DNA of 64,000 bases from an uncultured virus (IMG/VR IMGVR_UViG_3300020171_002032). Taxonomy: Duplodnaviria > Heunggongvirae > Uroviricota > Caudoviricetes. Positions 1-64,000 of this stretch are shown in pieces; the stretch's first letter is position 1, and each line of letters begins with the position of its first letter. The stretch is taken from IMG/VR virus record IMGVR_UViG_3300020171_002032; one strand, given 5' to 3'. The notes beneath the pieces were generated by a model, which saw only the letters and a list, made by a program, of their open reading frames with translations, searched no databases and was not told the origin of the DNA. Both the position numbers and the translations under genes were made by a program.

Positions 1-13
1 CGCTTAATAAGGG

Positions 14-751
14 TTAACCGCATTCATTGTCTTCAAGTTCGCACATGGGGCACGTTTCGCTCTTAGGCATCCATTTCAGAAGCGCCCTCTGTTCTTCTGT
101 TGCTTTTCGGAGTTGTTCACATGACAATTTAGCATAGAAAGGCAAGATTAGTTCAGGATACCGTCGTCCATTCTTTTCTAATACCTCTGCCCTCTCGTAT
201 AAATCAGGATGGTTCTTTAGAAGATTGAGCCAACTCTTAGCTGGTTGATATGGACAGAAGAAGCAACCGCTTTTGATAGGAACAGGTAGACCCGCCTCTT
301 TTATGATTTGGATGCACCCCTCTCTATCAATGCCCATATCTATTAAGGGAGATATGCTGCCGCAATCATTGTTTTTAGCCCGATTCTCTTCTCCTTTACA
401 GAAGCCAATCAAGGTCATGATGTCTTCACCGCTATAGTTTCGAATAAGATAGCTCTTAATTACGCGCTTCTTAAAGTGATCTGAACAGGAACGCCAAACT
501 GTCGTAGGAATGATTTTCTTTTCCATATTGTCCTGATAGAGGAGAGCATGGTTTTCTCTCTGAACAATACGAAGGTCGATGTTGTGTTTCTTGCAGAATG
601 GTTTAATGACTTTTTCGATATACTGGTATGTTTCTGGTTGTTCTCCTCCTGTATCTGCAAAAATAGCCACATCAAAATCGACTTTACCTTGAGCCTTGAG
701 AACTAACAAAGCAGTACTATTGACTCCTGCACCAAGCGATAAGACTCGCAT
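14..751 (-). CDS. PAPS reductase-like (PP-loop adenine nucleotide alpha-hydrolase) protein, possibly DNA modification
   Basis: VLSLGAGVNS PP-loop, FADTGGE and KSGCFFCP motifs; flanked by sites at 1 and 772. Confidence 0.75.
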   Translation of the reverse strand: MRVLSLGAGVNSTALLVLKAQGKVDFDVAIFADTGGEQPETYQYIEKVIKPFCKKHNIDLRIVQRENHALLYQDNMEKKIIPTTVWRSCSDHFKKRVIKSYLIRNYSGEDIMTLIGFCKGEENRAKNNDCGSISPLIDMGIDREGCIQIIKEAGLPVPIKSGCFFCPYQPAKSWLNLLKNHPDLYERAEVLEKNGRRYPELILPFYAKLSCEQLRKATEEQRALLKWMPKSETCPMCELEDNECG

Positions 752-794
752 ACTTTCACATCATCACTATACGCTTAACTACACTTAACTGCAT

Positions 795-1004
795 CTATGG
801 TCGCCTGAATTTAAGAGGATCTCTCTGAACTGGCGGAAGGTGAATAGGCCCAGAGTATTCTATGGAGCCTGTACCCTTACACGGAGGGCAAGGCTTCCAG
901 CCCCAGTTCCAAACATCATTTTTGAAGACCTTTCCGCTACCTCTACAATTCGGACAAACCCGTTTTCTCACTTCTGATGGTTGAGTTTTATACATGCTTT
1001 CCAT
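795..1004 (-). CDS. small DnaJ-type zinc-finger protein
   Basis: CPNCRGSG and CPPCKGTG (CxxCxGxG) repeats. Confidence 0.65.
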   Translation of the reverse strand: MESMYKTQPSEVRKRVCPNCRGSGKVFKNDVWNWGWKPCPPCKGTGSIEYSGPIHLPPVQRDPLKFRRP

Positions 1005-1037
1005 CCACCTCCATTTTTCCCCACAAATGTCCCCACA

Positions 1038-1385
1038 TCAAGACCCAGTGGGAACAATCTCGTTAACATCAATGATGCCAGCATCAATGTAGGCTCTAAC
1101 GATTTTGAGCAACCTCTTCTTGATAGCGTTGACCATATATTGGCAACTCTCGTCTTCATTCATCTTAACTATGGATAATCCCTGTTCCTTTATTGCTGGA
1201 AATCCAGTGCCAGGCTGCTTTCCCTTATGCTTTCTGCCAGGGCCTGCAAGCATTTGACGTACTTGCCGCACGGTCCAATCAATACTCCAGTTGTCGAAGT
1301 TGTCCCAATTGATCTTATCCTTGATCACGCTCTTGCCGCAGAATATACATGCTATCTGTTCCTGTGTCGCGTTTTCCTTTGCCAT
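1038..1385 (-). CDS. hypothetical protein (N-terminal CxxC)
   Basis: 115-aa ORF, ATG start, co-oriented with neighbours. Confidence 0.65.
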   Translation of the reverse strand: MAKENATQEQIACIFCGKSVIKDKINWDNFDNWSIDWTVRQVRQMLAGPGRKHKGKQPGTGFPAIKEQGLSIVKMNEDESCQYMVNAIKKRLLKIVRAYIDAGIIDVNEIVPTGS

Positions 1386-1502
1386 GACCGTACCTTAATC
1401 CCTTACGGTTTTTATGCTTTTCCGTTTGACTCTTGGAACTACTGGGAGTCGGAAGATAAGGATAGTCCGTTATAACGGTTTTATACCATAAACGCTCTGG
1501 AT

Positions 1503-1524
1503 GCGGTTAATTTAGTTTAACCGC
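1503..1524. repeat. perfect copy of the dif-like site GCGGTTAA-TTTAGT-TTAACCGC
   Basis: Perfect 8-bp inverted arms with a 6-bp spacer, at the point where gene orientation diverges. Confidence 0.9.
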
Positions 1525-1899
1525 GTGGTCGAAGAGGCTCGAAAAAGAACGTGTTTTGGCATATCAGAGGGGTTCGAAAAGTCGGAGTTGGGCTAGATTC
1601 TTGGCGATAAGGCTGGAAGGGGTCGAAATCTTGGCGGGCTGGCGGAAGTTTGAGGGGTTTGCATGGTTATGGGTCTCGGTTTTTCGAAGGTGTGTCGTGG
1701 TCTGGGGGGCAAGGGGGCATGGTCTCCATGGCCGTGGTTCCTCGCGCATGTTGATCATGGTCACGGGTTCGTGGGGCATGAATATATAAGGGTGGGGAAA
1801 ACTCGGAGTTTTGGGGTGGTTTCGGGGGTTGGGGCTGGTTTTGAGGTATCTTATGTTATGGGGATATGTTGAAGATTGATATGTTGGTTTTATATACTT

Positions 1900-2560
1900 G
1901 AAAAGGCACGTTAGAGGTTTGACGGTCAAACGCGAGAACAAGGTCAATAAAAAAGTGTGGTTGACCGTAAGACGCAAGGCAAATAGAAACGTAAACCGTG
2001 AAGCATGGACATAAGCCTTCCTTCCGAAGCGACCATATTCACGGTAAAAAGCGGGCATCTAGCGTCTAGGCGATGAGAGTAGTAGAAGATTGAAACCCCC
2101 CGTTGGCCTTTGGCCTGTTCTGGGTCTCGGTTGACGGAGAGCCGAAAGAAACCCGCCGCATTTAAAGCGGTTGCTTGATCATTGAGGGCGATAGTGCGAG
2201 AAAGGCGTTCTCAACGCCTGGGTTATCGTCTCCGTGGAAGTCGGAGCCTGAAAGCTTAACAAGACGTGCGGTTATGCGATGTTGCTGTGTGATCTAGAAG
2301 AGCCTGAGAGATTAGCTTCGCAAGAGCTTCTTAGGTATGACTAGACACCCTGGTCAATTAAATCTTCGCCTACCACGTAGGCCCCTACACTACTCTAGTT
2401 ATTGCCTCAACGGTGATAGAGGCGGCAAGAGACGGTATTTCCTGAAGCGGAACCCAGCTCTCGTAAATGAACGAGATTCGCCGTCCACAGCTTTTGAGGA
2501 AGGGATAAGACCAAAAGGAAACTAGAGCGGAAGTGATCCAGCAGCTACCGCATAATCATT
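1900..2560 (+). ncRNA. candidate large structured non-coding RNA (element A)
   Basis: No credible ORF; GC-richer than flanks; many GNRA-like capped hairpins, e.g. CCTGAGA..AGCTTC-GCAA-GAGCT..TCTTAGG at about 2303-2335; shares short motifs with 12675-13640. Confidence 0.5.
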
Positions 2561-2569
2561 AACATTAAA

Positions 2570-2627
2570 GGGTGAGGGCTTCATTTTCAGTTATCTCTCT
2601 CCTTATCTCCTTTCCCTCTCCTCACCC
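2570..2627 (+). ncRNA. hairpin GGGTGAGG/CCTCACCC enclosing a pyrimidine-rich loop
   Basis: 8-bp perfect stem 2570-2577/2620-2627. Confidence 0.4.
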
Positions 2628-2640
2628 AAAGGGTGAAAAA

Positions 2641-2853
2641 ATGACCGAATTAGAAACTAGGCTCAAACATGATGGAGCTTACCGAAAAGATGGAAAAATC
2701 TTTTGTTCAGTGCATCCAGAGACAGAGCTAAATAATGATGGATCATGTAAGGAATGTCTCAGAACTGAATCAATAATGGCTAGTGACATGCAAGAAGCAC
2801 AAGCCATGAACAAGGCTCAAGAAATCTACGAGAACGACGATTATTTTGAATAA
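2641..2853 (+). CDS. hypothetical protein (CxxH/CxxC)
   Basis: ATG after AAGGGTG; 70 aa. Confidence 0.7.
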   Translation: MTELETRLKHDGAYRKDGKIFCSVHPETELNNDGSCKECLRTESIMASDMQEAQAMNKAQEIYENDDYFE

Positions 2854-2902
2854 TTCCCTTCTTTCTTTCGTTTATATGTTTTTAACCGCAAGGGTGCAAA
2901 AC

Positions 2903-3262
2903 ATGAAAATCGAAAATCTAAAGGAAAAACTTCACACTCCAATCAAGGAAGGCGAAACATGGCTACAGAATCAATGGCCTGCTCAACCAAACAAAAGATA
3001 TTCCGATGTCACATACTTGAACTACCAGAACATCGAAGACCTTTTTGGAAGGAAGGCAAGCACGAAGATTCACAATGCTGTACTAGATCATCCAGAAATA
3101 CCTGTTGTGGTGGTTGCTGTACTTGACAAGAACGGAAAAGTCGAGGGACCGCGTGTATTCATTCAGAATGAAGCACATTACTACGGTCAATATGAACTGT
3201 TCGCTTGCAGTGCTGGTATGGATGGATTTGTCGAAGTTTTCCACAACGTCAAAAACAACTAA
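2903..3262 (+). CDS. hypothetical protein (array unit)
   Basis: ATG after site 2869 and AAGGGTG. Confidence 0.75.
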   Translation: MKIENLKEKLHTPIKEGETWLQNQWPAQPNKRYSDVTYLNYQNIEDLFGRKASTKIHNAVLDHPEIPVVVVAVLDKNGKVEGPRVFIQNEAHYYGQYELFACSAGMDGFVEVFHNVKNN

Positions 3263-3321
3263 ACCCTTTCCTTTTTCTCTCTTCCATACTGTTAAGCGTC
3301 TTTATGCGAAGGGTGTAGAAA

Positions 3322-3483
3322 ATGAGCAAGAAGATAACAATTGTTTATCATAAAGGCAAACCGACAATAGAGAATCTGAAAGCCATAGTTGCCATGCTCT
3401 CTGACGGCTATCTTCAGGGTTACGAGCAACCTACGGGTATAAATTGGGAAGTCATGGGAGACTATGACGAACTACTGAATTAG
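3322..3483 (+). CDS. small hypothetical protein, 53 aa (MSKKITIVYH...)
   Basis: Fills the interval between sites 3289 and 3496; below the ORF-track size cutoff. Confidence 0.7.
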   Translation: MSKKITIVYHKGKPTIENLKAIVAMLSDGYLQGYEQPTGINWEVMGDYDELLN

Positions 3484-3528
3484 CTTCTCCTTTTTCTGTT
3501 AATATGGAATATCTGCAAGGGTGATGAT

Positions 3529-3690
3529 ATGCAGGTCAAGATAAAGTACGACAATAGCAATGAAGTAGGCTCCATGTCGCCTGAGTATTGGATGCTAGTA
3601 GTCGAGTTGCGCGGTGCGCCAAAAATAGTGGATATGGTAAAGGAACACATTAGAGAGCTAATGAAGAATAACAAGGCCGTTGAATGGTAA
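3529..3690 (+). CDS. small hypothetical protein, 53 aa (MQVKIKYDN...)
   Basis: Fills the interval between sites 3496 and 3712. Confidence 0.7.
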   Translation: MQVKIKYDNSNEVGSMSPEYWMLVVELRGAPKIVDMVKEHIRELMKNNKAVEW

Positions 3691-3750
3691 ACCCCATACC
3701 TTTTTCTCTTTCGTTTAAATAGAATTAACTGCAAGAAGGGTGATAAAATC

Positions 3751-4389
3751 ATGCCGACTGGATATACAGCCATGTTAGACGATAACCCTAAAATGACCAC
3801 TCAACAATGGATTATGCAGGGGTTAGCAAGAGCCTTTGGAATTTGTGTAATTCTCCGCGATGAGTCTCTTAATCTAACGGAAGAACAGATCACGCAGAGA
3901 ATCGCTGAAGATGGCAAACGTGACATTGGCTATCATCAAACAGAATTGAACAAGGCTATAGAAGAATCCGTCAAGCTCGCTAAGAGAACTGAAGTAGAAT
4001 GGGAGACCGCTTGGCAAAAAGACGAACAGGAAAAAGAACAACACAACAAGAACTCGATTGCCAGAGCAAAGAAAATGACAGAAAGACACTTTCAAGTCAT
4101 AAATGACTTAGAACGCATTTTAGCCTCGCCCGAAGTCGATGAAATCACAAAGAACATCGCCAACTATGGCATAGAACAACTTAAGCTTGTTAAAAGCGAA
4201 CGCGAACCCTATATCCAAGAATCTATACCTTTTGAAGCCTACAGAGTTAACACCATCAAATCCAACACCAGAGACATTCAATATTACACTGAAGAACTAG
4301 ACAAAGAAAAAGAGCGAGTGAATGGCCGAGTCCTTGCTTACTCCAAATTACGGAAAGACTTAGATGCAGTTTTCCATACAAAAACCTAA
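3751..4389 (+). CDS. coiled-coil hypothetical protein (MPTGYTA N-terminus)
   Basis: 212 aa, helical and charged; between sites 3712 and 4404. Confidence 0.8.
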   Translation: MPTGYTAMLDDNPKMTTQQWIMQGLARAFGICVILRDESLNLTEEQITQRIAEDGKRDIGYHQTELNKAIEESVKLAKRTEVEWETAWQKDEQEKEQHNKNSIARAKKMTERHFQVINDLERILASPEVDEITKNIANYGIEQLKLVKSEREPYIQESIPFEAYRVNTIKSNTRDIQYYTEELDKEKERVNGRVLAYSKLRKDLDAVFHTKT

Positions 4390-4436
4390 GCTTCTCTTTT
4401 TTTCGTTTAAGTAGCATTAGCTGAAGGGTGCTGAGA

Positions 4437-4622
4437 ATGCCAGAAGAAGGATACAGAAACGCACCGCTATTCTTGACGACTACCGCGAAATGTGATCTTA
4501 CCGAATTACCCATCAAAATAAAACTAGCAACACCAAAACTCCTATTCGAGTCGCTTAACCAAAAACGAATTGAAACGGACAAAGTGATAGTGGAGTTCGA
4601 AGAAGAGAAGGAAAAAGAATAG
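4437..4622 (+). CDS. hypothetical protein
   Basis: Between sites 4404 and 4636. Confidence 0.65.
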   Translation: MPEEGYRNAPLFLTTTAKCDLTELPIKIKLATPKLLFESLNQKRIETDKVIVEFEEEKEKE

Positions 4623-4668
4623 CTTCCTCCTTTTTCTGTTAATGGAATTTATGCGAAGGGTGCAAAAT

Positions 4669-5958
4669 ATGGCAAGCGTTATCGTGTTGAAAAAAGGACA
4701 GTTAGACATCGAGGAAGCTTTAGGAAAAATGAAATGGGACACGGAGAAATTTGAGATGGAACTAGAAATGTTCGCTAAAACTCAATCGCCACAGATCCAG
4801 GAGAAGCTTCGAAAGCAATACAATCAATATATGCATCGGTGCGGTTGGCCGATGGAACTTGTTGTTATTTCTGAACCGCTGCCACAACTGTCTGGCCCCA
4901 AATTTCTGCCACGGCTACCTAAAAAGAAACAACCACTAGAACTGCCAGAAATTAAGCCACAAACAGAACCAACAGTGATAGCAGAGGCAACTCCAACAGT
5001 AGAAGCCGCATCTTCGCAACAAACAGAATCAGTTCCAGAAACGAAAGAAGCAGAGACTCCTATACCGTTAGCGGTACAAGAACCTGACCCGACTCCCCAA
5101 GAAACAAAGCCAAACGAGACAGAAACTAAAACAACCGAGAATGTGCAATCTCAACCTGAAACCGACAAACCCGCGAAAGTGAACATTGTTGCAGATGCGT
5201 ATTTCAGCGTGTCCGACCCGATACTTCTAAAACGTCTATTCGAAACCATTCACGGACTGCTAGACGAAGTAACTTTCCAATTTGGGCCTGACCACTTACT
5301 TATTCGTGCTATGGACCCCAGTAGAGTAGCCATGCTCGACTACACCATAAAGAAGGAACATTTCGAAGAATGGGAAGTCAAGAAACCTGGATATGCAACA
5401 TTCAACATCGGAGAAGTTCTCAAGGTCGTGTTCGCAGCTATCAAAAAGGACACAACCATAAAATTGACAGTGAATCCAGTGACGGACAAACTGATCTTCA
5501 CTCTCAGAGACAGTCGAACAAGAACAAGAGAATTCCCACTTCTCAGCACAGATGAGGCTCCAGAAGTTATTCCAAGACCAAAAATTCAATTCAACGCTCT
5601 CTTTAAGGTTGCCAGCAAAGAATGGCAAGACGACATCGCGGAAATGACAAAAGCTTCAGATCATGTCGAGATTCATGTAACTCAAGAAGGCGTGAAAGTC
5701 AAGGCACTTGGCGATTATGTCAAGGCCGAAAACAACTACCAGAAAGGCTCCGACATACTGCTGGACATCCAAACAAAAGAGGATGCTTGTGCAAAGTTCA
5801 GTCTAAGTTACCTCGCTAAAGACTTCGACTTCTTTGAACCAAACCTCTGCGACATCGTAACCATAGAAATGACAACTGACATGCCAATACGAGCAACCCT
5901 ACATACAAAATTCGGTGATCTTCAGCATTATCTCGCGCCAAGGATCGAAACAGAATAA
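4669..5958 (+). CDS. pcn: PCNA sliding clamp with long N-terminal extension
   Basis: C-terminal ~250 aa carries PCNA motifs (RAMDPSRVAM, FSLSYL, MPI, YLAPRIE); N-terminal domain plus P/E/T/Q-rich linker. Confidence 0.9.
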   Translation: MASVIVLKKGQLDIEEALGKMKWDTEKFEMELEMFAKTQSPQIQEKLRKQYNQYMHRCGWPMELVVISEPLPQLSGPKFLPRLPKKKQPLELPEIKPQTEPTVIAEATPTVEAASSQQTESVPETKEAETPIPLAVQEPDPTPQETKPNETETKTTENVQSQPETDKPAKVNIVADAYFSVSDPILLKRLFETIHGLLDEVTFQFGPDHLLIRAMDPSRVAMLDYTIKKEHFEEWEVKKPGYATFNIGEVLKVVFAAIKKDTTIKLTVNPVTDKLIFTLRDSRTRTREFPLLSTDEAPEVIPRPKIQFNALFKVASKEWQDDIAEMTKASDHVEIHVTQEGVKVKALGDYVKAENNYQKGSDILLDIQTKEDACAKFSLSYLAKDFDFFEPNLCDIVTIEMTTDMPIRATLHTKFGDLQHYLAPRIETE

Positions 5959-5975
5959 CCCCCTCTTCTTTTTTT

Positions 5976-6160
5976 AAGGGTGCTGGTTGAGGGCATGGTC
6001 AAACCCTAACGGGAATTTACGTGAGACATTGCCCTCAAACCCTTAAGGGTGGAATGGCGATTTGGACAAGGAAGGGGGGCTTCAAGGCTTAAAAACCACC
6101 GCAACCCCTGGGATTCCAGCGAGTCGGAAAGCTTGGTTTGTCAGTCGCTCCAAAACCCTT
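5976..6160 (+). ncRNA. two tandem candidate small structured RNAs, each closed by AAGGGT/ACCCTT
   Basis: Unit 1 (5976-6044): TTGAGGGCA/TGCCCTCAA stem with CCC-TAAC-GGG hairpin. Unit 2 (6045-6160): GCGATT/AGTCGC, GACAAG/TTTGTC, CTGG-GATT-CCAG. Confidence 0.55.
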
Positions 6161-6376
6161 TATAACATGCGGTTAAGCAAGTTTAAACGCATATCGAAGG
6201 AGTATCGAAAAACATGTTGATTTACCATATCAATCAGACTTCGACCAAGACTGTTTTTTCCATGCGTAAAATTAACTGCAACATGAAAATCGGTTTTCAC
6301 GTAGAGCTACTTTGATGGAGACATATGAATCCCTGAAAAGTCGGTTCGAAGTAGGTTTCGAAGTAAGGGTGAGAAC

Positions 6377-6565
6377 TTGAAGATCAAAATAGAAGTAGAC
6401 GATGACGAATTTCCCCAGGAGTGGCCTCGCTTTCCAGAGCATTTGATACTAATGTGGGCTGGCGTAAGAGAAGAACTCTTGCAGAGGCTAATTAGCTATG
6501 TAGTGCTTATTCCTCCTTTATTGCCAGCAGTCATGGCAATATCTGAACTGAGGAAGAAACATTAA
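6377..6565 (+). CDS. hypothetical protein
   Basis: TTG start after AAGGGTG. Confidence 0.6.
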   Translation: MKIKIEVDDDEFPQEWPRFPEHLILMWAGVREELLQRLISYVVLIPPLLPAVMAISELRKKH

Positions 6566-6608
6566 TCCCATTTTTTCTGTTAATGATTATTACGCGAAGG
6601 GTGATCTC

Positions 6609-6995
6609 ATGGATATCAAGCATGTATGTTCGAAATGCGGTCAATCTTGTGGTTGGCGCGGTCCACCCTTTGAAGGACGATGGGGCAAACTCAGAGCGAT
6701 ACTTTTCCATCTCAGACGACGAACCCTTTTCTCGAAAGATTCTAAGAACTATCCATTCCTTCGATGCATAAATTGCGGGTATGTTGTCACTTTCCGAGAA
6801 TATAGCGAACTCCAACAAATTCCTAGAGAGATGGGGCTTCTTAGAGGAGTTAGAGCCGTAAACCAAGACATAGGTAAATTCATGAAGCATGGACATCAAG
6901 CTTCTTGGTATCGAAAAAACGTTAAAGCAAAGGTTCAACCAGAAGACGACGATGACGAAGACTACTTTGATGAACAAGAGGATCCTGCTGACTAA
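6609..6995 (+). CDS. zinc-finger protein with acidic tail
   Basis: CSKC and CINC pairs; EDDDDEDYFDE tail. Confidence 0.7.
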   Translation: MDIKHVCSKCGQSCGWRGPPFEGRWGKLRAILFHLRRRTLFSKDSKNYPFLRCINCGYVVTFREYSELQQIPREMGLLRGVRAVNQDIGKFMKHGHQASWYRKNVKAKVQPEDDDDEDYFDEQEDPAD

Positions 6996-7044
6996 CTCCC
7001 TCTTTTTATACAGTTAAGGAAGCTTATACGAAAAGGGTGAGATT

Positions 7045-7392
7045 TTGAAGCCTACACGGAAACAGTTAATCGAAGAAATAGTGATTCAAGGATACAAAGT
7101 TGCTCTCAACAAATATCACGGTGGCATGTGTCCAGCTATACGTGAAATCAAACCATCCATTATGCGACAATTCAAATTGAATCGTTGGGATTTTGATAGG
7201 CTGCTTCTTTCTGAAGGGCATCTGGACTATTATAAAGATGGCATAAACTTAGCTTCATGTGGAAGAAAAGTCTCTACGAACTTGGAGTATGTAACATTTG
7301 ACCATGAACATCCGACCATTATGAATAGCTACTGTTTTTTCCAAATTAACCCTGAAGTTGCTAGAAAAATCATCGAGCGTCACAAATCATAA
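7045..7392 (+). CDS. hypothetical protein
   Basis: Between sites 7011 and 7404. Confidence 0.7.
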   Translation: MKPTRKQLIEEIVIQGYKVALNKYHGGMCPAIREIKPSIMRQFKLNRWDFDRLLLSEGHLDYYKDGINLASCGRKVSTNLEYVTFDHEHPTIMNSYCFFQINPEVARKIIERHKS

Positions 7393-7435
7393 CCTTTTTC
7401 TTTCTGTTAAAACAAGTTAAGCGAAGGGTGCGAAA

Positions 7436-7693
7436 ATGGCGAAAATATACACAGACATAGAAGCGAAAGAGTTTTTCAGTCATAAGAAAATCAAACTTGA
7501 GGTCATCACAGATAACACTGGTAATGTGCTTCAAATTGAACCTTGCGCGGAGGACAGAAAGAAACTTCTAGGTTGTGAAGAAACAGTCATCTTGCCTAAG
7601 AGAATTTGGGATAAAATCCCTTATGCATTCAAGTATTGGGATGCAAAAAACAACATTGAACCTCCAAAAGAAACTGAGCCGACACAGCAATAA
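7436..7693 (+). CDS. hypothetical protein
   Basis: Between sites 7404 and 7706. Confidence 0.7.
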   Translation: MAKIYTDIEAKEFFSHKKIKLEVITDNTGNVLQIEPCAEDRKKLLGCEETVILPKRIWDKIPYAFKYWDAKNNIEPPKETEPTQQ

Positions 7694-7752
7694 CCATTCT
7701 TTTTTCTGTTAATTGGAAGTAACCGCATATTGCTGAAGGGTGAAATTAAGCA

Positions 7753-8163
7753 ATGAAACGTCCAGAGAAAATCATTATATGGCTTTCAGTAGATCGCCAA
7801 AAACAAGAACCTTTCATTGACCATAACGGCAAACCATTGATCAATTATACTATCAACTTACCATACTGGCTCGCTAAGGCGTACAAACCATCCTATGTAA
7901 AAGTGGAAATCAGAGACAGATTTCTCTCCTTTTCAGATAGACAAAAAGAGGAAAACTATGATGAAACGAAGGCATATGTAAGCGCTAACTGGTCTGCCAA
8001 ACTGACAAAACTGCGTAAGATGAATAACAATTTTATGTTGGTTGCCACAACAGCTATGGGAATGGATTGGTTTAGATCAATGGCGGATTACGAACATTAC
8101 CACAAGGAGCTTCAACAATTGAACAGAAAGTATCTACATTCTAGTGTTGAACCCAAACCATAA
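7753..8163 (+). CDS. hypothetical protein
   Basis: Between sites 7706 and 8174. Confidence 0.7.
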   Translation: MKRPEKIIIWLSVDRQKQEPFIDHNGKPLINYTINLPYWLAKAYKPSYVKVEIRDRFLSFSDRQKEENYDETKAYVSANWSAKLTKLRKMNNNFMLVATTAMGMDWFRSMADYEHYHKELQQLNRKYLHSSVEPKP

Positions 8164-8204
8164 ACTTTTTTTCCATTTAACTAGAGATAAGCAAGGGTGT
8201 CCTG

Positions 8205-8321
8205 ATGAAGAAATGCGTTTACAATAACAGTTGTACCAAATATCCTGATAAGTGTCCGAAGGAGAAAGGAGACAGAAACGAAGACTATAGTTGTCTCGAA
8301 TTGCCGTATCAACATTCCTAG
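8205..8321 (+). CDS. Cys-rich micropeptide, 38 aa (MKKCVYNNSC...)
   Basis: ATG after site 8174 and AAGGGTG; 4 Cys. Confidence 0.5.
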   Translation: MKKCVYNNSCTKYPDKCPKEKGDRNEDYSCLELPYQHS

Positions 8322-8395
8322 ATTTTTCTTTGAGGGTGTTATTATGCCAGGATGTAGAGACGACGCACAACGAGTTTTCAAGAGAAGGAAGAGTC

Positions 8396-8779
8396 ATGTA
8401 TCCTCAAAACGAAATTGATCGGCAACGTATCGAGAGGATTCAGTTTCTTGAGGCCCGAGTTGGTAGTCTTGAAAAAGAAAATGCCACATTGAAAGCTGCC
8501 TTGACTCATCAAACGATTGAGGCTGAAAGATCTTACCGCGATAACATTGAGAAATTCGATCAGCTCTCTCGTCAAGTGTGGGAAGTGGTTGCTCATCTTA
8601 ATAAGATATGGAATCGTCCAGTGACTTATGATGAGATAGTTCGCAATTTTCAGAGACAGTATCCAAACGTGGCCAAGACAGAGACAATCACTCGCAGAGT
8701 TAGAGAAATGGTTGAGCAACGTTGGATGGAAACCCCCGAAAGAGGCTCGTTCATCGTGATCAAGAAATCAGATTCCTAA
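8396..8779 (+). CDS. coiled-coil plus winged-helix DNA-binding protein
   Basis: Heptad N-terminus; VTYDEIV...TITRRVREMVEQRW...GSF wHTH-like C-terminus. Confidence 0.65.
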   Translation: MYPQNEIDRQRIERIQFLEARVGSLEKENATLKAALTHQTIEAERSYRDNIEKFDQLSRQVWEVVAHLNKIWNRPVTYDEIVRNFQRQYPNVAKTETITRRVREMVEQRWMETPERGSFIVIKKSDS

Positions 8780-8801
8780 TTTTTTCTCAAGGGTGAAGAA
8801 A

Positions 8802-8990
8802 TTGCCGAAAACAGAGTCTAGATCAGAGCCAGAAACAGCGGTATGGGAACAAAAACTCTTGAAAGTTGCCTTGAAAAACATGATCGTCAATCTCGATGTC
8901 GCCATACTTGCAGCGAAATCGCTTGGGAAATCAACTCTTCTCATGGAACTTCAATATATTAAGAGGAAAACCAGATTTCTACATACCTAA
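8802..8990 (+). CDS. hypothetical protein
   Basis: TTG after AAGGGTG. Confidence 0.55.
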   Translation: MPKTESRSEPETAVWEQKLLKVALKNMIVNLDVAILAAKSLGKSTLLMELQYIKRKTRFLHT

Positions 8991-9010
8991 CTTTTTCTAA
9001 GGGTGTTTCT

Positions 9011-9154
9011 ATGAAAAAATGCGTGTTTTGCGGAGCCGAATTCGAGTTCAACGAAGATTTTCAGAAACACATGGATACTTTCGGATGGAATTATGAGGAA
9101 CATCTTCGGAGACTTGAAGAGGTACATAACAAACAATGGGAGAAGGCTGAATAA
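9011..9154 (+). CDS. small C2H2-like zinc-finger protein, 47 aa
   Basis: MKKCVFCGAEF...FQKHM; ATG after AAGGGTG. Confidence 0.6.
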   Translation: MKKCVFCGAEFEFNEDFQKHMDTFGWNYEEHLRRLEEVHNKQWEKAE

Positions 9155-9194
9155 CCTCTCTTTCTCTTAATTTAGGTTAACAGCAAAGGGTGAA

Positions 9195-9521
9195 ATGAAA
9201 GTGCCGAAACCAGAATGCAAGGTTTTGAGTAGGGATGACATTAAACTTCTCCTATCCAAGGCGAAAGAAACGAATGAGGATGAATGGAAAATCCTGTCCT
9301 TTATGGTTACAACTGGGGGACGTGTCGCTGAAACGGCTTCCACTTTTGGTCTCATGCGACGAAAAATCGATAGAATGTGTACAAAATATTCCTTAAAGCT
9401 CGGTTATCAACTGACCCCTCATATGATTCGCAAGTTCTATGCTATCGAGTTGCAGGATCTTGGGGTTCATCCAAACATTATCAATATCCTTCTGGGTCAT
9501 AAGGCATATCCTCTCCCCTAG
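9195..9521 (+). CDS. miniature tyrosine-recombinase catalytic-domain protein
   Basis: TGGRVAE (box I Arg), TPHMIRK (HxxR) and LLGH in only 108 aa; no canonically spaced catalytic Tyr. Confidence 0.8.
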   Translation: MKVPKPECKVLSRDDIKLLLSKAKETNEDEWKILSFMVTTGGRVAETASTFGLMRRKIDRMCTKYSLKLGYQLTPHMIRKFYAIELQDLGVHPNIINILLGHKAYPLP

Positions 9522-9870
9522 TTTTTCTGTTATATTACGTTAACTGCAAGGGTGCAATGCTTCACTAGAAGAATCTTCTAGGACTGAAACTCCGAAGTCT
9601 TAAATCCTTACTCAACAAAGAAGAATCTGGGGAATAAAATGAGAGCAAAAAGGCGCGAACGCGAGGCTCTCAGTATTAGCATTCGAACAAGCTTAGACGG
9701 TAATTGGAAAAAGAGGTGAAAACATGGTCTTTGAAATAGTCACAGCCGTCTTTGCTGTTATCATCATCTTTCTGAGATGCCAAGATTCAGGAAGTTAAGA
9801 GCCTCGCGCAACATAAAATAACTTCCCTTTTTTTCTACTGTTAATCCTGCTTAAACGAAAGGGTGCTAAA

Positions 9871-10059
9871 ATGAATATTGATGATGCTGTCAAAGAAATA
9901 AAGGCATATCTGAGGACATTCATTGATGATAATGAGTTACAGAGATTAAGTGCAAAGCTCCTGAAATGCTGGTACGATGCCATGATCGAGCAGGGTTTCA
10001 CATGCGATCAAGCCCTTCAAATACTCTGTGCAAATCCACAACTCATAAAACTGAACTGA
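9871..10059 (+). CDS. hypothetical protein
   Basis: Between sites 9838 and 10079. Confidence 0.7.
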   Translation: MNIDDAVKEIKAYLRTFIDDNELQRLSAKLLKCWYDAMIEQGFTCDQALQILCANPQLIKLN

Positions 10060-10109
10060 ACCATCCCCTTTTTCTATTCGTTTAAAGATGTTTATACGAA
10101 AGGGTGATA

Positions 10110-10253
10110 ATAACGCCGCAGAATGCAGAAAGACCACATCGAGAAGACTACACAACCTTGGAGAGCTACTGTCTAGCTTTAGAACGATATGTTGCGAAAC
10201 TGGAACAAGCAATAGACGACCTTAGCCGAATCCCCTTACCCAAATACCCATAA
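10110..10253 (+). CDS. small hypothetical protein, start uncertain (ATA, or GTG at 10104)
   Basis: Open frame ITPQNAERPHREDY...PKYP* directly after site 10079 and AAGGGTG. Confidence 0.45.
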   Translation: MTPQNAERPHREDYTTLESYCLALERYVAKLEQAIDDLSRIPLPKYP

Positions 10254-10304
10254 CTTCTCAACCTTTTTCTATATCCTTGTAGTATTGTCAAAAGGGTGTT
10301 GGAA

Positions 10305-10367
10305 ATGGAAGAAGAAGAGGAAGAAGAAGACTTTGAAGACGATTGGGAAGATGAGGAAGAAGCTTGA
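10305..10367 (+). CDS. hyper-acidic micropeptide MEEEEEEEDFEDDWEDEEEA
   Basis: ATG after AAGGGTG; similar to 10743-10814. Confidence 0.55.
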   Translation: MEEEEEEEDFEDDWEDEEEA

Positions 10368-10443
10368 ACGAGACTGAATAAGCATCAGTTTCCAACCACA
10401 TTTTTCTGTTAATACCCGTTAACTGCGAAGGGTGATAAGTAGA

Positions 10444-10698
10444 ATGCCAAAAATCGTGATTTTAGGATCGTGCAGGTATGAGCCATATGAAATTCTCGCC
10501 ATTCCTAACAAAATCCCCAATGCTTGGAATACGGAAAAAGGCTATAAAATTGCCTCACAGAAGTTTTATCCAGCCATCGAGCGAGCAGATGAAATCTGGA
10601 TCTATGCTCCTGAAGGCATTGGAGAGCACACAAAACGCGATATAGAATACGCTAAAAGTAAGGGGAAAAAACTCTTCATCCTCATGCCCGTTCCATAA
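10444..10698 (+). CDS. nucleoside 2-deoxyribosyltransferase-like / DUF4406-like small protein
   Basis: IERADEIWIY..GIGEHTKRDIEYAKSKGKKLF pattern. Confidence 0.6.
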   Translation: MPKIVILGSCRYEPYEILAIPNKIPNAWNTEKGYKIASQKFYPAIERADEIWIYAPEGIGEHTKRDIEYAKSKGKKLFILMPVP

Positions 10699-10742
10699 CT
10701 TTTTTATGCAGTTAAGCTTAGTTATACGAAAAGGGTGGTAGA

Positions 10743-10814
10743 ATGAGCGAAGAAAAGGATGAAGAAGACGACTTAGACGAAGACGACGATTGGATTGACG
10801 AGGAAGAAGAGTAA
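10743..10814 (+). CDS. hyper-acidic micropeptide MSEEKDEEDDLDEDDDWIDEEEE
   Basis: ATG after site 10708 and AAGGGTG. Confidence 0.6.
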   Translation: MSEEKDEEDDLDEDDDWIDEEEE

Positions 10815-10887
10815 GGGTGCCAAGTGCGGTACGGCTGACCACTCCTTCTAGACCGTCGGAGCAATCGGAGCTAACTGCACCGCACCC
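10815..10887 (+). ncRNA. candidate small structured RNA
   Basis: GGGTGC/GCACCC and GTGCGGT/ACTGCAC closing stems; inner ACGG/CCGT; possible CTCC/GGAG pseudoknot. Confidence 0.5.
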
Positions 10888-10916
10888 ACGCATAATTTGA
10901 AAGAAAGGGTGAAATT

Positions 10917-11468
10917 ATGGGAACTCAAGATGAACATTGGTGTAATAGTTGTAAGCGTAGCCTAGACAAAAAGAAGGATAAGTATGTCGAGTTTGAGCTT
11001 GTGAACGAACCGTCAATTTTCAAAAGAAAGAAACCTAAGAAACCGAAGGGAATAATCTGCCAAAACTGCATAGATGCAGATCCTAAACTCAAGGCAGCCT
11101 TAGAGTTGATGGCAAAAGCAGGCAATCCGAACTTTGTCGTTTCAGTTCAATGCCTATCGACAGAAGAATGTGAGAACTATGAACAACCAAAAGAGTCAGG
11201 CATAAACTGCTCACACATCGCCGTTATTGGCGACAGGCTTTACTGTAAACGTAGCCATCCAGGTGTAGTTCATCTTCCACAAGAAAAAGCGGAAATTGAA
11301 CGGTTAAAGCGTACTCTTCTGCAAGAATACATCGGAAACCTGCTCAAGAATCCTAAACTTAAAAAACTTTTCGATGTGACGCACTTTGAGAAACTGCTTG
11401 AAACTGCCTATACTCCTCCTTCATCAGTGATTGAAGAGCAACATATAGACTTGCCAAAACAACCCTAA
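10917..11468 (+). CDS. Cys-rich hypothetical protein
   Basis: CNSC, CQNC and further Cys. Confidence 0.7.
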   Translation: MGTQDEHWCNSCKRSLDKKKDKYVEFELVNEPSIFKRKKPKKPKGIICQNCIDADPKLKAALELMAKAGNPNFVVSVQCLSTEECENYEQPKESGINCSHIAVIGDRLYCKRSHPGVVHLPQEKAEIERLKRTLLQEYIGNLLKNPKLKKLFDVTHFEKLLETAYTPPSSVIEEQHIDLPKQP

Positions 11469-11506
11469 TCTTTTTCTGTTAACGATGTTAAATGAAGGGT
11501 GATGTA

Positions 11507-11929
11507 ATGGTAAGCGAACTAATAAAATGCGGAACATGCCGCAAAAGGTTCGTGAATAATCCTCAGAAACATCTAGATCGCCAAAAGCTTTGTCCACACT
11601 GTCGTACTCCCTACACAAAAGTCGGAATTGCTTGGAAACCTCCCCAAATCTCGTTCAGAGGGATCAAAGAAGATCTACAGAAACTATTCAACTTCTTTCC
11701 AAACAGTCAGAAAAATAAAGAAGTTTACTACGTCTGTCCCAACTCCGAATGTAAATACACAACAGATTTTTCAGACGGCTTACACGTTGCACATTTACCA
11801 GATAAGACCAAAGAAGTAACATTACATGGTCAAACCGAAACAGTTGTTTTGACATACCGAGAAGTTCCAACGTGCCCAAAATGTGACTCGTACATGACAC
11901 GCAGAAGCAAAAAACTGAAGAAACCATAA
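11507..11929 (+). CDS. double zinc-ribbon protein
   Basis: CGTC, CPHC, CPNSEC, CPKC. Confidence 0.7.
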   Translation: MVSELIKCGTCRKRFVNNPQKHLDRQKLCPHCRTPYTKVGIAWKPPQISFRGIKEDLQKLFNFFPNSQKNKEVYYVCPNSECKYTTDFSDGLHVAHLPDKTKEVTLHGQTETVVLTYREVPTCPKCDSYMTRRSKKLKKP

Positions 11930-11975
11930 TCCCTTTTTCTATAGTGTTAACGATAATTAGACGAAGGGTGATTGA

Positions 11976-12221
11976 TTGCCAAAAATACGTGTTCAATACA
12001 TCGAGGTTGGAGAGAGACTTAAAGTCATCTTAGACGAAGAGTATGATCTGACATCAGGTTCAGGACTACCAGCCGTTGGAGATTCTATGCACATATATGA
12101 TCCCAAGCGAAAACGCACAGCTCAGTTCTGGGTAGTCGAAAGACATTGGAACATTGGCAATGTCGTCGGCATGATTAATATTTACATCTCACCAACATCC
12201 GATGATGCGAGAACAATCTAA
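11976..12221 (+). CDS. hypothetical protein
   Basis: Between sites 11944 and 12239. Confidence 0.7.
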   Translation: MPKIRVQYIEVGERLKVILDEEYDLTSGSGLPAVGDSMHIYDPKRKRTAQFWVVERHWNIGNVVGMINIYISPTSDDARTI

Positions 12222-12266
12222 CAAACCCTTTTTTCTTTCGTTTAAAGTATTTTATGCGAAGGGTGA

Positions 12267-12344
12267 ACAGAGGTAGGGGAGTCAGGTCGCCCCGCAAGGC
12301 TCATAACCTTGAGATCAGTAGTTCAAATCTACTCCTCTGTACCA
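12267..12344 (+). tRNA. tRNA-Met(CAT), archaeal initiator-like, CCA encoded
   Basis: Full cloverleaf: acceptor ACAGAGG/CCTCTGT (A1-U72), D stem GGGG/CCCC, anticodon arm CAAGG-CTCATAA-CCTTG, T arm AGTAG-TTCAAAT-CTACT, 3' ACCA. Confidence 0.93.
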
Positions 12345-12362
12345 TTCGAAGGGTGAAAGTGA

Positions 12363-12629
12363 ATGGTAAAAGTCAAAGCACAAACAAATGAGCTAGTCGT
12401 AGTTGATCTTGAAAATGAAGGTCTTGCAAAAACCGTAAAAACTTACGTTCGCTTGGAAAATACTATTGTTCTCCCCAAAATCCTGAGAGTATTCGGAGAT
12501 CATATAGAATTAGATGTAGAGAACGTAAACAGAGACAATGGCACAATACGAAAGAAAACGCTCAAGTTCTGGCTTCACGATCTAATCATCATGAACAATA
12601 CGTTGTTCCGAATTCAACATCCCCAATAA
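12363..12629 (+). CDS. hypothetical protein
   Basis: ATG after AAGGGTG. Confidence 0.7.
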   Translation: MVKVKAQTNELVVVDLENEGLAKTVKTYVRLENTIVLPKILRVFGDHIELDVENVNRDNGTIRKKTLKFWLHDLIIMNNTLFRIQHPQ

Positions 12630-12674
12630 TTTTTTCTCTGTTATACACAATTAACCGCAAAGCATAAATTCAGA

Positions 12675-13640
12675 AAGGGTGATAGAAAAGGTTGCGTATC
12701 CAGCGTCCAAAACTGCTGGAATCACGATACTAGAAACCTATGGTCAAAGCTGAAAAGGCAGGGAGAAACGGATTAGAGATGCGGGTGATCCAGAACTGCA
12801 TTGATGACGAGCGACACTCCCAGTCCAAATATGTCATACTAGCACCTTTAGGTTCACGATATTTTTATTAATAAGTTAATCGTTAACCTTTTCATGCGAC
12901 AAGATAGAGCAGCAAGAAATGAGTATACCCGTAATTGGACTCGTAAACGTATAGCACAAGGGATCTGTCCTGAGTGTGGTTCTAAAATTGATCGTAAAGG
13001 TTCTCTATGTAGAAAATGTGCTGACCGTAAGAGCGAACTTGGCAAAAAGAATGACCTTCTAAGAGGTACCGAATATCATAAAAATCGTCTTGAGATTTTC
13101 CAAAAATTATCTAGAAAAGAAGTGCCTGAGTGTAAATATTGTGGCTGTGATGTCTATAAGGCTTTAGAATTGAACCATAAAAATGGTGGTGGAAGCAAAG
13201 ATAAACGCAAACATGCAAGTTTCACTATTATAAATCAAATAGCTAATGGAACACGTGATATCAATGATTATGAAGTCGCTTGTAGAGTTTGTAATGCTGA
13301 ACAATATTCAGAGAAAAAATGGGGTTTGCAGTGGGAAGTAAAATTTATAAAGCAATCAGTACCTAATTAGAAAACCTAGCACTTTAGGGTCGGTTGGACT
13401 CGAAAGGGAGACCACGCTTAAGGCTAAACTCTAGGGGGAACGCCTCTAGGACGTGCCCACGGAGAGAACCGTGCCACAAGTGAATAATGCTCAAGGGCAT
13501 AATCGGAAAGGGATGCGGTGTGATTGACCTGAGAGTTGAGCTAACGACTCAACAACCGATCCGCCTTGATATTTGCACACCTAGAGGTGATGAAGGCTCT
13601 GAGTTGCCATGGCGATTCAGATGCTAGAGCCTCACCCTAA
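12675..13640 (+). ncRNA. candidate large structured RNA (element B) interrupted by an HNH gene
   Basis: Non-coding and hairpin-rich (CTAGGGG/CCTCTAG, CACGG/CCGTG, GGTGA-GGCTCT/AGAGCC-TCACC); ends AGGGTGA...TCACCCT. Confidence 0.55.
12894..13370 (+). CDS. HNH-type (homing) endonuclease with N-terminal zinc finger
   Basis: CPEC..CRKC, CKYCG...LELNHKNGGG...YEVACRVCN; AT-richer than flanks; flanked by a near-direct repeat. Confidence 0.75.
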   Translation: MRQDRAARNEYTRNWTRKRIAQGICPECGSKIDRKGSLCRKCADRKSELGKKNDLLRGTEYHKNRLEIFQKLSRKEVPECKYCGCDVYKALELNHKNGGGSKDKRKHASFTIINQIANGTRDINDYEVACRVCNAEQYSEKKWGLQWEVKFIKQSVPN

Positions 13641-13687
13641 CTTACGGAATGACAAGATTTTAAGGAACTTGTCCTCTTAGAATCATT

Positions 13688-13996
13688 ATGGTTCGACAAA
13701 AGTGCGATGAACTAGGTTTCTTGGTGGAAACAAGAAAAATTCCAATAAATGAAATCTCCTACAAGGAAACCCAACCAGTTGCTCATAAGGCCAGAGCCGA
13801 GAAATACGCTGAACTGATACGAAAAGGAACAAAATTCAAGCCAATTATGGTGTTTGGCAAACGCCACAAAGGGGACACCTACCAAGTCTTCGATGGTCAC
13901 GCTAGAGTTTTGGCTCATAGAATACTAGGTCAGAAACAGATAGAAGCAGAAATAACCTTGGTAGATAGAAAAGGAAAACCAAGAAGCTGTCATTGA
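13688..13996 (+). CDS. ParB/Srx-like N-terminal domain protein
   Basis: PIMV...YQVFDGHARVLA motif. Confidence 0.75.
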   Translation: MVRQKCDELGFLVETRKIPINEISYKETQPVAHKARAEKYAELIRKGTKFKPIMVFGKRHKGDTYQVFDGHARVLAHRILGQKQIEAEITLVDRKGKPRSCH

Positions 13997-14029
13997 ACGG
14001 TTAATAGTCTATAACCGAAGGGTGAAGAA

Positions 14030-14284
14030 ATGAACTTAGAAAAAGCTCTCTTGTTGCTGAAAACGATAATCGAGAAATGCAAATTCGATGAGATTGGCTT
14101 TACCGCCGTCAAACATCCGCTTGATGATAAGGACATACTTGACATCATAATCCAAGAGAACGTGTATCATTGGCAATTCCAAGAACTAGATGCAATACTG
14201 GGAGAATACGACGATATTGAAATGCAGTTCGACTCAGGCAATGATCAACTCAGAATCTTTCGAAAGGAGCCAACAAGCTCCTAG
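14030..14284 (+). CDS. acidic hypothetical protein
   Basis: After site 13998. Confidence 0.7.
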   Translation: MNLEKALLLLKTIIEKCKFDEIGFTAVKHPLDDKDILDIIIQENVYHWQFQELDAILGEYDDIEMQFDSGNDQLRIFRKEPTSS

Positions 14285-14316
14285 CTTTTTTTTCAATTAT
14301 CGCAAGGGTGTAAAGA

Positions 14317-14628
14317 ATGAAAGAAAGTCTAGCTAATTTAACTGCTCGGACAAAAGATGTAATTCTTGAGCAGCTCAAAAGCGGGCAGCCGATGTCGGAC
14401 AAGAATCTTATGCCACTGGTTCTCTCGATAATAAATCTGATAGAAAAAAGGAACGGAGATCTAGAACATAGAACCGAAACCGTTCACATAATCGCATACA
14501 TCAAGGCGTATAAAGAACTCGAAGCGAATGGTCAGCTCAAGATCACTAGATCCGTAGGAGTTCCCGCTCCTATGACAGACTATGAAACACTCTATCAATT
14601 ACAGCGCCCACAATCCCCCTCTTTCTGA
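14317..14628 (+). CDS. hypothetical protein (possible wHTH)
   Basis: ATG after AAGGGTG. Confidence 0.65.
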   Translation: MKESLANLTARTKDVILEQLKSGQPMSDKNLMPLVLSIINLIEKRNGDLEHRTETVHIIAYIKAYKELEANGQLKITRSVGVPAPMTDYETLYQLQRPQSPSF

Positions 14629-14641
14629 AGGGTGAAAATGA

Positions 14642-14809
14642 ATGGCGCAAATTCACATACCAATTCTTAGAGAAGGCCAACCAGAGAACTTTAAAAACAC
14701 CTTCGAGATCAGTCTAATGAATTACGTCAACAATGGCTACAAAATCATCTACGCTCTTCTCGATAGCAATGATAAGTTGGTGCTAATTCTGCAAGGAGAA
14801 ATCAAGTAA
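14642..14809 (+). CDS. small hypothetical protein, 55 aa
   Basis: ATG after AAGGGTG. Confidence 0.6.
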   Translation: MAQIHIPILREGQPENFKNTFEISLMNYVNNGYKIIYALLDSNDKLVLILQGEIK

Positions 14810-14860
14810 CCTAAATTTCCATCATTTTTCTGTTAACTCATTAAGTGTAAGGGTGAAAAT

Positions 14861-15034
14861 TTGCCTGAACACTTCATATCAACATTCGACTTTGAGAAAA
14901 CCACAAAGAGAACCTACAGATTTCATGAATACGGACCAGATCCAGACCTTCCAATCAAGACACTTTATGTCAAGCAAACTGCTTTCAAGGCCCAGCCTAA
15001 GAAACTGAAGGTCACAGTCGAAGTGATCGAATAA
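14861..15034 (+). CDS. small beta-rich hypothetical protein, 57 aa
   Basis: TTG after AAGGGTG; FEKTTKRTYRF...TLYVKQ. Confidence 0.6.
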   Translation: MPEHFISTFDFEKTTKRTYRFHEYGPDPDLPIKTLYVKQTAFKAQPKKLKVTVEVIE

Positions 15035-15189
15035 TGCCAAACTACATCGTCACGGCCAAAGTCAGTTTGTTAGTCAGAAGTGCTAAAAATGCTGAAGAAG
15101 CCAAAGACATGTTCCGAGAGCAACTTATTACTACGTCCTTTCTCTTGGAGACACCTAAAGAAACGTTGAACGTAAAAGTAGCTAAATAA
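15034..15189 (+). CDS. small hypothetical protein, 51 aa
   Basis: TAATG coupling to the previous ORF. Confidence 0.55.
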   Translation: MPNYIVTAKVSLLVRSAKNAEEAKDMFREQLITTSFLLETPKETLNVKVAK

Positions 15190-15236
15190 CCCCCTTTTCT
15201 TCTCGTTTAATTACCCATAAGCGCAAGGGTGTGAAT

Positions 15237-15593
15237 ATGAATCTGACTGAACTCTGTTCAATCATTCCAAAATCTGTCGTGCAAGATGGCGATGCTGTAA
15301 CACTCCTCAGAGCCAGTATGGAAGCAACGCAAAAAGTCTACAAAACCGCAAAGATATACTTCGCTCAATCAGACGAACAGGATCAACTGATTATGAAAGC
15401 TATCAACAAGAAACTGGCGATTATGAATCCGAATGAGATTGTCTACAAAGGCGTTTATGGCGAAAAAGGAAAAAGAGTCGAATACTGGTTCATGATGACT
15501 GGCATTCTGATAATCCGAGGAATAGACCAACACTGGAGCTTTATGGGGCCTCGCATGACAAAGAAACAATGGGAAACCTTAGCAAAATCCTAA
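15237..15593 (+). CDS. hypothetical protein
   Basis: Between sites 15204 and 15604. Confidence 0.7.
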   Translation: MNLTELCSIIPKSVVQDGDAVTLLRASMEATQKVYKTAKIYFAQSDEQDQLIMKAINKKLAIMNPNEIVYKGVYGEKGKRVEYWFMMTGILIIRGIDQHWSFMGPRMTKKQWETLAKS

Positions 15594-15638
15594 ATCCTTT
15601 TTTCTTTTAATACGATTTAACCGAAAGGGTGAAAACAG

Positions 15639-15995
15639 ATGAATTTGAAAGATCTAGCAGAAGCATGGACTATCATGTGGGGAATAAGCTATATCATCAC
15701 TGCACTCGTAGCACCGTCAATCTCTGAAGTTCCAGCGTTCGCCTACGGAGTCTTAGGAGTCTTCATAATCGTCATGGTTTTCTTGATGCATTTTATACAT
15801 GGTCGCCCTGTGACTGTTGTTTTCTTTGCTTTAGGAATAATGATGACATACGGCGGAGTGGTTTCATGGACTGGAGCTGGACTCTGGAATGTGCCTTTCC
15901 CAAACAAAGAGCTGTTTCAAGTCAGCATGGCCTTCGCCGACATGATCAGTGCAGTCTTCCTCTTCTTACTCGGCATCGAAATAGCGAGAAAATAA
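15639..15995 (+). CDS. four-TM membrane protein
   Basis: Four hydrophobic segments. Confidence 0.75.
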   Translation: MNLKDLAEAWTIMWGISYIITALVAPSISEVPAFAYGVLGVFIIVMVFLMHFIHGRPVTVVFFALGIMMTYGGVVSWTGAGLWNVPFPNKELFQVSMAFADMISAVFLFLLGIEIARK

Positions 15996-16024
15996 TCTCT
16001 TTTTTTTTCTCAAGGGTGAATTGA

Positions 16025-16234
16025 ATGTCAGAACTTCTGCAAATGGAGAAGAAAGACGAATCAAAACCCTATAAAGGGGTCTGTTGCAAATCGTGTTATC
16101 TTGCGAAAGGCGACAAATGCAGATGTAGATGCAAGAAGAAATATCATGGTCTGGGAGTCATAAAGAGGCTGACCAATATGGAGGAAAAGAAAGATGAAAA
16201 CGATAAATCTACAAGTTCCAGAACCCCATCTTGA
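16025..16234 (+). CDS. Cys-rich basic small protein
   Basis: CCKSC...CRCRC..YHG. Confidence 0.6.
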   Translation: MSELLQMEKKDESKPYKGVCCKSCYLAKGDKCRCRCKKKYHGLGVIKRLTNMEEKKDENDKSTSSRTPS

Positions 16235-16334
16235 ACTCATCGATCAACTCATCAACGAAAATCTATATGCCAGCAGAAATGATGCAATAAGGCAAGCAGT
16301 CCGCGATCTACTGAAACTTCATGGCAAACTCTAA
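16194..16334 (+). CDS. ribbon-helix-helix (CopG-like) regulator
   Basis: MKTINLQVPEPHLELIDQLI...YASRNDAIRQAVRDLL; GGAGG upstream. Confidence 0.8.
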   Translation: MKTINLQVPEPHLELIDQLINENLYASRNDAIRQAVRDLLKLHGKL

Positions 16335-16364
16335 CCCCATCTTTTTCTAATGAAGGGTGTAATA

Positions 16365-16586
16365 ATGGTTCGATTAGGAAAACAACAGACAAAGATCCTT
16401 AAACTTCTTGCAGAACATCCTGACTCAACAATTTTGGAAATCGGGCATATGTTCCATAAAAAACCTATCTTGACAGGCACTAAAGAATATAATTCGATAT
16501 GTAGAAGTTTGCATCTACTGGAAAGTCACGGTTACGTTGAAAGAAAGAATGGTCAGATCAAATGGCACTCAACCAACAAAACCTAA
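16365..16586 (+). CDS. winged-helix DNA-binding protein
   Basis: QTKILKLL...TILEI...SLHLLESHGYVER. Confidence 0.7.
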   Translation: MVRLGKQQTKILKLLAEHPDSTILEIGHMFHKKPILTGTKEYNSICRSLHLLESHGYVERKNGQIKWHSTNKT

Positions 16587-16703
16587 ATAACTTCTTCCTT
16601 TTTTATCATTTAAAGGGTGACTCTGGATGGCTTGTTCGTCATCTTAAGATCCCTCTTATATGATTGTCGAGCTGTCCGAAGTTGCCCCTGAAAGGGTGGT
16701 ACT

Positions 16704-16865
16704 TTGAGGTACTTCGATGACTTAGAAGGTTTCAAACACCTTGTTCATGCAATTCCCTTGACTCTTGAGGCAAGTCAGAGGCTTTGGTTGATGCTTGAAG
16801 AGGTGCTGAGTAAGCATCCGCAATGGGAGAAGTACGTGACCAATAACTGCTTGTTGCATCCCTAA
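16704..16865 (+). CDS. small hypothetical protein, 53 aa
   Basis: TTG after AAGGGTG; ends before site 16878. Confidence 0.55.
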   Translation: MRYFDDLEGFKHLVHAIPLTLEASQRLWLMLEEVLSKHPQWEKYVTNNCLLHP

Positions 16866-16910
16866 CCTTTTTCTATTCGTTTAATGTAGCTTATGCGCAA
16901 GGGTGATTGA

Positions 16911-17078
16911 ATGAGCGATAAGAAACCACATGTCTATCTCGGCTTCAAGAATGGAAAACTTGATACTATCATCATTTCTAGGATCTCTGACCGAGAGAGT
17001 TCAATTGACTGCGATTATTACATAGATGAACCCCAAGACGCTCGGCAACAGATTGAGAAATGGCTTTCCGAACTCTAA
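16911..17078 (+). CDS. small hypothetical protein, 55 aa
   Basis: Between sites 16878 and 17099. Confidence 0.65.
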   Translation: MSDKKPHVYLGFKNGKLDTIIISRISDRESSIDCDYYIDEPQDARQQIEKWLSEL

Positions 17079-17135
17079 TCTCCCCTAACTTTTTATTTCT
17101 GATAAGGCATATTAAACGAAGGGTGTACCATAAAA

Positions 17136-17411
17136 ATGAACGACTCAATGCTCGCGTTTGATGGAGAGAACTATTGGGAAGTCACGAATATTGAGGGAGT
17201 TCTAGGCGTTCTTAAGAGGAATAGATCATTTCGTAAAGAATTGATCACTACGATGAAAAACATATCAGAAACAATAGTTGCTCTGCGAGGATTAGCAGAG
17301 AAAGGTTACGTGAGAACTAGGGGAGATCCTAGTGATGATGATGCTTTGCTCAGATTTGCCGTCATACTCAAAGAAAACTTCCCTCATGATTGGAATATCA
17401 GCAAACCCTAA
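17136..17411 (+). CDS. hypothetical protein
   Basis: Between sites 17099 and 17423. Confidence 0.7.
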   Translation: MNDSMLAFDGENYWEVTNIEGVLGVLKRNRSFRKELITTMKNISETIVALRGLAEKGYVRTRGDPSDDDALLRFAVILKENFPHDWNISKP

Positions 17412-17459
17412 CCTTTTTCTATCTGTTATGTATAATTAACCGCATGAAAGGGTGTTTTG

Positions 17460-17765
17460 ATGAAATTTTGTCCTAAATGTGGATATGAAGACTCGATTTA
17501 TTGGCGACATAGCCGTTACGACTTTAATGCTGACTATTGCCGAAGAGAGGAATTTCCTGAAATCGAACCTGAACTCGATTTGGCATTGGGCGAAGATGAA
17601 CCACTTGTTGACGGGCGGTATGTCTACTACCGAAGGGGGACAGGAAAAGTTTGGGTCTATCGTGTCGCACTTGAAGATTTTAAAGTAAGTTGTGAAAAGA
17701 GACGAGCCTATACACCTCCAAAACAAACAATCACACCAAAATCCTTAACTTCTTTTTGCAGTTAA
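17460..17765 (+). CDS. zinc-ribbon hypothetical protein
   Basis: MKFCPKCG; its stop codon is the TAA of site 17758. Confidence 0.7.
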   Translation: MKFCPKCGYEDSIYWRHSRYDFNADYCRREEFPEIEPELDLALGEDEPLVDGRYVYYRRGTGKVWVYRVALEDFKVSCEKRRAYTPPKQTITPKSLTSFCS

Positions 17766-17802
17766 TAGGTTATAACCGCATGGAAAAAGGGTGAACCCAA
17801 GT

Positions 17803-18057
17803 ATGAGACATAAGAACTCAGATATGAGATTCGCCAATATGGCAAATGCTGGACTAGCTGGAACAAGATTACATGTCAAAGTTGGCACTCATCCCGCTTC
17901 CTACGCAAATATGATTGGGCGAACTAGACCACCAAAAGTGGGAGATCTTCTATTATTGGAAAATGAACTCGAAGGTGGCAAACCCTTGAGGGTTCGTTGC
18001 GATGAAATCAAAGACTGTGGATATGGGGATATTCTCTACTACATGGAGTTGATGTGA
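17803..18057 (+). CDS. hypothetical protein flanked by a 12-bp direct repeat
   Basis: AGGTTATAACCG at 17767 and 18057. Confidence 0.7.
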   Translation: MRHKNSDMRFANMANAGLAGTRLHVKVGTHPASYANMIGRTRPPKVGDLLLLENELEGGKPLRVRCDEIKDCGYGDILYYMELM

Positions 18058-18092
18058 GGTTATAACCGAACTCGAGCTTGAGGGGTGAAACA

Positions 18093-18398
18093 TTGAAAGA
18101 CGATTGCACTTGGCTAAACTTCAGATGGGGTTTAGACATCTCCTACACTGGCATTGCTGAAGCACCAAAACTTGCAGAACTATGCAGAAAATACAGACGA
18201 TTTTGGGATGGTGAATATTTCTATATGATTCAAGCAAACAAAGTCATTCTCCGTTGGCCCGACTGGCGTAGGGATTATCGAATTGATTTGGATAAGGTGG
18301 CGACTCGAGCTGATCGGAAAAACCTTGCTAAATTCCGCATCAATCGAAAGAAAGGTACTCTCGAGCTCGAGATTCCTAAGCATTTGCGGTTAACTTAG
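18093..18398 (+). CDS. hypothetical protein
   Basis: TTG after GGGGTG; 3' end overlaps site 18386. Confidence 0.65.
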   Translation: MKDDCTWLNFRWGLDISYTGIAEAPKLAELCRKYRRFWDGEYFYMIQANKVILRWPDWRRDYRIDLDKVATRADRKNLAKFRINRKKGTLELEIPKHLRLT

Positions 18399-18407
18399 TT
18401 TATGCGT

Positions 18408-18995
18408 TTATGGTCCTGCTCTCTGCTCGATGTTCCAACCAACAAAATTCGCTGATAATGCTCCTACAGTTTTGAAGGTCTCAGTTAGAACGGGAGTGAG
18501 ATTAACCACGGCTGCAGAGGGGCTTGTTACCCTTATCGTCAAATTACTGGCGAAAACATGCCAAACTCCGTCAAATACTCCGTCTGGATCTCCATAAGCA
18601 ATACTTCCTCCTCGGATGTTGCCAGCTCTAGTATCAGTCAACTGTATCCTAGTTATTAGACCACCTTGCAATGCGAACGTTTGACTTATAATTTGTCCTC
18701 CACTGTTGCCTCCAGGTACGCCATCAAGACTGTTTGCCCAACCCCATAATACAGTGTAGTTTCCGTTGATGTCTCCTGTTATGTCCAGAAGTGGAAAATG
18801 CCAAAAATCATATGCGGTTGCTCCATCTCTCTGTCTCGTTGTTGTCATATGCGGTTCTTGCATGAGTTCTGTTTTGAAACCAGCGAACTTGGCTAATTCT
18901 GCTCCTGAAACTTTCGGTCTTGTCAACGCATAAATTAATGCTGCTCCGCCTCCGACAACACCAACTGCCAGTAAAGCCTTTGTTGTATCATTCAT
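18408..18995 (-). CDS. N-terminally membrane-anchored beta-rich protein (virion-like), in opposite orientation to the array
   Basis: MNDTTKALLAVGVVGGGAALIYALTRPK anchor; bounded by sites 18386 and 19053. Confidence 0.75.
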   Translation of the reverse strand: MNDTTKALLAVGVVGGGAALIYALTRPKVSGAELAKFAGFKTELMQEPHMTTTRQRDGATAYDFWHFPLLDITGDINGNYTVLWGWANSLDGVPGGNSGGQIISQTFALQGGLITRIQLTDTRAGNIRGGSIAYGDPDGVFDGVWHVFASNLTIRVTSPSAAVVNLTPVLTETFKTVGALSANFVGWNIEQRAGP

Positions 18996-19087
18996 TGAAA
19001 GATCCCATATTCTTTTCCTTCCATTAGGCTTAAATGCTTTCTTCACTGTCTTGCAGTTATACATCGTTAAACGAAGGGTGGATATAT

Positions 19088-19276
19088 GTGAAAACTCCGA
19101 AAGAAGCTGACCCAAAAACGATCAAACCATGGCCTAAAGACAATTCCCAGTATCAATGTAGTGCTTGTGTTCATCCGCCAGAGGCACATCGAACAGCAAA
19201 TGTGAAAAACACAATAGGCAAACAAGTCCATTGGTGTTCATACCGTCATTGTCGGTGCAAAGGCTATTCCGATTAA
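19088..19276 (+). CDS. Cys/His-rich small protein
   Basis: CSACVH...HWCSYRHCRC; GTG after AAGGGTG. Confidence 0.6.
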   Translation: MKTPKEADPKTIKPWPKDNSQYQCSACVHPPEAHRTANVKNTIGKQVHWCSYRHCRCKGYSD

Positions 19277-19320
19277 TCTCCTTTTTTTCGTTTAAGCAGA
19301 TTTATACGAAGGGTAATCCA

Positions 19321-19722
19321 TTGAACGAAATAATTGAAGGCTTGTGGATCGGTGACTGGCAAGATACTATATTTGAAGATACTCTCGAAAAAATGGGTTT
19401 TTCTTCTGTTCTGTGTGTGGTTCCTCATCATCATGCTCCCCCAGAGATGCGAAAAGAGTACAGAAAACTGAAGGTGATGCATTGGCACTATGAAGAGCGA
19501 AAAGAAATCGAGATAGAACCGCCACTCAACTTCATAGATCAAGGTTTACAGGAAGGTCATGTCCTAGTTCATTGCGGTGCTGGAATAGATCGCTCTCCAA
19601 CAGTGGTCATGATGTACCTGATTCGCAAGAAACGGATGGCACTAGATGAAGCAGTTAACCTAATTCAAGAAAGACGCAAGATTGCCATGCCTCATCCCGA
19701 TCAAGTTAAACAATGGCTATAA
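19321..19722 (+). CDS. dual-specificity protein phosphatase
   Basis: VLVHCGAGIDRS (HCx5R) and LWIG motifs. Confidence 0.9.
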   Translation: MNEIIEGLWIGDWQDTIFEDTLEKMGFSSVLCVVPHHHAPPEMRKEYRKLKVMHWHYEERKEIEIEPPLNFIDQGLQEGHVLVHCGAGIDRSPTVVMMYLIRKKRMALDEAVNLIQERRKIAMPHPDQVKQWL

Positions 19723-19819
19723 AATCCATCCTTTTTCTGTTAATCGGGATTATGCGAAGGGTGTCTGAGTAATCCAAAGATTAAATATAGTTCTGAGAGA
19801 CTATTTCTATTGACCTAGA

Positions 19820-20164
19820 ATGCCTGAAACATATAGACCAAGCCAAATCGCTGAAACCATCGTTGTATTGCGTACTTGGAACACGACAACAACTATAGCC
19901 GCTTTCGGTTCTGATGATGGATACACAACTGCGAGAACCGAGTTTGGCGACGATGAAACAATCATGGTTGCTGGGGCCGTTCAAGCTGGCAACAATGCGG
20001 ACCTCACAGGAGTTCTGCTGAACATTTTTGTTGACGGAATCCTCAAAGGAACAAGTCCTCTTTACGGATATAATGGAAGCGTCAACTTTTACCAGTACAG
20101 TCTCGGGATTCTTGCCGAAGGAAACCATCAAGTTCAAGCAAGCTTTCCAAGGACGCGCAAATAA
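19820..20164 (+). CDS. Ig-like beta protein, putative virion component
   Basis: Beta-strand pattern, LAEGNHQVQASF. Confidence 0.6.
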   Translation: MPETYRPSQIAETIVVLRTWNTTTTIAAFGSDDGYTTARTEFGDDETIMVAGAVQAGNNADLTGVLLNIFVDGILKGTSPLYGYNGSVNFYQYSLGILAEGNHQVQASFPRTRK

Positions 20165-20361
20165 TGCCAGTAATCTATGTTGACCAATACGAAGCATCCA
20201 CTGCCTCTCTAGAACTAACAGAGCCAATCTACAAAGTCTCACAAGATGACAAACAGATAAAGGTTGGAAGAGCTACCTTGCCTACGACATCTTGGCTAGT
20301 TCCAGTATTAGTTGTCGGTGGAGTCATCACTGTTGCTTGGTGGCTCACGAAAAAAAGCTAG
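20164..20361 (+). CDS. small C-terminally membrane-anchored protein
   Basis: WLVPVLVVGGVITVAWWLTKKS. Confidence 0.65.
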   Translation: MPVIYVDQYEASTASLELTEPIYKVSQDDKQIKVGRATLPTTSWLVPVLVVGGVITVAWWLTKKS

Positions 20362-20362
20362 G

Positions 20363-20791
20363 CTATTTTGCAAGTTTGTACACTACAATGCCTCCGACTA
20401 CGATGCCTAAGATCGCAAGCGGAGTCCACCATGGAACCGCTAAAGTGACTGCTTGTACAGTCGGAGTTGGAGCTGCTACTTGAACTTCTTGTTTTGACAC
20501 ATGATTCTCAGATATCTTCCTCCAATAGAGTTCATTTCTTGGAACGGAAGGTTGACCGCCAGACCTAGAAAGAATCGTCTGATCGCCAGTTACAGTGAAG
20601 TTTTGTCTCCACGAATGGCTCAATTGACTGCCGTTTGCTCCGTAAAACAAGTCGGGAATCAAAGGAGCAATATATGTGCCATCAGATCGATGCTGAACAA
20701 GGTATCCGCTGAGAGCTACTGTTTGCTCTCCAGGAGTTTGAATGTAAGCATTCATCGAAAAGAACTCATTCTCGTCTAGGTACAAGACCAT
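20363..20791 (-). CDS. C-terminally membrane-anchored protein
   Basis: WWTPLAILGIVVGGIVVYKLAK. Confidence 0.7.
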   Translation of the reverse strand: MVLYLDENEFFSMNAYIQTPGEQTVALSGYLVQHRSDGTYIAPLIPDLFYGANGSQLSHSWRQNFTVTGDQTILSRSGGQPSVPRNELYWRKISENHVSKQEVQVAAPTPTVQAVTLAVPWWTPLAILGIVVGGIVVYKLAK

Positions 20792-20954
20792 AGAGTAGAC
20801 TATCTTACTGAGAATATAAATGGCTTTGTTTAGAAGGGTGATCCTATGAGTAAGTGTTGTTTTTCGGGGACCTGTGAATTATACGATCCGAAAAGCCGTG
20901 TCTGCAACATCGAAGGTGGAGGAGACTATTGTGGAAAATACAGAGAACTTAAAC

Positions 20955-21251
20955 TCATCTGTCGCCGAAAGAGCCGAGGTGTTCTATCTCGGATTCTTCG
21001 TTAGCCTGCTTCCTCTTCCTCGACTGACTATACCTGCAACAATTATCTCGACAACTGATACTCCGACTACATGCCCAACTCACATGGAATAGTCCCGAAG
21101 ACTTTTCTTCTACCACGATTGGCACGATAATAATGGTGCGTTTCTGGTATTGTCCATCGTCCAGAGTGAAATCAAAACAGGCCGTGCATATCGGTGTTAA
21201 TGACGGTGCCGTAACAATTCTAGTATGTTCCTGCTTAGACAACATGCTCAC
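20955..21251 (-). CDS. Cys-rich hypothetical protein
   Basis: CTAC...CSRSISCRDNCC. Confidence 0.6.
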   Translation of the reverse strand: MSMLSKQEHTRIVTAPSLTPICTACFDFTLDDGQYQKRTIIIVPIVVEEKSSGLFHVSWACSRSISCRDNCCRYSQSRKRKQANEESEIEHLGSFGDR

Positions 21252-21497
21252 CTCTAGTTCTTTTTGAATGTCGTTTCAGTATCGAAAATGAAATGATGCC
21301 AATTAGTCATAAGTCGCCAGTACAGTCTCTCATCCAGCTTCTTCTTTTTGACGAAAGCTCTAAGTGCTTCGTCCTTCATTTTGCGACCTCTTCTTCTCTT
21401 CGTCCAGTTTATAGCCGTAATGGGCTGCTATGTCTTGAGGTCTGGCTTTTCTCATTTTATCTTCAAGGCTCATTTCATTTCCCTCTGTCAATACTGT

Positions 21498-23867
21498 TTA
21501 AACGAGATTGATGTCAATCGCAGGATAAGTCTTCATGTAGATTTCAGCTAGTTTGCTGATTGGAATTCCTGTTCCAGTGCTTCCTTGGCCTGTGACAAGA
21601 TATGCAGATCGTACTCGTCCGATTGAGTGCCCCATCATGAGTTCGACAATTGCCTCATTGACTCCTGGAATGTCTTTTGATGGGTCTCCGAATTTCATGA
21701 AACTGTTGAAGGCTTTCCTGAATACATATGGTGTTACTGGGACTTCTTGAGTTGAAATTTTCGCTTTTATGCCCAATGCTTTGACTCTCTGTTGAACGGT
21801 TCTCATTTGCATCTTGAAGATCTTACTGCTTAGCCCCTTTATGTTAACATAGTCTTTTAGAGCATTAATAGCATTCGGTCCGAAGAAGCTATGTGTACGT
21901 TCTCCTGTTTTCTGTCTCCTTATCTCAACATGAATCGGAACTGTTCCTTTTCTCAACTGTTGACCGATAGTACCATACTCACTGCTTAGGTTTGCAAGAC
22001 TAAGACTTAGGAGATCCGTATTCCCAAGACCGCTATTATGCACCAGAAAACCATTCGCAAAATATTTTGATGTGGAAGGTATCCATAGGTCATATAACAT
22101 TTCCCTTTCCTTGTTGACTTGAATCTTAGTCACTCGTTCAGCTATCATGTTACTTTCTATAAGTCTCTGAAGCTCTGAGTAAGATTCCATCTTTTCGTTC
22201 ATTTGAGCAAGTATTCTTCGAACTTTATGCCTTGAAGGACTGAACCATGAGTAGCTTCCTTTCTTCGGGCAATATTTTGTCCCCTTCTTTCTTCTTGGAT
22301 ACAGCATGGGATATAGCCCTTTTTTCGTATCTTGGATACAACGCTTAAGCAAATCTGATGATATCGGCACAACGAGATTTCTGTCAGTTCTGCTTCTGTC
22401 TATTTCAATCTTTTTTAGCTTCAACTCCTTTATCGGATGAGAAAAGCCAATTTGTTCTCTGTATTTTAACAGATTCTCGCCTGTGATTATGATCCGATAA
22501 AATGGTAATCCGCCTTTTATTGTCCGTCTAGAAAGGACTCTGCTTTGTGTCACCTTTTCTTCCCTGTTACTAAATATGCCGAACCGTAGCAATAACAATG
22601 GGATTTGATTGGAGTACTCTTCACTTGTTGTTGCAAATATTATTTGTCGTTCCGCTACACAAGCCTCTGCATCAAATATTCCCCGTAGAAATCTTGCGAG
22701 AACTGTATTTGGTGATCGTTGAATGGTTTGGGGAATACTTCTCGCCCTACTTCTCTGAACTAACTCAGGGAACACATCCTTAAAGTATTCAGACAAAAGA
22801 GTACATGACAAATTAAGTCTTTGTCTCTCTCTTCGCTTTATACTAGGACAATGTGTTGGAAACAGTCGTTTAAGAAGATGCAAATAGTTCTCTAGACACT
22901 CCTGGCTCTTATCAGTGAAGTCTATAACTTCTGGTCGGTCAAAAGTAATAAGACATCCATCTCCAGCAAAGTATCCAAGAACTTGTGCAAAATCTTCGGT
23001 AAGTGTTTCGGGGAGAACGATTCCACATTGCCTTCCAGACTTGTTTTTCCGTAGTTTTGGTATTGCTTGATATTCGCCTTCGTTACCAAGTAGCGATAAG
23101 CGAATCAGATAATCGTTAGTTGTGAGGTCTTTAGCTTTTTTCCATGTCAACAGCCCATTTTTGTATGTGTAAAACATATGCTCTCCAGAACTAACGATTT
23201 TACCATAAGGCGTTTTGACGGTGAATGTTTCCTCATGCATTTTTTGAATAGTGTTTCCTATAACGGCTATAGTCGGCTTCAGAGAGTTAGCACTCATTAT
23301 TTTAGAAGATGATTTCACTTCGCTGATTTTACGTAATTCTCCATTCTCTAAGTGAATGTAGGTGTCTGAACGAAGACAGTTGAATTGGCAGAGTATCCAT
23401 GCTTTGGTTTCTGCATCTGCCACGGCACACATTTTCTTGATGTCTTTGATTGTGGGAATCTTGAAAGGGCGAATAGTGTATGATCTTGTTGGTGGCAGTT
23501 CGATGAGTGGTAAATAATTGGCTTTATAGAAACTTCTCACTAGACCGATTGCTGTTGCAACAGTGTTCGGCGAACTTTCTTTGTTTTTGAGGTGAATTAT
23601 GAAATCTCCAACGAATTCTTCATGTTGTCTTTTATCTGTTATGTTGTTGCTTTGTACTTGTTCTGTTCGCTCTCGGATTATGGTTTCAGGATTTGACGGT
23701 TTCTTTGGATCAGTTCCAAGAAATTTGCAGTATTGTTTGAGCCAGTAGAGTCCTGCACGTCTTGTTGAGCTTTTATCGAAGTCAACACTGCGACTTTTAG
23801 CTTGTAGTTTGTTCATCCACTTCTGTACTGTTGGATATACGTCGAGGTTTTCAACCATTTTCTCCAC
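21498..23867 (-). CDS. tyrosine recombinase/integrase (341-aa extein) containing an intein
   Basis: SAM-like N-domain (SPNTVATAIGLVRSFY); spliced box I CQFN-SGLGNTDLL, RQKT, PYVFRK, LMMGH, SAY. Confidence 0.88.
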   Translation of the reverse strand: MEKMVENLDVYPTVQKWMNKLQAKSRSVDFDKSSTRRAGLYWLKQYCKFLGTDPKKPSNPETIIRERTEQVQSNNITDKRQHEEFVGDFIIHLKNKESSPNTVATAIGLVRSFYKANYLPLIELPPTRSYTIRPFKIPTIKDIKKMCAVADAETKAWILCQFNCLRSDTYIHLENGELRKISEVKSSSKIMSANSLKPTIAVIGNTIQKMHEETFTVKTPYGKIVSSGEHMFYTYKNGLLTWKKAKDLTTNDYLIRLSLLGNEGEYQAIPKLRKNKSGRQCGIVLPETLTEDFAQVLGYFAGDGCLITFDRPEVIDFTDKSQECLENYLHLLKRLFPTHCPSIKRRERQRLNLSCTLLSEYFKDVFPELVQRSRARSIPQTIQRSPNTVLARFLRGIFDAEACVAERQIIFATTSEEYSNQIPLLLLRFGIFSNREEKVTQSRVLSRRTIKGGLPFYRIIITGENLLKYREQIGFSHPIKELKLKKIEIDRSRTDRNLVVPISSDLLKRCIQDTKKGLYPMLYPRRKKGTKYCPKKGSYSWFSPSRHKVRRILAQMNEKMESYSELQRLIESNMIAERVTKIQVNKEREMLYDLWIPSTSKYFANGFLVHNSGLGNTDLLSLSLANLSSEYGTIGQQLRKGTVPIHVEIRRQKTGERTHSFFGPNAINALKDYVNIKGLSSKIFKMQMRTVQQRVKALGIKAKISTQEVPVTPYVFRKAFNSFMKFGDPSKDIPGVNEAIVELMMGHSIGRVRSAYLVTGQGSTGTGIPISKLAEIYMKTYPAIDINLV
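22035..23378 (-). mobile_element. intein with LAGLIDADG homing endonuclease (448 aa)
   Basis: Starts CLRSDT, block B SSGEHMF, LGYFAGDG and FLRGIFDAEA motifs, ends FANGFLVHN followed by Ser+1. Confidence 0.93.
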
Positions 23868-24061
23868 TTTCCATTCAGATTAGCGTAAAAGCAGACTATT
23901 TCTAGTCTCCTCCAAAATGAATGTAAACCGTTGATCCTGCTCGGACAAAGCTTTTGATAGGTTCTCCCTTTTGGATTCGCGTGAGTATCTCCTCCAGATT
24001 CTTTGCTTCAGTCTTTCCGTGGCATAAAACCCGAGGAGTTCCACTCATTACATCCCTGCTG

Positions 24062-24277
24062 TTAACTCTTTTTATCCGCAGGGATCTCTTCCAGATCTAA
24101 TTGCTGGCAATAAGGACATATTGGTTTCTTGATCGTGGTTGTTGACTGCCAATTTGTGTTTGTGACTATCGGATTCGTTCCTGGTATTCCTGAAAAAGAT
24201 AAGTTGGGGTATGTCGTACTCACCATTTCCCAAGCAACAATTGGAAATTCTTTTCCACAACTCTTGCATTTATACAT
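24062..24277 (-). CDS. zinc-ribbon protein
   Basis: CKSC...CPYC. Confidence 0.65.
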   Translation of the reverse strand: MYKCKSCGKEFPIVAWEMVSTTYPNLSFSGIPGTNPIVTNTNWQSTTTIKKPICPYCQQLDLEEIPADKKS

Positions 24278-24425
24278 TCTTTTTCCCTGCTTCGTTCCAT
24301 GTGATTATGTCAAAGATGACGAGGGCATGTAAAGATCCGCCATGCTCGGTTGGAATCTTGAAATGCCTCACATAAGCCATGGAAAACACGTTCGCTTAAT
24401 TCTGTTGTTTTCGCATATAAAACTT

Positions 24426-24447
24426 GCGTATAAGAGGAATTATGCGA
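24426..24447. repeat. dif-like site GCGTATAA-GAGGAA-TTATGCGA
   Basis: Matches the array consensus. Confidence 0.75.
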
Positions 24448-24620
24448 ATGAGTCTATCGTTGTCTCGGAGGACTATGTTCAACAAAATCTATCGACAGGG
24501 CCCAGTCTAGGATTTCTTCATTGTCTCGAATAGACTTGCGTATCTTATGCTTTTCTTTTGGCATGAGTTCTTTTATGCCTCGCATATGCACAATTATGTT
24601 GAGAAACATATTAAAGTTTT

Positions 24621-24642
24621 GCGGTTAACCGTATATAACTGC
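24621..24642. repeat. dif-like site GCGGTTAA-CCGTAT-ATAACTGC
   Basis: Matches consensus; just downstream of the 24653-29902 operon. Confidence 0.85.
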
Positions 24643-24652
24643 AAACTACAGT

Positions 24653-25594
24653 CTATCCGATTCTGCTTCTTAGTTCTTTAGCTTTTCCTGTTCCAATGTA
24701 ATCCATGGGAAAGTTGTGGGCGATGATTGTTGTCACTACGGCACCTAGAGTTTCAGTAAGCGATTTTTCAAAAAAGTGTTGAGGTATGGGAGAATCAGTG
24801 ACTAAGCCTAATGCTTCAGATATGTTGACTGCTCTTTCGAAGACATAGGTTGCTAAATCGTTTACTGATATTAATGGCTCAGGAACCTCTCTGTTCCAGA
24901 TAAATTTTAGATCTGTCAGATCAGTAATAGATATTATAGGCTCAGAAACATCTCGTGCTCCAAATAAACCTCTGAAAACCTCATCAGCAATTGTTATTTG
25001 AGTCTCAGAAACCTCTCGAATTGCCCTTAGCAGAGCTTCGACAATATCCGAAACGCTTATGGCTGGCTCGTCAACGATTCGTCCTCTCCGTAATAGAATG
25101 GAAATGCCATCTTCAACATTTATTGTAGATTCTGAAATTTCTTTGATTCGCCTAAGAATTATTGACAGACTATCTCCAACCGATATGCTCGGTTCAGAAA
25201 CGGATTTGGCTCTTTGAGCAACATAAGAGGGCGAATCAGAAACCGCGATAGAAGCTTCACTGAGGCTAATAGGTTTCACAGACGCAACTATCGGTGCGTC
25301 GGCCACTGAAATCACTGCTTCGGATATGGGAATAGTTCTTGTAATAGCTCTAGCTATAACATCTGAGATGGTACCGAGAACCTCACTCAGGTTTCTTTCA
25401 ACAATAATGGGACCGAAAGAGATTCTAACTAGCTCAAAATTAACGGCATCCAATGCTGGAGGAGTATACAATATGAGAGCAAAGTCATCTCCATCCAGCG
25501 AAGGAGCGTATATACTAAGCCCAAAATCTACCTCATTTAATGCAGGCGGTATATATGCTGCAAGGGCGAAGTTGACTTTGACTAATGCTGTCAT
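24653..25594 (-). CDS. repeat-containing putative virion fibre/spike protein
   Basis: About 12 repeats of ~19-20 aa (vSEpxIsvxD). Confidence 0.7.
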   Translation of the reverse strand: MTALVKVNFALAAYIPPALNEVDFGLSIYAPSLDGDDFALILYTPPALDAVNFELVRISFGPIIVERNLSEVLGTISDVIARAITRTIPISEAVISVADAPIVASVKPISLSEASIAVSDSPSYVAQRAKSVSEPSISVGDSLSIILRRIKEISESTINVEDGISILLRRGRIVDEPAISVSDIVEALLRAIREVSETQITIADEVFRGLFGARDVSEPIISITDLTDLKFIWNREVPEPLISVNDLATYVFERAVNISEALGLVTDSPIPQHFFEKSLTETLGAVVTTIIAHNFPMDYIGTGKAKELRSRIG

Positions 25595-25595
25595 T

Positions 25596-26384
25596 TTAAC
25601 TCTCTAAGAATGGACTTCCAGGAGCCGTATAAAAGTTACCCCCATCCTTATATTGAACGAATGCGGCACCTACCTTTCCACTCAGAATTGTCGAGGCCCA
25701 TTCACCTAGTGCATTGGTAGTCTTCACTTCCACTAGAACTGCATTACTCATGTATTCATCATCTGCCTGAAGCACCATAACCTTTGCACCATTGACAGGA
25801 GACGCATCTAATGTTACAACCCCACTGATATTAAATATGGGCAGAGAATCTTCCTCCCACATAGCATTGACGAACCAGTTATTTCCAAGTGATGGATTGC
25901 TAGTTACGGCTGCACCTCTTACCTGAATTAGTAGGAATTCTCCTGGTCTCAGTTTGTATTCCTTCCCAGCATCTTGCACTAACACTGGAAGCATACTTGC
26001 ATCGGGAGCTATTACTTTTTGAATTACTGAGTGAAGTCGTATGAAGAATTTTCCCCAAGCAGGCTGCCCTTCAGTTGCAGTTATTGGAGTTCCAAAGGCG
26101 ATAGAAGCCCGTATCTTAACTGCATCATTTGAAGTCTGAGTGGTGTCAAACGGACATTTACTCAGGATTATTCCACCCGAAAAGTCATTGCTAATACGAG
26201 AAGTCTTGACTAGAGGCATAACTGAAGTTAAAGCTGCTACTGCGTCGTTTTGAAGCACAAGCCTTCTAATATAGACATTGACACGGGAGGCAACCCCATT
26301 CTCAAAGAGAAACAAGTTCTGGAGTAGTTGGTCATTACCCTGTATCGGAAACGAAGCTACTGTTCCCCTATAGGTTATTGCCAT
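25596..26384 (-). CDS. putative virion structural protein, paralog of the next gene plus a C-terminal domain
   Basis: Shares F.I.G, RRL..Q.D, VMP.VK and NxWFV..WEE with 26386-26919. Confidence 0.7.
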   Translation of the reverse strand: MAITYRGTVASFPIQGNDQLLQNLFLFENGVASRVNVYIRRLVLQNDAVAALTSVMPLVKTSRISNDFSGGIILSKCPFDTTQTSNDAVKIRASIAFGTPITATEGQPAWGKFFIRLHSVIQKVIAPDASMLPVLVQDAGKEYKLRPGEFLLIQVRGAAVTSNPSLGNNWFVNAMWEEDSLPIFNISGVVTLDASPVNGAKVMVLQADDEYMSNAVLVEVKTTNALGEWASTILSGKVGAAFVQYKDGGNFYTAPGSPFLES

Positions 26385-26385
26385 T

Positions 26386-26919
26386 CTATACTTCTTCCCA
26401 AACCACCGAAACGAACCAATGATTAGTGGCTGGGTTACTTGCTGCCGTACCTATCACCGAAACGAGCAATGCCTGATTCTGCCTAAGAACAATAGGCGTA
26501 GTATCACATAGTACTGGAATAAGCGAGTTGTCCAACGCAAGAACCTGTCCAACTACCGTATGCATCCTCATACAATACTGTTGCCACATAATATCACCCA
26601 TCGTGGCAGTGATAGCTGTTGCACCGCCACCATCAGAGGCATTTCCCCCACGCACAGTTACGGCTCCATCAGAAGTGGCGAGAGTATCAAATACTGCTTT
26701 TGCTAAGGCTGTTCCACCTGTCGGGACAGCAGTAGTTCTGCCACACTTAACCTGTGGCATAACTGCGGCTAAAACTGCCGTAGCATCCATCTGAACTAGC
26801 AGCCTTCGCACCTTGACCAGCATAGTTGCGTGAGTGTTCTCAATCGTCATTAGAAGGTGTGGGCTTACCGCCGTTCCGAGTATCCTGAATGTTGTTGCTG
26901 AATAATATCCTGCTGCCAT
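26386..26919 (-). CDS. putative virion structural protein
   Basis: Ala/Thr/Gly beta-rich; paralog of the previous gene. Confidence 0.7.
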   Translation of the reverse strand: MAAGYYSATTFRILGTAVSPHLLMTIENTHATMLVKVRRLLVQMDATAVLAAVMPQVKCGRTTAVPTGGTALAKAVFDTLATSDGAVTVRGGNASDGGGATAITATMGDIMWQQYCMRMHTVVGQVLALDNSLIPVLCDTTPIVLRQNQALLVSVIGTAASNPATNHWFVSVVWEEV

Positions 26920-27491
26920 TAAGTCATCACGTCCACACTATCAAAATATTCTTTGTACCTCTTAACCTTTCGCTCCAATTTAGAAGGACTCTTGCCATTA
27001 AGCTCAATTTCAACGGCTGTAATCAATCCATCCTTAATTTTAACTAAATCTGGAACTGGAAATTTCCATAGTCCAGTGGGAATGGCTAAGTAGCCGTCTC
27101 CTCTCAATTGTTCCAATTCAATAAGTATTCTCTTATCGTGTTTTGACCTATCGACAACGATACCCTTCTTACCATTTGATATATTTTGTCTCCATTCTTC
27201 AGTTATGATTCTTCCTTTCCTACCTCTCTGAGGACACTCTTTCCCCTTTTGTGAGAGACTACTCTTATTCCTAGTTTCTTCTGAAACCTTCCTACCGATC
27301 AACCAAGGATGCGGTCTATTCTTATTTGCTGATGATATTTTCTGCCTATGCTCTATCGTTAATGGTTTCCCAGTTTTTGTTTTTCTCTGAAGCTCTCGTA
27401 ACTTCTCTAAAGCTTTCTCAGAGACTCCTGAATCGCCATACTTCTGGCGACGAATTTCCCATATTTTCTTGTAGTGATCTGAAGTTACCAT
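26919..27491 (-). CDS. NUMOD3-repeat, PD-(D/E)xK-type free-standing homing endonuclease-like protein
   Basis: EHRQKIS, SEETRNKSS, EEWRQNIS repeats; PDLV...AVEIE. Confidence 0.75.
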   Translation of the reverse strand: MVTSDHYKKIWEIRRQKYGDSGVSEKALEKLRELQRKTKTGKPLTIEHRQKISSANKNRPHPWLIGRKVSEETRNKSSLSQKGKECPQRGRKGRIITEEWRQNISNGKKGIVVDRSKHDKRILIELEQLRGDGYLAIPTGLWKFPVPDLVKIKDGLITAVEIELNGKSPSKLERKVKRYKEYFDSVDVMT

Positions 27492-27528
27492 ATATATGTT
27501 GATGTCATTGTTAAATATAACCTTAACT

Positions 27529-28170
27529 CTAGCCTAGCGAAAGTGTAACTGTGAGTTTCAATATATCTGAAATTTGAAGATCTAGACTAGTAAATGCTGA
27601 CTCGGTGCCAAGTGTTCCACCTGAGGTATTGTTGAAGTTTCCATATCCCTTTATTCCTGTGATTGGGCCTGCACTGTTGTTTTTGAATCCACAGACAACA
27701 ACTGTTGTGTTTCCAGCGGCAGTGTGCGTGAAGCTTTCAGTTACTCCGTCTACTACGCCTGTGCATTGGTGTCTAGCTAAACCAGTTGGAGTCGTAATTT
27801 CCGTGTTCAATGTTGTGTCTGTATCGACTGGCGTAAAGGTTCCAGGGTTGCAAATTGCATAGTAAGTTAAGGCGGCTGGTTGTGCTCCAGTCATGAAACT
27901 GGCATTATGGATGAGGTCTCTTCCGCCTTTAGTCAATAGGTCATCTAAGGTTTTTTCTTCACTGTCAAAATGAGGAAGCCAGTTTCCGTAGCTTTCGGTT
28001 TTTTGGTTCCAACGCTTAACTTCGACCTTGAAATTGACTTTTATTTGCCGTAGTGTTTCGTCGATGCTTCTTTCTTTAGGAGCCTTGGCTATTGCTGTTC
28101 GAACAAAGTCGTCAATATTGCCAAGGTTCTCAACGGTTCCTTCTCTACAGATTGGACATTTTTCGGTCAT
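27529..28170 (-). CDS. putative virion fibre/baseplate-like structural protein
   Basis: LTKGGRD...YYAI...DTTLNTEI...YGNFN..SGGTL pattern. Confidence 0.6.
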   Translation of the reverse strand: MTEKCPICREGTVENLGNIDDFVRTAIAKAPKERSIDETLRQIKVNFKVEVKRWNQKTESYGNWLPHFDSEEKTLDDLLTKGGRDLIHNASFMTGAQPAALTYYAICNPGTFTPVDTDTTLNTEITTPTGLARHQCTGVVDGVTESFTHTAAGNTTVVVCGFKNNSAGPITGIKGYGNFNNTSGGTLGTESAFTSLDLQISDILKLTVTLSLG

Positions 28171-28403
28171 TGCTTATCCCACATTTATTCGTTCTTTACA
28201 TGTAGGGCAACGAACGATAAGGTTGCCTTTAGCATCTTTTTCAGTTACTTCAACTTTGCCAGTCCACCCGCACCAACGGCAGGATGTACTGACCCATGCT
28301 ATGACTTCAGACATTGTTTCTACCTGCAATCTTATTATGGAGTTTCTTGTTATAAAGCTACGGGATTAATGTTTTTTTTACTGTGTTCACCGTTTTCTAA
28401 TCA

Positions 28404-28967
28404 CTACGCCTCTTTTGCTCTTATGATTTGAACATCAATTATACGATTCACACCTGCATTTTGTTGTGCAGTAATTTTGATGTCTCTGTAGACCTTTTTG
28501 TTCAGAATACATAGTGCAGGAACAGACTGGACACCAGTGCATGTTTCTTCAGCGTACTTGACGTATGATCCAGTCGCCTTCATCTTGCGCCAGTAACGCA
28601 CTATAATTGTGTCTCCCTCTAACATAGGAGTTAGATCTGCCCATGCTTCTATTTCGCTTGATTTTACGTCTGTGATTTCAATCAATGTTTTCTCTGTACC
28701 ATCCATCAAAATTGAAGATTCCATAGGTGCCACAAAAGCGGGTACACTGTCAAGTCTACCTCCTGACTCCTTTGCTCTAGTTGACACGGTAGTATCAACA
28801 TTGTCAATTTTCGCTTTTCTTGTCCCAGTTCCAAGTTCAAAGTCCGCGTCTTCACCCATCAAATCCATTCTCGGAGATCCAGTCAAACCTGTTAAGCTTC
28901 TGTTTCCATAAGCCCATATAGTTGCTACATCGATTTCAGGAGGACGAGTCCGAGGAAAATCAGGCAT
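28404..28967 (-). CDS. putative structural protein
   Basis: C-terminal domain paralogous to 28969-29331 (DL..M..GD.I.VR, Y.KYAEE). Confidence 0.7.
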   Translation of the reverse strand: MPDFPRTRPPEIDVATIWAYGNRSLTGLTGSPRMDLMGEDADFELGTGTRKAKIDNVDTTVSTRAKESGGRLDSVPAFVAPMESSILMDGTEKTLIEITDVKSSEIEAWADLTPMLEGDTIIVRYWRKMKATGSYVKYAEETCTGVQSVPALCILNKKVYRDIKITAQQNAGVNRIIDVQIIRAKEA

Positions 28968-28968
28968 A

Positions 28969-29331
28969 CTACTCTTCCACCGTGAAGCTATGTTGGAATC
29001 TTCTATAAACTCCTTCTGTCTGCTGCAATGTTATTTTAACTGATGTTTCCGTCACCTTTTCTGGAAAATACACAAGAGGCGATTCTTGTAAGCCTTCATA
29101 ACTTTCTTCAGCATATTTCTGATAATCACTTGTCGATAGAATCTTGAAGTATTGACGAACAACTATTTTGTCTCCCAGCATCATTTGATGGAGATCAACA
29201 CTTCCCGACAGTTTTCCTTCACCTTCAAATTCCTCTAGAACTTGTTCTATACCGTTCGCTACCAAGTTCCCTTTTTTCGTAACTTTCGTTATTTTGCTAG
29301 TGCTTGGTGCTGCTCCAATTACGACGCTCAA
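28969..29331 (-). CDS. putative structural protein
   Basis: Paralog of the C-terminal domain of the previous gene. Confidence 0.7.
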   Translation of the reverse strand: MSVVIGAAPSTSKITKVTKKGNLVANGIEQVLEEFEGEGKLSGSVDLHQMMLGDKIVVRQYFKILSTSDYQKYAEESYEGLQESPLVYFPEKVTETSVKITLQQTEGVYRRFQHSFTVEE

Positions 29332-29721
29332 TTATCTTACTCCTACAAGTCTAACGTGAGCAGTTTCTCCCACGTTACAGCGAAGCAATACATCAACGAT
29401 TTTGGCAACTAGAACATTAATTGTGTATGTTTCATGAATCAATATTTCGTGTTCGTCGAAGCTTTTTACAGAATTCACAATTGCAAAAACGCTGTGAGGT
29501 CCATCGTTTATCAAGCTTATACTGAACCATGGTTTCCGAGCGTCAATTCTTCGTCGTTCACTTGTTACCGTGAATTTCTCGATAGGCTCAACGATTCCTT
29601 CTGGGACTTCTGCCTTTGCCAAGTTTTCAAGAGACAGAAGCCTTTCAGCAATTTCGTCTAAAAGGGCAACAGTCATCGCGCCTGGATCAAGTTTCTTCTG
29701 CTCTACGGTGGGCTTTGACAC
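29332..29721 (-). CDS. putative structural protein (small beta-sandwich)
   Basis: Operon context; ISLINDGP. Confidence 0.65.
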   Translation of the reverse strand: MSKPTVEQKKLDPGAMTVALLDEIAERLLSLENLAKAEVPEGIVEPIEKFTVTSERRRIDARKPWFSISLINDGPHSVFAIVNSVKSFDEHEILIHETYTINVLVAKIVDVLLRCNVGETAHVRLVGVR

Positions 29722-29902
29722 CTTTCACCCTTCCAGTTTTTTCGTCACGGATTATCTCCCATTCCTCAGTATTTGAATATGTTCGTGCTACCGCATAAGA
29801 TGTGGGTTGCGCGTCTGCGCGAGGTCGAGTTAGAACAAATGTAATGCCTGCTCCAACGGCCACGCCTAGCACTAGCAAAAGAACTTTTTCCCAAGTCTCC
29901 AT
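29687..29902 (-). CDS. small N-terminally membrane-anchored protein
   Basis: WEKVLLLVLGVAVGAGITFVLTRPR. Confidence 0.7.
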   Translation of the reverse strand: METWEKVLLLVLGVAVGAGITFVLTRPRADAQPTSYAVARTYSNTEEWEIIRDEKTGRVKGVKAHRRAEET

Positions 29903-29977
29903 CTGTTACACTCAATACCTATGAATAATGTTCGTAAACTTAAGACTTTTGAAAGGGCCAGAAAACAATGGTCTTTT

Positions 29978-29999
29978 GCGCTTATTGCAAGATAAGCGA
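29978..29999. repeat. dif-like site GCGCTTAT-TGCAAG-ATAAGCGA
   Basis: Matches consensus; between divergent modules. Confidence 0.8.
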
Positions 30000-30026
30000 A
30001 AAGCTTATAACATCTGAGACACACTG

Positions 30027-30266
30027 ATGCAGGGGGATTTACACATAAATTCTATGCAATTACAACATCGAAAAACAATCACTGTTGATCCTAAAGCATG
30101 GCAAAAATACTGTGAAGTCAAATCAATATATCTCAGAACGATGGGCTTACCCGAGCTGACTTTCACTGAATTCGCTAACCTCTCTGTTATGGTCGCTTCA
30201 GTAACACAAGCTGACATCTCTCAGTACAGGAAAAAGAGGAGAGAGATAGATGAAAGTAGTCATTAG
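30027..30266 (+). CDS. hypothetical protein
   Basis: ORF upstream of the helicase. Confidence 0.5.
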   Translation: MQGDLHINSMQLQHRKTITVDPKAWQKYCEVKSIYLRTMGLPELTFTEFANLSVMVASVTQADISQYRKKRREIDESSH

Positions 30267-30422
30267 TCTTGAAAAAGTACCGCTTACCGTTGAGATTGAA
30301 GGATCAGATGAAGCCATGTCCGACATCGGAATTATTGTAGAAGATTCTCTTGCAAGAATGAAGAAAATCTGGCTGGATCACTTGAAAAGACAGACAAAAT
30401 TAACGACGGATGGGCCTACTTC

Positions 30423-31949
30423 ATGAGCGAGATCGAAAAATTGAGACTGGTCATTCAAACAGCGGAAGAGCAGTTTATAGCAATAGAAACACAGATTCAA
30501 GAGATGCGAATGGGTCTTCAGGATCAGTTCAGAAATCTGCTCAACAAACATCAGGTATCACAAATAGATCCTGAATTCTTAGATGGATTCTTCGAAGAAC
30601 CATATGTGATGATTCCTAAGCGAGGCCATGAGTGGTACGTGATAGTTCCCAAATGGCTCAAGATGCAAGTTGGCTACCTTGAACACTCCACAAAAAGCTA
30701 CAACGTATTCATAGTCAACAAATACATTCAATGGTTAAGCGAGATTCCAGACAATCTCAAAGAAAAACTCAAATTTCCAAAAGCCTTGCCTTTGAAAGTA
30801 TTCGACGGAATGCTCTTAACAGGAAAAGAACTTCAAGATCAGGCATTCCAGAAATACAGAGATTATGTAATTTCACGGTCAGGCAATGATCGGATAAAGA
30901 TCAAGCCTGGATATGAATTCAAACTAATCGCACAGCTTATTGAGGAAGGAACACTGCCGTTCATGACTACACCAATAACCGAAGAAGACATAAGACCTTG
31001 GACTGGAGCTGGAAGAGAAGCATATGACAAAATCCTGAAAGAAAAGAACATAGTTGACATTCAAGAAAAAGCATGGAATGAATTCAAACAGAGGGGGGCG
31101 CTCGGCGTATTCTGGGCCTTTGGAACAGGCAAAAGCTTGTTTGGTCATCGCTTAATCGGTCAAATCAAAGGCGACAAACTCGTTGTCGTACCCACTATAA
31201 CCCTTCGGGATCAATGGATCGAACGATTGAAAAAGTTCAATCCTGAAGCACTCAACGAAGTCAAAGTAGAAACATATCACGCTTACGAGAAAGTTAGAGC
31301 CTTACCACGAAAACTTGTGATTTTCGATGAATGCCAACATCTTCCAGCGAACACATACATTCGACTGAGTACGATTCCAACAAAATATCGTGCTGGGTTT
31401 AGTGGTAGTCCATTCAGAGAAGATGGACGCGAAAACTACATCATTGCCTTAACTGGTTTTCCACTTGGAATGGCATGGGAAGACTTGCTACGACTTCAAA
31501 TCATTCAAGCTCCACAGTTCAGAGTCTACATAGTCGAGAACAAGAGGGCTAAAGACCAAAAGCTCGCAGAACTTCTCCAGATACCTATTAAAACAATAAT
31601 ATTCAGCGATAGCCTTGACTACGGTGAAGAAATCAGCAAAACCTTCGAGATTCCATTCGTCTACGGAGAAACAAAAGACCGTCTAGCAATAATAAATGAG
31701 GCTCAAACATGTGTCGTCAGCCGCGTTGGAGATGAAGGCTTAAGCATACAAGACCTAGAAAGAGTCATCGAAGTTTCATTCCTTTTCGGATCACGGATGC
31801 AAGAGAGCCAGAGATTCGGACGATTAATGCACTCAGCTAAAAAAGCGCAACACATTATCATCATGACCAGAGAGGAATTCGAGCTGTATCAGAAACGTCT
31901 CCAAGCAATCATAGAAAGAGGCTTCAAGATCGAATATGTTAATGCTTGA
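30423..31949 (+). CDS. superfamily 2 helicase, XPB/Rad25-like
   Basis: GTGKS, VVVPT, DECQH, SGSP, QRFGR. Confidence 0.88.
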   Translation: MSEIEKLRLVIQTAEEQFIAIETQIQEMRMGLQDQFRNLLNKHQVSQIDPEFLDGFFEEPYVMIPKRGHEWYVIVPKWLKMQVGYLEHSTKSYNVFIVNKYIQWLSEIPDNLKEKLKFPKALPLKVFDGMLLTGKELQDQAFQKYRDYVISRSGNDRIKIKPGYEFKLIAQLIEEGTLPFMTTPITEEDIRPWTGAGREAYDKILKEKNIVDIQEKAWNEFKQRGALGVFWAFGTGKSLFGHRLIGQIKGDKLVVVPTITLRDQWIERLKKFNPEALNEVKVETYHAYEKVRALPRKLVIFDECQHLPANTYIRLSTIPTKYRAGFSGSPFREDGRENYIIALTGFPLGMAWEDLLRLQIIQAPQFRVYIVENKRAKDQKLAELLQIPIKTIIFSDSLDYGEEISKTFEIPFVYGETKDRLAIINEAQTCVVSRVGDEGLSIQDLERVIEVSFLFGSRMQESQRFGRLMHSAKKAQHIIIMTREEFELYQKRLQAIIERGFKIEYVNA

Positions 31950-32044
31950 CATTAAGTATGAGACACGTCGAATGAGATGGGTTGCCAGATGGCAACTCTA
32001 TCTGTTTCTGAAAGAGAAAAGCTTTGGTAGTCTTATCCATGGAT

Positions 32045-32066
32045 GCGGTTAATCAAACTTAACTGC
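32045..32066. repeat. dif-like site GCGGTTAA-TCAAAC-TTAACTGC
   Basis: Matches consensus; between the helicase and the adhesin module. Confidence 0.85.
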
Positions 32067-32124
32067 GTTCAAAACAAACAAAAGATTATTAGCTTTAGAT
32101 AGATAACTATGTCTTGTGAGTTAA

Positions 32125-32655
32125 ATGCCTGAAGCAGTTCCAAATTCTCTCGTTCAATTAACTCTTATTCAAACGCAGACTGATAAGATTCCAGATGTTA
32201 AGACACAGACTGATAAGATTCCGAATTTTGAGCTTGAAGTTGAGTGGGCAACTACTCCCGTTGTTGAAAATATTGCTTCTGCTCTTGCAACGAATTTGAC
32301 GGCTGGAACCGTTACACCCGTATTTCCAACAGGGTCTACGTTAGTACGAGCAATTCTGATAGGAACTATTAAACTTGCGAATCAAGCTGCAAATGCACAT
32401 CACATAAGCCTAAAAGTTCAGGGGCAAAGAGCTGCGGGAGGATATGCTGATCTGCTTGATCTGTCAGCATTGACGACTCTTGGATTAGTTGCGGCAGACG
32501 GTGCGGGCGATGGCTGGACTGGGGCTGTAGACGTAAGCACACTGGTCACTACTAGCAATGTGGCATATGATTTTCGCTTTGTTGTGGACAGTGACAATGC
32601 TGGATCAGTGAATTATACGACGGGTTTTGTCCTTGTATTAGTCTATCATATGTAG
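32125..32655 (+). CDS. putative virion protein
   Basis: QTDKIP duplicated; Ala/Thr beta-rich. Confidence 0.7.
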   Translation: MPEAVPNSLVQLTLIQTQTDKIPDVKTQTDKIPNFELEVEWATTPVVENIASALATNLTAGTVTPVFPTGSTLVRAILIGTIKLANQAANAHHISLKVQGQRAAGGYADLLDLSALTTLGLVAADGAGDGWTGAVDVSTLVTTSNVAYDFRFVVDSDNAGSVNYTTGFVLVLVYHM

Positions 32656-32669
32656 GGAAGGAACAAAAT

Positions 32670-33041
32670 ATGTCTTCTAAAAGACTCTTGCTTCAACAAC
32701 CAAGAATCAGTTCTGGAGCTTTACTCAAGTGTATTGCTACAGGTTCGTACTTAGGAGATGGAAACGCAACACAAGCTATTATAGGTGTAGGATTTCTGCC
32801 AAGATTTTTAATGGTATATAGTCGTGACGTTGCGCTTACAAATGAGCTTAAAGGGTGGAAGTCAAATGTAGATGGTCTTAACGCATATTTCTGGTGGAGT
32901 GGCGGTAGAGCTTGGAGATGGAAACCCGACTATATTATTAGTCTTGACGCTGACGGTTTTACTATCGGTGATGGAACTGGAGACATAGGCAATTATTTAA
33001 ATGTACTAGGCAAAACTTACAGTTATATAGCTTGGGCATAA
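32670..33041 (+). CDS. putative receptor-binding/fibre domain protein
   Basis: TGSYLGDG..GVGF.P..SLDADGFTIG module. Confidence 0.7.
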   Translation: MSSKRLLLQQPRISSGALLKCIATGSYLGDGNATQAIIGVGFLPRFLMVYSRDVALTNELKGWKSNVDGLNAYFWWSGGRAWRWKPDYIISLDADGFTIGDGTGDIGNYLNVLGKTYSYIAWA

Positions 33042-33058
33042 TAGGAAAGGAAATAAAA

Positions 33059-33670
33059 ATGTTCAAAACAGGAACATACACTGGAGATGGAGTAAATCCA
33101 CACGCTATAGTAGGTGTAGGATTTCAACCCGTAGCTGTTTTCATATTTCCTCAAGTCGATTCCGCGAGTGGTGATGGAACAAAAAGTTCTGCTGATCCAG
33201 TAAACTCTATCAACTGGTCTACTTTCGGATCTGACTACTTTTACGGATCACCTAATATTGATAGTTTAGACGCAGATGGTTTTACTGTCAATGGAACAAG
33301 GTTCAATCTTCTTCTAAGAGTTTATACTTATTATTGTTTTGGAGCTACTTGTGGGTGGCAAATGGTCACGGGGACATATACGGGAGATGGAAACGCAACA
33401 CAAGCTATAGCAGGAGTTGGCTTCCAACCAAAACTCATCTTTATTATTCATCGTGTACCTGCTGGAACAAATACGCCAAGCGTGAAAACAGATCAAGATG
33501 GACTTAACGCCTACTCTTATGATGCTGTTGCACCTGCTTGGAGATATACTACTGATGAAATAATCAGTCTTGATGCTAATGGTTTCACAGTGGGAGATGG
33601 AACTGTTCTTGGACGAAACGATCTGAACGTTTTAGCCCAAGATTATGACTACGTAGCATTCAGAGAATAA
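33059..33670 (+). CDS. putative receptor-binding protein with two copies of the same module
   Basis: Two TGTYTGDG..GVGFQP..SLDA.GFTV repeats. Confidence 0.72.
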   Translation: MFKTGTYTGDGVNPHAIVGVGFQPVAVFIFPQVDSASGDGTKSSADPVNSINWSTFGSDYFYGSPNIDSLDADGFTVNGTRFNLLLRVYTYYCFGATCGWQMVTGTYTGDGNATQAIAGVGFQPKLIFIIHRVPAGTNTPSVKTDQDGLNAYSYDAVAPAWRYTTDEIISLDANGFTVGDGTVLGRNDLNVLAQDYDYVAFRE

Positions 33671-33698
33671 CAGGAACAAGCATGAAGGAGAATACGAA

Positions 33699-35183
33699 AT
33701 GCCAAAAACAGTGTATTGTGATGGTACTATAGATCAAATAAAAGCAGCGGTAGCTCAGATTGACACCGATCCCCAAAAAGAGGGCGACATAATCTTAAAT
33801 GAAGGGGATTGGCAGTGGACTGTTGGCGATATCAGTCCAGTTATTCCTCCTCTTCATGGTGGAATACGACTACTTGCAACAGGTTATCCGCTGGATGCTG
33901 GAACAAATCGTAATCCAAAGACTTGGAAGACGAGCATCACGGTTCTTAATGACTTCCATAACGGAGATTGGAGAAACGTAGATGAACTTGTAGAAGGAGC
34001 AAACGCACTGAGCAAAGCAGTATCGCTTGGTTTTCACGGATCTCTATTATCATTTATGGGCTATACCAACGGTCCGTATAAGAAACCCATCGAATTATCG
34101 GGTATAAAGTTCAAAGCGTACATAGATGACATAGAAAATGCGCAAGTCGGAGTAGATTTATCTGGAATACCTGAATTCCGCATTCATCATTGTAGATTTG
34201 AAAATTTTGCAGGACAAGGAATTGGTTTTGGCGGTAACGGAATAGGTTGGGGAAGCAGGGGCGTAATGGATCATTGTGAAATAACTAATCCATACAAGGA
34301 TACATACGGATTAAACAACGTGAAAACTCCTGCGTGGGATCAAGGGCCAGATCATGGTGCAACTGCACAACCGCCGTGTTTAAGAGGTCGCAGTGGAAGT
34401 TTTCATGGTGCCGATAAACAGTGGGCTTACGGTCTTATAGTTGCCAACGCATACTACTGGCAAGATTACAGGAATTGTCTTGGCAAGTTTCAGGATACGC
34501 CTTTATCCATAAGTGAACCCTCGTTACCAGCACAAGCAGGCGTAGAACCAACAGTAGTATATATTGAAGATTGCTGGATAAACAAGTGTCGGCATCATAC
34601 CGCTTCTGGCGGAATGGGACCGATCTACGTACTTAGACATTCCATAATTGAAGATTGCGTTGTTGACTGGTATAGCTCACTCATCGATGCTCATGCAGGA
34701 GGATTACTAACTGAGATTTATGAAAATGAAATAGTTGGCTTACCAAGTGATGAACGCAGTGAAACAAACCCAGATGGAACTATAGATACGGCTTATCTGG
34801 GACATAAACTAACCAGAGGCGTGCATATAAGAGGAGGTGCTGCCATGGTGTGGGGAAACCGCATATCTGGATGCAACACCGCAGTAAACTTCGTGTCGGA
34901 CATGGGACAATCAAGTATCCTTGCTTCTAAAGGATGCTATTGCTGGGCCAACATCTACGCAAATAACAACGTTGACTTAAACAAAAGCAATACCAATCCA
35001 TCACAGCCAAGATTAGACATAGACTTTTTCGAGAGAGCACCAAATCAAGCTCAAGACGGTTTCACATATATTCCCTATGTATATCCACATCCTTTGGTTT
35101 CTGGAGTTCAACCTCCAACTAGACCCCGTTTATCTATCGACTCAATACCTATAAAAGCGAACTTCACACTAACACAACTATAG
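33699..35183 (+). CDS. pectin-lyase-like right-handed beta-helix protein (spike/depolymerase)
   Basis: IHHCRFEN, MDHCEITN, YIEDCWI, IYENEI, WGNRISG coil repeats. Confidence 0.7.
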   Translation: MPKTVYCDGTIDQIKAAVAQIDTDPQKEGDIILNEGDWQWTVGDISPVIPPLHGGIRLLATGYPLDAGTNRNPKTWKTSITVLNDFHNGDWRNVDELVEGANALSKAVSLGFHGSLLSFMGYTNGPYKKPIELSGIKFKAYIDDIENAQVGVDLSGIPEFRIHHCRFENFAGQGIGFGGNGIGWGSRGVMDHCEITNPYKDTYGLNNVKTPAWDQGPDHGATAQPPCLRGRSGSFHGADKQWAYGLIVANAYYWQDYRNCLGKFQDTPLSISEPSLPAQAGVEPTVVYIEDCWINKCRHHTASGGMGPIYVLRHSIIEDCVVDWYSSLIDAHAGGLLTEIYENEIVGLPSDERSETNPDGTIDTAYLGHKLTRGVHIRGGAAMVWGNRISGCNTAVNFVSDMGQSSILASKGCYCWANIYANNNVDLNKSNTNPSQPRLDIDFFERAPNQAQDGFTYIPYVYPHPLVSGVQPPTRPRLSIDSIPIKANFTLTQL

Positions 35184-35243
35184 GAGACAAAGAAAAATGT
35201 CACGTATATTTGAAAAATTGAAGAAAACACTGGTGATTCAAGG

Positions 35244-36389
35244 ATGAGCTTTCAACTCAACGATTTTGCGAACACGAACAAATGGACTGTAGTGACAACT
35301 GGAACAGCAGAAATATTGAATAGAACTGCTAATGGTTTTCAGATCAAAATAAACGCAAGTACAGACATGGCTTGGCTTGTTACTACTACACCTGTTAATA
35401 TTAGAAACATTGACTTGAGCGTGCTCATGGACTTAATGACTGGAGGTACTTTTCTTTATATAGGAAACTCACCGCCTGATCCTTCTATAATATACGCAAG
35501 ACCTAGCTTTACTATCATTCGTACTCGGTCACCATACGCGATTCTTGTTTACAATGGTTCTGGTTTTCCTTGGGCCGATGGATTTCCTAACGGAGCGTCA
35601 AGGTCTCCAACAGAACAAGTCAAAGTGGGTTGGCTCGTAGACACGGCTGGTTTGCTACATGGTTACTGGGCAGATATAGAGTTCCTAAATGCGAACATGC
35701 CTATTGCTGATCTTCAAGGTCTCACATCTAATAGTTGCTATATCGCAATAGGCGCGTTAGCTGAAGAACACGGTACAGTACTTCTAGGAACATCCACGTT
35801 TACTGCTGTTGGAGCAGTGATACCGCCACTTGCCATAAACATCACACCTACATCAGCTTCGCTTTTAGTCGGACAAAGCCAAGCATTTCACGCCAACGTA
35901 ACTGGAGGCACTGTGCCTACAGTCACATGGTATCAACAAGGAAATGCGACACCTCTAGGTACAGGCACCGACATAAACTTGAGCTTTCAAGCATCAGGAA
36001 CATTCACTATCTATGCAATCGCCTCTGACCCAACGGCACCTAACAGTCCCCTTCAATCAAACAATAGCATAGTAACAGTCACAGCGGAATCCTACACCTT
36101 AACGATAACGGCTGGCATAGGTGGAACCACAAACCCGCCTCCTGGAACGTATCAAGAAACATCTGGAAGCAATGTGATTCTAACCGCTATACCTAGTCAA
36201 GGCTACGTGTTTGACCATTGGACTACCGACGACTCCAACAACAACAGCGAAAGTGCAAGCATCACAGTTACAATGAACACAAACCATAATGTTGCAGCAG
36301 TCTTCGCTGTCATCCCTCCAAACCAGTTCAATCTAATCATGGACAGTAGCCCAATTGGAGGTATAGAAGTAACTGTCACCAAAAATTAG
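35244..36389 (+). CDS. adhesin-like protein with PKD/Ig and InlB B-repeat-like domains
   Basis: YTLTITAG.GGTTNP.PG.Y...V.LTAIP..GY.FDHW. Confidence 0.72.
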   Translation: MSFQLNDFANTNKWTVVTTGTAEILNRTANGFQIKINASTDMAWLVTTTPVNIRNIDLSVLMDLMTGGTFLYIGNSPPDPSIIYARPSFTIIRTRSPYAILVYNGSGFPWADGFPNGASRSPTEQVKVGWLVDTAGLLHGYWADIEFLNANMPIADLQGLTSNSCYIAIGALAEEHGTVLLGTSTFTAVGAVIPPLAINITPTSASLLVGQSQAFHANVTGGTVPTVTWYQQGNATPLGTGTDINLSFQASGTFTIYAIASDPTAPNSPLQSNNSIVTVTAESYTLTITAGIGGTTNPPPGTYQETSGSNVILTAIPSQGYVFDHWTTDDSNNNSESASITVTMNTNHNVAAVFAVIPPNQFNLIMDSSPIGGIEVTVTKN

Positions 36390-36402
36390 GAGGAGGAGAT
36401 AA

Positions 36403-37338
36403 ATGTCCTATCAAACCCCATTTTCACAAGAACTCACGCCTGGCAACTATCGGATAAATATGCCTTCTCCAGTTACAGATGCGTCTGGAATATACATCTT
36501 CACTCGTTGGCAAGACGGAAACACTCAGAATCCCCGAACCATTAATCTTCAAACAGATTTCAGCTTAATTGCAGAGTACACAAAACAAACAGGCGGGCCT
36601 TATCAAGGTCAAACACCTTTTTTACTAACGCTAGACGAAGGTACGTACACTATAAACATGCCAATAAACGTGGTCGTTGGATCAGACACGTATCGATTTA
36701 AACAATGGGAAGACGGTTCCACTAATCCAATACGACAAATAACCCTCAACCAAAACCTCTCTCTCAGGGCAACTTACGAATTAACAACAGTGATACTTAA
36801 CATCGCAGCGGGAGCAAATGGCAGCGTCAATCCTTCTGGAGCGCAAACGTTGAATGTTGGACAAGCATACAGTTTCAACGCTGTTTCTAATGTTGGATAT
36901 CTTATCGACCATTGGGATCTAGATGGCACAAACATTGGATCAACTAACCCTCTATCCCTGACTGCGACAGTGGACTTGAACAACAAGCTTCTAACAGCCA
37001 TATTCACGGCAATTCCGCCAGTACAAATCAACCTTAACATGAAAATCACTGGGGAAGGTGTAACAACCCCGTCGTCAGGAACACAAACATTCAATGTTGG
37101 AGACATAATTCAATTCTCAGCCATACCAAACTCTGGATTCGCCTTCAAACAATGGACATTCAACGGATCAATCTACACAGATAACCCGTTAAGCTTGACC
37201 ATAACGGAAGACATGAATGGAAAAACTTTGACGGCTGAATTCACTGGTCCGCCTGCGCCTTTAACTTCTTCGCTATTGATCATAGCGATACCAGTAGCCA
37301 TAATAGGCGGGTATTTCCTACTAAAAGGAAAGAGGTAG
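36403..37338 (+). CDS. membrane-anchored adhesin-like protein with B-repeat-like domains
   Basis: F..W.DG.T.NPR and GF.F.QW repeats; C-terminal TM followed by KGKR. Confidence 0.75.
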   Translation: MSYQTPFSQELTPGNYRINMPSPVTDASGIYIFTRWQDGNTQNPRTINLQTDFSLIAEYTKQTGGPYQGQTPFLLTLDEGTYTINMPINVVVGSDTYRFKQWEDGSTNPIRQITLNQNLSLRATYELTTVILNIAAGANGSVNPSGAQTLNVGQAYSFNAVSNVGYLIDHWDLDGTNIGSTNPLSLTATVDLNNKLLTAIFTAIPPVQINLNMKITGEGVTTPSSGTQTFNVGDIIQFSAIPNSGFAFKQWTFNGSIYTDNPLSLTITEDMNGKTLTAEFTGPPAPLTSSLLIIAIPVAIIGGYFLLKGKR

Positions 37339-37503
37339 GTAAAGTGGGCGACATAGACAAGACCATAAGTGAATCCGAAACGGTCACAGTTACATTAAAC
37401 ATCAAATGGCAACTCGCAGACTCAGAACCAGTAGCACCAACAGACTACATCAGATACGCAGATCTTGACATCGACTTAGGCCAACTAGGCAAACTATGGG
37501 CAT

Positions 37504-37791
37504 TCAAGAAAACAACACCCTAACTCCCTTTTTATTTTTCAACTTTTCTTCCATTAAAATGCCATTTCCAATGAGCCACGTTTCCAAACTTTCACACTTC
37601 TCAGGATCACAGAAAAACGGCGTAACCTTCTTACCGATTAAACATTTGAAACAGGGGACAAACGCTAGAGTTTCAATGGCAAGAAGCCGAACTTCAACTT
37701 TGGAAGCCACAAATATTAATTCTTCTCTGATAAGTAATTTGTTGTCCTTCAGATGTTTCTTCACAATAATGCTATAAATGTCCTTCAACAA
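37504..37791 (-). CDS. hypothetical protein (PCFKC...CDPEKC)
   Basis: Cys cluster; start uncertain. Confidence 0.45.
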   Translation of the reverse strand: MLKDIYSIIVKKHLKDNKLLIREELIFVASKVEVRLLAIETLAFVPCFKCLIGKKVTPFFCDPEKCESLETWLIGNGILMEEKLKNKKGVRVLFS

Positions 37792-37809
37792 ATGACTACT
37801 TGATAGATA

Positions 37810-38154
37810 ATGCCAATAAAAGAACTGACCGATGTTGAACGCGTCCTGATCGCGCTGACATCACTCGCGCTAAATGCCCCCTCAACCTACACAATCGCCT
37901 GGAGCAAGCAAGAACATAGAGAGCAGATGCCAATACTCTACGCTGGAATCGCAACAAGCGCAGCCACAGTCGTTGGAGCTATTCTTGGCAAGAAATATCA
38001 TGGTGACACAATCATGTGGGGTGGACTCGTCGGAACCTTGGGCTTGTTCAGCTATGTCACATTCGTCTACAATCCGACGAACACGGTTCCAGTCAAAATT
38101 GAGCAACATCAAAACACGCCTTTAACAGGCTCTAGATACACAATAACGGCTTAG
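37810..38154 (+). CDS. membrane protein
   Basis: 2-3 hydrophobic segments. Confidence 0.7.
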   Translation: MPIKELTDVERVLIALTSLALNAPSTYTIAWSKQEHREQMPILYAGIATSAATVVGAILGKKYHGDTIMWGGLVGTLGLFSYVTFVYNPTNTVPVKIEQHQNTPLTGSRYTITA

Positions 38155-38174
38155 GCGAAGCTTGTTGAATTTAT

Positions 38175-38196
38175 GCGCTTATCTCTCATTAAACGC
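38175..38196. repeat. dif-like site GCGCTTAT-CTCTCA-TTAAACGC
   Basis: Matches consensus. Confidence 0.8.
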
Positions 38197-38247
38197 ACAA
38201 TTTTACAGTAGCAATCCTTAAACACTTTTTCGAACATAATTATAAAT

Positions 38248-38793
38248 ATGACCCGCTACCCTTGCATGACTAAAGCGAAGAAAATACCTCACTTTCGTGT
38301 GTCAATGTCACGTTGTTTACCAACTGATGCAGAAGCCTGTGCAATAAACGAGTGCATAAAGGAAGATGGTGCTGAAGCAAAAAGCAAATGCTTACTAAAA
38401 ATCGGGTATTCAAAGATTGGGTCTGGAGCCAGTAGGGATGTCTATGAGAAAGGGCAATGCGTCTTAAAACTGGATCATATAGGCGGAGAAAATAACGCAC
38501 AGGAAATTCGGATTTCAGAAAAAGCTCCTGAAGAGCTTCGAGACAAAATAGTTCCAGTTGTTGCCTACTCCGACCTTTATAGCTGGTTAATAATGCCAAA
38601 GGCAAAGACCGAAAAAAATCTGAGCGGAAAAGAAATTGACCGCCTTGCAGATCAGTTAGATAGGGGCTTGCTTGAAGCCAATCTAAAATGTACAGATTTC
38701 ACGCTTTCGAACGTAGGCAAACTTGAAGGTAAGCCCGTCATTATTGATTATGGTTGGGGGATGAGCTGCCGTCGAACTGGACGACATATCTGA
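38248..38793 (+). CDS. minimal protein-kinase-like protein
   Basis: IGSGASRDVY Gly-loop, VLK, DFTLSNVG, IIDYG. Confidence 0.78.
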   Translation: MTRYPCMTKAKKIPHFRVSMSRCLPTDAEACAINECIKEDGAEAKSKCLLKIGYSKIGSGASRDVYEKGQCVLKLDHIGGENNAQEIRISEKAPEELRDKIVPVVAYSDLYSWLIMPKAKTEKNLSGKEIDRLADQLDRGLLEANLKCTDFTLSNVGKLEGKPVIIDYGWGMSCRRTGRHI

Positions 38794-38827
38794 TAAATCC
38801 TTGCTGATGTAGCCCCTTAAGCGAATG

Positions 38828-39085
38828 CTAAATCTTACAGTTTTGCCGATAAGCATCCGTGTGTTTCAAGCCATATTTCTTGTACGCTTTGCAGATTTTC
38901 TTCATGCCTTTCTTACATTTAGCTGTCTGTTCCTGACCATATCTTGCCATAGCATTGAGGGCACGCTTCTTAGGCTTCAGTGGATACTTGGCTACGCCGT
39001 CGATTATGCAGGCAAAATCTTTGAGCTTTAGTCCTTGCCTTCTGTATTTTGCTGGAATCAGAACTAGACGAGTATTTCTTGCCAT
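38828..39085 (-). CDS. basic small protein
   Basis: K/R-rich, 85 aa. Confidence 0.6.
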   Translation of the reverse strand: MARNTRLVLIPAKYRRQGLKLKDFACIIDGVAKYPLKPKKRALNAMARYGQEQTAKCKKGMKKICKAYKKYGLKHTDAYRQNCKI

Positions 39086-39311
39086 TACTTGGTGCCTCCA
39101 ATCAATTTGTTGAGAATATCTTCTAATGGCCAGCGTACTTCTCTCCCACTCTTCATCTTCAATTCACAGATGATCATATCCTCATCCTCATCTAAGTAGC
39201 AAGTCTTAATTTTTTCAGGGACATCTATCGGATAAGTCCTTCTCTTAGCCATTTTACCTTACCTACAAATAAAAAGAGGGTTGAAGTATGCTTAAGGGTT
39301 GCGATGCTTTG

Positions 39312-39563
39312 TTACTTCAGTCGGCAAACGATTGTACCGACACGTTTCATCCGTCTTGCAGTGCTCTTTCTGCCTACACGCCTTGCACGCTTACGGCCAA
39401 CTTTTCTGCCTTTTCTTTTATATTTTCGTGTGTATTTTGCTCTGACTTTGGCTCCTCTCGCGCATTTCTTAGCGGCCTTTTTGAATGCAGCTCTCCACTT
39501 TGTCTTGCCCTTGATGTGCTTGCCCTTGAGTTGTGCCTTCATACATGTTTGGAATTTTCCCAT
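39312..39563 (-). CDS. very basic protamine-like protein (candidate genome-condensing protein)
   Basis: Dominated by K/R, with no acidic residues. Confidence 0.65.
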   Translation of the reverse strand: MGKFQTCMKAQLKGKHIKGKTKWRAAFKKAAKKCARGAKVRAKYTRKYKRKGRKVGRKRARRVGRKSTARRMKRVGTIVCRLK

Positions 39564-39664
39564 TTCTAATCACTAATTATGATCTCGGGTTTTAGAAGAT
39601 ATAAAAGCTTGTCAAAATAGGTTTCACGTAAAATCAATCGTCTGGCGAAAAAGACCATTGTTTT

Positions 39665-39686
39665 GCGCTTATATAGGCTTAACCGC
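39665..39686. repeat. dif-like site GCGCTTAT-ATAGGC-TTAACCGC
   Basis: Matches consensus. Confidence 0.85.
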
Positions 39687-39691
39687 GTATT

Positions 39692-40078
39692 TCATGTTAA
39701 AGGCTTTTTCTGTATTTCAGTCTCAAACAGCCTCAGAAACATGAAGAGATTTCTTATCACGGCTTCCGTTGTTGAAACCTTCACTTGTGAGAACTCCATG
39801 CCCCTGCTCATCTTTTGCATATATGGCACTAGCATTAGTGATAGATCCTCTAGTAGCTGGTCATCCCAATACGCTTTTTGTAAATGGTAGAATGTCTTGT
39901 CTTCAGAATTCGAAGTTATGATCATGCCCCATTGAACCATCTGTTCAAGATGGTAACTCACAAGTTGCGGAGATAGACGACTACGATTCGCAATGTGTCG
40001 TGCTATGAGAGGTTGTCTAGCTCTCCTCAAAGTCTGAATAATTTTGATCTTGCTTGCGAAAGCCTCGTTAAGGCTCAA
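39692..40078 (-). CDS. winged-helix transcription regulator
   Basis: ARHIA..SRLSPQLVSYHLEQMVQWGMI. Confidence 0.75.
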   Translation of the reverse strand: MSLNEAFASKIKIIQTLRRARQPLIARHIANRSRLSPQLVSYHLEQMVQWGMIITSNSEDKTFYHLQKAYWDDQLLEDLSLMLVPYMQKMSRGMEFSQVKVSTTEAVIRNLFMFLRLFETEIQKKPLT

Positions 40079-40361
40079 TTTTCTTCGTCTTCCTTATGCG
40101 ATTTATCTCATTCAAATCTTCCATGAGTTCAGGGTCGCTTCTTGCAACATCCCTGATTTTTTCAGCGACTTGATCCTCAGTGATTTCCCCCCGCAAATAT
40201 CGTTCGGTAAGGTCTTTGCAGTCAAGCTTATCAGACAATGATTCTTTGCAGACCTTGAATAGGAAACCCATGGTAATGTTTGTCACGCATTTTGGGCATG
40301 GTTCTTTATTTTCTTTTACCGTTCCCCACAACCTCCCCCACACATCTACCCACTTTGCCAT
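40068..40361 (-). CDS. hypothetical protein (CPKC)
   Basis: Operon context. Confidence 0.65.
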   Translation of the reverse strand: MAKWVDVWGRLWGTVKENKEPCPKCVTNITMGFLFKVCKESLSDKLDCKDLTERYLRGEITEDQVAEKIRDVARSDPELMEDLNEINRIRKTKKIEP

Positions 40362-40566
40362 TTGTTTCTAGAGTGCAGACTTGTCCATGTTCATCTGCGT
40401 ATAGAAAATAGGGTACAGCGTTGATGCCAAGCTTCGAAGCTAACTCCCTCGCTTCTGGTTCATTGGATACGTCCATGATTTTGAATCTGTCATCGTTCCC
40501 GAATTTCTTTTTAATTTCTTTGCAGTGGGAACATTTCTCATGTACTAGCACGATGATTTTCTGCAT
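40306..40566 (-). CDS. glutaredoxin/thioredoxin-like protein
   Basis: CSHC active site and GINAVP cis-Pro motif. Confidence 0.8.
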   Translation of the reverse strand: MQKIIVLVHEKCSHCKEIKKKFGNDDRFKIMDVSNEPEARELASKLGINAVPYFLYADEHGQVCTLETNGKVGRCVGEVVGNGKRK

Positions 40567-40631
40567 GGATAAACTTTATTAGCATACCACATATTAATGT
40601 ATTTGTTCCCCACAAAAAGGCAGTTTGCATT

Positions 40632-41324
40632 ATGGGTAAACGCGGAAGACCAAGAAAAAGACTCATACCCGATGCTATGGATGTCCTTAATGATGGAAAA
40701 AGCATCGAAGATGAAGATTTGAGAGGTGGGAATCCCACGGAAATCTCCCCACAAGAATTAAATAAAACTGATAATCCCGCAGAAAAGACTGATTCCTCAG
40801 ATAATTCTTTGGAAGACACATCCACAATGTCAGAAAAACTCCCGCATGACCGTTTCCCACTTACAGAGATACCTGGACAATGGAATGATGTGCCGATACT
40901 GGAACTGGCCAAGCAAGGATGGTACTATCGTGCAAGGTCAACAGACAAGTCTGGTAGCAAATACATGTTCATCCGCAACAGAACCAATGAGAAAAGTCTC
41001 GGACGATGGTCGCCTGAAGCTGAGAAATTGCTTTTTGAACGTTACCCGATACTATATAAGCCCAAAGGAGTCGAAGAACTCGAATCATCAACTGGCAAGG
41101 GCTTAGGAAGCAAACCATTCTTCAATGTGCCAGTCAAACGAGTCGCAGTGATTCCAGGCGACTACAGACCAACAATTGATGTCATACGCTACTACAACAT
41201 CTACAAGAACAACGGATTCCTAGGAGATTTCAGCGACTTCATGAACGGAATCACAGTAACCCATTTTGTGAAGTGCCATGGGATCGTACTTCCAGTATTT
41301 GTTAATGAGGAGTTGATTCAATAA
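40632..41324 (+). CDS. AT-hook-containing protein
   Basis: KRGRPRK at the N-terminus. Confidence 0.7.
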   Translation: MGKRGRPRKRLIPDAMDVLNDGKSIEDEDLRGGNPTEISPQELNKTDNPAEKTDSSDNSLEDTSTMSEKLPHDRFPLTEIPGQWNDVPILELAKQGWYYRARSTDKSGSKYMFIRNRTNEKSLGRWSPEAEKLLFERYPILYKPKGVEELESSTGKGLGSKPFFNVPVKRVAVIPGDYRPTIDVIRYYNIYKNNGFLGDFSDFMNGITVTHFVKCHGIVLPVFVNEELIQ

Positions 41325-41325
41325 A

Positions 41326-42543
41326 ATGCCTGAAGATATGGATATCTACATGAAAAAAATCAAGCAAAGGGCAGACGCAACAGATAATGTGATGGACAAG
41401 CTTAAAGCAGATAGAATGGCTGACCTTGACAAACTCCGTATAGACGCGGAAATGGAAGAAGTAAAAGCCAAACTTGAGGAAAGCCGAGCCAAAGTGCGAG
41501 AATCCCAACAAACAGGGCAAACCTTAGCACCACAACAAGCGTACAATTTCGCTGAACTCTTGTTTGCAGGTCGTCCCCCCGAAGAAATAAAAGAAATCAT
41601 AAACTCGCTTACAGAAGAAGAAATACACAAACTCGCATACATGGCCTCTGCCATGAACAACAATAAACTTTCAGAATTCAGAGAATACATGCGTCAACCA
41701 TCCACAAGCATGAAAGAAGTGGTCGATGCCATAAAGATCGGAACAGAAATAGCTAAACCCCAACAGCAACAGCAAGGAAGCGTCAGCGACATTGCCAAAA
41801 GCATGGCTGAAATGTTCAAGACAGGCGTAGAAATCGGAAGAGGACAAACACAGCCACAGCAGCCACAGCAGAACCCGTTTGAAATGATGAAAACATATCA
41901 CGAAATGTTCCTTAAACCAGTTCTTGATCAACTGACCAACAAAGACAAGGAACTGATGACGATGCGAATGAACCAGATAGAAAACAAAATAACCGCACAA
42001 GTCAGTCCGCAAGACTACATTAAAACGATCAAGCAAACAAGCCAAGAACTCGGCTTGTCATCACAAGGAAAAAGCGAAATAGACCTGAAGCTAGAAGAGA
42101 TGCGCGAAACACACGATGTTCAAATGGCAACGCTTGGGTTTGAAACAAGAAAATGGGAGCATCAAAAGGACAGTGAAGGCAAAACCATTGAACAAGTGAA
42201 AGATCTTATCAAAACCGTGACGGAAGGACCCGTCGGAAAAGTTTTGGAATCGTTAGGAGACGCAGGAGCAGACAAAATAAGAGGTTCACCAAAAAGAAAT
42301 TCATCAAATATAGTGCAAATCGCCTGCCCGAATTGTCGAGGAAAATTCCAAGCTAACGACCAACTAGCTAAGATCAATTGTCCATTATGCGGTGCAGAAC
42401 TACAAAAGGCAACAGCCCCAGTTCCTCAACCTCCACCAGCGGCACAGCCAACACAACCTGAACAAAAACCCGAAGAACCCCAAGCAACTCAAAGCCTAGC
42501 CACGGAAGGTCAAGCCCAAATTGACGGACAACCCGCAAACTAA
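41326..42543 (+). CDS. Gln-rich coiled-coil protein with C-terminal zinc ribbon
   Basis: Helical repeats, CPNC/CPLC, Pro/Gln tail. Confidence 0.8.
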   Translation: MPEDMDIYMKKIKQRADATDNVMDKLKADRMADLDKLRIDAEMEEVKAKLEESRAKVRESQQTGQTLAPQQAYNFAELLFAGRPPEEIKEIINSLTEEEIHKLAYMASAMNNNKLSEFREYMRQPSTSMKEVVDAIKIGTEIAKPQQQQQGSVSDIAKSMAEMFKTGVEIGRGQTQPQQPQQNPFEMMKTYHEMFLKPVLDQLTNKDKELMTMRMNQIENKITAQVSPQDYIKTIKQTSQELGLSSQGKSEIDLKLEEMRETHDVQMATLGFETRKWEHQKDSEGKTIEQVKDLIKTVTEGPVGKVLESLGDAGADKIRGSPKRNSSNIVQIACPNCRGKFQANDQLAKINCPLCGAELQKATAPVPQPPPAAQPTQPEQKPEEPQATQSLATEGQAQIDGQPAN

Positions 42544-42838
42544 CGAATACACAGTAGTCTCAGTTCCACAGAAACCTCCAGAAATCAAATCCTTCACGCC
42601 AGAATGGGCTTTATACCGTTATCTGGAAGCTTGGGAACCAGATGTCATGGAACTAGCAATCAAAAAAAACTATGAGTGGGATCTCAGTCAACATGTAGAC
42701 ACAATCATCACTTACGCATCAGATCAAGTGCTTGAATGGTTCAAGAAATATCGTCCAGATCTACATGAAAAATTGAATACAGATGAGGGCAAAAAATGGC
42801 TTCGAAGAAACATCAAAATGGCAATGACCCCGAAATGA
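42521..42838 (+). CDS. hypothetical protein
   Basis: Operon context. Confidence 0.7.
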   Translation: MTDNPQTNEYTVVSVPQKPPEIKSFTPEWALYRYLEAWEPDVMELAIKKNYEWDLSQHVDTIITYASDQVLEWFKKYRPDLHEKLNTDEGKKWLRRNIKMAMTPK

Positions 42839-43158
42839 GTAAGATAGAAGAGGCCAATAGAAAGGGTGCCTTAAATGTCATAGGAGACATTCTTGCCGAT
42901 CCGAAAGTGCAGAACACAATAAAGACAGCTCTTTTCAGAGAAACAATCAAAAATTCAATCGTTTTAACCTGCCTCTTGGTTGGTCTTCTCAAACTCTATG
43001 ATGTTTCAAAAACCGTAATAGGCTTCGACTGGAAAGGAGACCTTCTCATGAGCATCATATTGGTTTCAGCAGGCTTAATATATATGGTCAAAAACACAAT
43101 AACAATGAAGAAGAATGGTGAGTCAAAGACAAATCGCAGCAATTCTGATGTTGGCTAG
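42835..43158 (+). CDS. two-TM membrane protein
   Basis: ATGA coupling; two hydrophobic segments. Confidence 0.7.
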   Translation: MSKIEEANRKGALNVIGDILADPKVQNTIKTALFRETIKNSIVLTCLLVGLLKLYDVSKTVIGFDWKGDLLMSIILVSAGLIYMVKNTITMKKNGESKTNRSNSDVG

Positions 43159-43288
43159 CTCGCTTGTCGCCGTTGGCTTTGCAGTCTATAATCTTCATGA
43201 AGCCTTCACAAACAACGCTACATCACTCAAGAAAGCATAAACCTTTTTACTACATCAAGACGACTATTCTCTATAGGTGAATACTAAG

Positions 43289-43432
43289 ATGGATGTAACA
43301 AGCATACTCGTTGGAGCTGTCGCAGGCTTCGTCGTCGGCGCACTCGTCTTTACTCAGACGGGTAGAGAAGTGTCTGGGAAAGTTGGGCGAGCCACTGGAG
43401 AAAGACTCCGATACCATATTGAGCCTCGGTGA
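43289..43432 (+). CDS. small membrane protein, 47 aa
   Basis: MDVTSILVGAVAGFVVGALVF; AGGTGA upstream. Confidence 0.65.
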   Translation: MDVTSILVGAVAGFVVGALVFTQTGREVSGKVGRATGERLRYHIEPR

Positions 43433-43441
43433 TGGGGCTAA

Positions 43442-44425
43442 TTGAGTTACCTGCGACGAGAAAGACTACTGGATGTATTGTATCCAGATCCGTTAGGCAG
43501 GTTAACTGACGAAGCAGTCAATTATGACCCGCAAGGATTTGGTGCCAGTACACCTTTTGGATATTGGCAAGACCGATGGCTGAGTCTTTGGAATAACTAT
43601 GCCTATGTTCAGATGATTGCTGAAGCAAACGCCATCATTGATGAGATCACATACTATAACCCGCTTATCACTCCGACCAACGCACCACATGTTTTGAATC
43701 ACTATTGGTATACTGGAAACGCATCAAATGGGCTACTTGACCTCTCACAATTCAAAATCAATGGTGAACTACGATTCTGGATAATGCCTGACATCTATTG
43801 TGGAAACGTTCTCGAAATTCAACTCTGGGATTGGCGTGAAGGCGAAGCGTACAGTAATGAAATGGTTCTTCAAATATCGATATTTCCTGGTTCATCTACA
43901 CCGTACTACCTTGCTGTGCCAATGGCAAGTTTTCAACCAGCTCCATCCAACCAAAGCACCTTTGACTGGACACAAATCCAAATTACAACATTCGCTTGCG
44001 TTGCAAGTTACTTAAGCAAACTCGCCATAATAAAACCGCATTGGTGGACGGCAACAGGAACTTATCCATTTCTCAATATCCGTTCATATGACCAAGACAT
44101 GAAAAGCCACTATGCAAATAACGCTGTGATGTTAAGGGTTGGAAGCATCGAGAATTATTATCCAGTTCCCTATGCACAGCCAGTTTCACCGTTTGTTGGA
44201 ACGCTAACCGCAGTCGAAGTACAAGGCAGAACCTTCGTAAAATGGAAGAAACCAGATAACAGTTATGTCGAGACTAAAACCATAGATGTTGATCACCAAA
44301 TCAGTGAAGCATATGAAGTTCATTGGAATATATCAAAGGGAAATGGCGGAATCAACCCTACTTTGATTGCACTTGGAATAGGAGGCATAGCTTTATTGGG
44401 CTATACAGCCTACAAATACTTGTAG
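43442..44425 (+). CDS. C-terminally anchored carbohydrate-binding-like virion protein
   Basis: Aromatic beta-rich; FDWTQI; C-terminal TM. Confidence 0.7.
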   Translation: MSYLRRERLLDVLYPDPLGRLTDEAVNYDPQGFGASTPFGYWQDRWLSLWNNYAYVQMIAEANAIIDEITYYNPLITPTNAPHVLNHYWYTGNASNGLLDLSQFKINGELRFWIMPDIYCGNVLEIQLWDWREGEAYSNEMVLQISIFPGSSTPYYLAVPMASFQPAPSNQSTFDWTQIQITTFACVASYLSKLAIIKPHWWTATGTYPFLNIRSYDQDMKSHYANNAVMLRVGSIENYYPVPYAQPVSPFVGTLTAVEVQGRTFVKWKKPDNSYVETKTIDVDHQISEAYEVHWNISKGNGGINPTLIALGIGGIALLGYTAYKYL

Positions 44426-44448
44426 ACATAAAAAAGGAAGAAAAGACC

Positions 44449-45228
44449 ATGTTAAAAGGCTATCCTGCGAATATAACGAAAAACAAATTCCAAATTGGCA
44501 CTGGCAGAGTAATGCGCGTTAGCCTGATAACAGGTCAATTACAAGCATATGTTCCTGCAACGACTGAAACCATAACAAATCCATACGCTGAGACACGAAC
44601 CCCTGAATATTTCAAGACCGAACTCAATTCGCAGATGTTGCAACAAGGCATAGATGCTTATTGTGAAGAAGTGCTCGTCGTACAAAACATCTTTTCCAAC
44701 ACATATGCCAATGCTATCTTGGTTCCAGAACAAGCATCATATGAAACTAAAACCCTCCTGATTTACGAATTGTTAGCCATAGTCGGTGTACTCATAGCGA
44801 TTGCTGGCGTTGTTTGGCTGCTATACAACATCTTCGTGTACGAACCGACTCATCAACAAAACGCGCCGCCTGGATCTGGTGAAACTGACCTTTGGACATA
44901 TCAACGCAAATACAGTTGGCTACTAGATCACTATTGGTATGTGTGTGGCAAGGATCTGTCGGCATCTGGCCCGAAAGCAGGGGTTACATGGATTGATTAC
45001 ACGCCTTCTGTACTCTATGCGTCCAAAGAAGAGGTGCCACAAGCTGAAGTGGAGTTGTTCTATGAACATTGTAATGACGTGAATACTCCCGATTTTAGAC
45101 CGCTTGAAACAGATTGGATAATGCCAATCGTCTACGGAGTAGTCATTATCGGAGCGGTATATGTAGCCGCGAAGGTCTTACCTAGTTTGTTGAGTAAAAA
45201 GGAAACAACAGTAAGGAAACGAAGATGA
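44449..45228 (+). CDS. membrane protein (2 TM)
   Basis: Internal and C-terminal TM, basic tail. Confidence 0.72.
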   Translation: MLKGYPANITKNKFQIGTGRVMRVSLITGQLQAYVPATTETITNPYAETRTPEYFKTELNSQMLQQGIDAYCEEVLVVQNIFSNTYANAILVPEQASYETKTLLIYELLAIVGVLIAIAGVVWLLYNIFVYEPTHQQNAPPGSGETDLWTYQRKYSWLLDHYWYVCGKDLSASGPKAGVTWIDYTPSVLYASKEEVPQAEVELFYEHCNDVNTPDFRPLETDWIMPIVYGVVIIGAVYVAAKVLPSLLSKKETTVRKRR

Positions 45229-45244
45229 AGGAGCGTAAGAAAAA

Positions 45245-45631
45245 TTGAGCAAAGAATTAGTTCAGAAATGGTACAATGCTCTCCCAAACGCTGAAAAAGA
45301 TCTCCCCTTAATTCTGTTAGATGGTATCGTGTACACACCAACGACAGCATACAATGAAGTGAACAGAAACAGCCCAGTAGGAATCAGGCTCCAAGCATTA
45401 ATAGAACAGGGAAAATTCGGTACTTCAACGGAAGACGAACAAGCTATAGCAAAGACACGACTTGAACAACGAATGCGATCTTTGCCTGACAAACCATTAT
45501 TCGCCACACTAAGCAACAAAGTCTTCACGCCATCACAACTACTCGAAGAGATCCAATCAGGAACCCAAATCGGACAACAATGGCAAAATAATGAACTTTT
45601 GCATATGAAAATATTGATGCAGATAAGATGA
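45245..45631 (+). CDS. hypothetical protein with internal duplication
   Basis: VYTP...EV....PVG and VFTP...EI....QIG halves. Confidence 0.7.
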   Translation: MSKELVQKWYNALPNAEKDLPLILLDGIVYTPTTAYNEVNRNSPVGIRLQALIEQGKFGTSTEDEQAIAKTRLEQRMRSLPDKPLFATLSNKVFTPSQLLEEIQSGTQIGQQWQNNELLHMKILMQIR

Positions 45632-46407
45632 TTCAAGCGAAGGATGAGCAAATGCCAGCTTTGGAAAACACTTTTCTTTTTGCAGAACCAATGGCTCATT
45701 ATCTCGAATACGGATCAGTGGTCTTGCATCAAATCATCGAAGCAAACAAACGACCTATGCAAACAATAGTCGAACTGGTTGGGGTAGATGCAAGCCCAGA
45801 AAATGCTCTGAAACAACTGCGAACTATGAATCCCATAGTTTTCTCTCTTGTGGGCCATGGAAATGAAACGACCACAAGTTTGGAATGCACCGCTGTCCTA
45901 GTCAATACTGAAAGTCCCGAACTTGACTTGCTGAAAGATAAAGTCGTGTCTCTTGTAAGTTGTTTAACTGCGCAGCAACTTGGGCCCGCAATTATTGATG
46001 CTGGAGCGAAAGCATATGTTGGGTATAAAGAAGAATTCTGGTTTTTCATTGGAGATGCGGCTGGAACAACGAGAGCTGTTCAAAGTCCATTTTTATCAGC
46101 ATTCCAGTTTGAAGCTTCACTTTTACAGGGCAAATCCGTGAGAGATGCGCGAAATGAGCAATTAGCGAAATTTGATGAAGAAATCACGTATTGGACTTCT
46201 GGTGACGGCAAAAACGATGTTAACAGTATGGAACTTAGCAGAATTCAAGAATTAAATAAAAGTAACTGTGTCTTCTTAGGAGAAGGCAGTATAACTCCGA
46301 GTCCAGTAGGAGCAGTAGTTCAAGCAGGTTTTGCGAATCCACCGCTTCTATTTGGACTTGCAGGAATCATCATCGGATACGGCATTTACAGGGAACTAAC
46401 TGCCTGA
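45628..46407 (+). CDS. caspase/gingipain-fold (clan CD) cysteine protease-like, membrane-anchored
   Basis: FSLVGHG and SLVSCLTA His/Cys dyad, GAKAYVGY, C-terminal TM. Confidence 0.7.
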   Translation: MIQAKDEQMPALENTFLFAEPMAHYLEYGSVVLHQIIEANKRPMQTIVELVGVDASPENALKQLRTMNPIVFSLVGHGNETTTSLECTAVLVNTESPELDLLKDKVVSLVSCLTAQQLGPAIIDAGAKAYVGYKEEFWFFIGDAAGTTRAVQSPFLSAFQFEASLLQGKSVRDARNEQLAKFDEEITYWTSGDGKNDVNSMELSRIQELNKSNCVFLGEGSITPSPVGAVVQAGFANPPLLFGLAGIIIGYGIYRELTA

Positions 46408-46485
46408 TTTTTTAGTTAACAGAACCTCATATGTGAAAGGCTTTTATACCAAATTGAAAGACTATTATTATCAAGGTTTGAGAGT

Positions 46486-46845
46486 ATGGATAGTATCGAA
46501 AAGAACATGATTATCGGAGCTTTTGCAACGAGTGCAGTGGACATGGGCATTGAAGCCAACTACACATACAACAAAGGTCTAGGCAACGAATTAGGTGGTC
46601 AATTTCCGTACATGTCAATTCATGAGGCAATTCCATCCTTAGACGATTGGCTTGCCGATGCAGGTATTCCCGCATTATTCTACGCGGTAGGCAAACTAAT
46701 GAAGAAAAACAGTCTGATCCAAATGGCCAAAGGCGGAGCAATCTACGGAGTAAGCCAGCTTGCGGGAATCACTCTTTACCGAGTCGCCAAACTTGCGACA
46801 CCAGCACCATCAGCTAGATACGTCGTAGTCAACAGGAGGATCTAA
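46486..46845 (+). CDS. membrane protein, paralog of the next gene
   Basis: IEKNMIIGAFATS versus IEKRMLLGGLATS. Confidence 0.72.
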   Translation: MDSIEKNMIIGAFATSAVDMGIEANYTYNKGLGNELGGQFPYMSIHEAIPSLDDWLADAGIPALFYAVGKLMKKNSLIQMAKGGAIYGVSQLAGITLYRVAKLATPAPSARYVVVNRRI

Positions 46846-46847
46846 AA

Positions 46848-47303
46848 ATGTTCAATCCACTTAAAATAAACGCGATTGAGAAGCGAATGTTGCTCGGTGG
46901 ACTAGCTACCAGTATGATCTACTATGGAAACCATTATGCAATGGACACAGTAGCAGGATACCCGCCAGAACTCAAAAGCAGAGTCGATCCGCACATGCCG
47001 CAAAACGCAGACATCATAACATCACTGGCACCTCCAGCAACACTATATGTAGCTAAGAAAGTAGTCAAAACCGCAGGCAAGAAAGAAAAGATTGGGGACA
47101 TGGCCTTGGGAGCAACACTTTTCGGAGTGCCAAACTTCGTGCATGATGTAGTTGTGCAAACAGCTTACCAGGAAGGAGTTGCAGGCCGACCAGCCGCAAG
47201 ATTGCCAATGAATATGACAGCGACAAAATATGCTGTAAACAACGTTCCAATTGCAAGAACAGTTGCAGTAGCTCCGTTAGGCAAATACAGGGTCACAAGC
47301 TGA
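46848..47303 (+). CDS. membrane protein
   Basis: Paralog of the previous gene; AGGAGG RBS. Confidence 0.72.
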   Translation: MFNPLKINAIEKRMLLGGLATSMIYYGNHYAMDTVAGYPPELKSRVDPHMPQNADIITSLAPPATLYVAKKVVKTAGKKEKIGDMALGATLFGVPNFVHDVVVQTAYQEGVAGRPAARLPMNMTATKYAVNNVPIARTVAVAPLGKYRVTS

Positions 47304-47343
47304 AAGTAGCTTGAAATTCTAACCCTTTCTTTCTCACAGTTTT

Positions 47344-47544
47344 TTAACTTATAGGTATGGCTTTGGCGATGCAGTATTTTCCGTCTCTTGTCTTGACCCA
47401 GTAGACGCGGTCTCCATCTGCTAGATTCAGACTTTTTCTGATTTCAACGGGAACCTGGAGTCTTCCTCTGTTTTGCAATTGTCTGACTCCGATGAATTCC
47501 CCTTCAATCTTTTCAGAAACTTGATATTTTGAGTCCGTAGACAT
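47344..47544 (-). CDS. AbrB/MazE-type regulator
   Basis: RGRLQVPVEIRKSLNLADGDRVYW. Confidence 0.8.
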   Translation of the reverse strand: MSTDSKYQVSEKIEGEFIGVRQLQNRGRLQVPVEIRKSLNLADGDRVYWVKTRDGKYCIAKAIPIS

Positions 47545-47636
47545 GCTCGCCACAAGTGTCGAGTCATTATATAAATTATGAACCTTATAAATTTTGGTGA
47601 AAAGTACAAAGGAGTATTGAGAATATAGGCCAGGGA

Positions 47637-48257
47637 ATGTATACAATCGCGGAATGGGACTCTGTGCAGGCTGAGAATAGCGTGTTTCAAAGGGCTTTGG
47701 CTTCTTTGGATCAGCGTATGATTGTTAAGTGTAATGCTGATTGGTCTCCGAAGAGTTTCAATGCAAGTAAGCCTCTCAGTTTGGGAGACAACAATTATGG
47801 AAGAACAACCATTTTGCCCGAACTGTTCGATGATCATAGCGGAACTGCGATGGCTCATTGGAGACAACTATTCACGACTGCTGGACATCAAACATTGATC
47901 TCTGGTAATGGAGCTGGAAGCACAATGCCTGAAGACTTCAAGATTGCATGGGCTGGGTTGGCGTTTCCAAACAAGCAACAGCACATTACTGAAATCAAAT
48001 GGCAGATAGGCGACAGAAAATATGGGCGCATCAACATTGAAGAACTGAAAGGCTACAACAAACCAGCAATAATCTTTGAGGAAGGCTACGTAATTAACGA
48101 GGAAGAAAGCTTCGATCTCTACGGTTACGTGGAAGGACCAATAGCTGTCAGCGAACCCTTCATAGCAGGACTCTATCAACGAATCGTAATGCTTGGTGCA
48201 GCATACTTCAACGTGGTCAGCAAAGTGCTTGGCACTTGTGGAGCCGCAATCACTTAG
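47637..48257 (+). CDS. candidate major capsid protein 1 (single jelly-roll-like)
   Basis: Tandem paralog of 48272-48868 (ITEIKWQIGDRK..RINIEE..YNKPAI.FE); the capsid call is inference. Confidence 0.55.
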   Translation: MYTIAEWDSVQAENSVFQRALASLDQRMIVKCNADWSPKSFNASKPLSLGDNNYGRTTILPELFDDHSGTAMAHWRQLFTTAGHQTLISGNGAGSTMPEDFKIAWAGLAFPNKQQHITEIKWQIGDRKYGRINIEELKGYNKPAIIFEEGYVINEEESFDLYGYVEGPIAVSEPFIAGLYQRIVMLGAAYFNVVSKVLGTCGAAIT

Positions 48258-48271
48258 GAGATGAATGAGCA

Positions 48272-48868
48272 ATGTACGGATACGTAATTTGCGAATACGA
48301 AAAAGTGCGAGAATGGATGCCTGAATTTGCAGCTTCAATGCAAAAACTCAAGGATGACCTAATAACGAAAGCGTCAGCAGACTGGAACCCCGTTAAGTAC
48401 GGTGGAATGGCACCTCAAGCAGGCCAGTTTGGGGAAAGCACTATCATACCAGGATTGTTCAACGGGCTACAAGCAGCCTATCAGCCTTTACCAACATGGT
48501 ATCAATGGCTCAACGCCACTGGAAACCAAACCATAATGACTGGAACTGGAACAGGCGGAACAATTCACGAAGACTACAAGATAGGCTTGGCAGGACTCGT
48601 TTTCCTAAGTAAAGCAATAAGAATCAGCGAAATTCGACTTCAAATAGGAGACAGAAAGATTCCGAGAATCAACGTTGAAGAAGCAATGGCCTACAACAAG
48701 CCAGCCATAGTATTCGAGCAACCAATGATACTGGACGAACAAGAAGGCTTCTCACTATACGCTTACGTGCTAAGTCAAGGACCAGAACGCATCAAACTCT
48801 TAGGACTAGAAATGAACAGAATACCTAACAAACTGCAAGTCACCAACACAGGAGCCGCATTAACATAG
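48272..48868 (+). CDS. candidate major capsid protein 2 (single jelly-roll-like)
   Basis: Paralog of the previous gene. Confidence 0.55.
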   Translation: MYGYVICEYEKVREWMPEFAASMQKLKDDLITKASADWNPVKYGGMAPQAGQFGESTIIPGLFNGLQAAYQPLPTWYQWLNATGNQTIMTGTGTGGTIHEDYKIGLAGLVFLSKAIRISEIRLQIGDRKIPRINVEEAMAYNKPAIVFEQPMILDEQEGFSLYAYVLSQGPERIKLLGLEMNRIPNKLQVTNTGAALT

Positions 48869-48882
48869 GAGAATGATGAAAA

Positions 48883-49281
48883 ATGGTACAAGTAATAATT
48901 CCAACTCCACACGGAGGCTCCGCAGGACCAGCCGCATCAGGAACAGGAGCACCACCATTAATCCACATCCACGCAGTTGAAAGACACATCCACGGAAACG
49001 GCATAGTAATCCACGTCTACGGAGAAATGAAAATTGCATCAGGCACATATGTCTACGCAAGAGAAATGAAACTAAACACACTAGAAACACTAACCTTAAC
49101 CCCAGAACTGAACCGAGACAACGGACTCGGCTACATGGCACAAAAATTCATCTACCACAAAGGCGAATACGACAACTACGCATCAATAGCAGTATACGAC
49201 GACAACAGCGTCCAACAAGTAGCAGGAACAGGCCCAGTAGACGGAAGCATCTGGCTCGACTGGGAAGGGACAGGGGAATGA
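48883..49281 (+). CDS. putative structural protein
   Basis: Operon with the capsid candidates; codons strongly A/C-ending. Confidence 0.7.
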   Translation: MVQVIIPTPHGGSAGPAASGTGAPPLIHIHAVERHIHGNGIVIHVYGEMKIASGTYVYAREMKLNTLETLTLTPELNRDNGLGYMAQKFIYHKGEYDNYASIAVYDDNSVQQVAGTGPVDGSIWLDWEGTGE

Positions 49282-49482
49282 AACGGCTAGACTTCGTTTC
49301 ACTGTACAACAAAATTGAACCCAATCAAACCAAATGAAACCAAGAAAGACTCAAACAACCCCTCTTTTTCTTTGTGAAAACTTCTTATATGGATAGTTTT
49401 TTATATGTACTCAGAGAAATTAATTGGGTTAGAGTGATTTAAGAAAGAATCCTCGAAAACAACATGATATGAGGAAACCAGA

Positions 49483-50145
49483 ATGATCGAGTGGAAAGAT
49501 TGGAGTGACGGCTGGATCAAAAGCGGCTACTACGTAAGCTACTACAGAGAAGGCACATTGTATTATGAACATGTGATTGCGCGTGACATGGGCCATTGGG
49601 AGTACAATTGGCCTGCAACCATAACGACTTTGACTACGAGCGGTCCATTTATGCCTGCACAATTTGAAATTACGAAAGGCTATGACAGTCAAAGCAACAC
49701 GAACCAGATTTGGCAGTTCATTTTCGGAATAAGGGGTCAAGCCTTTATTTACATTGAATTGCCCACGGACATTCATCGCCATGGAATACCGAAAGTTCCG
49801 AAACCAAGCGCAGACATGAGAAGGGTGTCGCACTTTGAAGAATGGATGACTCCGTTCAGGGAACCCAGCTTCATAAGTGAACATTTCATGATGCGTCCCG
49901 AAGCAATTCAAGTTGGTTTCGACGCTTACAACCCGAACGCAATAGACTTGACAGATGTAATTTTGAACATTTTCATCAACAAAATGCAAACCGAAAGAAT
50001 AGGCACAGTCGAAAATGGAGTGACAAGACCGACGTACCCACGATTCGAAGAAGTCTTGAATAAGCTTTGGAAACAGACAATTCCATGCACACCAATAACG
50101 GTGCTGGGCGTTCGTGCGCCAGCAGAAGCGGCTGCGGGGGAGTAA
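49483..50145 (+). CDS. putative structural protein
   Basis: 220-aa ORF in the structural operon. Confidence 0.7.
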   Translation: MIEWKDWSDGWIKSGYYVSYYREGTLYYEHVIARDMGHWEYNWPATITTLTTSGPFMPAQFEITKGYDSQSNTNQIWQFIFGIRGQAFIYIELPTDIHRHGIPKVPKPSADMRRVSHFEEWMTPFREPSFISEHFMMRPEAIQVGFDAYNPNAIDLTDVILNIFINKMQTERIGTVENGVTRPTYPRFEEVLNKLWKQTIPCTPITVLGVRAPAEAAAGE

Positions 50146-50148
50146 TGA

Positions 50149-50634
50149 ATGACACAGCTTAACATGTTGCAGAAGAAAGATCTTGGACTTCAACGTGAAG
50201 TAATGGATGCTTTGCCCTACGCCGTAGTCGGCGGCGCATGGGAAGGAAGCTTAACAGCTCGAACAGACCTATACACAGCTCTCGTTCACATTGTTCCAGC
50301 AGGACATCAATTGAAAATCCTGTTTCTAAGAGTGTGGACTCAAAACAGTAACGGATGCAAATTCAGCATAGTACAATCGAACCCAGCGGCAACAGGAGCA
50401 ACAGGAACAATTGAAGCATCTCCAGTAGTTGGTTCAGTGCCGAGCGGAGTCAGAGATTATCCGATGCTTGAAGCAGCAGGATGCGAAGTGCTACGAGGCG
50501 GCCTAGAAGATCCAGTGCATGTGGTTGAAGGAAGCATAAACTTCAACATCATACACAAGTATCCAGCAGGAACACCATTAACAGGAGACAGAATCGGCAT
50601 CTCTTATTGGGGTGTCGAAAAGTGGCCTGAATAA
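50149..50634 (+). CDS. putative structural protein (beta-sandwich)
   Basis: HIVPAG motif; operon context. Confidence 0.7.
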   Translation: MTQLNMLQKKDLGLQREVMDALPYAVVGGAWEGSLTARTDLYTALVHIVPAGHQLKILFLRVWTQNSNGCKFSIVQSNPAATGATGTIEASPVVGSVPSGVRDYPMLEAAGCEVLRGGLEDPVHVVEGSINFNIIHKYPAGTPLTGDRIGISYWGVEKWPE

Positions 50635-50734
50635 CCAACAACCAATTTTCCCTTTTTTTATTTTTCGGACTTATCTAGCGCACGCAAAGCATAAAAGACC
50701 TTACTTATCACATTTAGTATGTGAGGTTTGACAT

Positions 50735-51205
50735 TTGAGCAGACATGTTAATCACAGAGCGACAAAAGAAATTTTCATACCCGCAACTGGCGGAACCGAT
50801 CCACACGCATTACAGGCAATGTCAGGCTACTTAGTTGACACCAATACCGATGAGGCAGACATTCAAATGATGGTTCCACATGACTTCGGCAAACTGGAAG
50901 AACTTGTTGTTGCTGTGATTCCGATAGCAATTGCTGCTGCTTCGGTAGCTATGGGTTTCAGGGTTCAAGTCAACCATGCTAGACGCAATGAACTTTACAC
51001 GATACACAACCGTACAAGAAATGATCTGACTATCGCAGTTCCCGCTGCAAACCTAGTTACGGAGATAAACATAACTCCTCTACTTGATACCGCAACCTTG
51101 AGTGCCAAGGACTACTTGGGCATAATCTTCTCACGGGTTGACGCTTCTGGACACAATACGAATGTCATGGTTATGGGTGCTAGACTGAAATATCAAACTC
51201 AATGA
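50735..51205 (+). CDS. putative structural protein
   Basis: VPHDF..., beta-rich. Confidence 0.65.
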   Translation: MSRHVNHRATKEIFIPATGGTDPHALQAMSGYLVDTNTDEADIQMMVPHDFGKLEELVVAVIPIAIAAASVAMGFRVQVNHARRNELYTIHNRTRNDLTIAVPAANLVTEINITPLLDTATLSAKDYLGIIFSRVDASGHNTNVMVMGARLKYQTQ

Positions 51206-51834
51206 GTTATCTCAGTAATTACGCGGTTTGGGAAGAAAAACATCTAGGCACTCTTAATGATGTCTGGGTGAGGCTTGAATATGATAGACTTCGAAATCTG
51301 AAACCAACAGACATAGTTGTTGATGCAGGAGCGAGTATCGGAGCATTCACGGTTAAGGCATGTCTTCAAGCCAAATTCGTTTACGCTTTTGAACCTGAAC
51401 TTGAAAACTTTCAGATGCTTCAAAAAAACACTGAAAAGCATAAGAACATGAAGATTCATCAAAAAGCTTTATGGTCATCTTCTGAAATGAAACCATTATA
51501 TCTTAGTCGTAATTGGGGAGGCCATTCACTGATTCCTAAAAAGGAAAACAGAACCGTTATGGTTGAAGCGGTGACATTGGACGAAATGGTTACTGAAAGA
51601 GTGGATTTTCTCAAGGTAGATGTGGAAGCAACGGAGCTTGACCTTTTCAAAGGAGCAAAAGAAATATTAAGCAAGTACAAGCCGTTCATTGCCATCGAGA
51701 TACATTCAATCCCTATTTTTCAAAGCGTTAACGATTTTCTTTCCCAGTTTGGGTACACTGTTCGCGCTGGAATCATCGATTCAACTATTGTGGAGATTCG
51801 AGAACCCACCTACGGAACAGTCTACTTTGCGTGA
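51202..51834 (+). CDS. FkbM-family methyltransferase
   Basis: VVDAGASIG, YAFEP, FLKVDVEATE. Confidence 0.88.
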   Translation: MSYLSNYAVWEEKHLGTLNDVWVRLEYDRLRNLKPTDIVVDAGASIGAFTVKACLQAKFVYAFEPELENFQMLQKNTEKHKNMKIHQKALWSSSEMKPLYLSRNWGGHSLIPKKENRTVMVEAVTLDEMVTERVDFLKVDVEATELDLFKGAKEILSKYKPFIAIEIHSIPIFQSVNDFLSQFGYTVRAGIIDSTIVEIREPTYGTVYFA

Positions 51835-51856
51835 TCATATTTTCTTAGTCGTGTAC

Positions 51857-52552
51857 TTAATAGAAAAACCATAGTTCTCTTTCTGCATAGCTGTTTCGTA
51901 ACAGTGTATTGAGATGTTTGTATTCTGCTTTCCGCATAATCATTTCATAGCCATATTCCCAACTTTCCTTGATGGGTTTAGGTGGAACAGATAAGGGCTG
52001 AGTTGTTCTGAGTCCAGGCGTGTTTGGCAGTTGCTCTGTCGGACCAGTCATCATGAACAGATACTTGCTATTCTGGTGGATTAGTTGTAAAGTTTTCCAT
52101 GCGTTTTCTTCATTTGTTCTCAACATTTGATCGAAAACATTCAGAAGTAAAACCGCGTCATAGAAGACGTTATCAATTTGCAGAAAATCCTCTATAGCCA
52201 TGCTTACTATCTTGACCTGTAATTTCTTCAGGCTTTTAATATGCTCGGCAATAAGGGCTAAGAGAGGATTACTTTCGACACCTGTGACTCTTGCTCCTGA
52301 TTCAGCCATTAAGAAACTGAATTGACCAATATGACAGCCCACATCAAGAATCATTTTGCCCTCTAAGGGGTTGAGAGATGAAGAGATCTTCTCAAAGATA
52401 GACATGGCTACCGAAATGCCTTCAGGTGCTCTGTTATGTGCTAACATTTCCTTGAAACTAAAAGTTTCAATATCTTGTAGACTAACTGGAACGTTATGAA
52501 TGCTAACTTGAAGGTTATCTCTGAAATATTCCTGAAGCACATCCATACACAT
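51857..52552 (-). CDS. class I SAM-dependent methyltransferase
   Basis: ILDVGCHIG, YDAVLLLNV. Confidence 0.82.
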   Translation of the reverse strand: MCMDVLQEYFRDNLQVSIHNVPVSLQDIETFSFKEMLAHNRAPEGISVAMSIFEKISSSLNPLEGKMILDVGCHIGQFSFLMAESGARVTGVESNPLLALIAEHIKSLKKLQVKIVSMAIEDFLQIDNVFYDAVLLLNVFDQMLRTNEENAWKTLQLIHQNSKYLFMMTGPTEQLPNTPGLRTTQPLSVPPKPIKESWEYGYEMIMRKAEYKHLNTLLRNSYAERELWFFY

Positions 52553-53386
52553 TCACTCTCGCTCTTTCTTTTTAACAATCCAAAAGGCGCGGTAGTCAGG
52601 TGAGTTCGGGTATCCTTCAAACTTAACTTGCTCAGTTGCCACAGAATCAAATCTTGGAAGACTGTTGAGAACATCTAGAATCGCGGTCTTTGTGTAGTAG
52701 CTCCAGTAAAAAGCGTGCCTGTAGCCTACTTCTGGTTTGATTTCGCTTATCTTATACGTACACTCTTTCAGTATGTCAGTTCCTCTTCCGAAGAACCCTA
52801 TCATCAAGACTTTTTTGGTGACTCTCCACATTTCCTCTAAAACTTTCTTGTAAGCATCTGGTGGTAAATGTATCAACATGTCCTTCTCATAGACGCTTGC
52901 GAATGACTCGTTTTGGAAGGGCAGTTTCTTTCCATCTCCCTGAACTATTGGCACATCTGGTGTGTGTTTGAGTGCTCCTGCCAACAGTTTATAGGTCAAG
53001 TCTACGCCAACATATCGTAATCCAGCTTCTCGGTATAGTGGATAGTCGATGCATGTTGCACATCCCACGTCGAGAACAGAGTTGCCATTAGTTTTTGCTT
53101 CATCCCGAATTCTAACTCGAATCGGCTGTTCATGCGGGTCAATGCCTCTCATAAACATGTGGTCAACGAGAGGAGCGTCTGACAGTTCCCACCACTTCTC
53201 AAGAACTGATTGTTCAGGATTATCGTACAGTATAGGTATTGACTGGCGAATCCAATAGGTCTTATTACAAGTTTGGCAAGTCAGCGTTCCTTCCTCTATA
53301 ATACCATTGTCTTCCTTAGAAACGTTCAATGTCAAGGAATGATGATCGTCTGGACAAGCCAGAACATCCATAAGCTGCCGATTCAT
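52553..53386 (-). CDS. Trm112-like domain fused to a class I methyltransferase
   Basis: LMDVLACP...EGTLTCQTCNKTYWIRQSIPIL followed by VLDVGCA. Confidence 0.85.
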   Translation of the reverse strand: MNRQLMDVLACPDDHHSLTLNVSKEDNGIIEEGTLTCQTCNKTYWIRQSIPILYDNPEQSVLEKWWELSDAPLVDHMFMRGIDPHEQPIRVRIRDEAKTNGNSVLDVGCATCIDYPLYREAGLRYVGVDLTYKLLAGALKHTPDVPIVQGDGKKLPFQNESFASVYEKDMLIHLPPDAYKKVLEEMWRVTKKVLMIGFFGRGTDILKECTYKISEIKPEVGYRHAFYWSYYTKTAILDVLNSLPRFDSVATEQVKFEGYPNSPDYRAFWIVKKKERE

Positions 53387-53390
53387 CAGA

Positions 53391-54632
53391 TCACGGAGGA
53401 GAAATATCTGAGAGCAGATTTATTAGTTCATCCCTAGCCTGTTCAATATCGGTTTTCGTCATTTGACACGTTTCAACAACGACGTTGCCCTTGTGACACT
53501 TGCCGACCATACTGTATTGGGTTAGGTCTCTGGTTAAGATTTTAAGTCCATATTTTTCTGGAAAAGCCCATGCATCACAGCCTGGATAAGGGGTAAATAC
53601 GCTTACGTTCCAGAAGTCAGGGGGGCACTCTTTCAACAGTTTTTTGGTGTCTTCAACACTCTGCCATGTTTCTCCTGGGCTTCCGACAATTATTCCAACT
53701 TTCAATTGAATGCCTGAAGCTTTAGTCAGTTTCATAGCCTTCAAATTCTGTTTCACAGTCGATCCTTTACGTAGCCTATTCAAAACTTCTTGATTTCCAC
53801 TTTCGACTCCCAGAATTAATTCCTTACATCCTGAGTCTCGCATGAGAGCCAAAACTTCACTGTCGATGGTGTCTACACGCGAAAGACATCGCCACACAAT
53901 GTCCAATTTGGCAAACTCCCGACACAAAGACATGACTCGCGTTCTGTCAACACAAAAAGTATCGTCATGCCAATTGAAACCTCTATAACCCATGGTGGAT
54001 ATGACTTGCCTGATTTCTGCAACAATGTTTTCTACACTACGAAAGCGAACTTGCCTTAAAAAAACAACATGGGAACCGCAGAAACAACAATTAAACTTGC
54101 AACCGCGACTGGAGATGATGCTGACTGCGGGAGCTAACAACTTCTTTCCCCAGTAGATGCCTCGCTTATATTTTGTCCAATCGATCAAATGGCGAGCTGG
54201 AAAAGGAACAGAATCCATATCGCTGACAGGTTCTCCGCGAAACACTAAGCGAGAACCGATGTGTGACTGTGGATTTGAAAGTATGCGAGTTAACGCTTTT
54301 TCTCCCTCACCTAACACAGCCAAGTCGAATTTAGAACTGTCAAAGTCTTCGGGAACTGCTGAAATATGTGGGCCTCCGAGAATTTTGAGTTTATCTGGAT
54401 ACTCTTTGAAGAGTCTATGACTCAGTTTAACAGTGGTGGGCCATTGAGGACTTGTTGATGTGACTGCATAAACATCTGCGTCTGGAAGTTTGTCTTCAAG
54501 AGTGTTCATGTCAACGATGCTTGCTTGCCACATGTTTTCTTCTGCAATGGCCGCTAGATACATTAGTGAGAAGGGGGGATCTAACTGTTCCATGAATGCT
54601 TGATAGGGTGGCGAGATAAAGCATATTTTCAT
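53391..54632 (-). CDS. B12-binding (class B) radical SAM protein
   Basis: GGPH, GEGE, SRGCKFNCCFC, GVESG. Confidence 0.9.
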   Translation of the reverse strand: MKICFISPPYQAFMEQLDPPFSLMYLAAIAEENMWQASIVDMNTLEDKLPDADVYAVTSTSPQWPTTVKLSHRLFKEYPDKLKILGGPHISAVPEDFDSSKFDLAVLGEGEKALTRILSNPQSHIGSRLVFRGEPVSDMDSVPFPARHLIDWTKYKRGIYWGKKLLAPAVSIISSRGCKFNCCFCGSHVVFLRQVRFRSVENIVAEIRQVISTMGYRGFNWHDDTFCVDRTRVMSLCREFAKLDIVWRCLSRVDTIDSEVLALMRDSGCKELILGVESGNQEVLNRLRKGSTVKQNLKAMKLTKASGIQLKVGIIVGSPGETWQSVEDTKKLLKECPPDFWNVSVFTPYPGCDAWAFPEKYGLKILTRDLTQYSMVGKCHKGNVVVETCQMTKTDIEQARDELINLLSDISPP

Positions 54633-55486
54633 TTCAGATCATCAATCAACTGTTTTAATCCTTCGAAGAGATGAGTTTTAGCTTGAAATCCATATACGGC
54701 TGCTTTGCTTACATTCAGCTCATTCCGTTTTGGATCTCCTTTCAGGGTTGAAACAACATGCTCAACCTTTACTGGTTTGTTTAGAAGCTGTTGGATCAAT
54801 ATGATTAACTCGTTTATCGATGTTGAAATACCAGTTCCAATGTCATATGTTCCGCTTGGAAACTTTCCTTCAACTGCTAGAACGACTGCTTCTGCAACAT
54901 CGCTTACATATGTGAAATCTCTTGTCTGTTCGCCATCACCATTTACTTGGATAGTTTCACCTTTCAAGGCTTTGTCTAAGATGAGGTTTATGCTGGTTTT
55001 CTTTCTTCCCTTGCCGTAGATGCTTGAGAATCGAAAGATGACGGTTTGAAGTCCGTACAGATCATGAAAGAGCTTGAGGTAGCGTTCTGCACATAATTTG
55101 GAGACTCCATAGGGACTTATTGGTTCTGGATATTGATAGTTATTTCCATAGACTGCACCACTGCTACTGAAAAGGACGTTGCAACCGTTTTTGCGGGCTA
55201 CTTCAAGAACGTTTAGAGTTCCGATAATGTTTATCAAAGCATCTTCTTGCGGATTCTGCAATGATGGAGTCAAAAATACTTGAGCGGCAAAATGAACGAT
55301 CCATTGTGGCTTAATTTGCTGTACCTTTTCATTCAACGCTTCTACATCAAGTATATCATACCCTTCAACCAAATCATAAGAAAAAGCTGTGTAACCACGT
55401 TTTTGCAGTGTTTCAATAACACATTTGCCTATAAAACCTGAACCGCCAGTACATAGGACGCTTATTTTTGACGCTTCTGAAATTAT
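54629..55486 (-). CDS. NAD-dependent epimerase/dehydratase (probable non-canonical ATA start)
   Basis: TGGSGFIG lies in frame upstream of the called TTG at 55372; YGVSK motif. Confidence 0.85.
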   Translation of the reverse strand: MISEASKISVLCTGGSGFIGKCVIETLQKRGYTAFSYDLVEGYDILDVEALNEKVQQIKPQWIVHFAAQVFLTPSLQNPQEDALINIIGTLNVLEVARKNGCNVLFSSSGAVYGNNYQYPEPISPYGVSKLCAERYLKLFHDLYGLQTVIFRFSSIYGKGRKKTSINLILDKALKGETIQVNGDGEQTRDFTYVSDVAEAVVLAVEGKFPSGTYDIGTGISTSINELIILIQQLLNKPVKVEHVVSTLKGDPKRNELNVSKAAVYGFQAKTHLFEGLKQLIDDLK

Positions 55487-56448
55487 AGTCCCCTCCTTAC
55501 CTGATTGTACCAGTTCACATAACGGGTCAAACCTTCTTTGAATGGAACCTTGGGACGGTAGCCGTAGCTTTTAGCAAGGGTAATATCTGCAAGCAATCTT
55601 TTTATGTCATTGAATCTAGGTGGACCAAAGACAGGTTCGTGATGGTTGCCCCAAATCTCGTTCATAAGGTCAACAAGATCTAAAACGGAGTAATCCTCTC
55701 CATATCCTAGATTCACTATTTCACAGTTACTTAGTTTCGAAAGAAGTATCAGACCATCAACGGTGTCGCTTACATATGTGAAGTCTCTGCTGTGGTGTCC
55801 ATCACCAAAAATCACTGGCGGTTGATTCTTTTCAAATCGCTTAATAAATGCGGTGATGACACCAGCGTAGGCATTGAATCCTTTCATCAGCCTTTCCATA
55901 TTCAAATCTTCACGTTGCAATGGCCCGAATGTATTGAAGGGTCTAATGATTACTGCTGGGACGTTGTAGGTTTCGTGGAAGAATTTGACGTAGCTTTCGC
56001 CGATTACTTTGGTTAGGGCGTAAAGGCTGTTAGGTCTTAACGGCGCAGTTTCCTTTATTGGAAAAACGTCTTGATCGCCGTACTCCTCGCTCGTACCTAC
56101 AAAAATTATCTTGTTGTTGCATTCTTTGGCGGCTAGGCACACGTTGAATGTTCCTACATCGTTTGCTTGGTGTAGTTTTGCTGGGTCATCCATGCCGAGT
56201 ACTAAGCATTGTGTTGCGAGATGGAATATGACATCGGCATGAGAGGCTAACTTTTTCACTGCGTCATAATGGGCGATAGTGTCTATTACAATGTTCACTT
56301 TGTCTTGGACGTTTCCTAAATTCTTAGGGTCAGCAGCGCCAGATGACAAGTCATCTATAACGCTTACTTCATGTCCGTCTTCTACAAGTTTTCGAACTAG
56401 ATGGCTTCCTATGAAACCAATTCCGCCTGTAACTACATATTTTGTCAT
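55483..56448 (-). CDS. NAD-dependent epimerase / nucleotide-sugar dehydratase
   Basis: VTGGIGFIG, YALTK, RPFNTFGP, RDFTYV. Confidence 0.9.
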   Translation of the reverse strand: MTKYVVTGGIGFIGSHLVRKLVEDGHEVSVIDDLSSGAADPKNLGNVQDKVNIVIDTIAHYDAVKKLASHADVIFHLATQCLVLGMDDPAKLHQANDVGTFNVCLAAKECNNKIIFVGTSEEYGDQDVFPIKETAPLRPNSLYALTKVIGESYVKFFHETYNVPAVIIRPFNTFGPLQREDLNMERLMKGFNAYAGVITAFIKRFEKNQPPVIFGDGHHSRDFTYVSDTVDGLILLSKLSNCEIVNLGYGEDYSVLDLVDLMNEIWGNHHEPVFGPPRFNDIKRLLADITLAKSYGYRPKVPFKEGLTRYVNWYNQVRRGL

Positions 56449-57599
56449 ATAAACGTTCCTTCTTGGTATTTTGAGTTTCCATCTAATCTCTTATTTCTTT
56501 CTTCTTCTAGATTGCGTATGGTTTGATGAGTTTTCCAGTAATCGAAATGTTCTTTACTGCTATCGTGTCCAGTATAGCCTGCTTTATGTTCAAACGGATA
56601 TTGCCAAGGATGTTCCTTTTTACACAGTTCTCTTATTGGACATCGTTGAGCGCACCAAATTTCTTTTATCCACTTTATGTCTGCGTCCGTAAGGATTTTA
56701 GTGTTTGCTCTATACTGATTAAAGAATCTCGCATACCATATGAGTGGATAATTACATTTGATCGTTATTCCCTGTTTCTTCTGTTTTGAATTCCAATAGC
56801 TTACATCTGTCGGTATGCGAGCTAAAAATACGTCCCTAAAGAGTGCAAGTCTTGATCCATGACCAGCTAGATCTAATCGTGCTCCTACGTCACAATCCAG
56901 TAACATGCGGTCTCCATCAAAATTCTGGTTAAAACCATTTATCTTCAGCATTGCTTCTAGACTGACTGAGGAGCATCCGAACCACCAGAGCCATGGCATA
57001 GGAAAGATTTCTTGTTTTGGGTCTTTGAAGGCTGTGGTGTAGCGGTGTTCGATTGAAACTTTCTTGCCAGTGTATCCTGAAAGATTGTAGGGTATTGGCG
57101 TGGTGTTCTGTTCTGGGTAGGCAACTTTGTATTTTTCTTGTGCAGACTGCACATCAAGTCTTCCGCTTGTGTATTGGACTTCTGAAAACGAGTGATCATA
57201 CATGTACCATGCTGACGGGAAGTAGCCTTGTTGGTAACGATTCCATAATCGTTCCATGAATTCAGGAACAACCATGTGACTGTCACCTGTGAAAAACAAT
57301 AGTTCGCCATCAGCGTAAACTATGCCTTTGTTGTATTGAGTTGCAATGCCTGGGAAACCCTTCTCAATCCAATGGTTGGGTTTAGCTGGAATATGCTTCA
57401 CTTTAAAGGGCAAAGTCATGTTCTTGAAATAGTCTTTACGTTGATCATAAAGCACATCAACGATTATCCATTCGCCCCAATCTTGCAATGTTTGATTCTT
57501 GAAACTTTCCAACGTAGGCTCAAAAACGTGAAGATCAGGTCTATTCAAGAAAGGAAAATTCTCCCGCGCAGTAACCATGACAAAACTGACTTTCACCAT
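56445..57599 (-). CDS. GT2-like glycosyltransferase
   Basis: VSFVMVT, EWIIVD, NKGI..ADGELL, INGFN. Confidence 0.75.
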   Translation of the reverse strand: MVKVSFVMVTARENFPFLNRPDLHVFEPTLESFKNQTLQDWGEWIIVDVLYDQRKDYFKNMTLPFKVKHIPAKPNHWIEKGFPGIATQYNKGIVYADGELLFFTGDSHMVVPEFMERLWNRYQQGYFPSAWYMYDHSFSEVQYTSGRLDVQSAQEKYKVAYPEQNTTPIPYNLSGYTGKKVSIEHRYTTAFKDPKQEIFPMPWLWWFGCSSVSLEAMLKINGFNQNFDGDRMLLDCDVGARLDLAGHGSRLALFRDVFLARIPTDVSYWNSKQKKQGITIKCNYPLIWYARFFNQYRANTKILTDADIKWIKEIWCAQRCPIRELCKKEHPWQYPFEHKAGYTGHDSSKEHFDYWKTHQTIRNLEEERNKRLDGNSKYQEGTFI

Positions 57600-57606
57600 T
57601 TCTGAG

Positions 57607-58359
57607 TTAGTCCAACCTTTGATAGATAATTATTGAATTCAGGAGCCAATTTCTGATTATTGAAGGGTCTACCAAGCTTATGAACCAGTTCACCATGTCC
57701 TTTCGAGGCATCCAATCTTCATGTTCAAGCTTGTCATACCACCACTGCTCCTTTTTGAGGCTGACATGACCAGCAGCCGCACACCCTTCCAACTGGATAG
57801 GAACGGGTTCACCTTTCTTGAGAATATATCCTTCTTCGTCTCTTCCTTGTAGGCCGCCAGATCCCGCAATGGCCGTTTGGAGGAAAATCCATTTTTTAGA
57901 AACCCGATGGAATTCGGATATTGCAAAGGGGATGTCATCCAAATATAAATGTTCGAGGAGATCCAACCCTGTTACTAGGTCGAAGCTTTTATCAGCATAT
58001 AGCCATGGCTTGGTAGCGTCATGGACTTTTAGCCATTCGGGTTTGCATTTTGGGTATCTTCCTTCGTTTACGGCCCATTCTGAGAAGTCGAAGCCGCATG
58101 CTTCTATACCAGCTTGTCTTGCATAAGCCGTAAGGGTTCCCCTACCACATCCAACATCTAGCATTGTATGACACTGAAAAATCTTTTTCCAAGCTTCGAC
58201 AATCGCACCACATCCAGAACTCTCTCCATCAGGATTAAAATATCCCCAATGATCAATTTCGCCGTTTGCTCTTAAAAACGATTTACCTTGCGGATTCTTG
58301 AAATAGAATTCATCGTAGTAATCTGCGGTGAAAACCCTCGGAATGTCACTTTTACTCAT
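57607..58359 (-). CDS. class I SAM-dependent methyltransferase
   Basis: LDVGCGRG, FDLV..DLLEH; likely start MSKSDIP. Confidence 0.85.
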   Translation of the reverse strand: MSKSDIPRVFTADYYDEFYFKNPQGKSFLRANGEIDHWGYFNPDGESSGCGAIVEAWKKIFQCHTMLDVGCGRGTLTAYARQAGIEACGFDFSEWAVNEGRYPKCKPEWLKVHDATKPWLYADKSFDLVTGLDLLEHLYLDDIPFAISEFHRVSKKWIFLQTAIAGSGGLQGRDEEGYILKKGEPVPIQLEGCAAAGHVSLKKEQWWYDKLEHEDWMPRKDMVNWFISLVDPSIIRNWLLNSIIIYQRLD

Positions 58360-59309
58360 TAATTCGACATCTCCATAGTTTCGAGGAATATTTCTTTGTT
58401 TTCTTTTTCCATGTTTTTCAATTTCTCGCTCCCATACTTTTGATGCATGTCCTGAAATGCTTTTACCTTTGGATAGTTGATTAAAGCTGTTGGACATACT
58501 TTGAACGGAATATTATATGATGCTGCCCAGACTAGGGCGTGATATCTTCCGCCTGAGATGACTTTTTTGCTTTGAGAGATTGCATATTTGACTTTTCTTG
58601 GGCTGAATCCATCTGTCTCTAGGATTTGGCTGTGTTTGATTTTGCAGTTTAATTCTCTGCAAAGGGCAAGATCCACTGGAACGCCTTCCCTATTGTAGGG
58701 TGCGAAGGGTATCAGTAGCACTTCGTCTCCATCACTTAGTTGCGATGTGATCCATTTTAACTGTGGATCGTTGCTTCCAAAGTCCTCATATCTTGGACAG
58801 ACTGCTACCATGTTTTTTTGGCAATCATATTTTTCTTCTTTGAGGTTTATGCTTGGACACATGGTTAACGTTGACTTTACCCCGATTTCCTCTGCTATTT
58901 TCTGGCTGTGTTCATCTCGAACCGTTATGGCGTTGAACTGACTTAGAAATTCCCTGTAGAGGTTCTTCATTTTTGGATGAAATATCTGGTGAGTGTCATA
59001 GCCTACACCGTAATTCATGGAAGGCTTGTTCGCAGCGAAAGCTGTGAGTGCCTGTCGCCAGCCGAATCCCCAGCTTAATGCTCCTCCGCCTAAGAGAAAA
59101 ACATCGTAATCGTCTCTAAAGTCGTATACGTGTCGAACTTCCTGTAGTGTAGGCATTCTTCTTCTGTATTCTTCTGCAAACAGCCAAGGCAAATTTGTGC
59201 AGACAATATACTCGTTGTCTTTGCCTAAACTATCCATAATGGATAACAGGATTCCTTCGTCGCCGCTTGAACCCCATCCCAGAAAGGCTGTGATGCAGAT
59301 GCGAGCCAC
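58359..59309 (-). CDS. polysaccharide pyruvyl-transferase family protein
   Basis: GDEGIL, LGGG, GVG, ITVRD, RYHALV. Confidence 0.85.
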   Translation of the reverse strand: MARICITAFLGWGSSGDEGILLSIMDSLGKDNEYIVCTNLPWLFAEEYRRRMPTLQEVRHVYDFRDDYDVFLLGGGALSWGFGWRQALTAFAANKPSMNYGVGYDTHQIFHPKMKNLYREFLSQFNAITVRDEHSQKIAEEIGVKSTLTMCPSINLKEEKYDCQKNMVAVCPRYEDFGSNDPQLKWITSQLSDGDEVLLIPFAPYNREGVPVDLALCRELNCKIKHSQILETDGFSPRKVKYAISQSKKVISGGRYHALVWAASYNIPFKVCPTALINYPKVKAFQDMHQKYGSEKLKNMEKENKEIFLETMEMSN

Positions 59310-59381
59310 ATTTTTTCCTTCTTTTTTAGTAACGATAGTTTTATATCTTCACGTTGATTAATATGTCTTGCTGTTCAACAA

Positions 59382-59621
59382 ATGTCCACGAAATTACCGA
59401 GAGAAATATTGGAGAAAGCAGTCAACTTGAGAAATTCTGTTCGCAAAATATACATTGCCCTCTACATCAATAACAAACCATCAACATCACAAGAAATAGC
59501 ACAGCTAGTCGGTCAAGCGCGAGCACATGTGAACATGAGACTCCAACAACTTGTCGATATGAATCTAGTGACAGTGGAACGTAAGGGAAGAACCAAATAC
59601 TTCGAGGTTAAAAAACCATGA
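59382..59621 (+). CDS. winged-helix regulator
   Basis: TSQEIAQLVG..RAHV..RLQQLVDMNLV..RKGRTKYF. Confidence 0.8.
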   Translation: MSTKLPREILEKAVNLRNSVRKIYIALYINNKPSTSQEIAQLVGQARAHVNMRLQQLVDMNLVTVERKGRTKYFEVKKP

Positions 59622-60850
59622 GAATCCTTGAGATTGGAGATAAAATAACCAGCGGAACTTCAGCTTACTCTAAGCTAGGCGAAGAAATTTGTACCCGCTT
59701 AGTTGCAATGGGGCATCAAGTTGCTCACACTCCAATTGGCAGAGCTAACAAAATGGGAAAGCAAGCATACCGTGGAGTATTGATCTATCCAAGCGGAGAC
59801 GACTATTTTGCAGAGGATGTTGCTCTAGCAAACTACACTGATTTCAAAGCGGATCTGCTTATCGCCATAAAGGACACTTGGATCTGGAACCATGTGCATC
59901 GCCTAGGAATCAACTTCTGCCCGTTTGCAGTGGTCGATCATACTCCAGTGAGCCAATCAATAATTTTTCGCCTAGAAACCGCGTTCAAAACAATTGCCAT
60001 ATCAAGATTTGGTCAAATCGAGCTTAACCGAAAGAAAATAAACTCAGTGTATATTCCGCATGGCGTAAGATGCGATCTGTATAAGCCACTCACGCCAGAA
60101 CAGAAAGTTGAAGCACGAAGACTGTTCGGGCTACCTCAAGACGCATTCGTAGTCGGAATCGTTGCGATGAATCGCGCTAGAAAGCTTATTCCACGAATGT
60201 TACGCGGATTCAAACGTTTTAGAGATCTGAACCCTGATGTAAACGCTCACATGATGCTATGGACAAATATTCAGCCGAGAAGACCTGCTGAAGATGTTAC
60301 GTTAGGAGTTTCAGATGTGGGAGTAAACCTCATCCCAGAAATTCTTGCATTAGACCTAAACGAAGTCGTACATTGGCCAAACTGGGAAGACATAGAAAAA
60401 ATAGGCGGATTACCTGAATACAATCCAAGCGGAACATGGGACATGACGAAACTTTACGGCACTTTTGACGTTAACTTTCTCTGTAGTGGCGGTGAAGCGG
60501 TTGGCCTCCCGTACCTTGAAGCGGCGAGCTGCGCCGTCCCCTCAATCGGCACAAATTATGCAGGGGCACCTGAACATATTGGCCCTGGCTTGACTGTTTC
60601 ATGGCATGACTACACAATATTCAACACTCCAGGAGTACGTTACGTGTTGCCTGACATTGACGGCATGGCTGAAGCTCTCAAGAAAATATATGACATGGAT
60701 AGGGAGAAGCTTGGCAGAAAATGTCGAAAGTTCGCTGAAACCTACGATTGGAATGTTGTCATGTCCGACTTTTGGGTTCCGTTTCTTAGACAATGTAGCG
60801 ATGAGCTGTATCCTCTTATCACAAAACAGGGGGCAAAGTCATGGGCTTGA
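59618..60850 (+). CDS. GT4 glycosyltransferase
   Basis: IPHGV, GEAVGLPYLEA (EX7E). Confidence 0.85.
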   Translation: MRILEIGDKITSGTSAYSKLGEEICTRLVAMGHQVAHTPIGRANKMGKQAYRGVLIYPSGDDYFAEDVALANYTDFKADLLIAIKDTWIWNHVHRLGINFCPFAVVDHTPVSQSIIFRLETAFKTIAISRFGQIELNRKKINSVYIPHGVRCDLYKPLTPEQKVEARRLFGLPQDAFVVGIVAMNRARKLIPRMLRGFKRFRDLNPDVNAHMMLWTNIQPRRPAEDVTLGVSDVGVNLIPEILALDLNEVVHWPNWEDIEKIGGLPEYNPSGTWDMTKLYGTFDVNFLCSGGEAVGLPYLEAASCAVPSIGTNYAGAPEHIGPGLTVSWHDYTIFNTPGVRYVLPDIDGMAEALKKIYDMDREKLGRKCRKFAETYDWNVVMSDFWVPFLRQCSDELYPLITKQGAKSWA

Positions 60851-61893
60851 ATGTGGGTCTTATAACGACGTGGGCGCAACGATGCGGAATAGCTAGTTAC
60901 TCCGCTAACCTTGCAAACGCATTGGCAAAACAGGATGTAAATGTCTACATTATTCGGATACCGCGGTTCGGTTACAAAGATCCAGCAGTATTTCAGAACA
61001 TAGTTGACTCAATACCGCTTGACAAGATAGATCTGATTAGCTGTCAACATGAATATGGCCTCTACTCTGGTCTTGACAGAGGCTTATTTTCCAGTTTAAA
61101 GCGACTGGGCAAACCGTTAGTCACGACTTTACATGCAGTAGGCAACTATGACGTGGATAACCTTATCCTTGAAGCAAGTGATCGGGTCATTGTTCACAAT
61201 GATTACTGTCACAAACGATTATGGTACAACAAGAAGGCGACTGTGATACCTCACGGAATGACTCCCATGCTGACTCCTCCACCACCGAAAGAAGAGTGCA
61301 AGAAACGTGTTGGGATTCAGCCGAATACGCAGATAGTAGGCTACCTTGGATTCATAAGCAGCTACAAGGGATTGGAAACGCTCATTGAAGCAATGACTAA
61401 AATTCCAAATGTCGGGTTACTTATTGGAGGAGGATGGTTCATAGAAGCAGAACCTCAATACATCGTGGACCTGAAAGAGAAGTCACTGAATAAACTGCCT
61501 AACCGAGTTCAGTGGCTAGGCTTCATTCCAGATGAAGACTTGAACATGGTATATGGGGCAATGGACATTATCGTGTACCCATCAATCACAATGACAGAAT
61601 CAGGTGCTCTTCTCACAGCGTTGAGTTACGGAAAAGCAGTGATCACACGGAATCTTCCGCCAACAAGAGAAAAAGCGAAACATGGAGCGTTAATGCTGTT
61701 CAATAATGCGGATGATTTAGCAAGGAAGATCAAACATTTGCTTAAAGACAATGATCATCGCCTCATCCTTGAGGAAGGAGCCAAAAAATACAGTCAAGAA
61801 AACAGTTGGGCCAACATTGCGCTTCGTCACATACAACTTTACCAAGAAGTTTTAAGTCTCAGAAGTGAAGGCGACTTACCAAAAACCCAATAA
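60841..61893 (+). CDS. GT4 glycosyltransferase
   Basis: CGIASY, QHEYG, IPHG, GFISSYKG, ESGAL. Confidence 0.88.
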   Translation: MGLNVGLITTWAQRCGIASYSANLANALAKQDVNVYIIRIPRFGYKDPAVFQNIVDSIPLDKIDLISCQHEYGLYSGLDRGLFSSLKRLGKPLVTTLHAVGNYDVDNLILEASDRVIVHNDYCHKRLWYNKKATVIPHGMTPMLTPPPPKEECKKRVGIQPNTQIVGYLGFISSYKGLETLIEAMTKIPNVGLLIGGGWFIEAEPQYIVDLKEKSLNKLPNRVQWLGFIPDEDLNMVYGAMDIIVYPSITMTESGALLTALSYGKAVITRNLPPTREKAKHGALMLFNNADDLARKIKHLLKDNDHRLILEEGAKKYSQENSWANIALRHIQLYQEVLSLRSEGDLPKTQ

Positions 61894-62182
61894 GAGCTAC
61901 CAATCCACCGCCAACGACTGTGCCTAATAGATTGCGCCAAAAATGTTTCTCTTCTTTCCTTTCTTCTTCCTTGTCAGATTTGAGACTTTGAACTTCCTTT
62001 TTCAGTTCGTCTGACTTGTCTATGGTAAGTTGTTTTGCCTCATCTACACTGTCCTTGATACTGTTGATCTGATCTAGACTTCTTTGAAACCGTTCATCAC
62101 AGAAACCTCGGGTTACAACAGAATTCGATGAGCCACCGTTCTTTTTCTCTTTTGGCAACTCTTCACCACTCTTATATACCAT
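61859..62182 (-). CDS. coiled-coil protein with C-terminal TM
   Basis: LLGTVVGGGLVALIGFLV. Confidence 0.65.
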   Translation of the reverse strand: MVYKSGEELPKEKKNGGSSNSVVTRGFCDERFQRSLDQINSIKDSVDEAKQLTIDKSDELKKEVQSLKSDKEEERKEEKHFWRNLLGTVVGGGLVALIGFLVSRLHF

Positions 62183-62225
62183 TGTAGAGTTTGAATCAAT
62201 AAAAGGCTTTTGCTACATTGAAACA

Positions 62226-62246
62226 CGGTTAATTTGTTTTAACAGC
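62226..62246. repeat. dif-like site CGGTTAA-TTTGTT-TTAACAGC
   Basis: Matches consensus. Confidence 0.8.
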
Positions 62247-62258
62247 GTGTTTTGTTGC

Positions 62259-62708
62259 CTAGCCTTCAATTTGAGTATATAATGTTCCATTGACACCAGC
62301 AGACTGTACGAAGAAGATGAAGTGTCTTCTGTGGAATCGCATGTACGTGTTTGCTGGAATCAAATGTTGAACTCTTGATGATCCACCAAATCGTACATAA
62401 CAGGTTTGGTCGCTGAGGAAAAGAATGTCTTTTGCTTCGAAACTTGGGAATGCTAGAGGCCATTCGAAGTCTGGGATTATGCCTGCAAGAATAAGAGTAG
62501 TTAACCATGCTGGTCTTGCTGGTTGTCCATGAGTGTGAAGTGTCCAACCATAGAGTATGTTGAAAACAGTAGGATCTGAAAAATAAGCCATCATTCCTGA
62601 CAAATAGTAGTCTTGTGTTGCAGTGAATGGAAGAGCTATGTAATCATCTGCATCATAGTGACGTTTAAGTACTGTATAGTTTAGACCGCCTGTAAGGTCT
62701 GTACTCAT
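62259..62708 (-). CDS. putative structural protein
   Basis: Operon with ATGA coupling. Confidence 0.7.
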   Translation of the reverse strand: MSTDLTGGLNYTVLKRHYDADDYIALPFTATQDYYLSGMMAYFSDPTVFNILYGWTLHTHGQPARPAWLTTLILAGIIPDFEWPLAFPSFEAKDILFLSDQTCYVRFGGSSRVQHLIPANTYMRFHRRHFIFFVQSAGVNGTLYTQIEG

Positions 62709-63280
62709 TTCGGAGTCTCCTTTTTGAAGTCGGCTGGACCGACTACCATCAATGCTGGGTCAATTTTCAATTCTGAGTTTGGATCTAGGAGTCTGCGAAT
62801 GCTTTGGATGTAAAGAGGCTTATTGGTGACATTGATAGCTCTTCCTGTAACGGATATGTCAGCTTGACTCTGCGTACTCTCTATTCCAAGTCTAAGTTTA
62901 ACGACAACGGTAGGTACAAAGGGAAGAGGCGAACCCCAATACCCTGAACCGACTATGACTACATAGAGTCCTGCTGTTGAGGCAGGGTCAGGTCGAAAGT
63001 ATCTTGAAACGTAGCCGACTGGATCTGGATTTAGAGCACCTCCAACGAAATAAGTTTCTGGAAGTGCTTCAACGGTTTCAGGTCTCAGCTCTGCGCCTTG
63101 CCCTTCGAGAAGAACGGTTCCATAAGCATCTGTTGTAGCCATCTCAATAGCCATCATCAGTCCAGTTTCGCTGACCCTGATAATCTCGACAGTTTCTCCT
63201 CTCTTGACTGTTCTAGTGCCAGTATAAAGCCTCCATTCCCAACCTTTCAAAATTGGATAAACAGAGTATTGACCAAGCAT
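62705..63280 (-). CDS. putative structural protein
   Basis: Beta-rich, 191 aa. Confidence 0.7.
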   Translation of the reverse strand: MLGQYSVYPILKGWEWRLYTGTRTVKRGETVEIIRVSETGLMMAIEMATTDAYGTVLLEGQGAELRPETVEALPETYFVGGALNPDPVGYVSRYFRPDPASTAGLYVVIVGSGYWGSPLPFVPTVVVKLRLGIESTQSQADISVTGRAINVTNKPLYIQSIRRLLDPNSELKIDPALMVVGPADFKKETPK

Positions 63281-63474
63281 CAGCTTTTTCTCCTAACTGG
63301 AACAAGAGTTCGAGCCTTCTGTTCCAAGTCTTTTTTAGCTTTCTCCATAAGTTCTGTAATCTTGTTTCTGGGGATACCAAGAGACAAATGCAAACACCTA
63401 ACATAGAGTAGTCTCTCAATCATTTTAAAGTTTGTCATTCTGACAGTCATTGGAAAAATTGATAAGTCAAGCAT
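63280..63474 (-). CDS. small hypothetical protein
   Basis: TGATG coupling. Confidence 0.5.
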   Translation of the reverse strand: MLDLSIFPMTVRMTNFKMIERLLYVRCLHLSLGIPRNKITELMEKAKKDLEQKARTLVPVRRKS

Positions 63475-63487
63475 CCCTACTCTAAAA

Positions 63488-64000
63488 ATGGTTCATATGA
63501 GTCACCTTAGTTTTGAAGGACAAACGAAAGAGAGTTACTGTATTGAGTGCGCTGAGAAACATGGTCAACGCGGAAACATCTTCATGCGTGAAGGTCTCCA
63601 AAGAGCCGAAGTGTGTGGCAATGGCAATTGTGAGGGAGTCATTGAAAAGGTTCGTGCGACTGCTGAAGAGTTGGGAGGTATAGAAGCAGACACAGAGAAC
63701 GCTCAAAATGAAGATGTAAGGCGAATCAATTCTCACGCTAGAGAAATCCGCAAACACATGTTCGCTATTCGCGCTGAACTTGGGCAGGCAAGCATAGAGC
63801 AACTTCAAGAAATAGAGAGCATGGTTGGCGATTTGGTAAATGAGATCTATGAAGTACGCAAGAAAGTAGATTGTCCTACTTGCAAAATCAAACTGGAGGA
63901 AGAGCAACAGGAACCAGAAAAACCAAGTTTAGAGCAGTACGGAAAGACTGTCGCTCAACGTAGAAAGGAACTGCTTGATGAAATAAGGGCTGGTATGGGA
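63488..64000 (+). CDS. coiled-coil/Cys-containing protein, truncated by the window end
   Basis: Open frame MVHMSHLSFEGQTKESYCIECAEKH... runs to 64000. Confidence 0.7.
   Translation, partial: MVHMSHLSFEGQTKESYCIECAEKHGQRGNIFMREGLQRAEVCGNGNCEGVIEKVRATAEELGGIEADTENAQNEDVRRINSHAREIRKHMFAIRAELGQASIEQLQEIESMVGDLVNEIYEVRKKVDCPTCKIKLEEEQQEPEKPSLEQYGKTVAQRRKELLDEIRAGMG

Follow-up and report, generated by a model that had tools for sequence, protein, structure and literature searches.

Which protein reads the short inverted repeats that punctuate the accessory-gene array of this uncultured virus, and what does it do there? The window (the whole 64-kb stretch analysed) is termed an archaeal virus-like genome on account of its archaeal-type PCNA and helicase, its Xer-like integrase, and a related 66-kb viral contig (G001:C14, hereafter C14) binned with a 2.1-Mb Bathyarchaeia MAG. 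The virus lineage is associated with Bathyarchaeia, and the archaeal origin proposed in the initial annotation is supported by the same features. A third virus, L009, was also compared; PCNA is the only gene it has in common with the window's array. From sequence comparison, we tentatively favour the reading that the Xer-like tyrosine recombinase encoded by the virus itself uses the repeats as heterospecific crossover sites. In the main rival, possible if somewhat doubtful in our judgement, they are operator or promoter elements read by a virus-encoded dimeric regulator (a repressor silencing the early array in lysogeny, or an activator), and homologous recombination, recombination at short homologies or template switching within the surrounding module turns over the cargo.

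Dyad sites and their intergenic module

Each site comprises two inverted arms of half-site consensus TTCGGTTAA separated by exactly 6 bp (N6), 24 bp in total, and the innermost TTAA is nearly invariant. Archaeal and bacterial dif sites have a like layout, being described in PMC2958812 as inverted arms flanking a 6-bp spacer. Using a half-site matrix derived from the window's own sites, we detected 42 dyads in the 64-kb window, whereas 10 shuffles yielded 0.3 on average; 32 fall within 1-19763 and 10 beyond. The strict pattern GTTAW-N6-WTAAC matched 10 times versus 0.22 expected, with a maximum of 2 in 100 dinucleotide shuffles. About five degenerate copies recognised by eye bring the array to ~37 sites, in good agreement with the roughly 35 dif-like sites initially annotated in 1-19763. 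These copies lie at 1-22 (unscored by the matrix and cut by the window start, leaving an arm remnant, centre taaggg and right arm TTAACCGCA at the 3′ end of minus-strand gene 14-751) and, on the plus strand, at 8172-8195 (ctagag, below the matrix threshold), 11474-11496 (5-bp centre), 11942-11965 (weak, cgataa) and 14828-14851 (ctcatt). Judged by a gene list covering 82% of the window, a single one of the 42 matrix sites is fully contained in a gene, and another three overlap one by >6 nt.

The matrix scan of the full contig and its relatives, which the initial annotation had suggested, also returned 37 sites in C14, and 18 of 18 motif matches in the 2.1-Mb Bathyarchaeia bin are on the 66-kb viral contig. 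Among 401 Bathyarchaeia genomes, only the bin with this contig has a motif cluster. The motif is virus-specific and not a host motif, a confinement that also suits the operator reading.

The plus-strand array (2629-19765) holds ~45 small units, with a T run after most stop codons and AAGGGTG 5-6 nt before the start codon. Matrix sites assigned to the plus strand begin at 2867-2890 (atgttt, in the module before gene 2903), 3287-3310 (gcgtct), 3494-3517 (tatgga), 3710-3733 (atagaa), 4402-4425 (gtagca) and 4634-4657 (tggaat, before PCNA). They continue at 6575-6598 (tgatta), 7009-7032 (ggaagc), 7402-7425 (aacaag), 7704-7727 (ttggaa), 9162-9185 (tttagg), 9525-9548 (attacg), 9836-9859 (tcctgc), 10077-10100 (agatgt), 10404-10427 (tacccg) and 10707-10730 (gcttag). 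Further along are 12237-12260 (agtatt), 12636-12659 (acacaa), 13996-14019 (tagtct), 15202-15225 (ttaccc), 15602-15625 (tacgat), 16876-16899 (tgtagc), 17097-17120 (ggcata), 17421-17444 (gtataa), 17757-17780 (taggtt), 19287-19310 (gcagat, before the phosphatase gene) and 19735-19758 (tcggga). Unstranded matrix sites lie at 770-793 (ctacac, between two minus-strand genes) and, past the array, at 29977-30000 (tgcaag, in the divergent intergenic region before the helicase gene), 32044-32067 (tcaaac, after the helicase gene), 38174-38197 (ctctca) and 45618-45641 (weak, gatgat, before gene 45628); the others are given below.

As the initial annotation had it, the sites, which set apart about forty small genes, delimit mostly single-gene units with unrelated cargo: Pfam matches comprise PCNA, a dual-specificity phosphatase, zinc-ribbon proteins and an integrase fragment, and a plus-strand tRNA-Met occupies 12267-12344, with an 11-nt direct repeat containing AAGGGTG on both flanks. 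The stop codons described as lying inside an arm, 14-16 and 17763-17765, are indeed so placed, the latter ending gene 17460-17765 within the left arm of site 17757-17780.

The annotation did not include a rigid composite around the site, which runs from stop codon through C-rich stretch, T run, site, AAGGGTG and 5-6 nt to the start codon; T run, site and AAGGGTG ribosome-binding motif make up an intergenic module of ~45 bp. Sites stand just upstream of 28 of 49 AAGGGTG gene starts in the plus-strand array. The right arm abuts or overlaps AAGGGTG in 23 of these 28 (offsets -2 to 0), and a T run abuts the left arm in 19. A promoter or operator would be expected to show such fixed phasing, a crossover site would not; the two TTAA blocks also start one helical turn (10 bp) from each other, a spacing that many dimer operators have. 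The full module at 12237-12260 directly precedes tRNA-Met, and a C14 site precedes a conserved structured non-coding RNA; these placements appear promoter-like, as RNA genes need promoters. Subsets of the C14 modules pair the site with additional conserved words, again in favour of an operator. Precedents exist for such arrangements: according to PMC8707807, the intergenic repeats of halovirus HF2 contain promoters and are conserved in position across the genus, and mycobacteriophage repressors are described in PMC9283540 as binding many genome-wide 'stoperator' sites.

Other contexts argue against the operator reading and count for crossover, since no promoter is needed there. Sites lie between convergent gene ends at 18385-18408 (cttagt, with neither T run nor AAGGGTG) and 39664-39687 (ataggc), and at the 3′ end of minus-strand gene 62259-62708 (62224-62247, tttgtt); the last array site, 19735-19758, is a full module including AAGGGTG with no gene behind it. 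A lone minus-strand gene read from the sequence at 18410-19006 is bounded by 18385-18408 and by 19052-19075 (acatcg, between divergent gene starts). In addition, centre and left arm are insufficiently AT-rich for a TATA box, and we found no regulator: for the array protein with the highest conservation (183 aa, 65% identity), no known fold matched at E<=0.001.

Six-letter centres across related viruses

No centre is repeated on either strand among the 42 in the window or the 37 in C14. In the window's only paralogous pair, 1502-1525 (tttagt, at the head of a 1.1-kb non-coding region) and 6168-6191 (gcaagt), both near-perfect and unstranded, the arms are near-identical and three centre letters differ. 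The initial annotation was right both that all spacers differ and that uniqueness is weak evidence, as only 0.55 repeats are expected by chance in the window. Between the window and C14, 7 centres are identical when both orientations are counted, versus 0.94 expected (P=2e-4), or 5 versus 0.54 in the same orientation only, and centre pairs with one mismatch show no excess (8 versus 9.3 expected). The match is therefore all-or-none. L009 has 2 centres in common with C14 versus 0.14 expected; with the window it has 2 in common by matrix and a further 3 by eye.

What surrounds these centres is not shared. In pairs with the same centre, the arms are no more alike than random (13.8 versus 13.4 of 18 positions, P=0.29), the flanks are at background identity, and the flanking genes are non-homologous on both sides in 8 of 8 pairs tested by blastp. 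An uncontacted centre in an operator should drift, whereas these centres are either identical or unrelated, and the background similarity of the arms likewise speaks against that reading. Order is also largely retained: gtagca, tttagg, attacg and tagtct occur in one order in both the window and C14, and each of the two has gcagat 2-2.5 kb before its integrase gene; full collinearity with C14 presupposes a circular or permuted genome, and the ends of the contig show no overlap. The ggcata of the window occurs in C14 as its reverse complement. With L009 the window shares aacaag, ttggaa, ctagag, tttagg and gcgtct, four of the five being collinear; gcgtct is at a different place in L009, and acaaga is out of order between L009 and C14. 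The proposed check for conserved spacers around different cargo thus came out positive: two relatives carry identical centres in collinear positions next to non-homologous genes. The centres behave as labels.

They are not universally kept. Sites in equivalent positions between homologous flanks differ in centre (1506 versus C14 43048; 774 versus 41117), and homologous cargo is not bounded by the same centres. Short-homology recombination would also favour matched centres, which counts against the crossover reading. On the operator reading, exchange would take place within the repeated terminator-operator-SD module, as with T4-type PeSLs, terminator/promoter cassettes described in PMC2839356 and PMC4122927 as mediating modular shuffling, and matched centres would merely lengthen the identical stretch.

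Traces of exchange are similarly divided. Two strain-level variants carry other cargo upstream; their match resumes within the T run that lies left of the left arm (a loose end at 9163, and a joint from 15959 to 12631, before site 12636-12659). In both, the break is in the T run and not in the spacer. Together with the 11-nt repeat around the tRNA, these breakpoints indicate that some exchanges at least lay outside the centre, and they fit the homology-driven exchange of the operator reading. In L009, a right arm alone directly follows the stop codon of the gene preceding PCNA, forming a junction at the arm-centre border. Excised circles or hybrid junctions were not found among the contigs compared.

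The recombinase and gene exchange

The tyrosine recombinase noted 1.7 kb beyond the last site is encoded at 21498-23867 on the minus strand and is split by an intein that contains a LAGLIDADG domain. The best solved-structure match of its family profile (A2) is the Pyrococcus XerA-like 4a8e (E=2.6e-12), followed by IntI4 and Thermoplasma XerA. Window and C14 integrases are 56% identical, as expected for a protein reading a shared arm consensus. A weak matrix site lies at the 3′ end of the window's integrase gene (21483-21506), and the cluster upstream comprises 24057-24080 (aaagag in the gene direction, as before the C14 integrase), 24425-24448 (gaggaa) and 24620-24643 (ccgtat). In both viruses, 3-4 sites cluster upstream of the integrase gene, resembling operator clusters and favouring a regulator.

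It is improbable, in our view, that the centre serves as a label for a different protein (e.g., a nuclease cutting in N6 to leave overhangs specific to each site, or an unspecified factor) while the recombinase only integrates at a tRNA gene. Centres kept letter-perfect while arms drift would suit such a protein, as would the virus tRNA-Met, of which contigs from other organisms match only 12297-12334, as would be seen at a tRNA attachment site. Among the window's proteins we recognised no such enzyme, and to our knowledge a system of this kind has no precedent. An RNA hairpin or cruciform formed by the inverted arms for termination, processing or translation control is very improbable: self-complementarity of the invariant positions (C, TTAA / TTAA, G) and a place between T run and ribosome-binding motif would fit it, but variable arm positions are uncompensated (left arm versus reverse-complemented right arm, 6.24/9 versus 6.22/9 with shuffled partners in the window and 7.14 versus 7.37 in C14), the T run precedes the palindrome instead of following it, and an Rfam search gave no family match.

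Arms without covariation point to a double-stranded protein site. For this reason the term integron-like does not hold, as integrons use folded attC sites and the present sites are 24-bp double-stranded dyads. A pdif system was also considered and rejected, for here the sites stay in place while the cargo changes.

According to the crossover reading, the dyads, as the core of the ~45-bp module punctuating the accessory-gene array, would be bound by the virus-encoded recombinase as a dimeric protein. The 9-bp arms would serve as generic binding elements. Cleavage would take place where arm and centre meet, partners would need the same 6-bp centre as their overlap, and exchange would run through the dyads. 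Since all centres in one genome differ, a virus would not recombine among its own sites and its array would not be deleted. Equal centres at equal relative places would let co-infecting relatives cross over only at equivalent junctions, swapping the genes between them, whatever these are. The same sites may have a second, regulatory use, and selection for compatibility is second-order and perhaps too weak to keep six letters over this divergence. If the crossover reading is true, these viruses would possess built-in crossover points for gene swapping among relatives.

Dyad sites and their composite module

The initial annotation had described the intergenic gaps as carrying dif-like sites with individual spacers. 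A strict palindrome, GTTAW-N6-WTAAC, occurs 10 times in the window versus 0.22 expected. An iterated 24-column matrix run on both strands returned 90 strand matches in the window, nearly all of them one palindromic place counted on each strand; mononucleotide shuffles (n = 20) averaged 3.85 and never exceeded 12. Using a half-site matrix (consensus TTCGGTTAA), with two arms mandatory and a spacing of exactly six bases, we called 42 dyad sites versus 0.3 across ten shuffles, and five weaker copies, one with a 5-bp centre, were spotted by eye. Each 24-bp site consists of two inverted 9-bp arms of a single kind around a 6-bp central region, a layout common to the 42 window sites and to 37 sites in G001:C14 (hereafter C14), a related viral contig with the same half-site consensus. 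All 42 centres in the window are distinct, and none repeats within C14 either. Thirty-two sites lie within 1-19763, and a single site of the 42 is wholly inside a listed gene, the gene list covering 82% of the window. With 42 matrix sites versus 0.3 in shuffles, intergenic placement and distinct centres, the description of the sites proved correct.

There is no covariation between the two arms of a site. In the window, a left arm and its reverse-complemented right partner match at 6.24 of 9 positions, versus 6.22 for shuffled partners; the C14 values are 7.14 versus 7.37. Each arm thus fits the consensus independently, which argues for a duplex site read by a dimer and makes a hairpin unlikely. 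In the 2.1-Mb Bathyarchaeia bin that holds C14, 18 of 18 motif matches fall on one contig, versus two matches for a control pattern, and no second cluster of the motif was present in 401 sampled Bathyarchaeia genomes (18 matches in G001, at most 6 in the others, up to 5 for controls). The dyad motif is not a host signal, and on these patterns the dyads are firmly predicted to be virus-specific protein-binding sites. No DNA-binding regulator that could act as a cognate repressor was recognised among the window proteins. The array, a series of small plus-strand genes at 2629-19765, includes a 183-aa zinc protein with eight conserved cysteines (10917-11468) that is its best-conserved gene (65% to C14) and apparently a hallmark of the virus group. 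It has 36 homologues and an AlphaFold model of pLDDT 78; considered as a candidate dyad binder, it gave no PDB fold match at E<=0.001.

The sites form part of a larger module composed of a T run, the dyad site and the heptamer AAGGGTG. The plus strand of 2600-19800 carries 49 AAGGGTG-type motifs, most of which stand 5-6 nt ahead of a start codon; the exact heptamer occurs 47 times on that strand and interval, 6 times elsewhere on the plus strand and 3 times on the entire minus strand. A dyad site ends at most 30 nt upstream of 28 of the 49 motifs, and in these site-bearing modules the right arm abuts or overlaps AAGGGTG in 23 cases while a run of at least four T abuts the left arm in 19. Of the other 21 motifs, which lack a site, eight have a T run of this kind no more than 20 nt away. 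The T run follows stop codons, the site holds a fixed position ahead of gene starts, and the module contains no stem-loop; behind a stop codon the T run presumably resembles an archaeal oligo-T terminator. Archaeal BRE/TATA promoters place an AT-rich TATA box about 25 nt ahead of the transcript start, and by this spacing the left arm would put starts at the start codon or the tRNA 5′ end.

Ribosome-binding sites in the array (2629-19765) are, almost without exception, of the AAGGGTG type, versus GGAGG- or AGGAG-type sites elsewhere (20000-64000), so the virus has two classes. Bathyarchaeia 16S rRNA terminates in the usual GGATCACCTCCT, which rules out AAGGGTG as the complement of an unusual rRNA end and makes AAGGGTGA / AAGGGTG a normal GGUGA-type ribosome-binding motif. 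Two micro-ORFs (10305-10367 and 10743-10814) encode peptides of 20 and 23 aa, mostly Glu and Asp, each with its own AAGGGTG. C14 carries 57 AAGGGTG-type motifs, and subsets of its modules (reverse-complement coordinates 44071-52383 and 46585-58290) have extra conserved words, namely a TACGTA core between site and AAGGGTG and TAGCATGGTA ahead of the site, which may be further regulatory elements.

Relatives and genome content

DNA near-identical to the window is found in groundwater metagenome runs (five rows from four studies, one possibly the source; none RNA). Searches of IMG/VR with the PCNA protein, an integrase alignment, a PCNA alignment and two DNA patterns returned no relatives, the patterns giving chance matches only, and the GenBank phage collection offered only remote matches to a halovirus PCNA and a Sulfolobales-virus helicase. 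A metagenome scan yielded L009, a contig of 5 kb with a PCNA domain 76-77% identical to that of the window, and a pattern scan of one genome per species yielded a single true relative, C14 (66,447 bp), binned with an uncultured Bathyarchaeia archaeon. Window and C14 share an integrase (56% identity), a helicase (62%) and PCNA (41-43%), as well as structural genes, glycosylation genes and a few array genes. As to earlier accounts of such sites, the available text of a study of Bathyarchaeia viruses (PMC10541130) is without the words promoter, intergenic, PCNA or intein, and we found no description in the literature searched on intergenic or palindromic motifs of archaeal viruses.

The window, part of an uncultured virus-like genome, encodes an XPB/Rad25-like helicase, a dual-specificity phosphatase, many zinc-ribbon proteins and an archaeal-type PCNA that carries a long extension at its N terminus. 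At 51857-61893, a cluster largely common to C14 encodes methyltransferases, a B12-binding radical SAM enzyme, two NAD-dependent epimerase/dehydratases, a pyruvyl transferase and glycosyltransferases, and probably serves glycan modification. A minus-strand gene at 795-1004 encodes a 69-aa zinc-finger protein conserved in C14, with a weak match (E = 3.6e-5) to PHROG families named anti-termination protein Q-like; the match is of interest given that a T run follows nearly every early gene.

Several non-coding stretches also stand out. The one tRNA-Met of the window, its only Rfam match at gathering score, lies between the two copies of an 11-nt direct repeat containing AAGGGTG (12257-12267 and 12345-12355), as if inserted through recombination at that motif. 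Matches in contigs of other organisms are limited to the tRNA part 12297-12334, resembling a tRNA attachment site. Rfam searches of 12600-13750 and 1400-6400 gave nothing at E<=0.1. An element of about 100 nt (6058-6156) is 78% identical to minus-strand positions 12028-12153 of L119, a contig of another virus. In a fold built from these two sequences only, 9 of 31 pairs are changed on both sides with pairing kept, and the element, which matches no Rfam family, is probably a structured viral RNA. Following a near-perfect dyad site, 1530-2630 is a G-rich 1.1-kb stretch without plausible genes and with repeated TCGAA words, of which 2420-2536 is 73% identical to a non-coding stretch that opens the C14 array; the 1.1-kb stretch is a possible origin or long non-coding RNA. 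Finally, 12660-13690, situated between the module at 12636-12680 and a ParB-like ORF (13688-13996), holds a Cys-rich ORF (12894-13370) between two structured-looking non-coding stretches and may be an intron with a homing-type gene.

Identical centres beside unrelated genes

PCNA is the sole homologous gene of the window and L009 by blastp and tblastx, yet five modules of the two contigs have identical centres. Four of these (aacaag, ttggaa, ctagag and tttagg) keep their order, and gcgtct lies elsewhere. The two pairs in which both members were called by the matrix give P = 0.01; the three further pairs were found by eye and left out of the statistics. Comparison of the window with C14 in one orientation revealed 5 identical centres versus 0.53-0.54 expected (P ~1e-4), and in both orientations 7 versus 0.94 (P = 2e-4), one of the two extra pairs preceding the orthologous integrase gene in both genomes. 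L009 and C14 have 2 centres in common versus 0.14 expected. Pairs with one mismatch between window and C14 numbered 8 versus 9.3 expected; centres are therefore either identical or unrelated.

The agreement is confined to the centre. Arms in the five shared-centre pairs agree at 13.8 of 18 positions versus 13.4 for random site pairs (P = 0.29), and a per-position profile shows background identity outside the six central letters, even in the close pair of window and L009. For all eight shared-centre pairs tested, the flanking genes on both sides are without similarity. Order is again retained between window and C14 for gtagca, tttagg, attacg and tagtct, and gcagat stands 2-2.5 kb ahead of the integrase gene in both; full collinearity requires a circular or permuted C14 genome, whose contig ends do not overlap. 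Conversely, position-equivalent sites with homologous flanks differ in their centres (window 1506 versus C14 43048, and 774 versus 41117). Homologous cargo lies beside unlike centres, and equal centres flank different cargo. One paralogous pair of sites within the window has almost identical arms, related flanks and three differing centre letters. A restricted vocabulary of permitted centres would yield repeats within a genome, and none was observed.

Two strain variants with other upstream cargo, one with a loose end at 9163 and one with a joint 15959 -> 12631, take up their match to the window again within the T run that precedes the left arm. Together with the 11-nt repeat around the tRNA, these breakpoints place at least some exchanges outside the centre. 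Another joint, 2587 -> 9824, was not used, its sides comprising 26 letters of 80% likeness.

Identical centres beside unrelated genes in three viruses match what the initial annotation had anticipated, spacers conserved around different cargo. Overall, two conclusions are firm: the dyads mark the junctions where unrelated cargo comes together in related viruses, and the identity of a junction resides in its six central letters rather than its arms.

Possible roles as crossover or regulatory sites

A tyrosine recombinase is encoded 1.7 kb past the array on the opposite strand (21498-23867, minus strand). The window copy is interrupted by an intein (about 440 residues) that contains a LAGLIDADG homing-endonuclease domain and must be spliced out, while the C14 enzyme is intact, with 326 aa and no intein. 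Of 108 homologues at E<=0.001, many contain PF00589; among the contigs that encode these homologues or those of the 183-aa protein, some are as long as 82-84 kb. A profile of 26 homologues, in which the Arg, His and Tyr columns are invariant, found as best solved structure the Pyrococcus XerA-like 4a8e (E = 2.6e-12), with the integron integrase IntI4 second and Thermoplasma XerA next. A distant homologue occurs in 73 of 401 sampled Bathyarchaeia genomes, and neither dyad sites nor an AAGGGTG array was found near those inspected (wide flanks for three of the best matches, in G065, G397 and G140, and nine further short loci). The array itself carries as cargo a truncated second recombinase, a 106-aa ORF (9201-9521) that matches only the mid part of the phage integrase domain and stops before the catalytic tyrosine.

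To our knowledge, the sole established mechanism that combines generic arms with an exactly matching centre is strand exchange by a tyrosine recombinase. Since the virus encodes an enzyme of the Xer kind, we favour the reading, to which we assign almost even likelihood, that the dyads are heterospecific crossover sites for this Xer-like recombinase. The inner TAA-N6-TTA of the dyad is, we assume, similar to that of dif. Xer recombinases act at inverted arms separated by a 6-bp spacer (PMC2958812). Unlike centres would then block recombination within a genome, and equal centres would permit exchange between co-infecting relatives at equivalent junctions. Several placements are easier to reconcile with boundaries than with promoters: sites where convergent genes end (18385-18408 and 39664-39687), a site at the 3′ end of a minus-strand gene (62224-62247), an inverted single gene in the array with dyad sites on both sides, and a final array module with no gene after it.

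The main rival holds that the dyad is a regulatory site, an operator or promoter, among which genes are shuffled by homology, an account we regard as possible if rather less than probable. It draws on the rigid phasing of the dyad with the T run and ribosome-binding motif, and on modules that precede RNA genes, one ahead of tRNA-Met and, in C14, a site ahead of a conserved structured RNA. Ahead of the integrase gene, window and C14 each have three or four clustered sites, which likewise have the look of operators or promoters. The T-run breakpoints and the unlike centres at equivalent positions weigh on the same side, and short-homology recombination would also prefer matched centres. Dozens of virus-specific sites occupy intergenic gaps (41 of 42 not wholly within a gene; 18 of 18 bin matches on the viral contig), as in a set of repressor operators or stoperators. 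The regulatory account has precedents in promoter-early stem-loops (PeSLs) of T4-type phages (PMC2839356, PMC4122927), halovirus HF2 promoter repeats (PMC8707807) and mycobacteriophage stoperators (PMC9283540). The sites at convergent ends and the module without a gene are less well explained by a promoter. Crossover and regulation are compatible and not mutually exclusive.

Among known systems, the dyads would work most like PeSL-mediated modular shuffling. Like the dyad modules, PeSLs (PMC2839356, PMC4122927) are composite motifs of short length that recur among small non-essential ORFans of a hyperplastic early region, where relatives differ by gene replacement between kept motifs. The T run behind stop codons and the fixed position ahead of gene starts would suit such a cassette. 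The PeSL is a sigma-70 promoter with a terminator hairpin and recombines by homology, whereas the dyad is a putative 24-bp protein site that shows no hairpin covariation and belongs to an archaeal virus. Unlike in the PeSL, moreover, the 6-bp centre is the only part kept between distant relatives. Stoperators and HF2 repeats (PMC9283540, PMC8707807) resemble the dyads as dozens of virus-specific protein-binding or promoter repeats that occupy the short gaps between genes of a temperate virus and keep their positions in related viruses. The former are asymmetric, read by a monomer and without a spacer, the latter are AT-rich promoters, and neither has a variable centre conserved site by site.

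Core sites of tyrosine recombinases consist of two inverted binding arms around a central region of 6-8 bp, a layout that the dyads share. Xer systems likewise have inverted arms, a 6-bp centre and an Xer-family recombinase; dif arms, however, are 11 bp (PMC2958812) and read by two different recombinases in bacteria, whereas dyad arms are shorter and the recombinase is viral. Both here and among the pdif modules of Acinetobacter plasmids, accessory genes are bounded by numerous sites on one replicon (PMC6449649, PMC13141974). A pdif module remains constant while its context varies, whereas here the site stays and the cargo changes, with about 40 sites bearing individual centres. XerC/XerD sites in alternating orientation bound dif modules, and the same module occurs in varied contexts. 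The dyads were rejected as such a system: their arms are of one kind, homologous cargo lacks the same centres and the same centres accompany different cargo.

The initial annotation had also interpreted the array as integron-like, and this part of its interpretation did not survive, in contrast to the conserved spacers beside unrelated cargo. The array does share with integrons one-directional, mostly single-gene units, recombination-type sites and a nearby tyrosine recombinase. Integron attC sites are longer imperfect palindromes, are recombined in a folded single-stranded form and move along with the cassette, and IntI adjoins attI and a common promoter for promoterless cassettes. Dyads are instead 24-bp duplex sites without compensatory pairing, positional rather than cassette-borne; there is no attI or Pc, the units have their own AAGGGTG and usually a T run, and the integrase lies 1.7 kb away. 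A role of the spacers as guide-RNA-like words was rejected, their 6-mers not being enriched in the two large non-coding regions (10 versus a mean of 18.8, and 4 versus 8.5).

If the dyads are indeed recombinase sites, they would also resemble engineered cassette exchange with heterospecific lox or FRT sites, in which arms are the same, spacers are unlike, only like sites recombine and cassettes swap without deletion. That laboratory design employs two or three spacer variants, whereas the dyad array has dozens, and we know of no natural system described with so many. The array may be a natural counterpart of recombinase-mediated cassette exchange, with some forty heterospecific Xer-type sites at which a viral recombinase swaps single genes, a proposal that we advance tentatively, at somewhat less than an even chance. 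Arms would be identical and each site labelled by its own 6-bp overlap, so the recombinase could act at matching addresses; accessory genes would swap singly between co-infecting relatives, and the virus would never delete its own array.

If regulation is the correct account, archaeal viruses would gain their first described PeSL-like composite regulatory module, and the array would open a rare view of expression signals in Bathyarchaeia-associated viruses, which have no cultured host. If crossover is correct, the array would be the first natural case of tyrosine-recombinase sites using their overlap region as a positional address, and possibly a set of naturally orthogonal sites for one recombinase. 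It would give these viruses a mechanism for swapping small accessory genes, probably for host takeover or anti-defence, with exchange confined to gene boundaries so that genes stay whole and the array is kept, and the old 'linker sequence' idea of modular virus evolution would become testable in an archaeal virus.

Follow-up and report, generated by a model that had tools for sequence, protein, structure and literature searches.

The window analysed here, the 64,000-nt stretch IMGVR_UViG_3300020171_002032, is probably a virus of Bathyarchaeia, a group of sediment archaea. Its left part holds an array of about 45 short ORFs, one tRNA and several non-coding units, a small, accessory cargo, and is followed by an intein-split recombinase gene (Table 1). 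Compared with VIA structures, the jelly-roll candidate has the SPV1 virion chain as top match (Z 7.1, rmsd 4.0, 140 aligned), a match equalled by non-viral jelly rolls; P23-77 VP17 scores Z 5.6. The Pox_A32 match of a candidate packaging ATPase in the related G001 (E 1e-4) stays under the cut-off. The relatives are metagenome contigs.

Table 1. Features of the window, with the 6-bp spacer of each 11-6-11 site
Feature	Position	Strand	Spacer	Remarks
Site	768..795		ctacac	outside array; spacer shared with L069
Site	1500..1527		tttagt	outside array; spacer shared with L069
TATA-box-like motif	1889..1898	+		upstream of leader RNA; conserved in L069
Non-coding leader	1911..2568	+		conserved; deepest bin of RNA run X6
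Hairpin unit	2569..2628	+		closed by GGGTGAGG/CCTCACCC; pyrimidine loop rich in CTCCTT
Cassette array	2865..19760	+		31 full 11-6-11 sites, 31 different spacers
Site	2865..2892		atgttt	
Site	3285..3312		gcgtct	
Site	3492..3519		tatgga	
Site	3708..3735		atagaa	
Site	4400..4427		gtagca	shared with G001
Site	4632..4659		tggaat	then PCNA-domain gene 4669-5958
Two non-coding units	5976..6161	+		each AAGGG/CCCTT-closed; fold z -3.1 and 0.0
Site	6166..6193		gcaagt	
Site	6573..6600		tgatta	
Site	7007..7034		ggaagc	
Site	7400..7427		aacaag	
Site	7702..7729		ttggaa	
Site	9160..9187		tttagg	shared with G001
Tyrosine recombinase (PF00589), short fragment	9195..9521	+		cargo; other genes in slot in 5/5 relatives
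Site	9523..9550		attacg	shared with G001
Site	9834..9861		tcctgc	
Site	10075..10102		agatgt	
Site	10402..10429		tacccg	
Site	10705..10732		gcttag	
Non-coding unit	10813..10886	+		closed by GGGTGC/GCACCC; 94% homolog in L025
Site	11472..11498		cgatg	5-bp spacer; probably inactive
Site	11940..11967		cgataa	
Site	12235..12262		agtatt	
tRNA-Met(CAT)	12267..12344	+		CCA encoded; flanked by two copies of CGAAGGGTGA
Site	12634..12661		acacaa	
Structured non-coding unit	12675..13638	+		ends GGGTGA/TCACCC
Site	13994..14021		tagtct	shared with G001
Site	15200..15227		ttaccc	
Site	15600..15627		tacgat	
Site	16874..16901		tgtagc	
Site	17095..17122		ggcata	ggtata at this place in relatives
Site	17419..17446		gtataa	
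Site	17755..17782		taggtt	
Site	18383..18410		cttagt	overlaps stops of two convergent genes
Site	19050..19077		acatcg	
Site	19285..19312		gcagat	shared with G001
Site	19733..19760		tcggga	
Weak site	21481..21508			score 8.8; over stop of recombinase gene
XerA-like tyrosine recombinase	21498..23867	-		split by LAGLIDADG intein
Site	24055..24082			upstream of recombinase
Site	24423..24450		gaggaa	
Site	24618..24645		ccgtat	
Site	29975..30002		tgcaag	before helicase module
Site	32042..32069		tcaaac	after helicase module
Site	38172..38199		ctctca	with site 38800 brackets gene 38248-38793
Site	38800..38827		agcccc	
Site	39662..39689		ataggc	
Candidate capsid genes, two paralogs	47637..48868	+		first folds as single jelly roll
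Site	62222..62249		tttgtt	

The initial annotation gave the intergenic palindrome as a bracketed part of the array's unit grammar. That grammar holds up, but the palindrome is its core: a 28-bp dif/Xer-type site with a fixed 6-bp spacer (11-6-11), and it also occurs outside the array. The array's full sites compare with 0–1 per shuffle (30 shuffles); about 11 further window sites lie at gene borders beyond it, so that the element carries more than 40. Among 582 sites from related loci the inner TA and C5/G24 are invariant, and both arms follow one consensus, with no distinct XerC and XerD arm types.

Format of the cassettes

AAGGGTG marks the array as claimed (46 copies on + and 1 on - in 2851-19763, versus 3 and 2 in 21000-64000) and also stands ahead of the tRNA (12259-12265) and of non-coding units. 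It had been judged to be not only a ribosome-binding site. It does act as one, because it keeps its position relative to the start codon, be the site near or far (6-7 nt from the codon in 319/457 units; spacing independent of distance to the site, rho 0.06), and it is in addition the 5' border of mobile units; it thus behaves as a Shine-Dalgarno motif and a cassette border. The GGAG/GAGG-type motifs said to prevail outside the array precede only 16/58 genes there (longest-ORF starts).

At unit ends, the C-runs (CCC/ACCCTT) described at 3263, 5959, 11931, 12226 and 15190 are present, and CCC lies near the stop in 22/44 array ORFs versus 4/58 others, one of the 44 having been read in the wrong frame (Fisher test, P-value 8e-7). 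In the relatives, CCC is near the stop in 260/455 units (128±8 with letters shuffled), and CCCT occurs at 200/455 coding-unit ends (66 shuffled). The eight array ORFs listed as ending in Pro (7753, 9195, 10110, 10444, 10917, 11507, 16704, 17136) do so; their enrichment is not significant in the window alone (8/43 versus 4/58, P-value 0.07) but appears across relatives (110/457 units versus 4.3% internal Pro, P-value 1e-49). A T-tract, compatible with a terminator or cleavage signal of archaea, follows 33/44 array stops versus 5/58 elsewhere. No following site above the score threshold was found for 109/455 coding units, and many junctions are only 7-20 nt long.

The proposal that the ends of each unit's RNA pair with each other divides by unit type. 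For coding units, the end fits its own start no better than the starts of other units: over 455 of them the mean 5'-3' duplex is -7.43 kcal/mol, matched or beaten by 92/100 random pairings, and real ends give -7.4 versus -7.3 for letter-shuffled ends. All units may still share a generic AAGGG/CCCT pairing. Non-coding units are indeed closed by GGGTG/CACCC-type stems, which covary; such cargo would fold the obligatory GGGTG into its own closing stem. The units at 5976..6161 have homologs in L057 and L158, and the tRNA occupies a different slot in L028 and is absent from the corresponding slot in L040. The 12675..13638 unit holds a 158-aa Cys/His-rich ORF (12894-13370) that is HNH-like by eye; Pfam gave no HNH match. 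The leader is 78% identical over 773 nt to L069, with portions in L081, L079, L068 and G001, and has no match in Rfam; the motif upstream of it is a candidate array promoter.

Spacer identity and cargo turnover

Spacers are nearly always unique within elements and are shared between them. Within elements, 1 in 3,905 pairs is a repeat and one-mismatch pairs are rare (5 versus 14 expected, P-value 0.004). Between elements, 1,881/189,226 spacer pairs are identical, 23-fold above the composition expectation, and 30/31 window array spacers also occur in other loci; for 9/12 non-array window sites no other locus has the spacer, coverage of those regions by the other loci being poor. Spacer order is likewise shared, with 1,190 concordant versus 52 discordant pairs, 28 of the latter involving L022. 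The window and G001 have five spacers in common, in the same order, their shared array proteins being only 39-65% identical. In non-redundant contexts (529 sites) we counted 1,263 identical spacer pairs versus 60 expected and 477 one-mismatch pairs versus 950 expected. None of the 202 distinct spacers is palindromic (about 3 expected, an estimate).

This identity does not extend to the surroundings: neither flank is in common in 1,326/1,366 same-spacer pairs. When orthologous middle sites were picked by neighbouring sites alone (n=145 pairs), the spacer was the same in 121. Excess identity at orthologous sites is 0.81-0.91 within the spacer (six positions), 0.51 and 0.70 at the positions adjoining it and at most 0.36 in the remaining arm positions, the arms retaining about 0.3. 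Among the 129 middle-site pairs in which neither side has a homologous gene, the spacer is identical in 105, the left arm in 33 and the right arm in 13. Such confinement of conservation to the spacer is the signature of homology-dependent tyrosine recombination.

The cargo itself changes freely. The slot ttacga-tgagac holds 12 gene families among 13 loci, and 11 site pairs lie at most 45 bp apart with no gene between. Seven of these 11 are 18 bp apart and have an arm in common, a single 12-bp palindrome being both right arm and left arm. Where a flank is at least 90% identical and the spacer is the same, the opposite flank differs in 18/21 pairs. Different spacers are carried by 20/41 pairs with a flank at least 90% identical; therefore, about one in two recent moves disregards the address. 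In the downstream cases of such moves the right arm also differs in most, and most junctions of slot-hopping genes fall either at AAGGGTG or at the T-tract/left arm. This hopping follows a second, address-independent route, for which short-homology recombination is our best guess.

The recombinase and the competing readings

XerA is the best match of the recombinase (profile E 2e-5; Foldseek E 5e-6, from a low-confidence model with a poor catalytic domain, pTM 0.40). Its nearest structures are XerA 4A8E and 5HXY; the fold matches also include the integron integrase 2A3V, with XerA ranking first. An IntI-type insertion was not found: in the profile alignment to XerA, no long insertion separates the Lys loop from HxxR. 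The box-I Arg is replaced and a Tyr takes the place of the His of HxxR; Lys, second Arg, His and Tyr (R-H-Y plus Lys) are kept, with an Arg at Lys-2, two residues ahead of the catalytic Lys, and the intein sits in this motif. Among 137 relatives, 109 have Arg at Lys-2 only, 23 at box I only, 2 at both and 3 at neither, so the two are mutually exclusive in 132/137. The family, which counts 1,462 representatives at E<=0.001, appears to have relocated one of its catalytic Arg residues, the covariation pointing to rescue. Sites bracket the recombinase gene in the window, G001 and L028, and the spacer of 24055..24082, in the orientation of the recombinase strand, is also the one at the site preceding the recombinase in G001.

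Overall, we infer, with a probability of about 0.7, that the array forms a series of exchange slots, each with its address, for spacer-matched Xer-type recombination. The 6-bp spacer would be the strand-exchange region and serve as an address, because Xer-type enzymes recombine only spacer-matched sites. Each address occurs once per genome, and the array would therefore escape self-deletion and self-inversion. Relatives share addresses in order; hence, two element genomes in one cell, presumably brought together by co-infection, may recombine at whichever address they have in common, and another crossover further along, again at an address, would swap the intervening cargo by cointegrate formation and then resolution. 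Cargo would be standardised for expression, with the Shine-Dalgarno motif in front and the C-run and T-tract, merged into the left arm, behind. New addresses seem to come from 1-nt slips of old ones. We lean towards the element's own XerA-like protein as the enzyme. An RNA run (X6) contains joints with ends at consecutive 11-6-11 sites; no joints were found in the DNA runs X2-X4, in which the same strain is present.

An unlikely alternative is that the junctions are terminator plus promoter/operator modules resembling the PeSLs of T4-type phages, which the accessible text of PMC2839356 describes as promoter/stem-loop repeats tied to gene replacement, and that ordinary homologous recombination moves the genes, spacers merely lengthening the homology. 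Besides this precedent, the T-tracts and the half of recent moves that disregard spacers agree with it, as does the left arm: for most start codons its TTAA is found 29-34 nt upstream, a distance that also suits the TATA box of a leaderless RNA, and TTTAAA (12241) lies 26 nt before the tRNA, as had been pointed out. However, the left arm is TATA-like in just 23/542 sites, a purine-rich BRE is absent (26% purines at its position), Shine-Dalgarno spacing does not adjust to the distance from the site, and many junctions leave no room for a promoter. Identity confined to six positions with no one-mismatch drift, gene-less slots, and sites at convergent gene ends and with neither Shine-Dalgarno motif nor T-tract would go unexplained. 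Like PeSLs, the sites are repeated intergenic elements in a variable virus-genome region, tied to gene replacement, but what they conserve is a position-specific spacer. We find it highly improbable that units are cut from a long transcript, their ends pair or ligate, and they possibly re-enter DNA via RNA. Covarying closing stems, the CCCT excess, units that start at the Shine-Dalgarno motif and stop at the T-tract, and slot hopping that often joins at AAGGGTG speak for this, while coding units show no unit-specific pairing, the 103 window ORFs scanned include no reverse transcriptase, and the spacers find no place in it; it may describe the second route.

That host XerA or a chromosomal integrase acts on the sites, the element protein being an accessory or non-catalytic binder, is quite unlikely. 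The missing box-I Arg and HxxR His and the 9 further PF00589 genes in G001 are in its favour, and pdif sites rely on host XerCD according to the accessible part of PMC13141974. But in G001 all 24 site-pattern matches fall on the contig of the element; 80 further genomes of the class (incomplete) match at about control level, with no such host dif found; and the element protein has retained Lys, Arg, His and Tyr, possesses the compensating Arg, has an intein in the motif and is encoded between sites. Least probable are an integron-like system with single-stranded hairpins of attC type and artefactual assembly of repeats. Tandem promoterless one-gene cassettes, the 2A3V match and metagenome-contig relatives fit these, and single near-identical examples could be chimeras; yet the median number of exact bases common to two same-spacer sites is 15 (<21 in 1,444/1,881 pairs, at least 33 in 46), which in most pairs is not enough to collapse in assembly. 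The attC sites of integrons are longer than the 28-bp, one-arm-pair sites here, whose address-like spacers and conserved order also depart from an integron, as do the lack of an IntI-type insertion and the first rank of XerA. From the early idea of an attC-like hairpin there remains a putative recombination site bordering cassettes, but a double-stranded one of dif/Xer type.

Relation to known systems

The natural system described here has 202 distinct spacers; orthogonal spacers also allow addressable cassette exchange in engineered heterospecific lox/FRT. The closest known system is that of Acinetobacter pdif modules, in which, in the accessible text of PMC13141974, 11-6-11 sites bracket one- or two-gene modules, recombination requires identical or nearly identical spacers and single modules are replaced via a cointegrate. 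The same site format is found here, and the left arm of window site 24423, CTTGCGTATAA, resembles the XerC arms in Table 1 of that source. Unlike pdif, our sites are symmetric, without C/D alternation, and number at least 30 per element; each spacer occurs a single time, and the family has the spacer order in common; and the element is archaeal and probably viral, with its own recombinase and a fixed Shine-Dalgarno/T-tract cargo format that includes RNAs. Archaeal XerA/dif also pairs an 11-6-11 inverted repeat with a single recombinase (accessible parts of PMC2958812 and PMC8371274), and XerA structures are nearest to the element enzyme, but dif is single-copy and chromosomal, and the element enzyme differs in its altered catalytic motif and wider family. 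With integrons, archaeal ones included, the array has in common tandem same-strand short-ORF cassettes between recombination sites and an adjoining tyrosine recombinase (as far as the available text of 10.1101/2022.02.06.479319 goes); unlike them, it yielded no IntI domain and, going by site length and the single arm pair, no apparent attC-type fold, its backbone keeps a conserved order, and cargo is exchanged within its slot, not stacked at one attI. Such a barcoded slot array was not found in the literature searched. Relatives look as if they trade genes slot by slot: the barcodes stay while the cargo changes.

Sites and spacer addresses

The palindrome within the intergenic grammar of the initial annotation proved to be a 28-bp site in which two inverted 11-bp arms flank exactly 6 bp, a geometry shared with dif (available text of PMC2958812 and PMC8371274). 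A symmetric profile recovers 31 copies in the array and, above the same score, 11 more, at 768, 1500 and 24-62 kb; shuffled versions of the array (30 in all) yield 0 or 1 site each. The non-array sites adjoin gene ends, sit between convergent genes or bracket single genes, and carry neither the AAGGGTG motif nor a T-tract. These same sites served to train the profile, so independent support has to come from relatives. A pattern with unconstrained spacer bases found at least 151 metagenome stretches (loci L017-L151). We left out L094 and L095 (overlapping L081), L088 (without an array), L160 and L152-L157 (overlapping other loci of G001, a Bathyarchaeia genome carrying a related element) and L001-L016. 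The resulting working set holds 622 sites in 136 sequences, some of which are pieces of one contig yet counted as separate elements. Scans of viral contigs with the recombinase and with the strict site pattern found no relatives, and 14 loose-pattern matches in viral contigs, none having an array, were dropped as chance. Across 401 genomes of the class, an array was found in G001 only, with single matches in G143 and G245.

Within an element, spacers hardly ever repeat (1 of 3,905 site pairs); between elements they are identical in 1,881 of 189,226 pairs, 23 times chance. The order of common spacers is kept in 1,190 of 1,242 pairs, and one permuted locus, L022, is involved in 28 of the 52 exceptions; a block move, a circular sub-array and misassembly are candidates there. 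Thirty of the 31 window array spacers occur elsewhere. With G001, the window has five addresses in common, in the same order, even though the array proteins common to the two are 39-65% identical. Among 1,366 pairs of same-spacer sites with enough flank, neither neighbour is common in 1,326, one in 37 and both in 3. The slot (interval between neighbouring sites) ttacga-tgagac is filled from 12 different gene families across 13 loci, and slot tttagg-attacg, occupied by a recombinase fragment in the window, carries five other genes in five relatives.

After removal of redundant contexts, identical spacer pairs number 1,263 versus 60 expected and one-mismatch pairs 477 versus 950. Spacers are therefore either identical or unrelated, with no drift. 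In the clearest comparison, where sites are matched through their two neighbours alone, 121 of 145 pairs have the same spacer; of the rest, 10 differ by a shift of one, 6 by one mismatch, and 8 are unrelated. One could take the sites for a protein operator; however, an operator would give the opposite of the identity pattern observed, in which each of the six spacer bases shows an excess identity of 0.81-0.91, the two bases next to the spacer 0.51 and 0.70, and the other arm positions no more than 0.36. One-mismatch spacers are also depleted within elements, palindromic spacers are absent (0 of 202), and spacers shifted by 1 nt are enriched (92 pairs versus 48±7). In eleven cases two sites are no more than 45 bp apart, and in seven of these the separation is just 18 bp and one arm is common to both; as such pairs leave no gene between them, addresses persist without one. 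X6, an independent RNA run from sediment, contains contigs whose match to the window breaks off at one site and resumes at the next, on sides of only 20-35 nt. The DNA runs X2-X4 contain the same strain as the window and gave zero joints. All runs were compared as contigs, and stretches lacking coverage carry no information.

Gene borders and expression of the array

The intergenic grammar is a real feature. The array strand carries 46 copies of AAGGGTG, compared with 5 in the whole of 21-64 kb. Across the window and its relatives, 319 of 457 coding units have the motif 6-7 nt ahead of the start codon, measured from AGGGT, and this spacing does not depend on how close the palindrome lies (rho 0.06, n 347). 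Of three full-length 16S loci from Bathyarchaeia, two have GATCACCTCCT as their 3' end, the pattern being unmatched in the third, and GGGTGA pairs with this end with one wobble. Being start-anchored, palindrome-independent and able to pair with 16S rRNA, AAGGGTG behaves like a Shine-Dalgarno (SD) motif. Gene ends are equally distinctive: C-runs close 22 of 44 array ORFs versus 4 of 58 others, and T-tracts 33 of 44 versus 5 of 58. CCC enrichment at unit ends was borne out (260 of 455 coding units versus 128 after shuffling), as was C-terminal proline (110 of 457 coding units in the window and relatives), which reflects CCC and CCA as final codons. Pairing specific to each coding unit's own ends had also been proposed and is rejected, since 92 of 100 shuffled pairings equal or beat it. 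Non-coding units are indeed closed by stems that include GGGTG, and both sides covary (12 hairpins folded).

Each site may carry its own promoter, as the left arm lies ~30 nt upstream of start codons, but many junctions are too short to hold a promoter. Scans for sigma-70 promoters and hairpin terminators did no better than on shuffles. With a conserved TATA-like motif at 1889 ahead of the conserved leader RNA, we would guess that the array is expressed as a single long RNA that is cleaved, or in part terminated, at the T-tracts; the available text of PMC13675443 describes U-tract/aCPSF1 signals.

Rfam names only the tRNA, all other non-coding units being unnamed. The CTCCTT hairpin near the array start (see the table) could, we hypothesize, block ribosome sites of host or late genes and spare the array.

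Recombinase, element and host

The window encodes a tyrosine recombinase, interrupted by an intein, whose closest match by profile and fold is archaeal XerA. Sites bracket it in each of the three loci where it occurs, and no second full tyrosine recombinase was found in the loci. The box-I arginine is missing in 24 of 24 close homologs. Among the 137 of 150 wider relatives that have all columns, 109 have only an arginine two residues before the catalytic lysine, 23 only the box-I arginine, 2 both and 3 neither (P-value 1e–20). We infer from these sequences that the arginine near the lysine is a relocated catalytic residue. The mutually exclusive arginines span a wide family of archaeal tyrosine recombinases (P0028-P0177).

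The window appears to cover the greater part of a single archaeal mobile element. Database relatives of its recombinase bear the name Bathyarchaeota, and a 66,447-bp contig of G001 (L015, G001:C14) has in common with it a helicase, glycosyltransferases, the 47.6-51.2 kb gene block and array genes. The binned contig and the database names point, at middling strength, to Bathyarchaeia as host. An exact terminal repeat longer than 10 bp is absent from G001:C14, whose split array may point to circularity. A host site of this type was not found, all 24 matches in G001 lying on the element.

A gene with a tandem paralog is predicted with confidence (pLDDT 88) to encode a single jelly roll. Its top match is a virion chain of Sulfolobus polyhedral virus 1 (Z 7.1), although some non-viral jelly rolls match equally well. 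Foldseek gave this capsid candidate no match at E ≤ 0.001 in PDB or BFVD; ESM Atlas matches are unnamed clusters, mostly viral. G001 has an A32/HerA-like ATPase, and a PHROGs search named no core genes. A tailless virus is the probable identity, again at middling strength.

Features of the window and of related loci
Coordinates	Strand	Feature	Remarks
1-24		Further site	Apparently cut by window start; over stop of gene 14-751
1889		TATA-like motif	Conserved; upstream of the leader RNA
1911-2568		Conserved non-coding leader, ~650 nt	No Rfam match; deepest X6 bin; fold z only –1.9
2569-2628		Hairpin, CTCCTT-repeat loop	Loop complementary to AAGGAG-type SD (array genes use AAGGGTG); also in L031, L069, L081, L098, L123, L126; longer, similar loops in L048, L084, L138, L046, L040
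2865-19760	+	Array
2896-3292, 9185-9522, 9554-9830, 17785-18383		X6 joints (examples)
4669-5958		Array gene	Long Pro/Glu/Thr-rich N-terminal part, then PCNA domains; homologs in L081, L028, G001
10813-10886		Small RNA	Family with L025, L027, L049; core conserved, outer stems differ
11472-11498		Site with 5-bp spacer	Possible intermediate in birth of shifted spacers
12267-12344		tRNA-Met(CAT) cargo	A1-U72, encoded CCA; in L028 occupies slot attacg-agtaag
12675-13638		Structured RNA enclosing Cys/His-rich ORF	May be a mobile endonuclease gene within an unnamed RNA; ORF-less ~250-370-nt kin in L028, L074, L032, L077
19321-19722		Dual-specificity phosphatase	Cargo
21498-23867	-	Recombinase	Intein immediately before box-I motif
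38248-38793		Site-bracketed gene	Match to phrog_4301
47637-48257		Jelly-roll gene
51202-61893		Methyltransferases, radical SAM enzyme, epimerases, glycosyltransferases	Clustered; largely common to G001; probably surface glycosylation
L022 1-9335		Permuted spacer order	Array end block ahead of middle block
L175 (G054) 408; L168 (G078) 751, 1499; L171 (G015) 902, 974		High-scoring single or paired sites	Other Bathyarchaeia genomes; no array

Proposed exchange of cargo at matching addresses

In known tyrosine recombinases of this type, strand exchange spans the spacer and requires the two spacers to match. An address used once per genome would protect the array, a common address order would keep crossovers between co-infecting genomes in register, and two crossovers would swap the cargo. 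This working resembles that of Acinetobacter pdif modules, which, in the available text of PMC13141974, are replaced via a cointegrate whose formation and resolution take place at two matching pairs. The window system is not itself a pdif system: its sites have symmetric arms, C and D modules do not alternate, and a search for a host dif found none. By the IntI test it is not an integron. The literature searched, a library with few subscription papers, describes no ordered unique-spacer array and no moved arginine; the available text of a Bathyarchaeia virus paper (PMC10541130) does not mention an array of this kind.

Where one of the two flanks is at least 90% identical (41 pairs), the address is kept in 21, and 18 of these have a different other neighbour; same-address swaps hence outpace point mutation. 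The address is changed in the other 20, often with a joint at AAGGGTG and a different right arm. The tRNA is flanked by two copies of the SD decamer, and L040 has the slot without the tRNA. Because of the changed addresses and the tRNA between decamers, a second gene-moving route exists, for which short-homology recombination, recombinase half-reactions or RNA-based capture would be candidates. The view that AAGGGTG is not only a ribosome-binding site holds in that the grammar marks the borders of this second route, alongside the SD role; its part concerning paired coding ends does not.

We put the probability of spacer-addressed recombination, with the element's own enzyme as the likely actor, at roughly 0.7; once a host enzyme is counted too, our confidence in such recombination rises further. 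The full picture is offered tentatively, at slightly less than even odds: a family of archaeal viruses with an ordered map of more than 100 orthogonal addresses and a virus-encoded recombinase with a relocated arginine, in which unrelated genes and small RNAs would be exchanged slot by slot in co-infection, spacer conversion would keep addresses uniform and 1-nt slips would create new ones.

The naturally occurring spacers, ~200 in number, could serve together with the candidate single-subunit recombinase as a tool for multiplex cassette exchange. The moved arginine bears on a large family of archaeal recombinases, whose members would pass for inactive in motif searches, and the arrays contain many undescribed small RNAs. 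The dif-module idea from Acinetobacter plasmids would extend to archaea and viruses, at greater scale and with the order of addresses conserved. The proposed mechanism is a concrete, testable answer to an old question about mosaic variable regions, namely how unrelated accessory genes come to replace one another at fixed positions in viral genomes.
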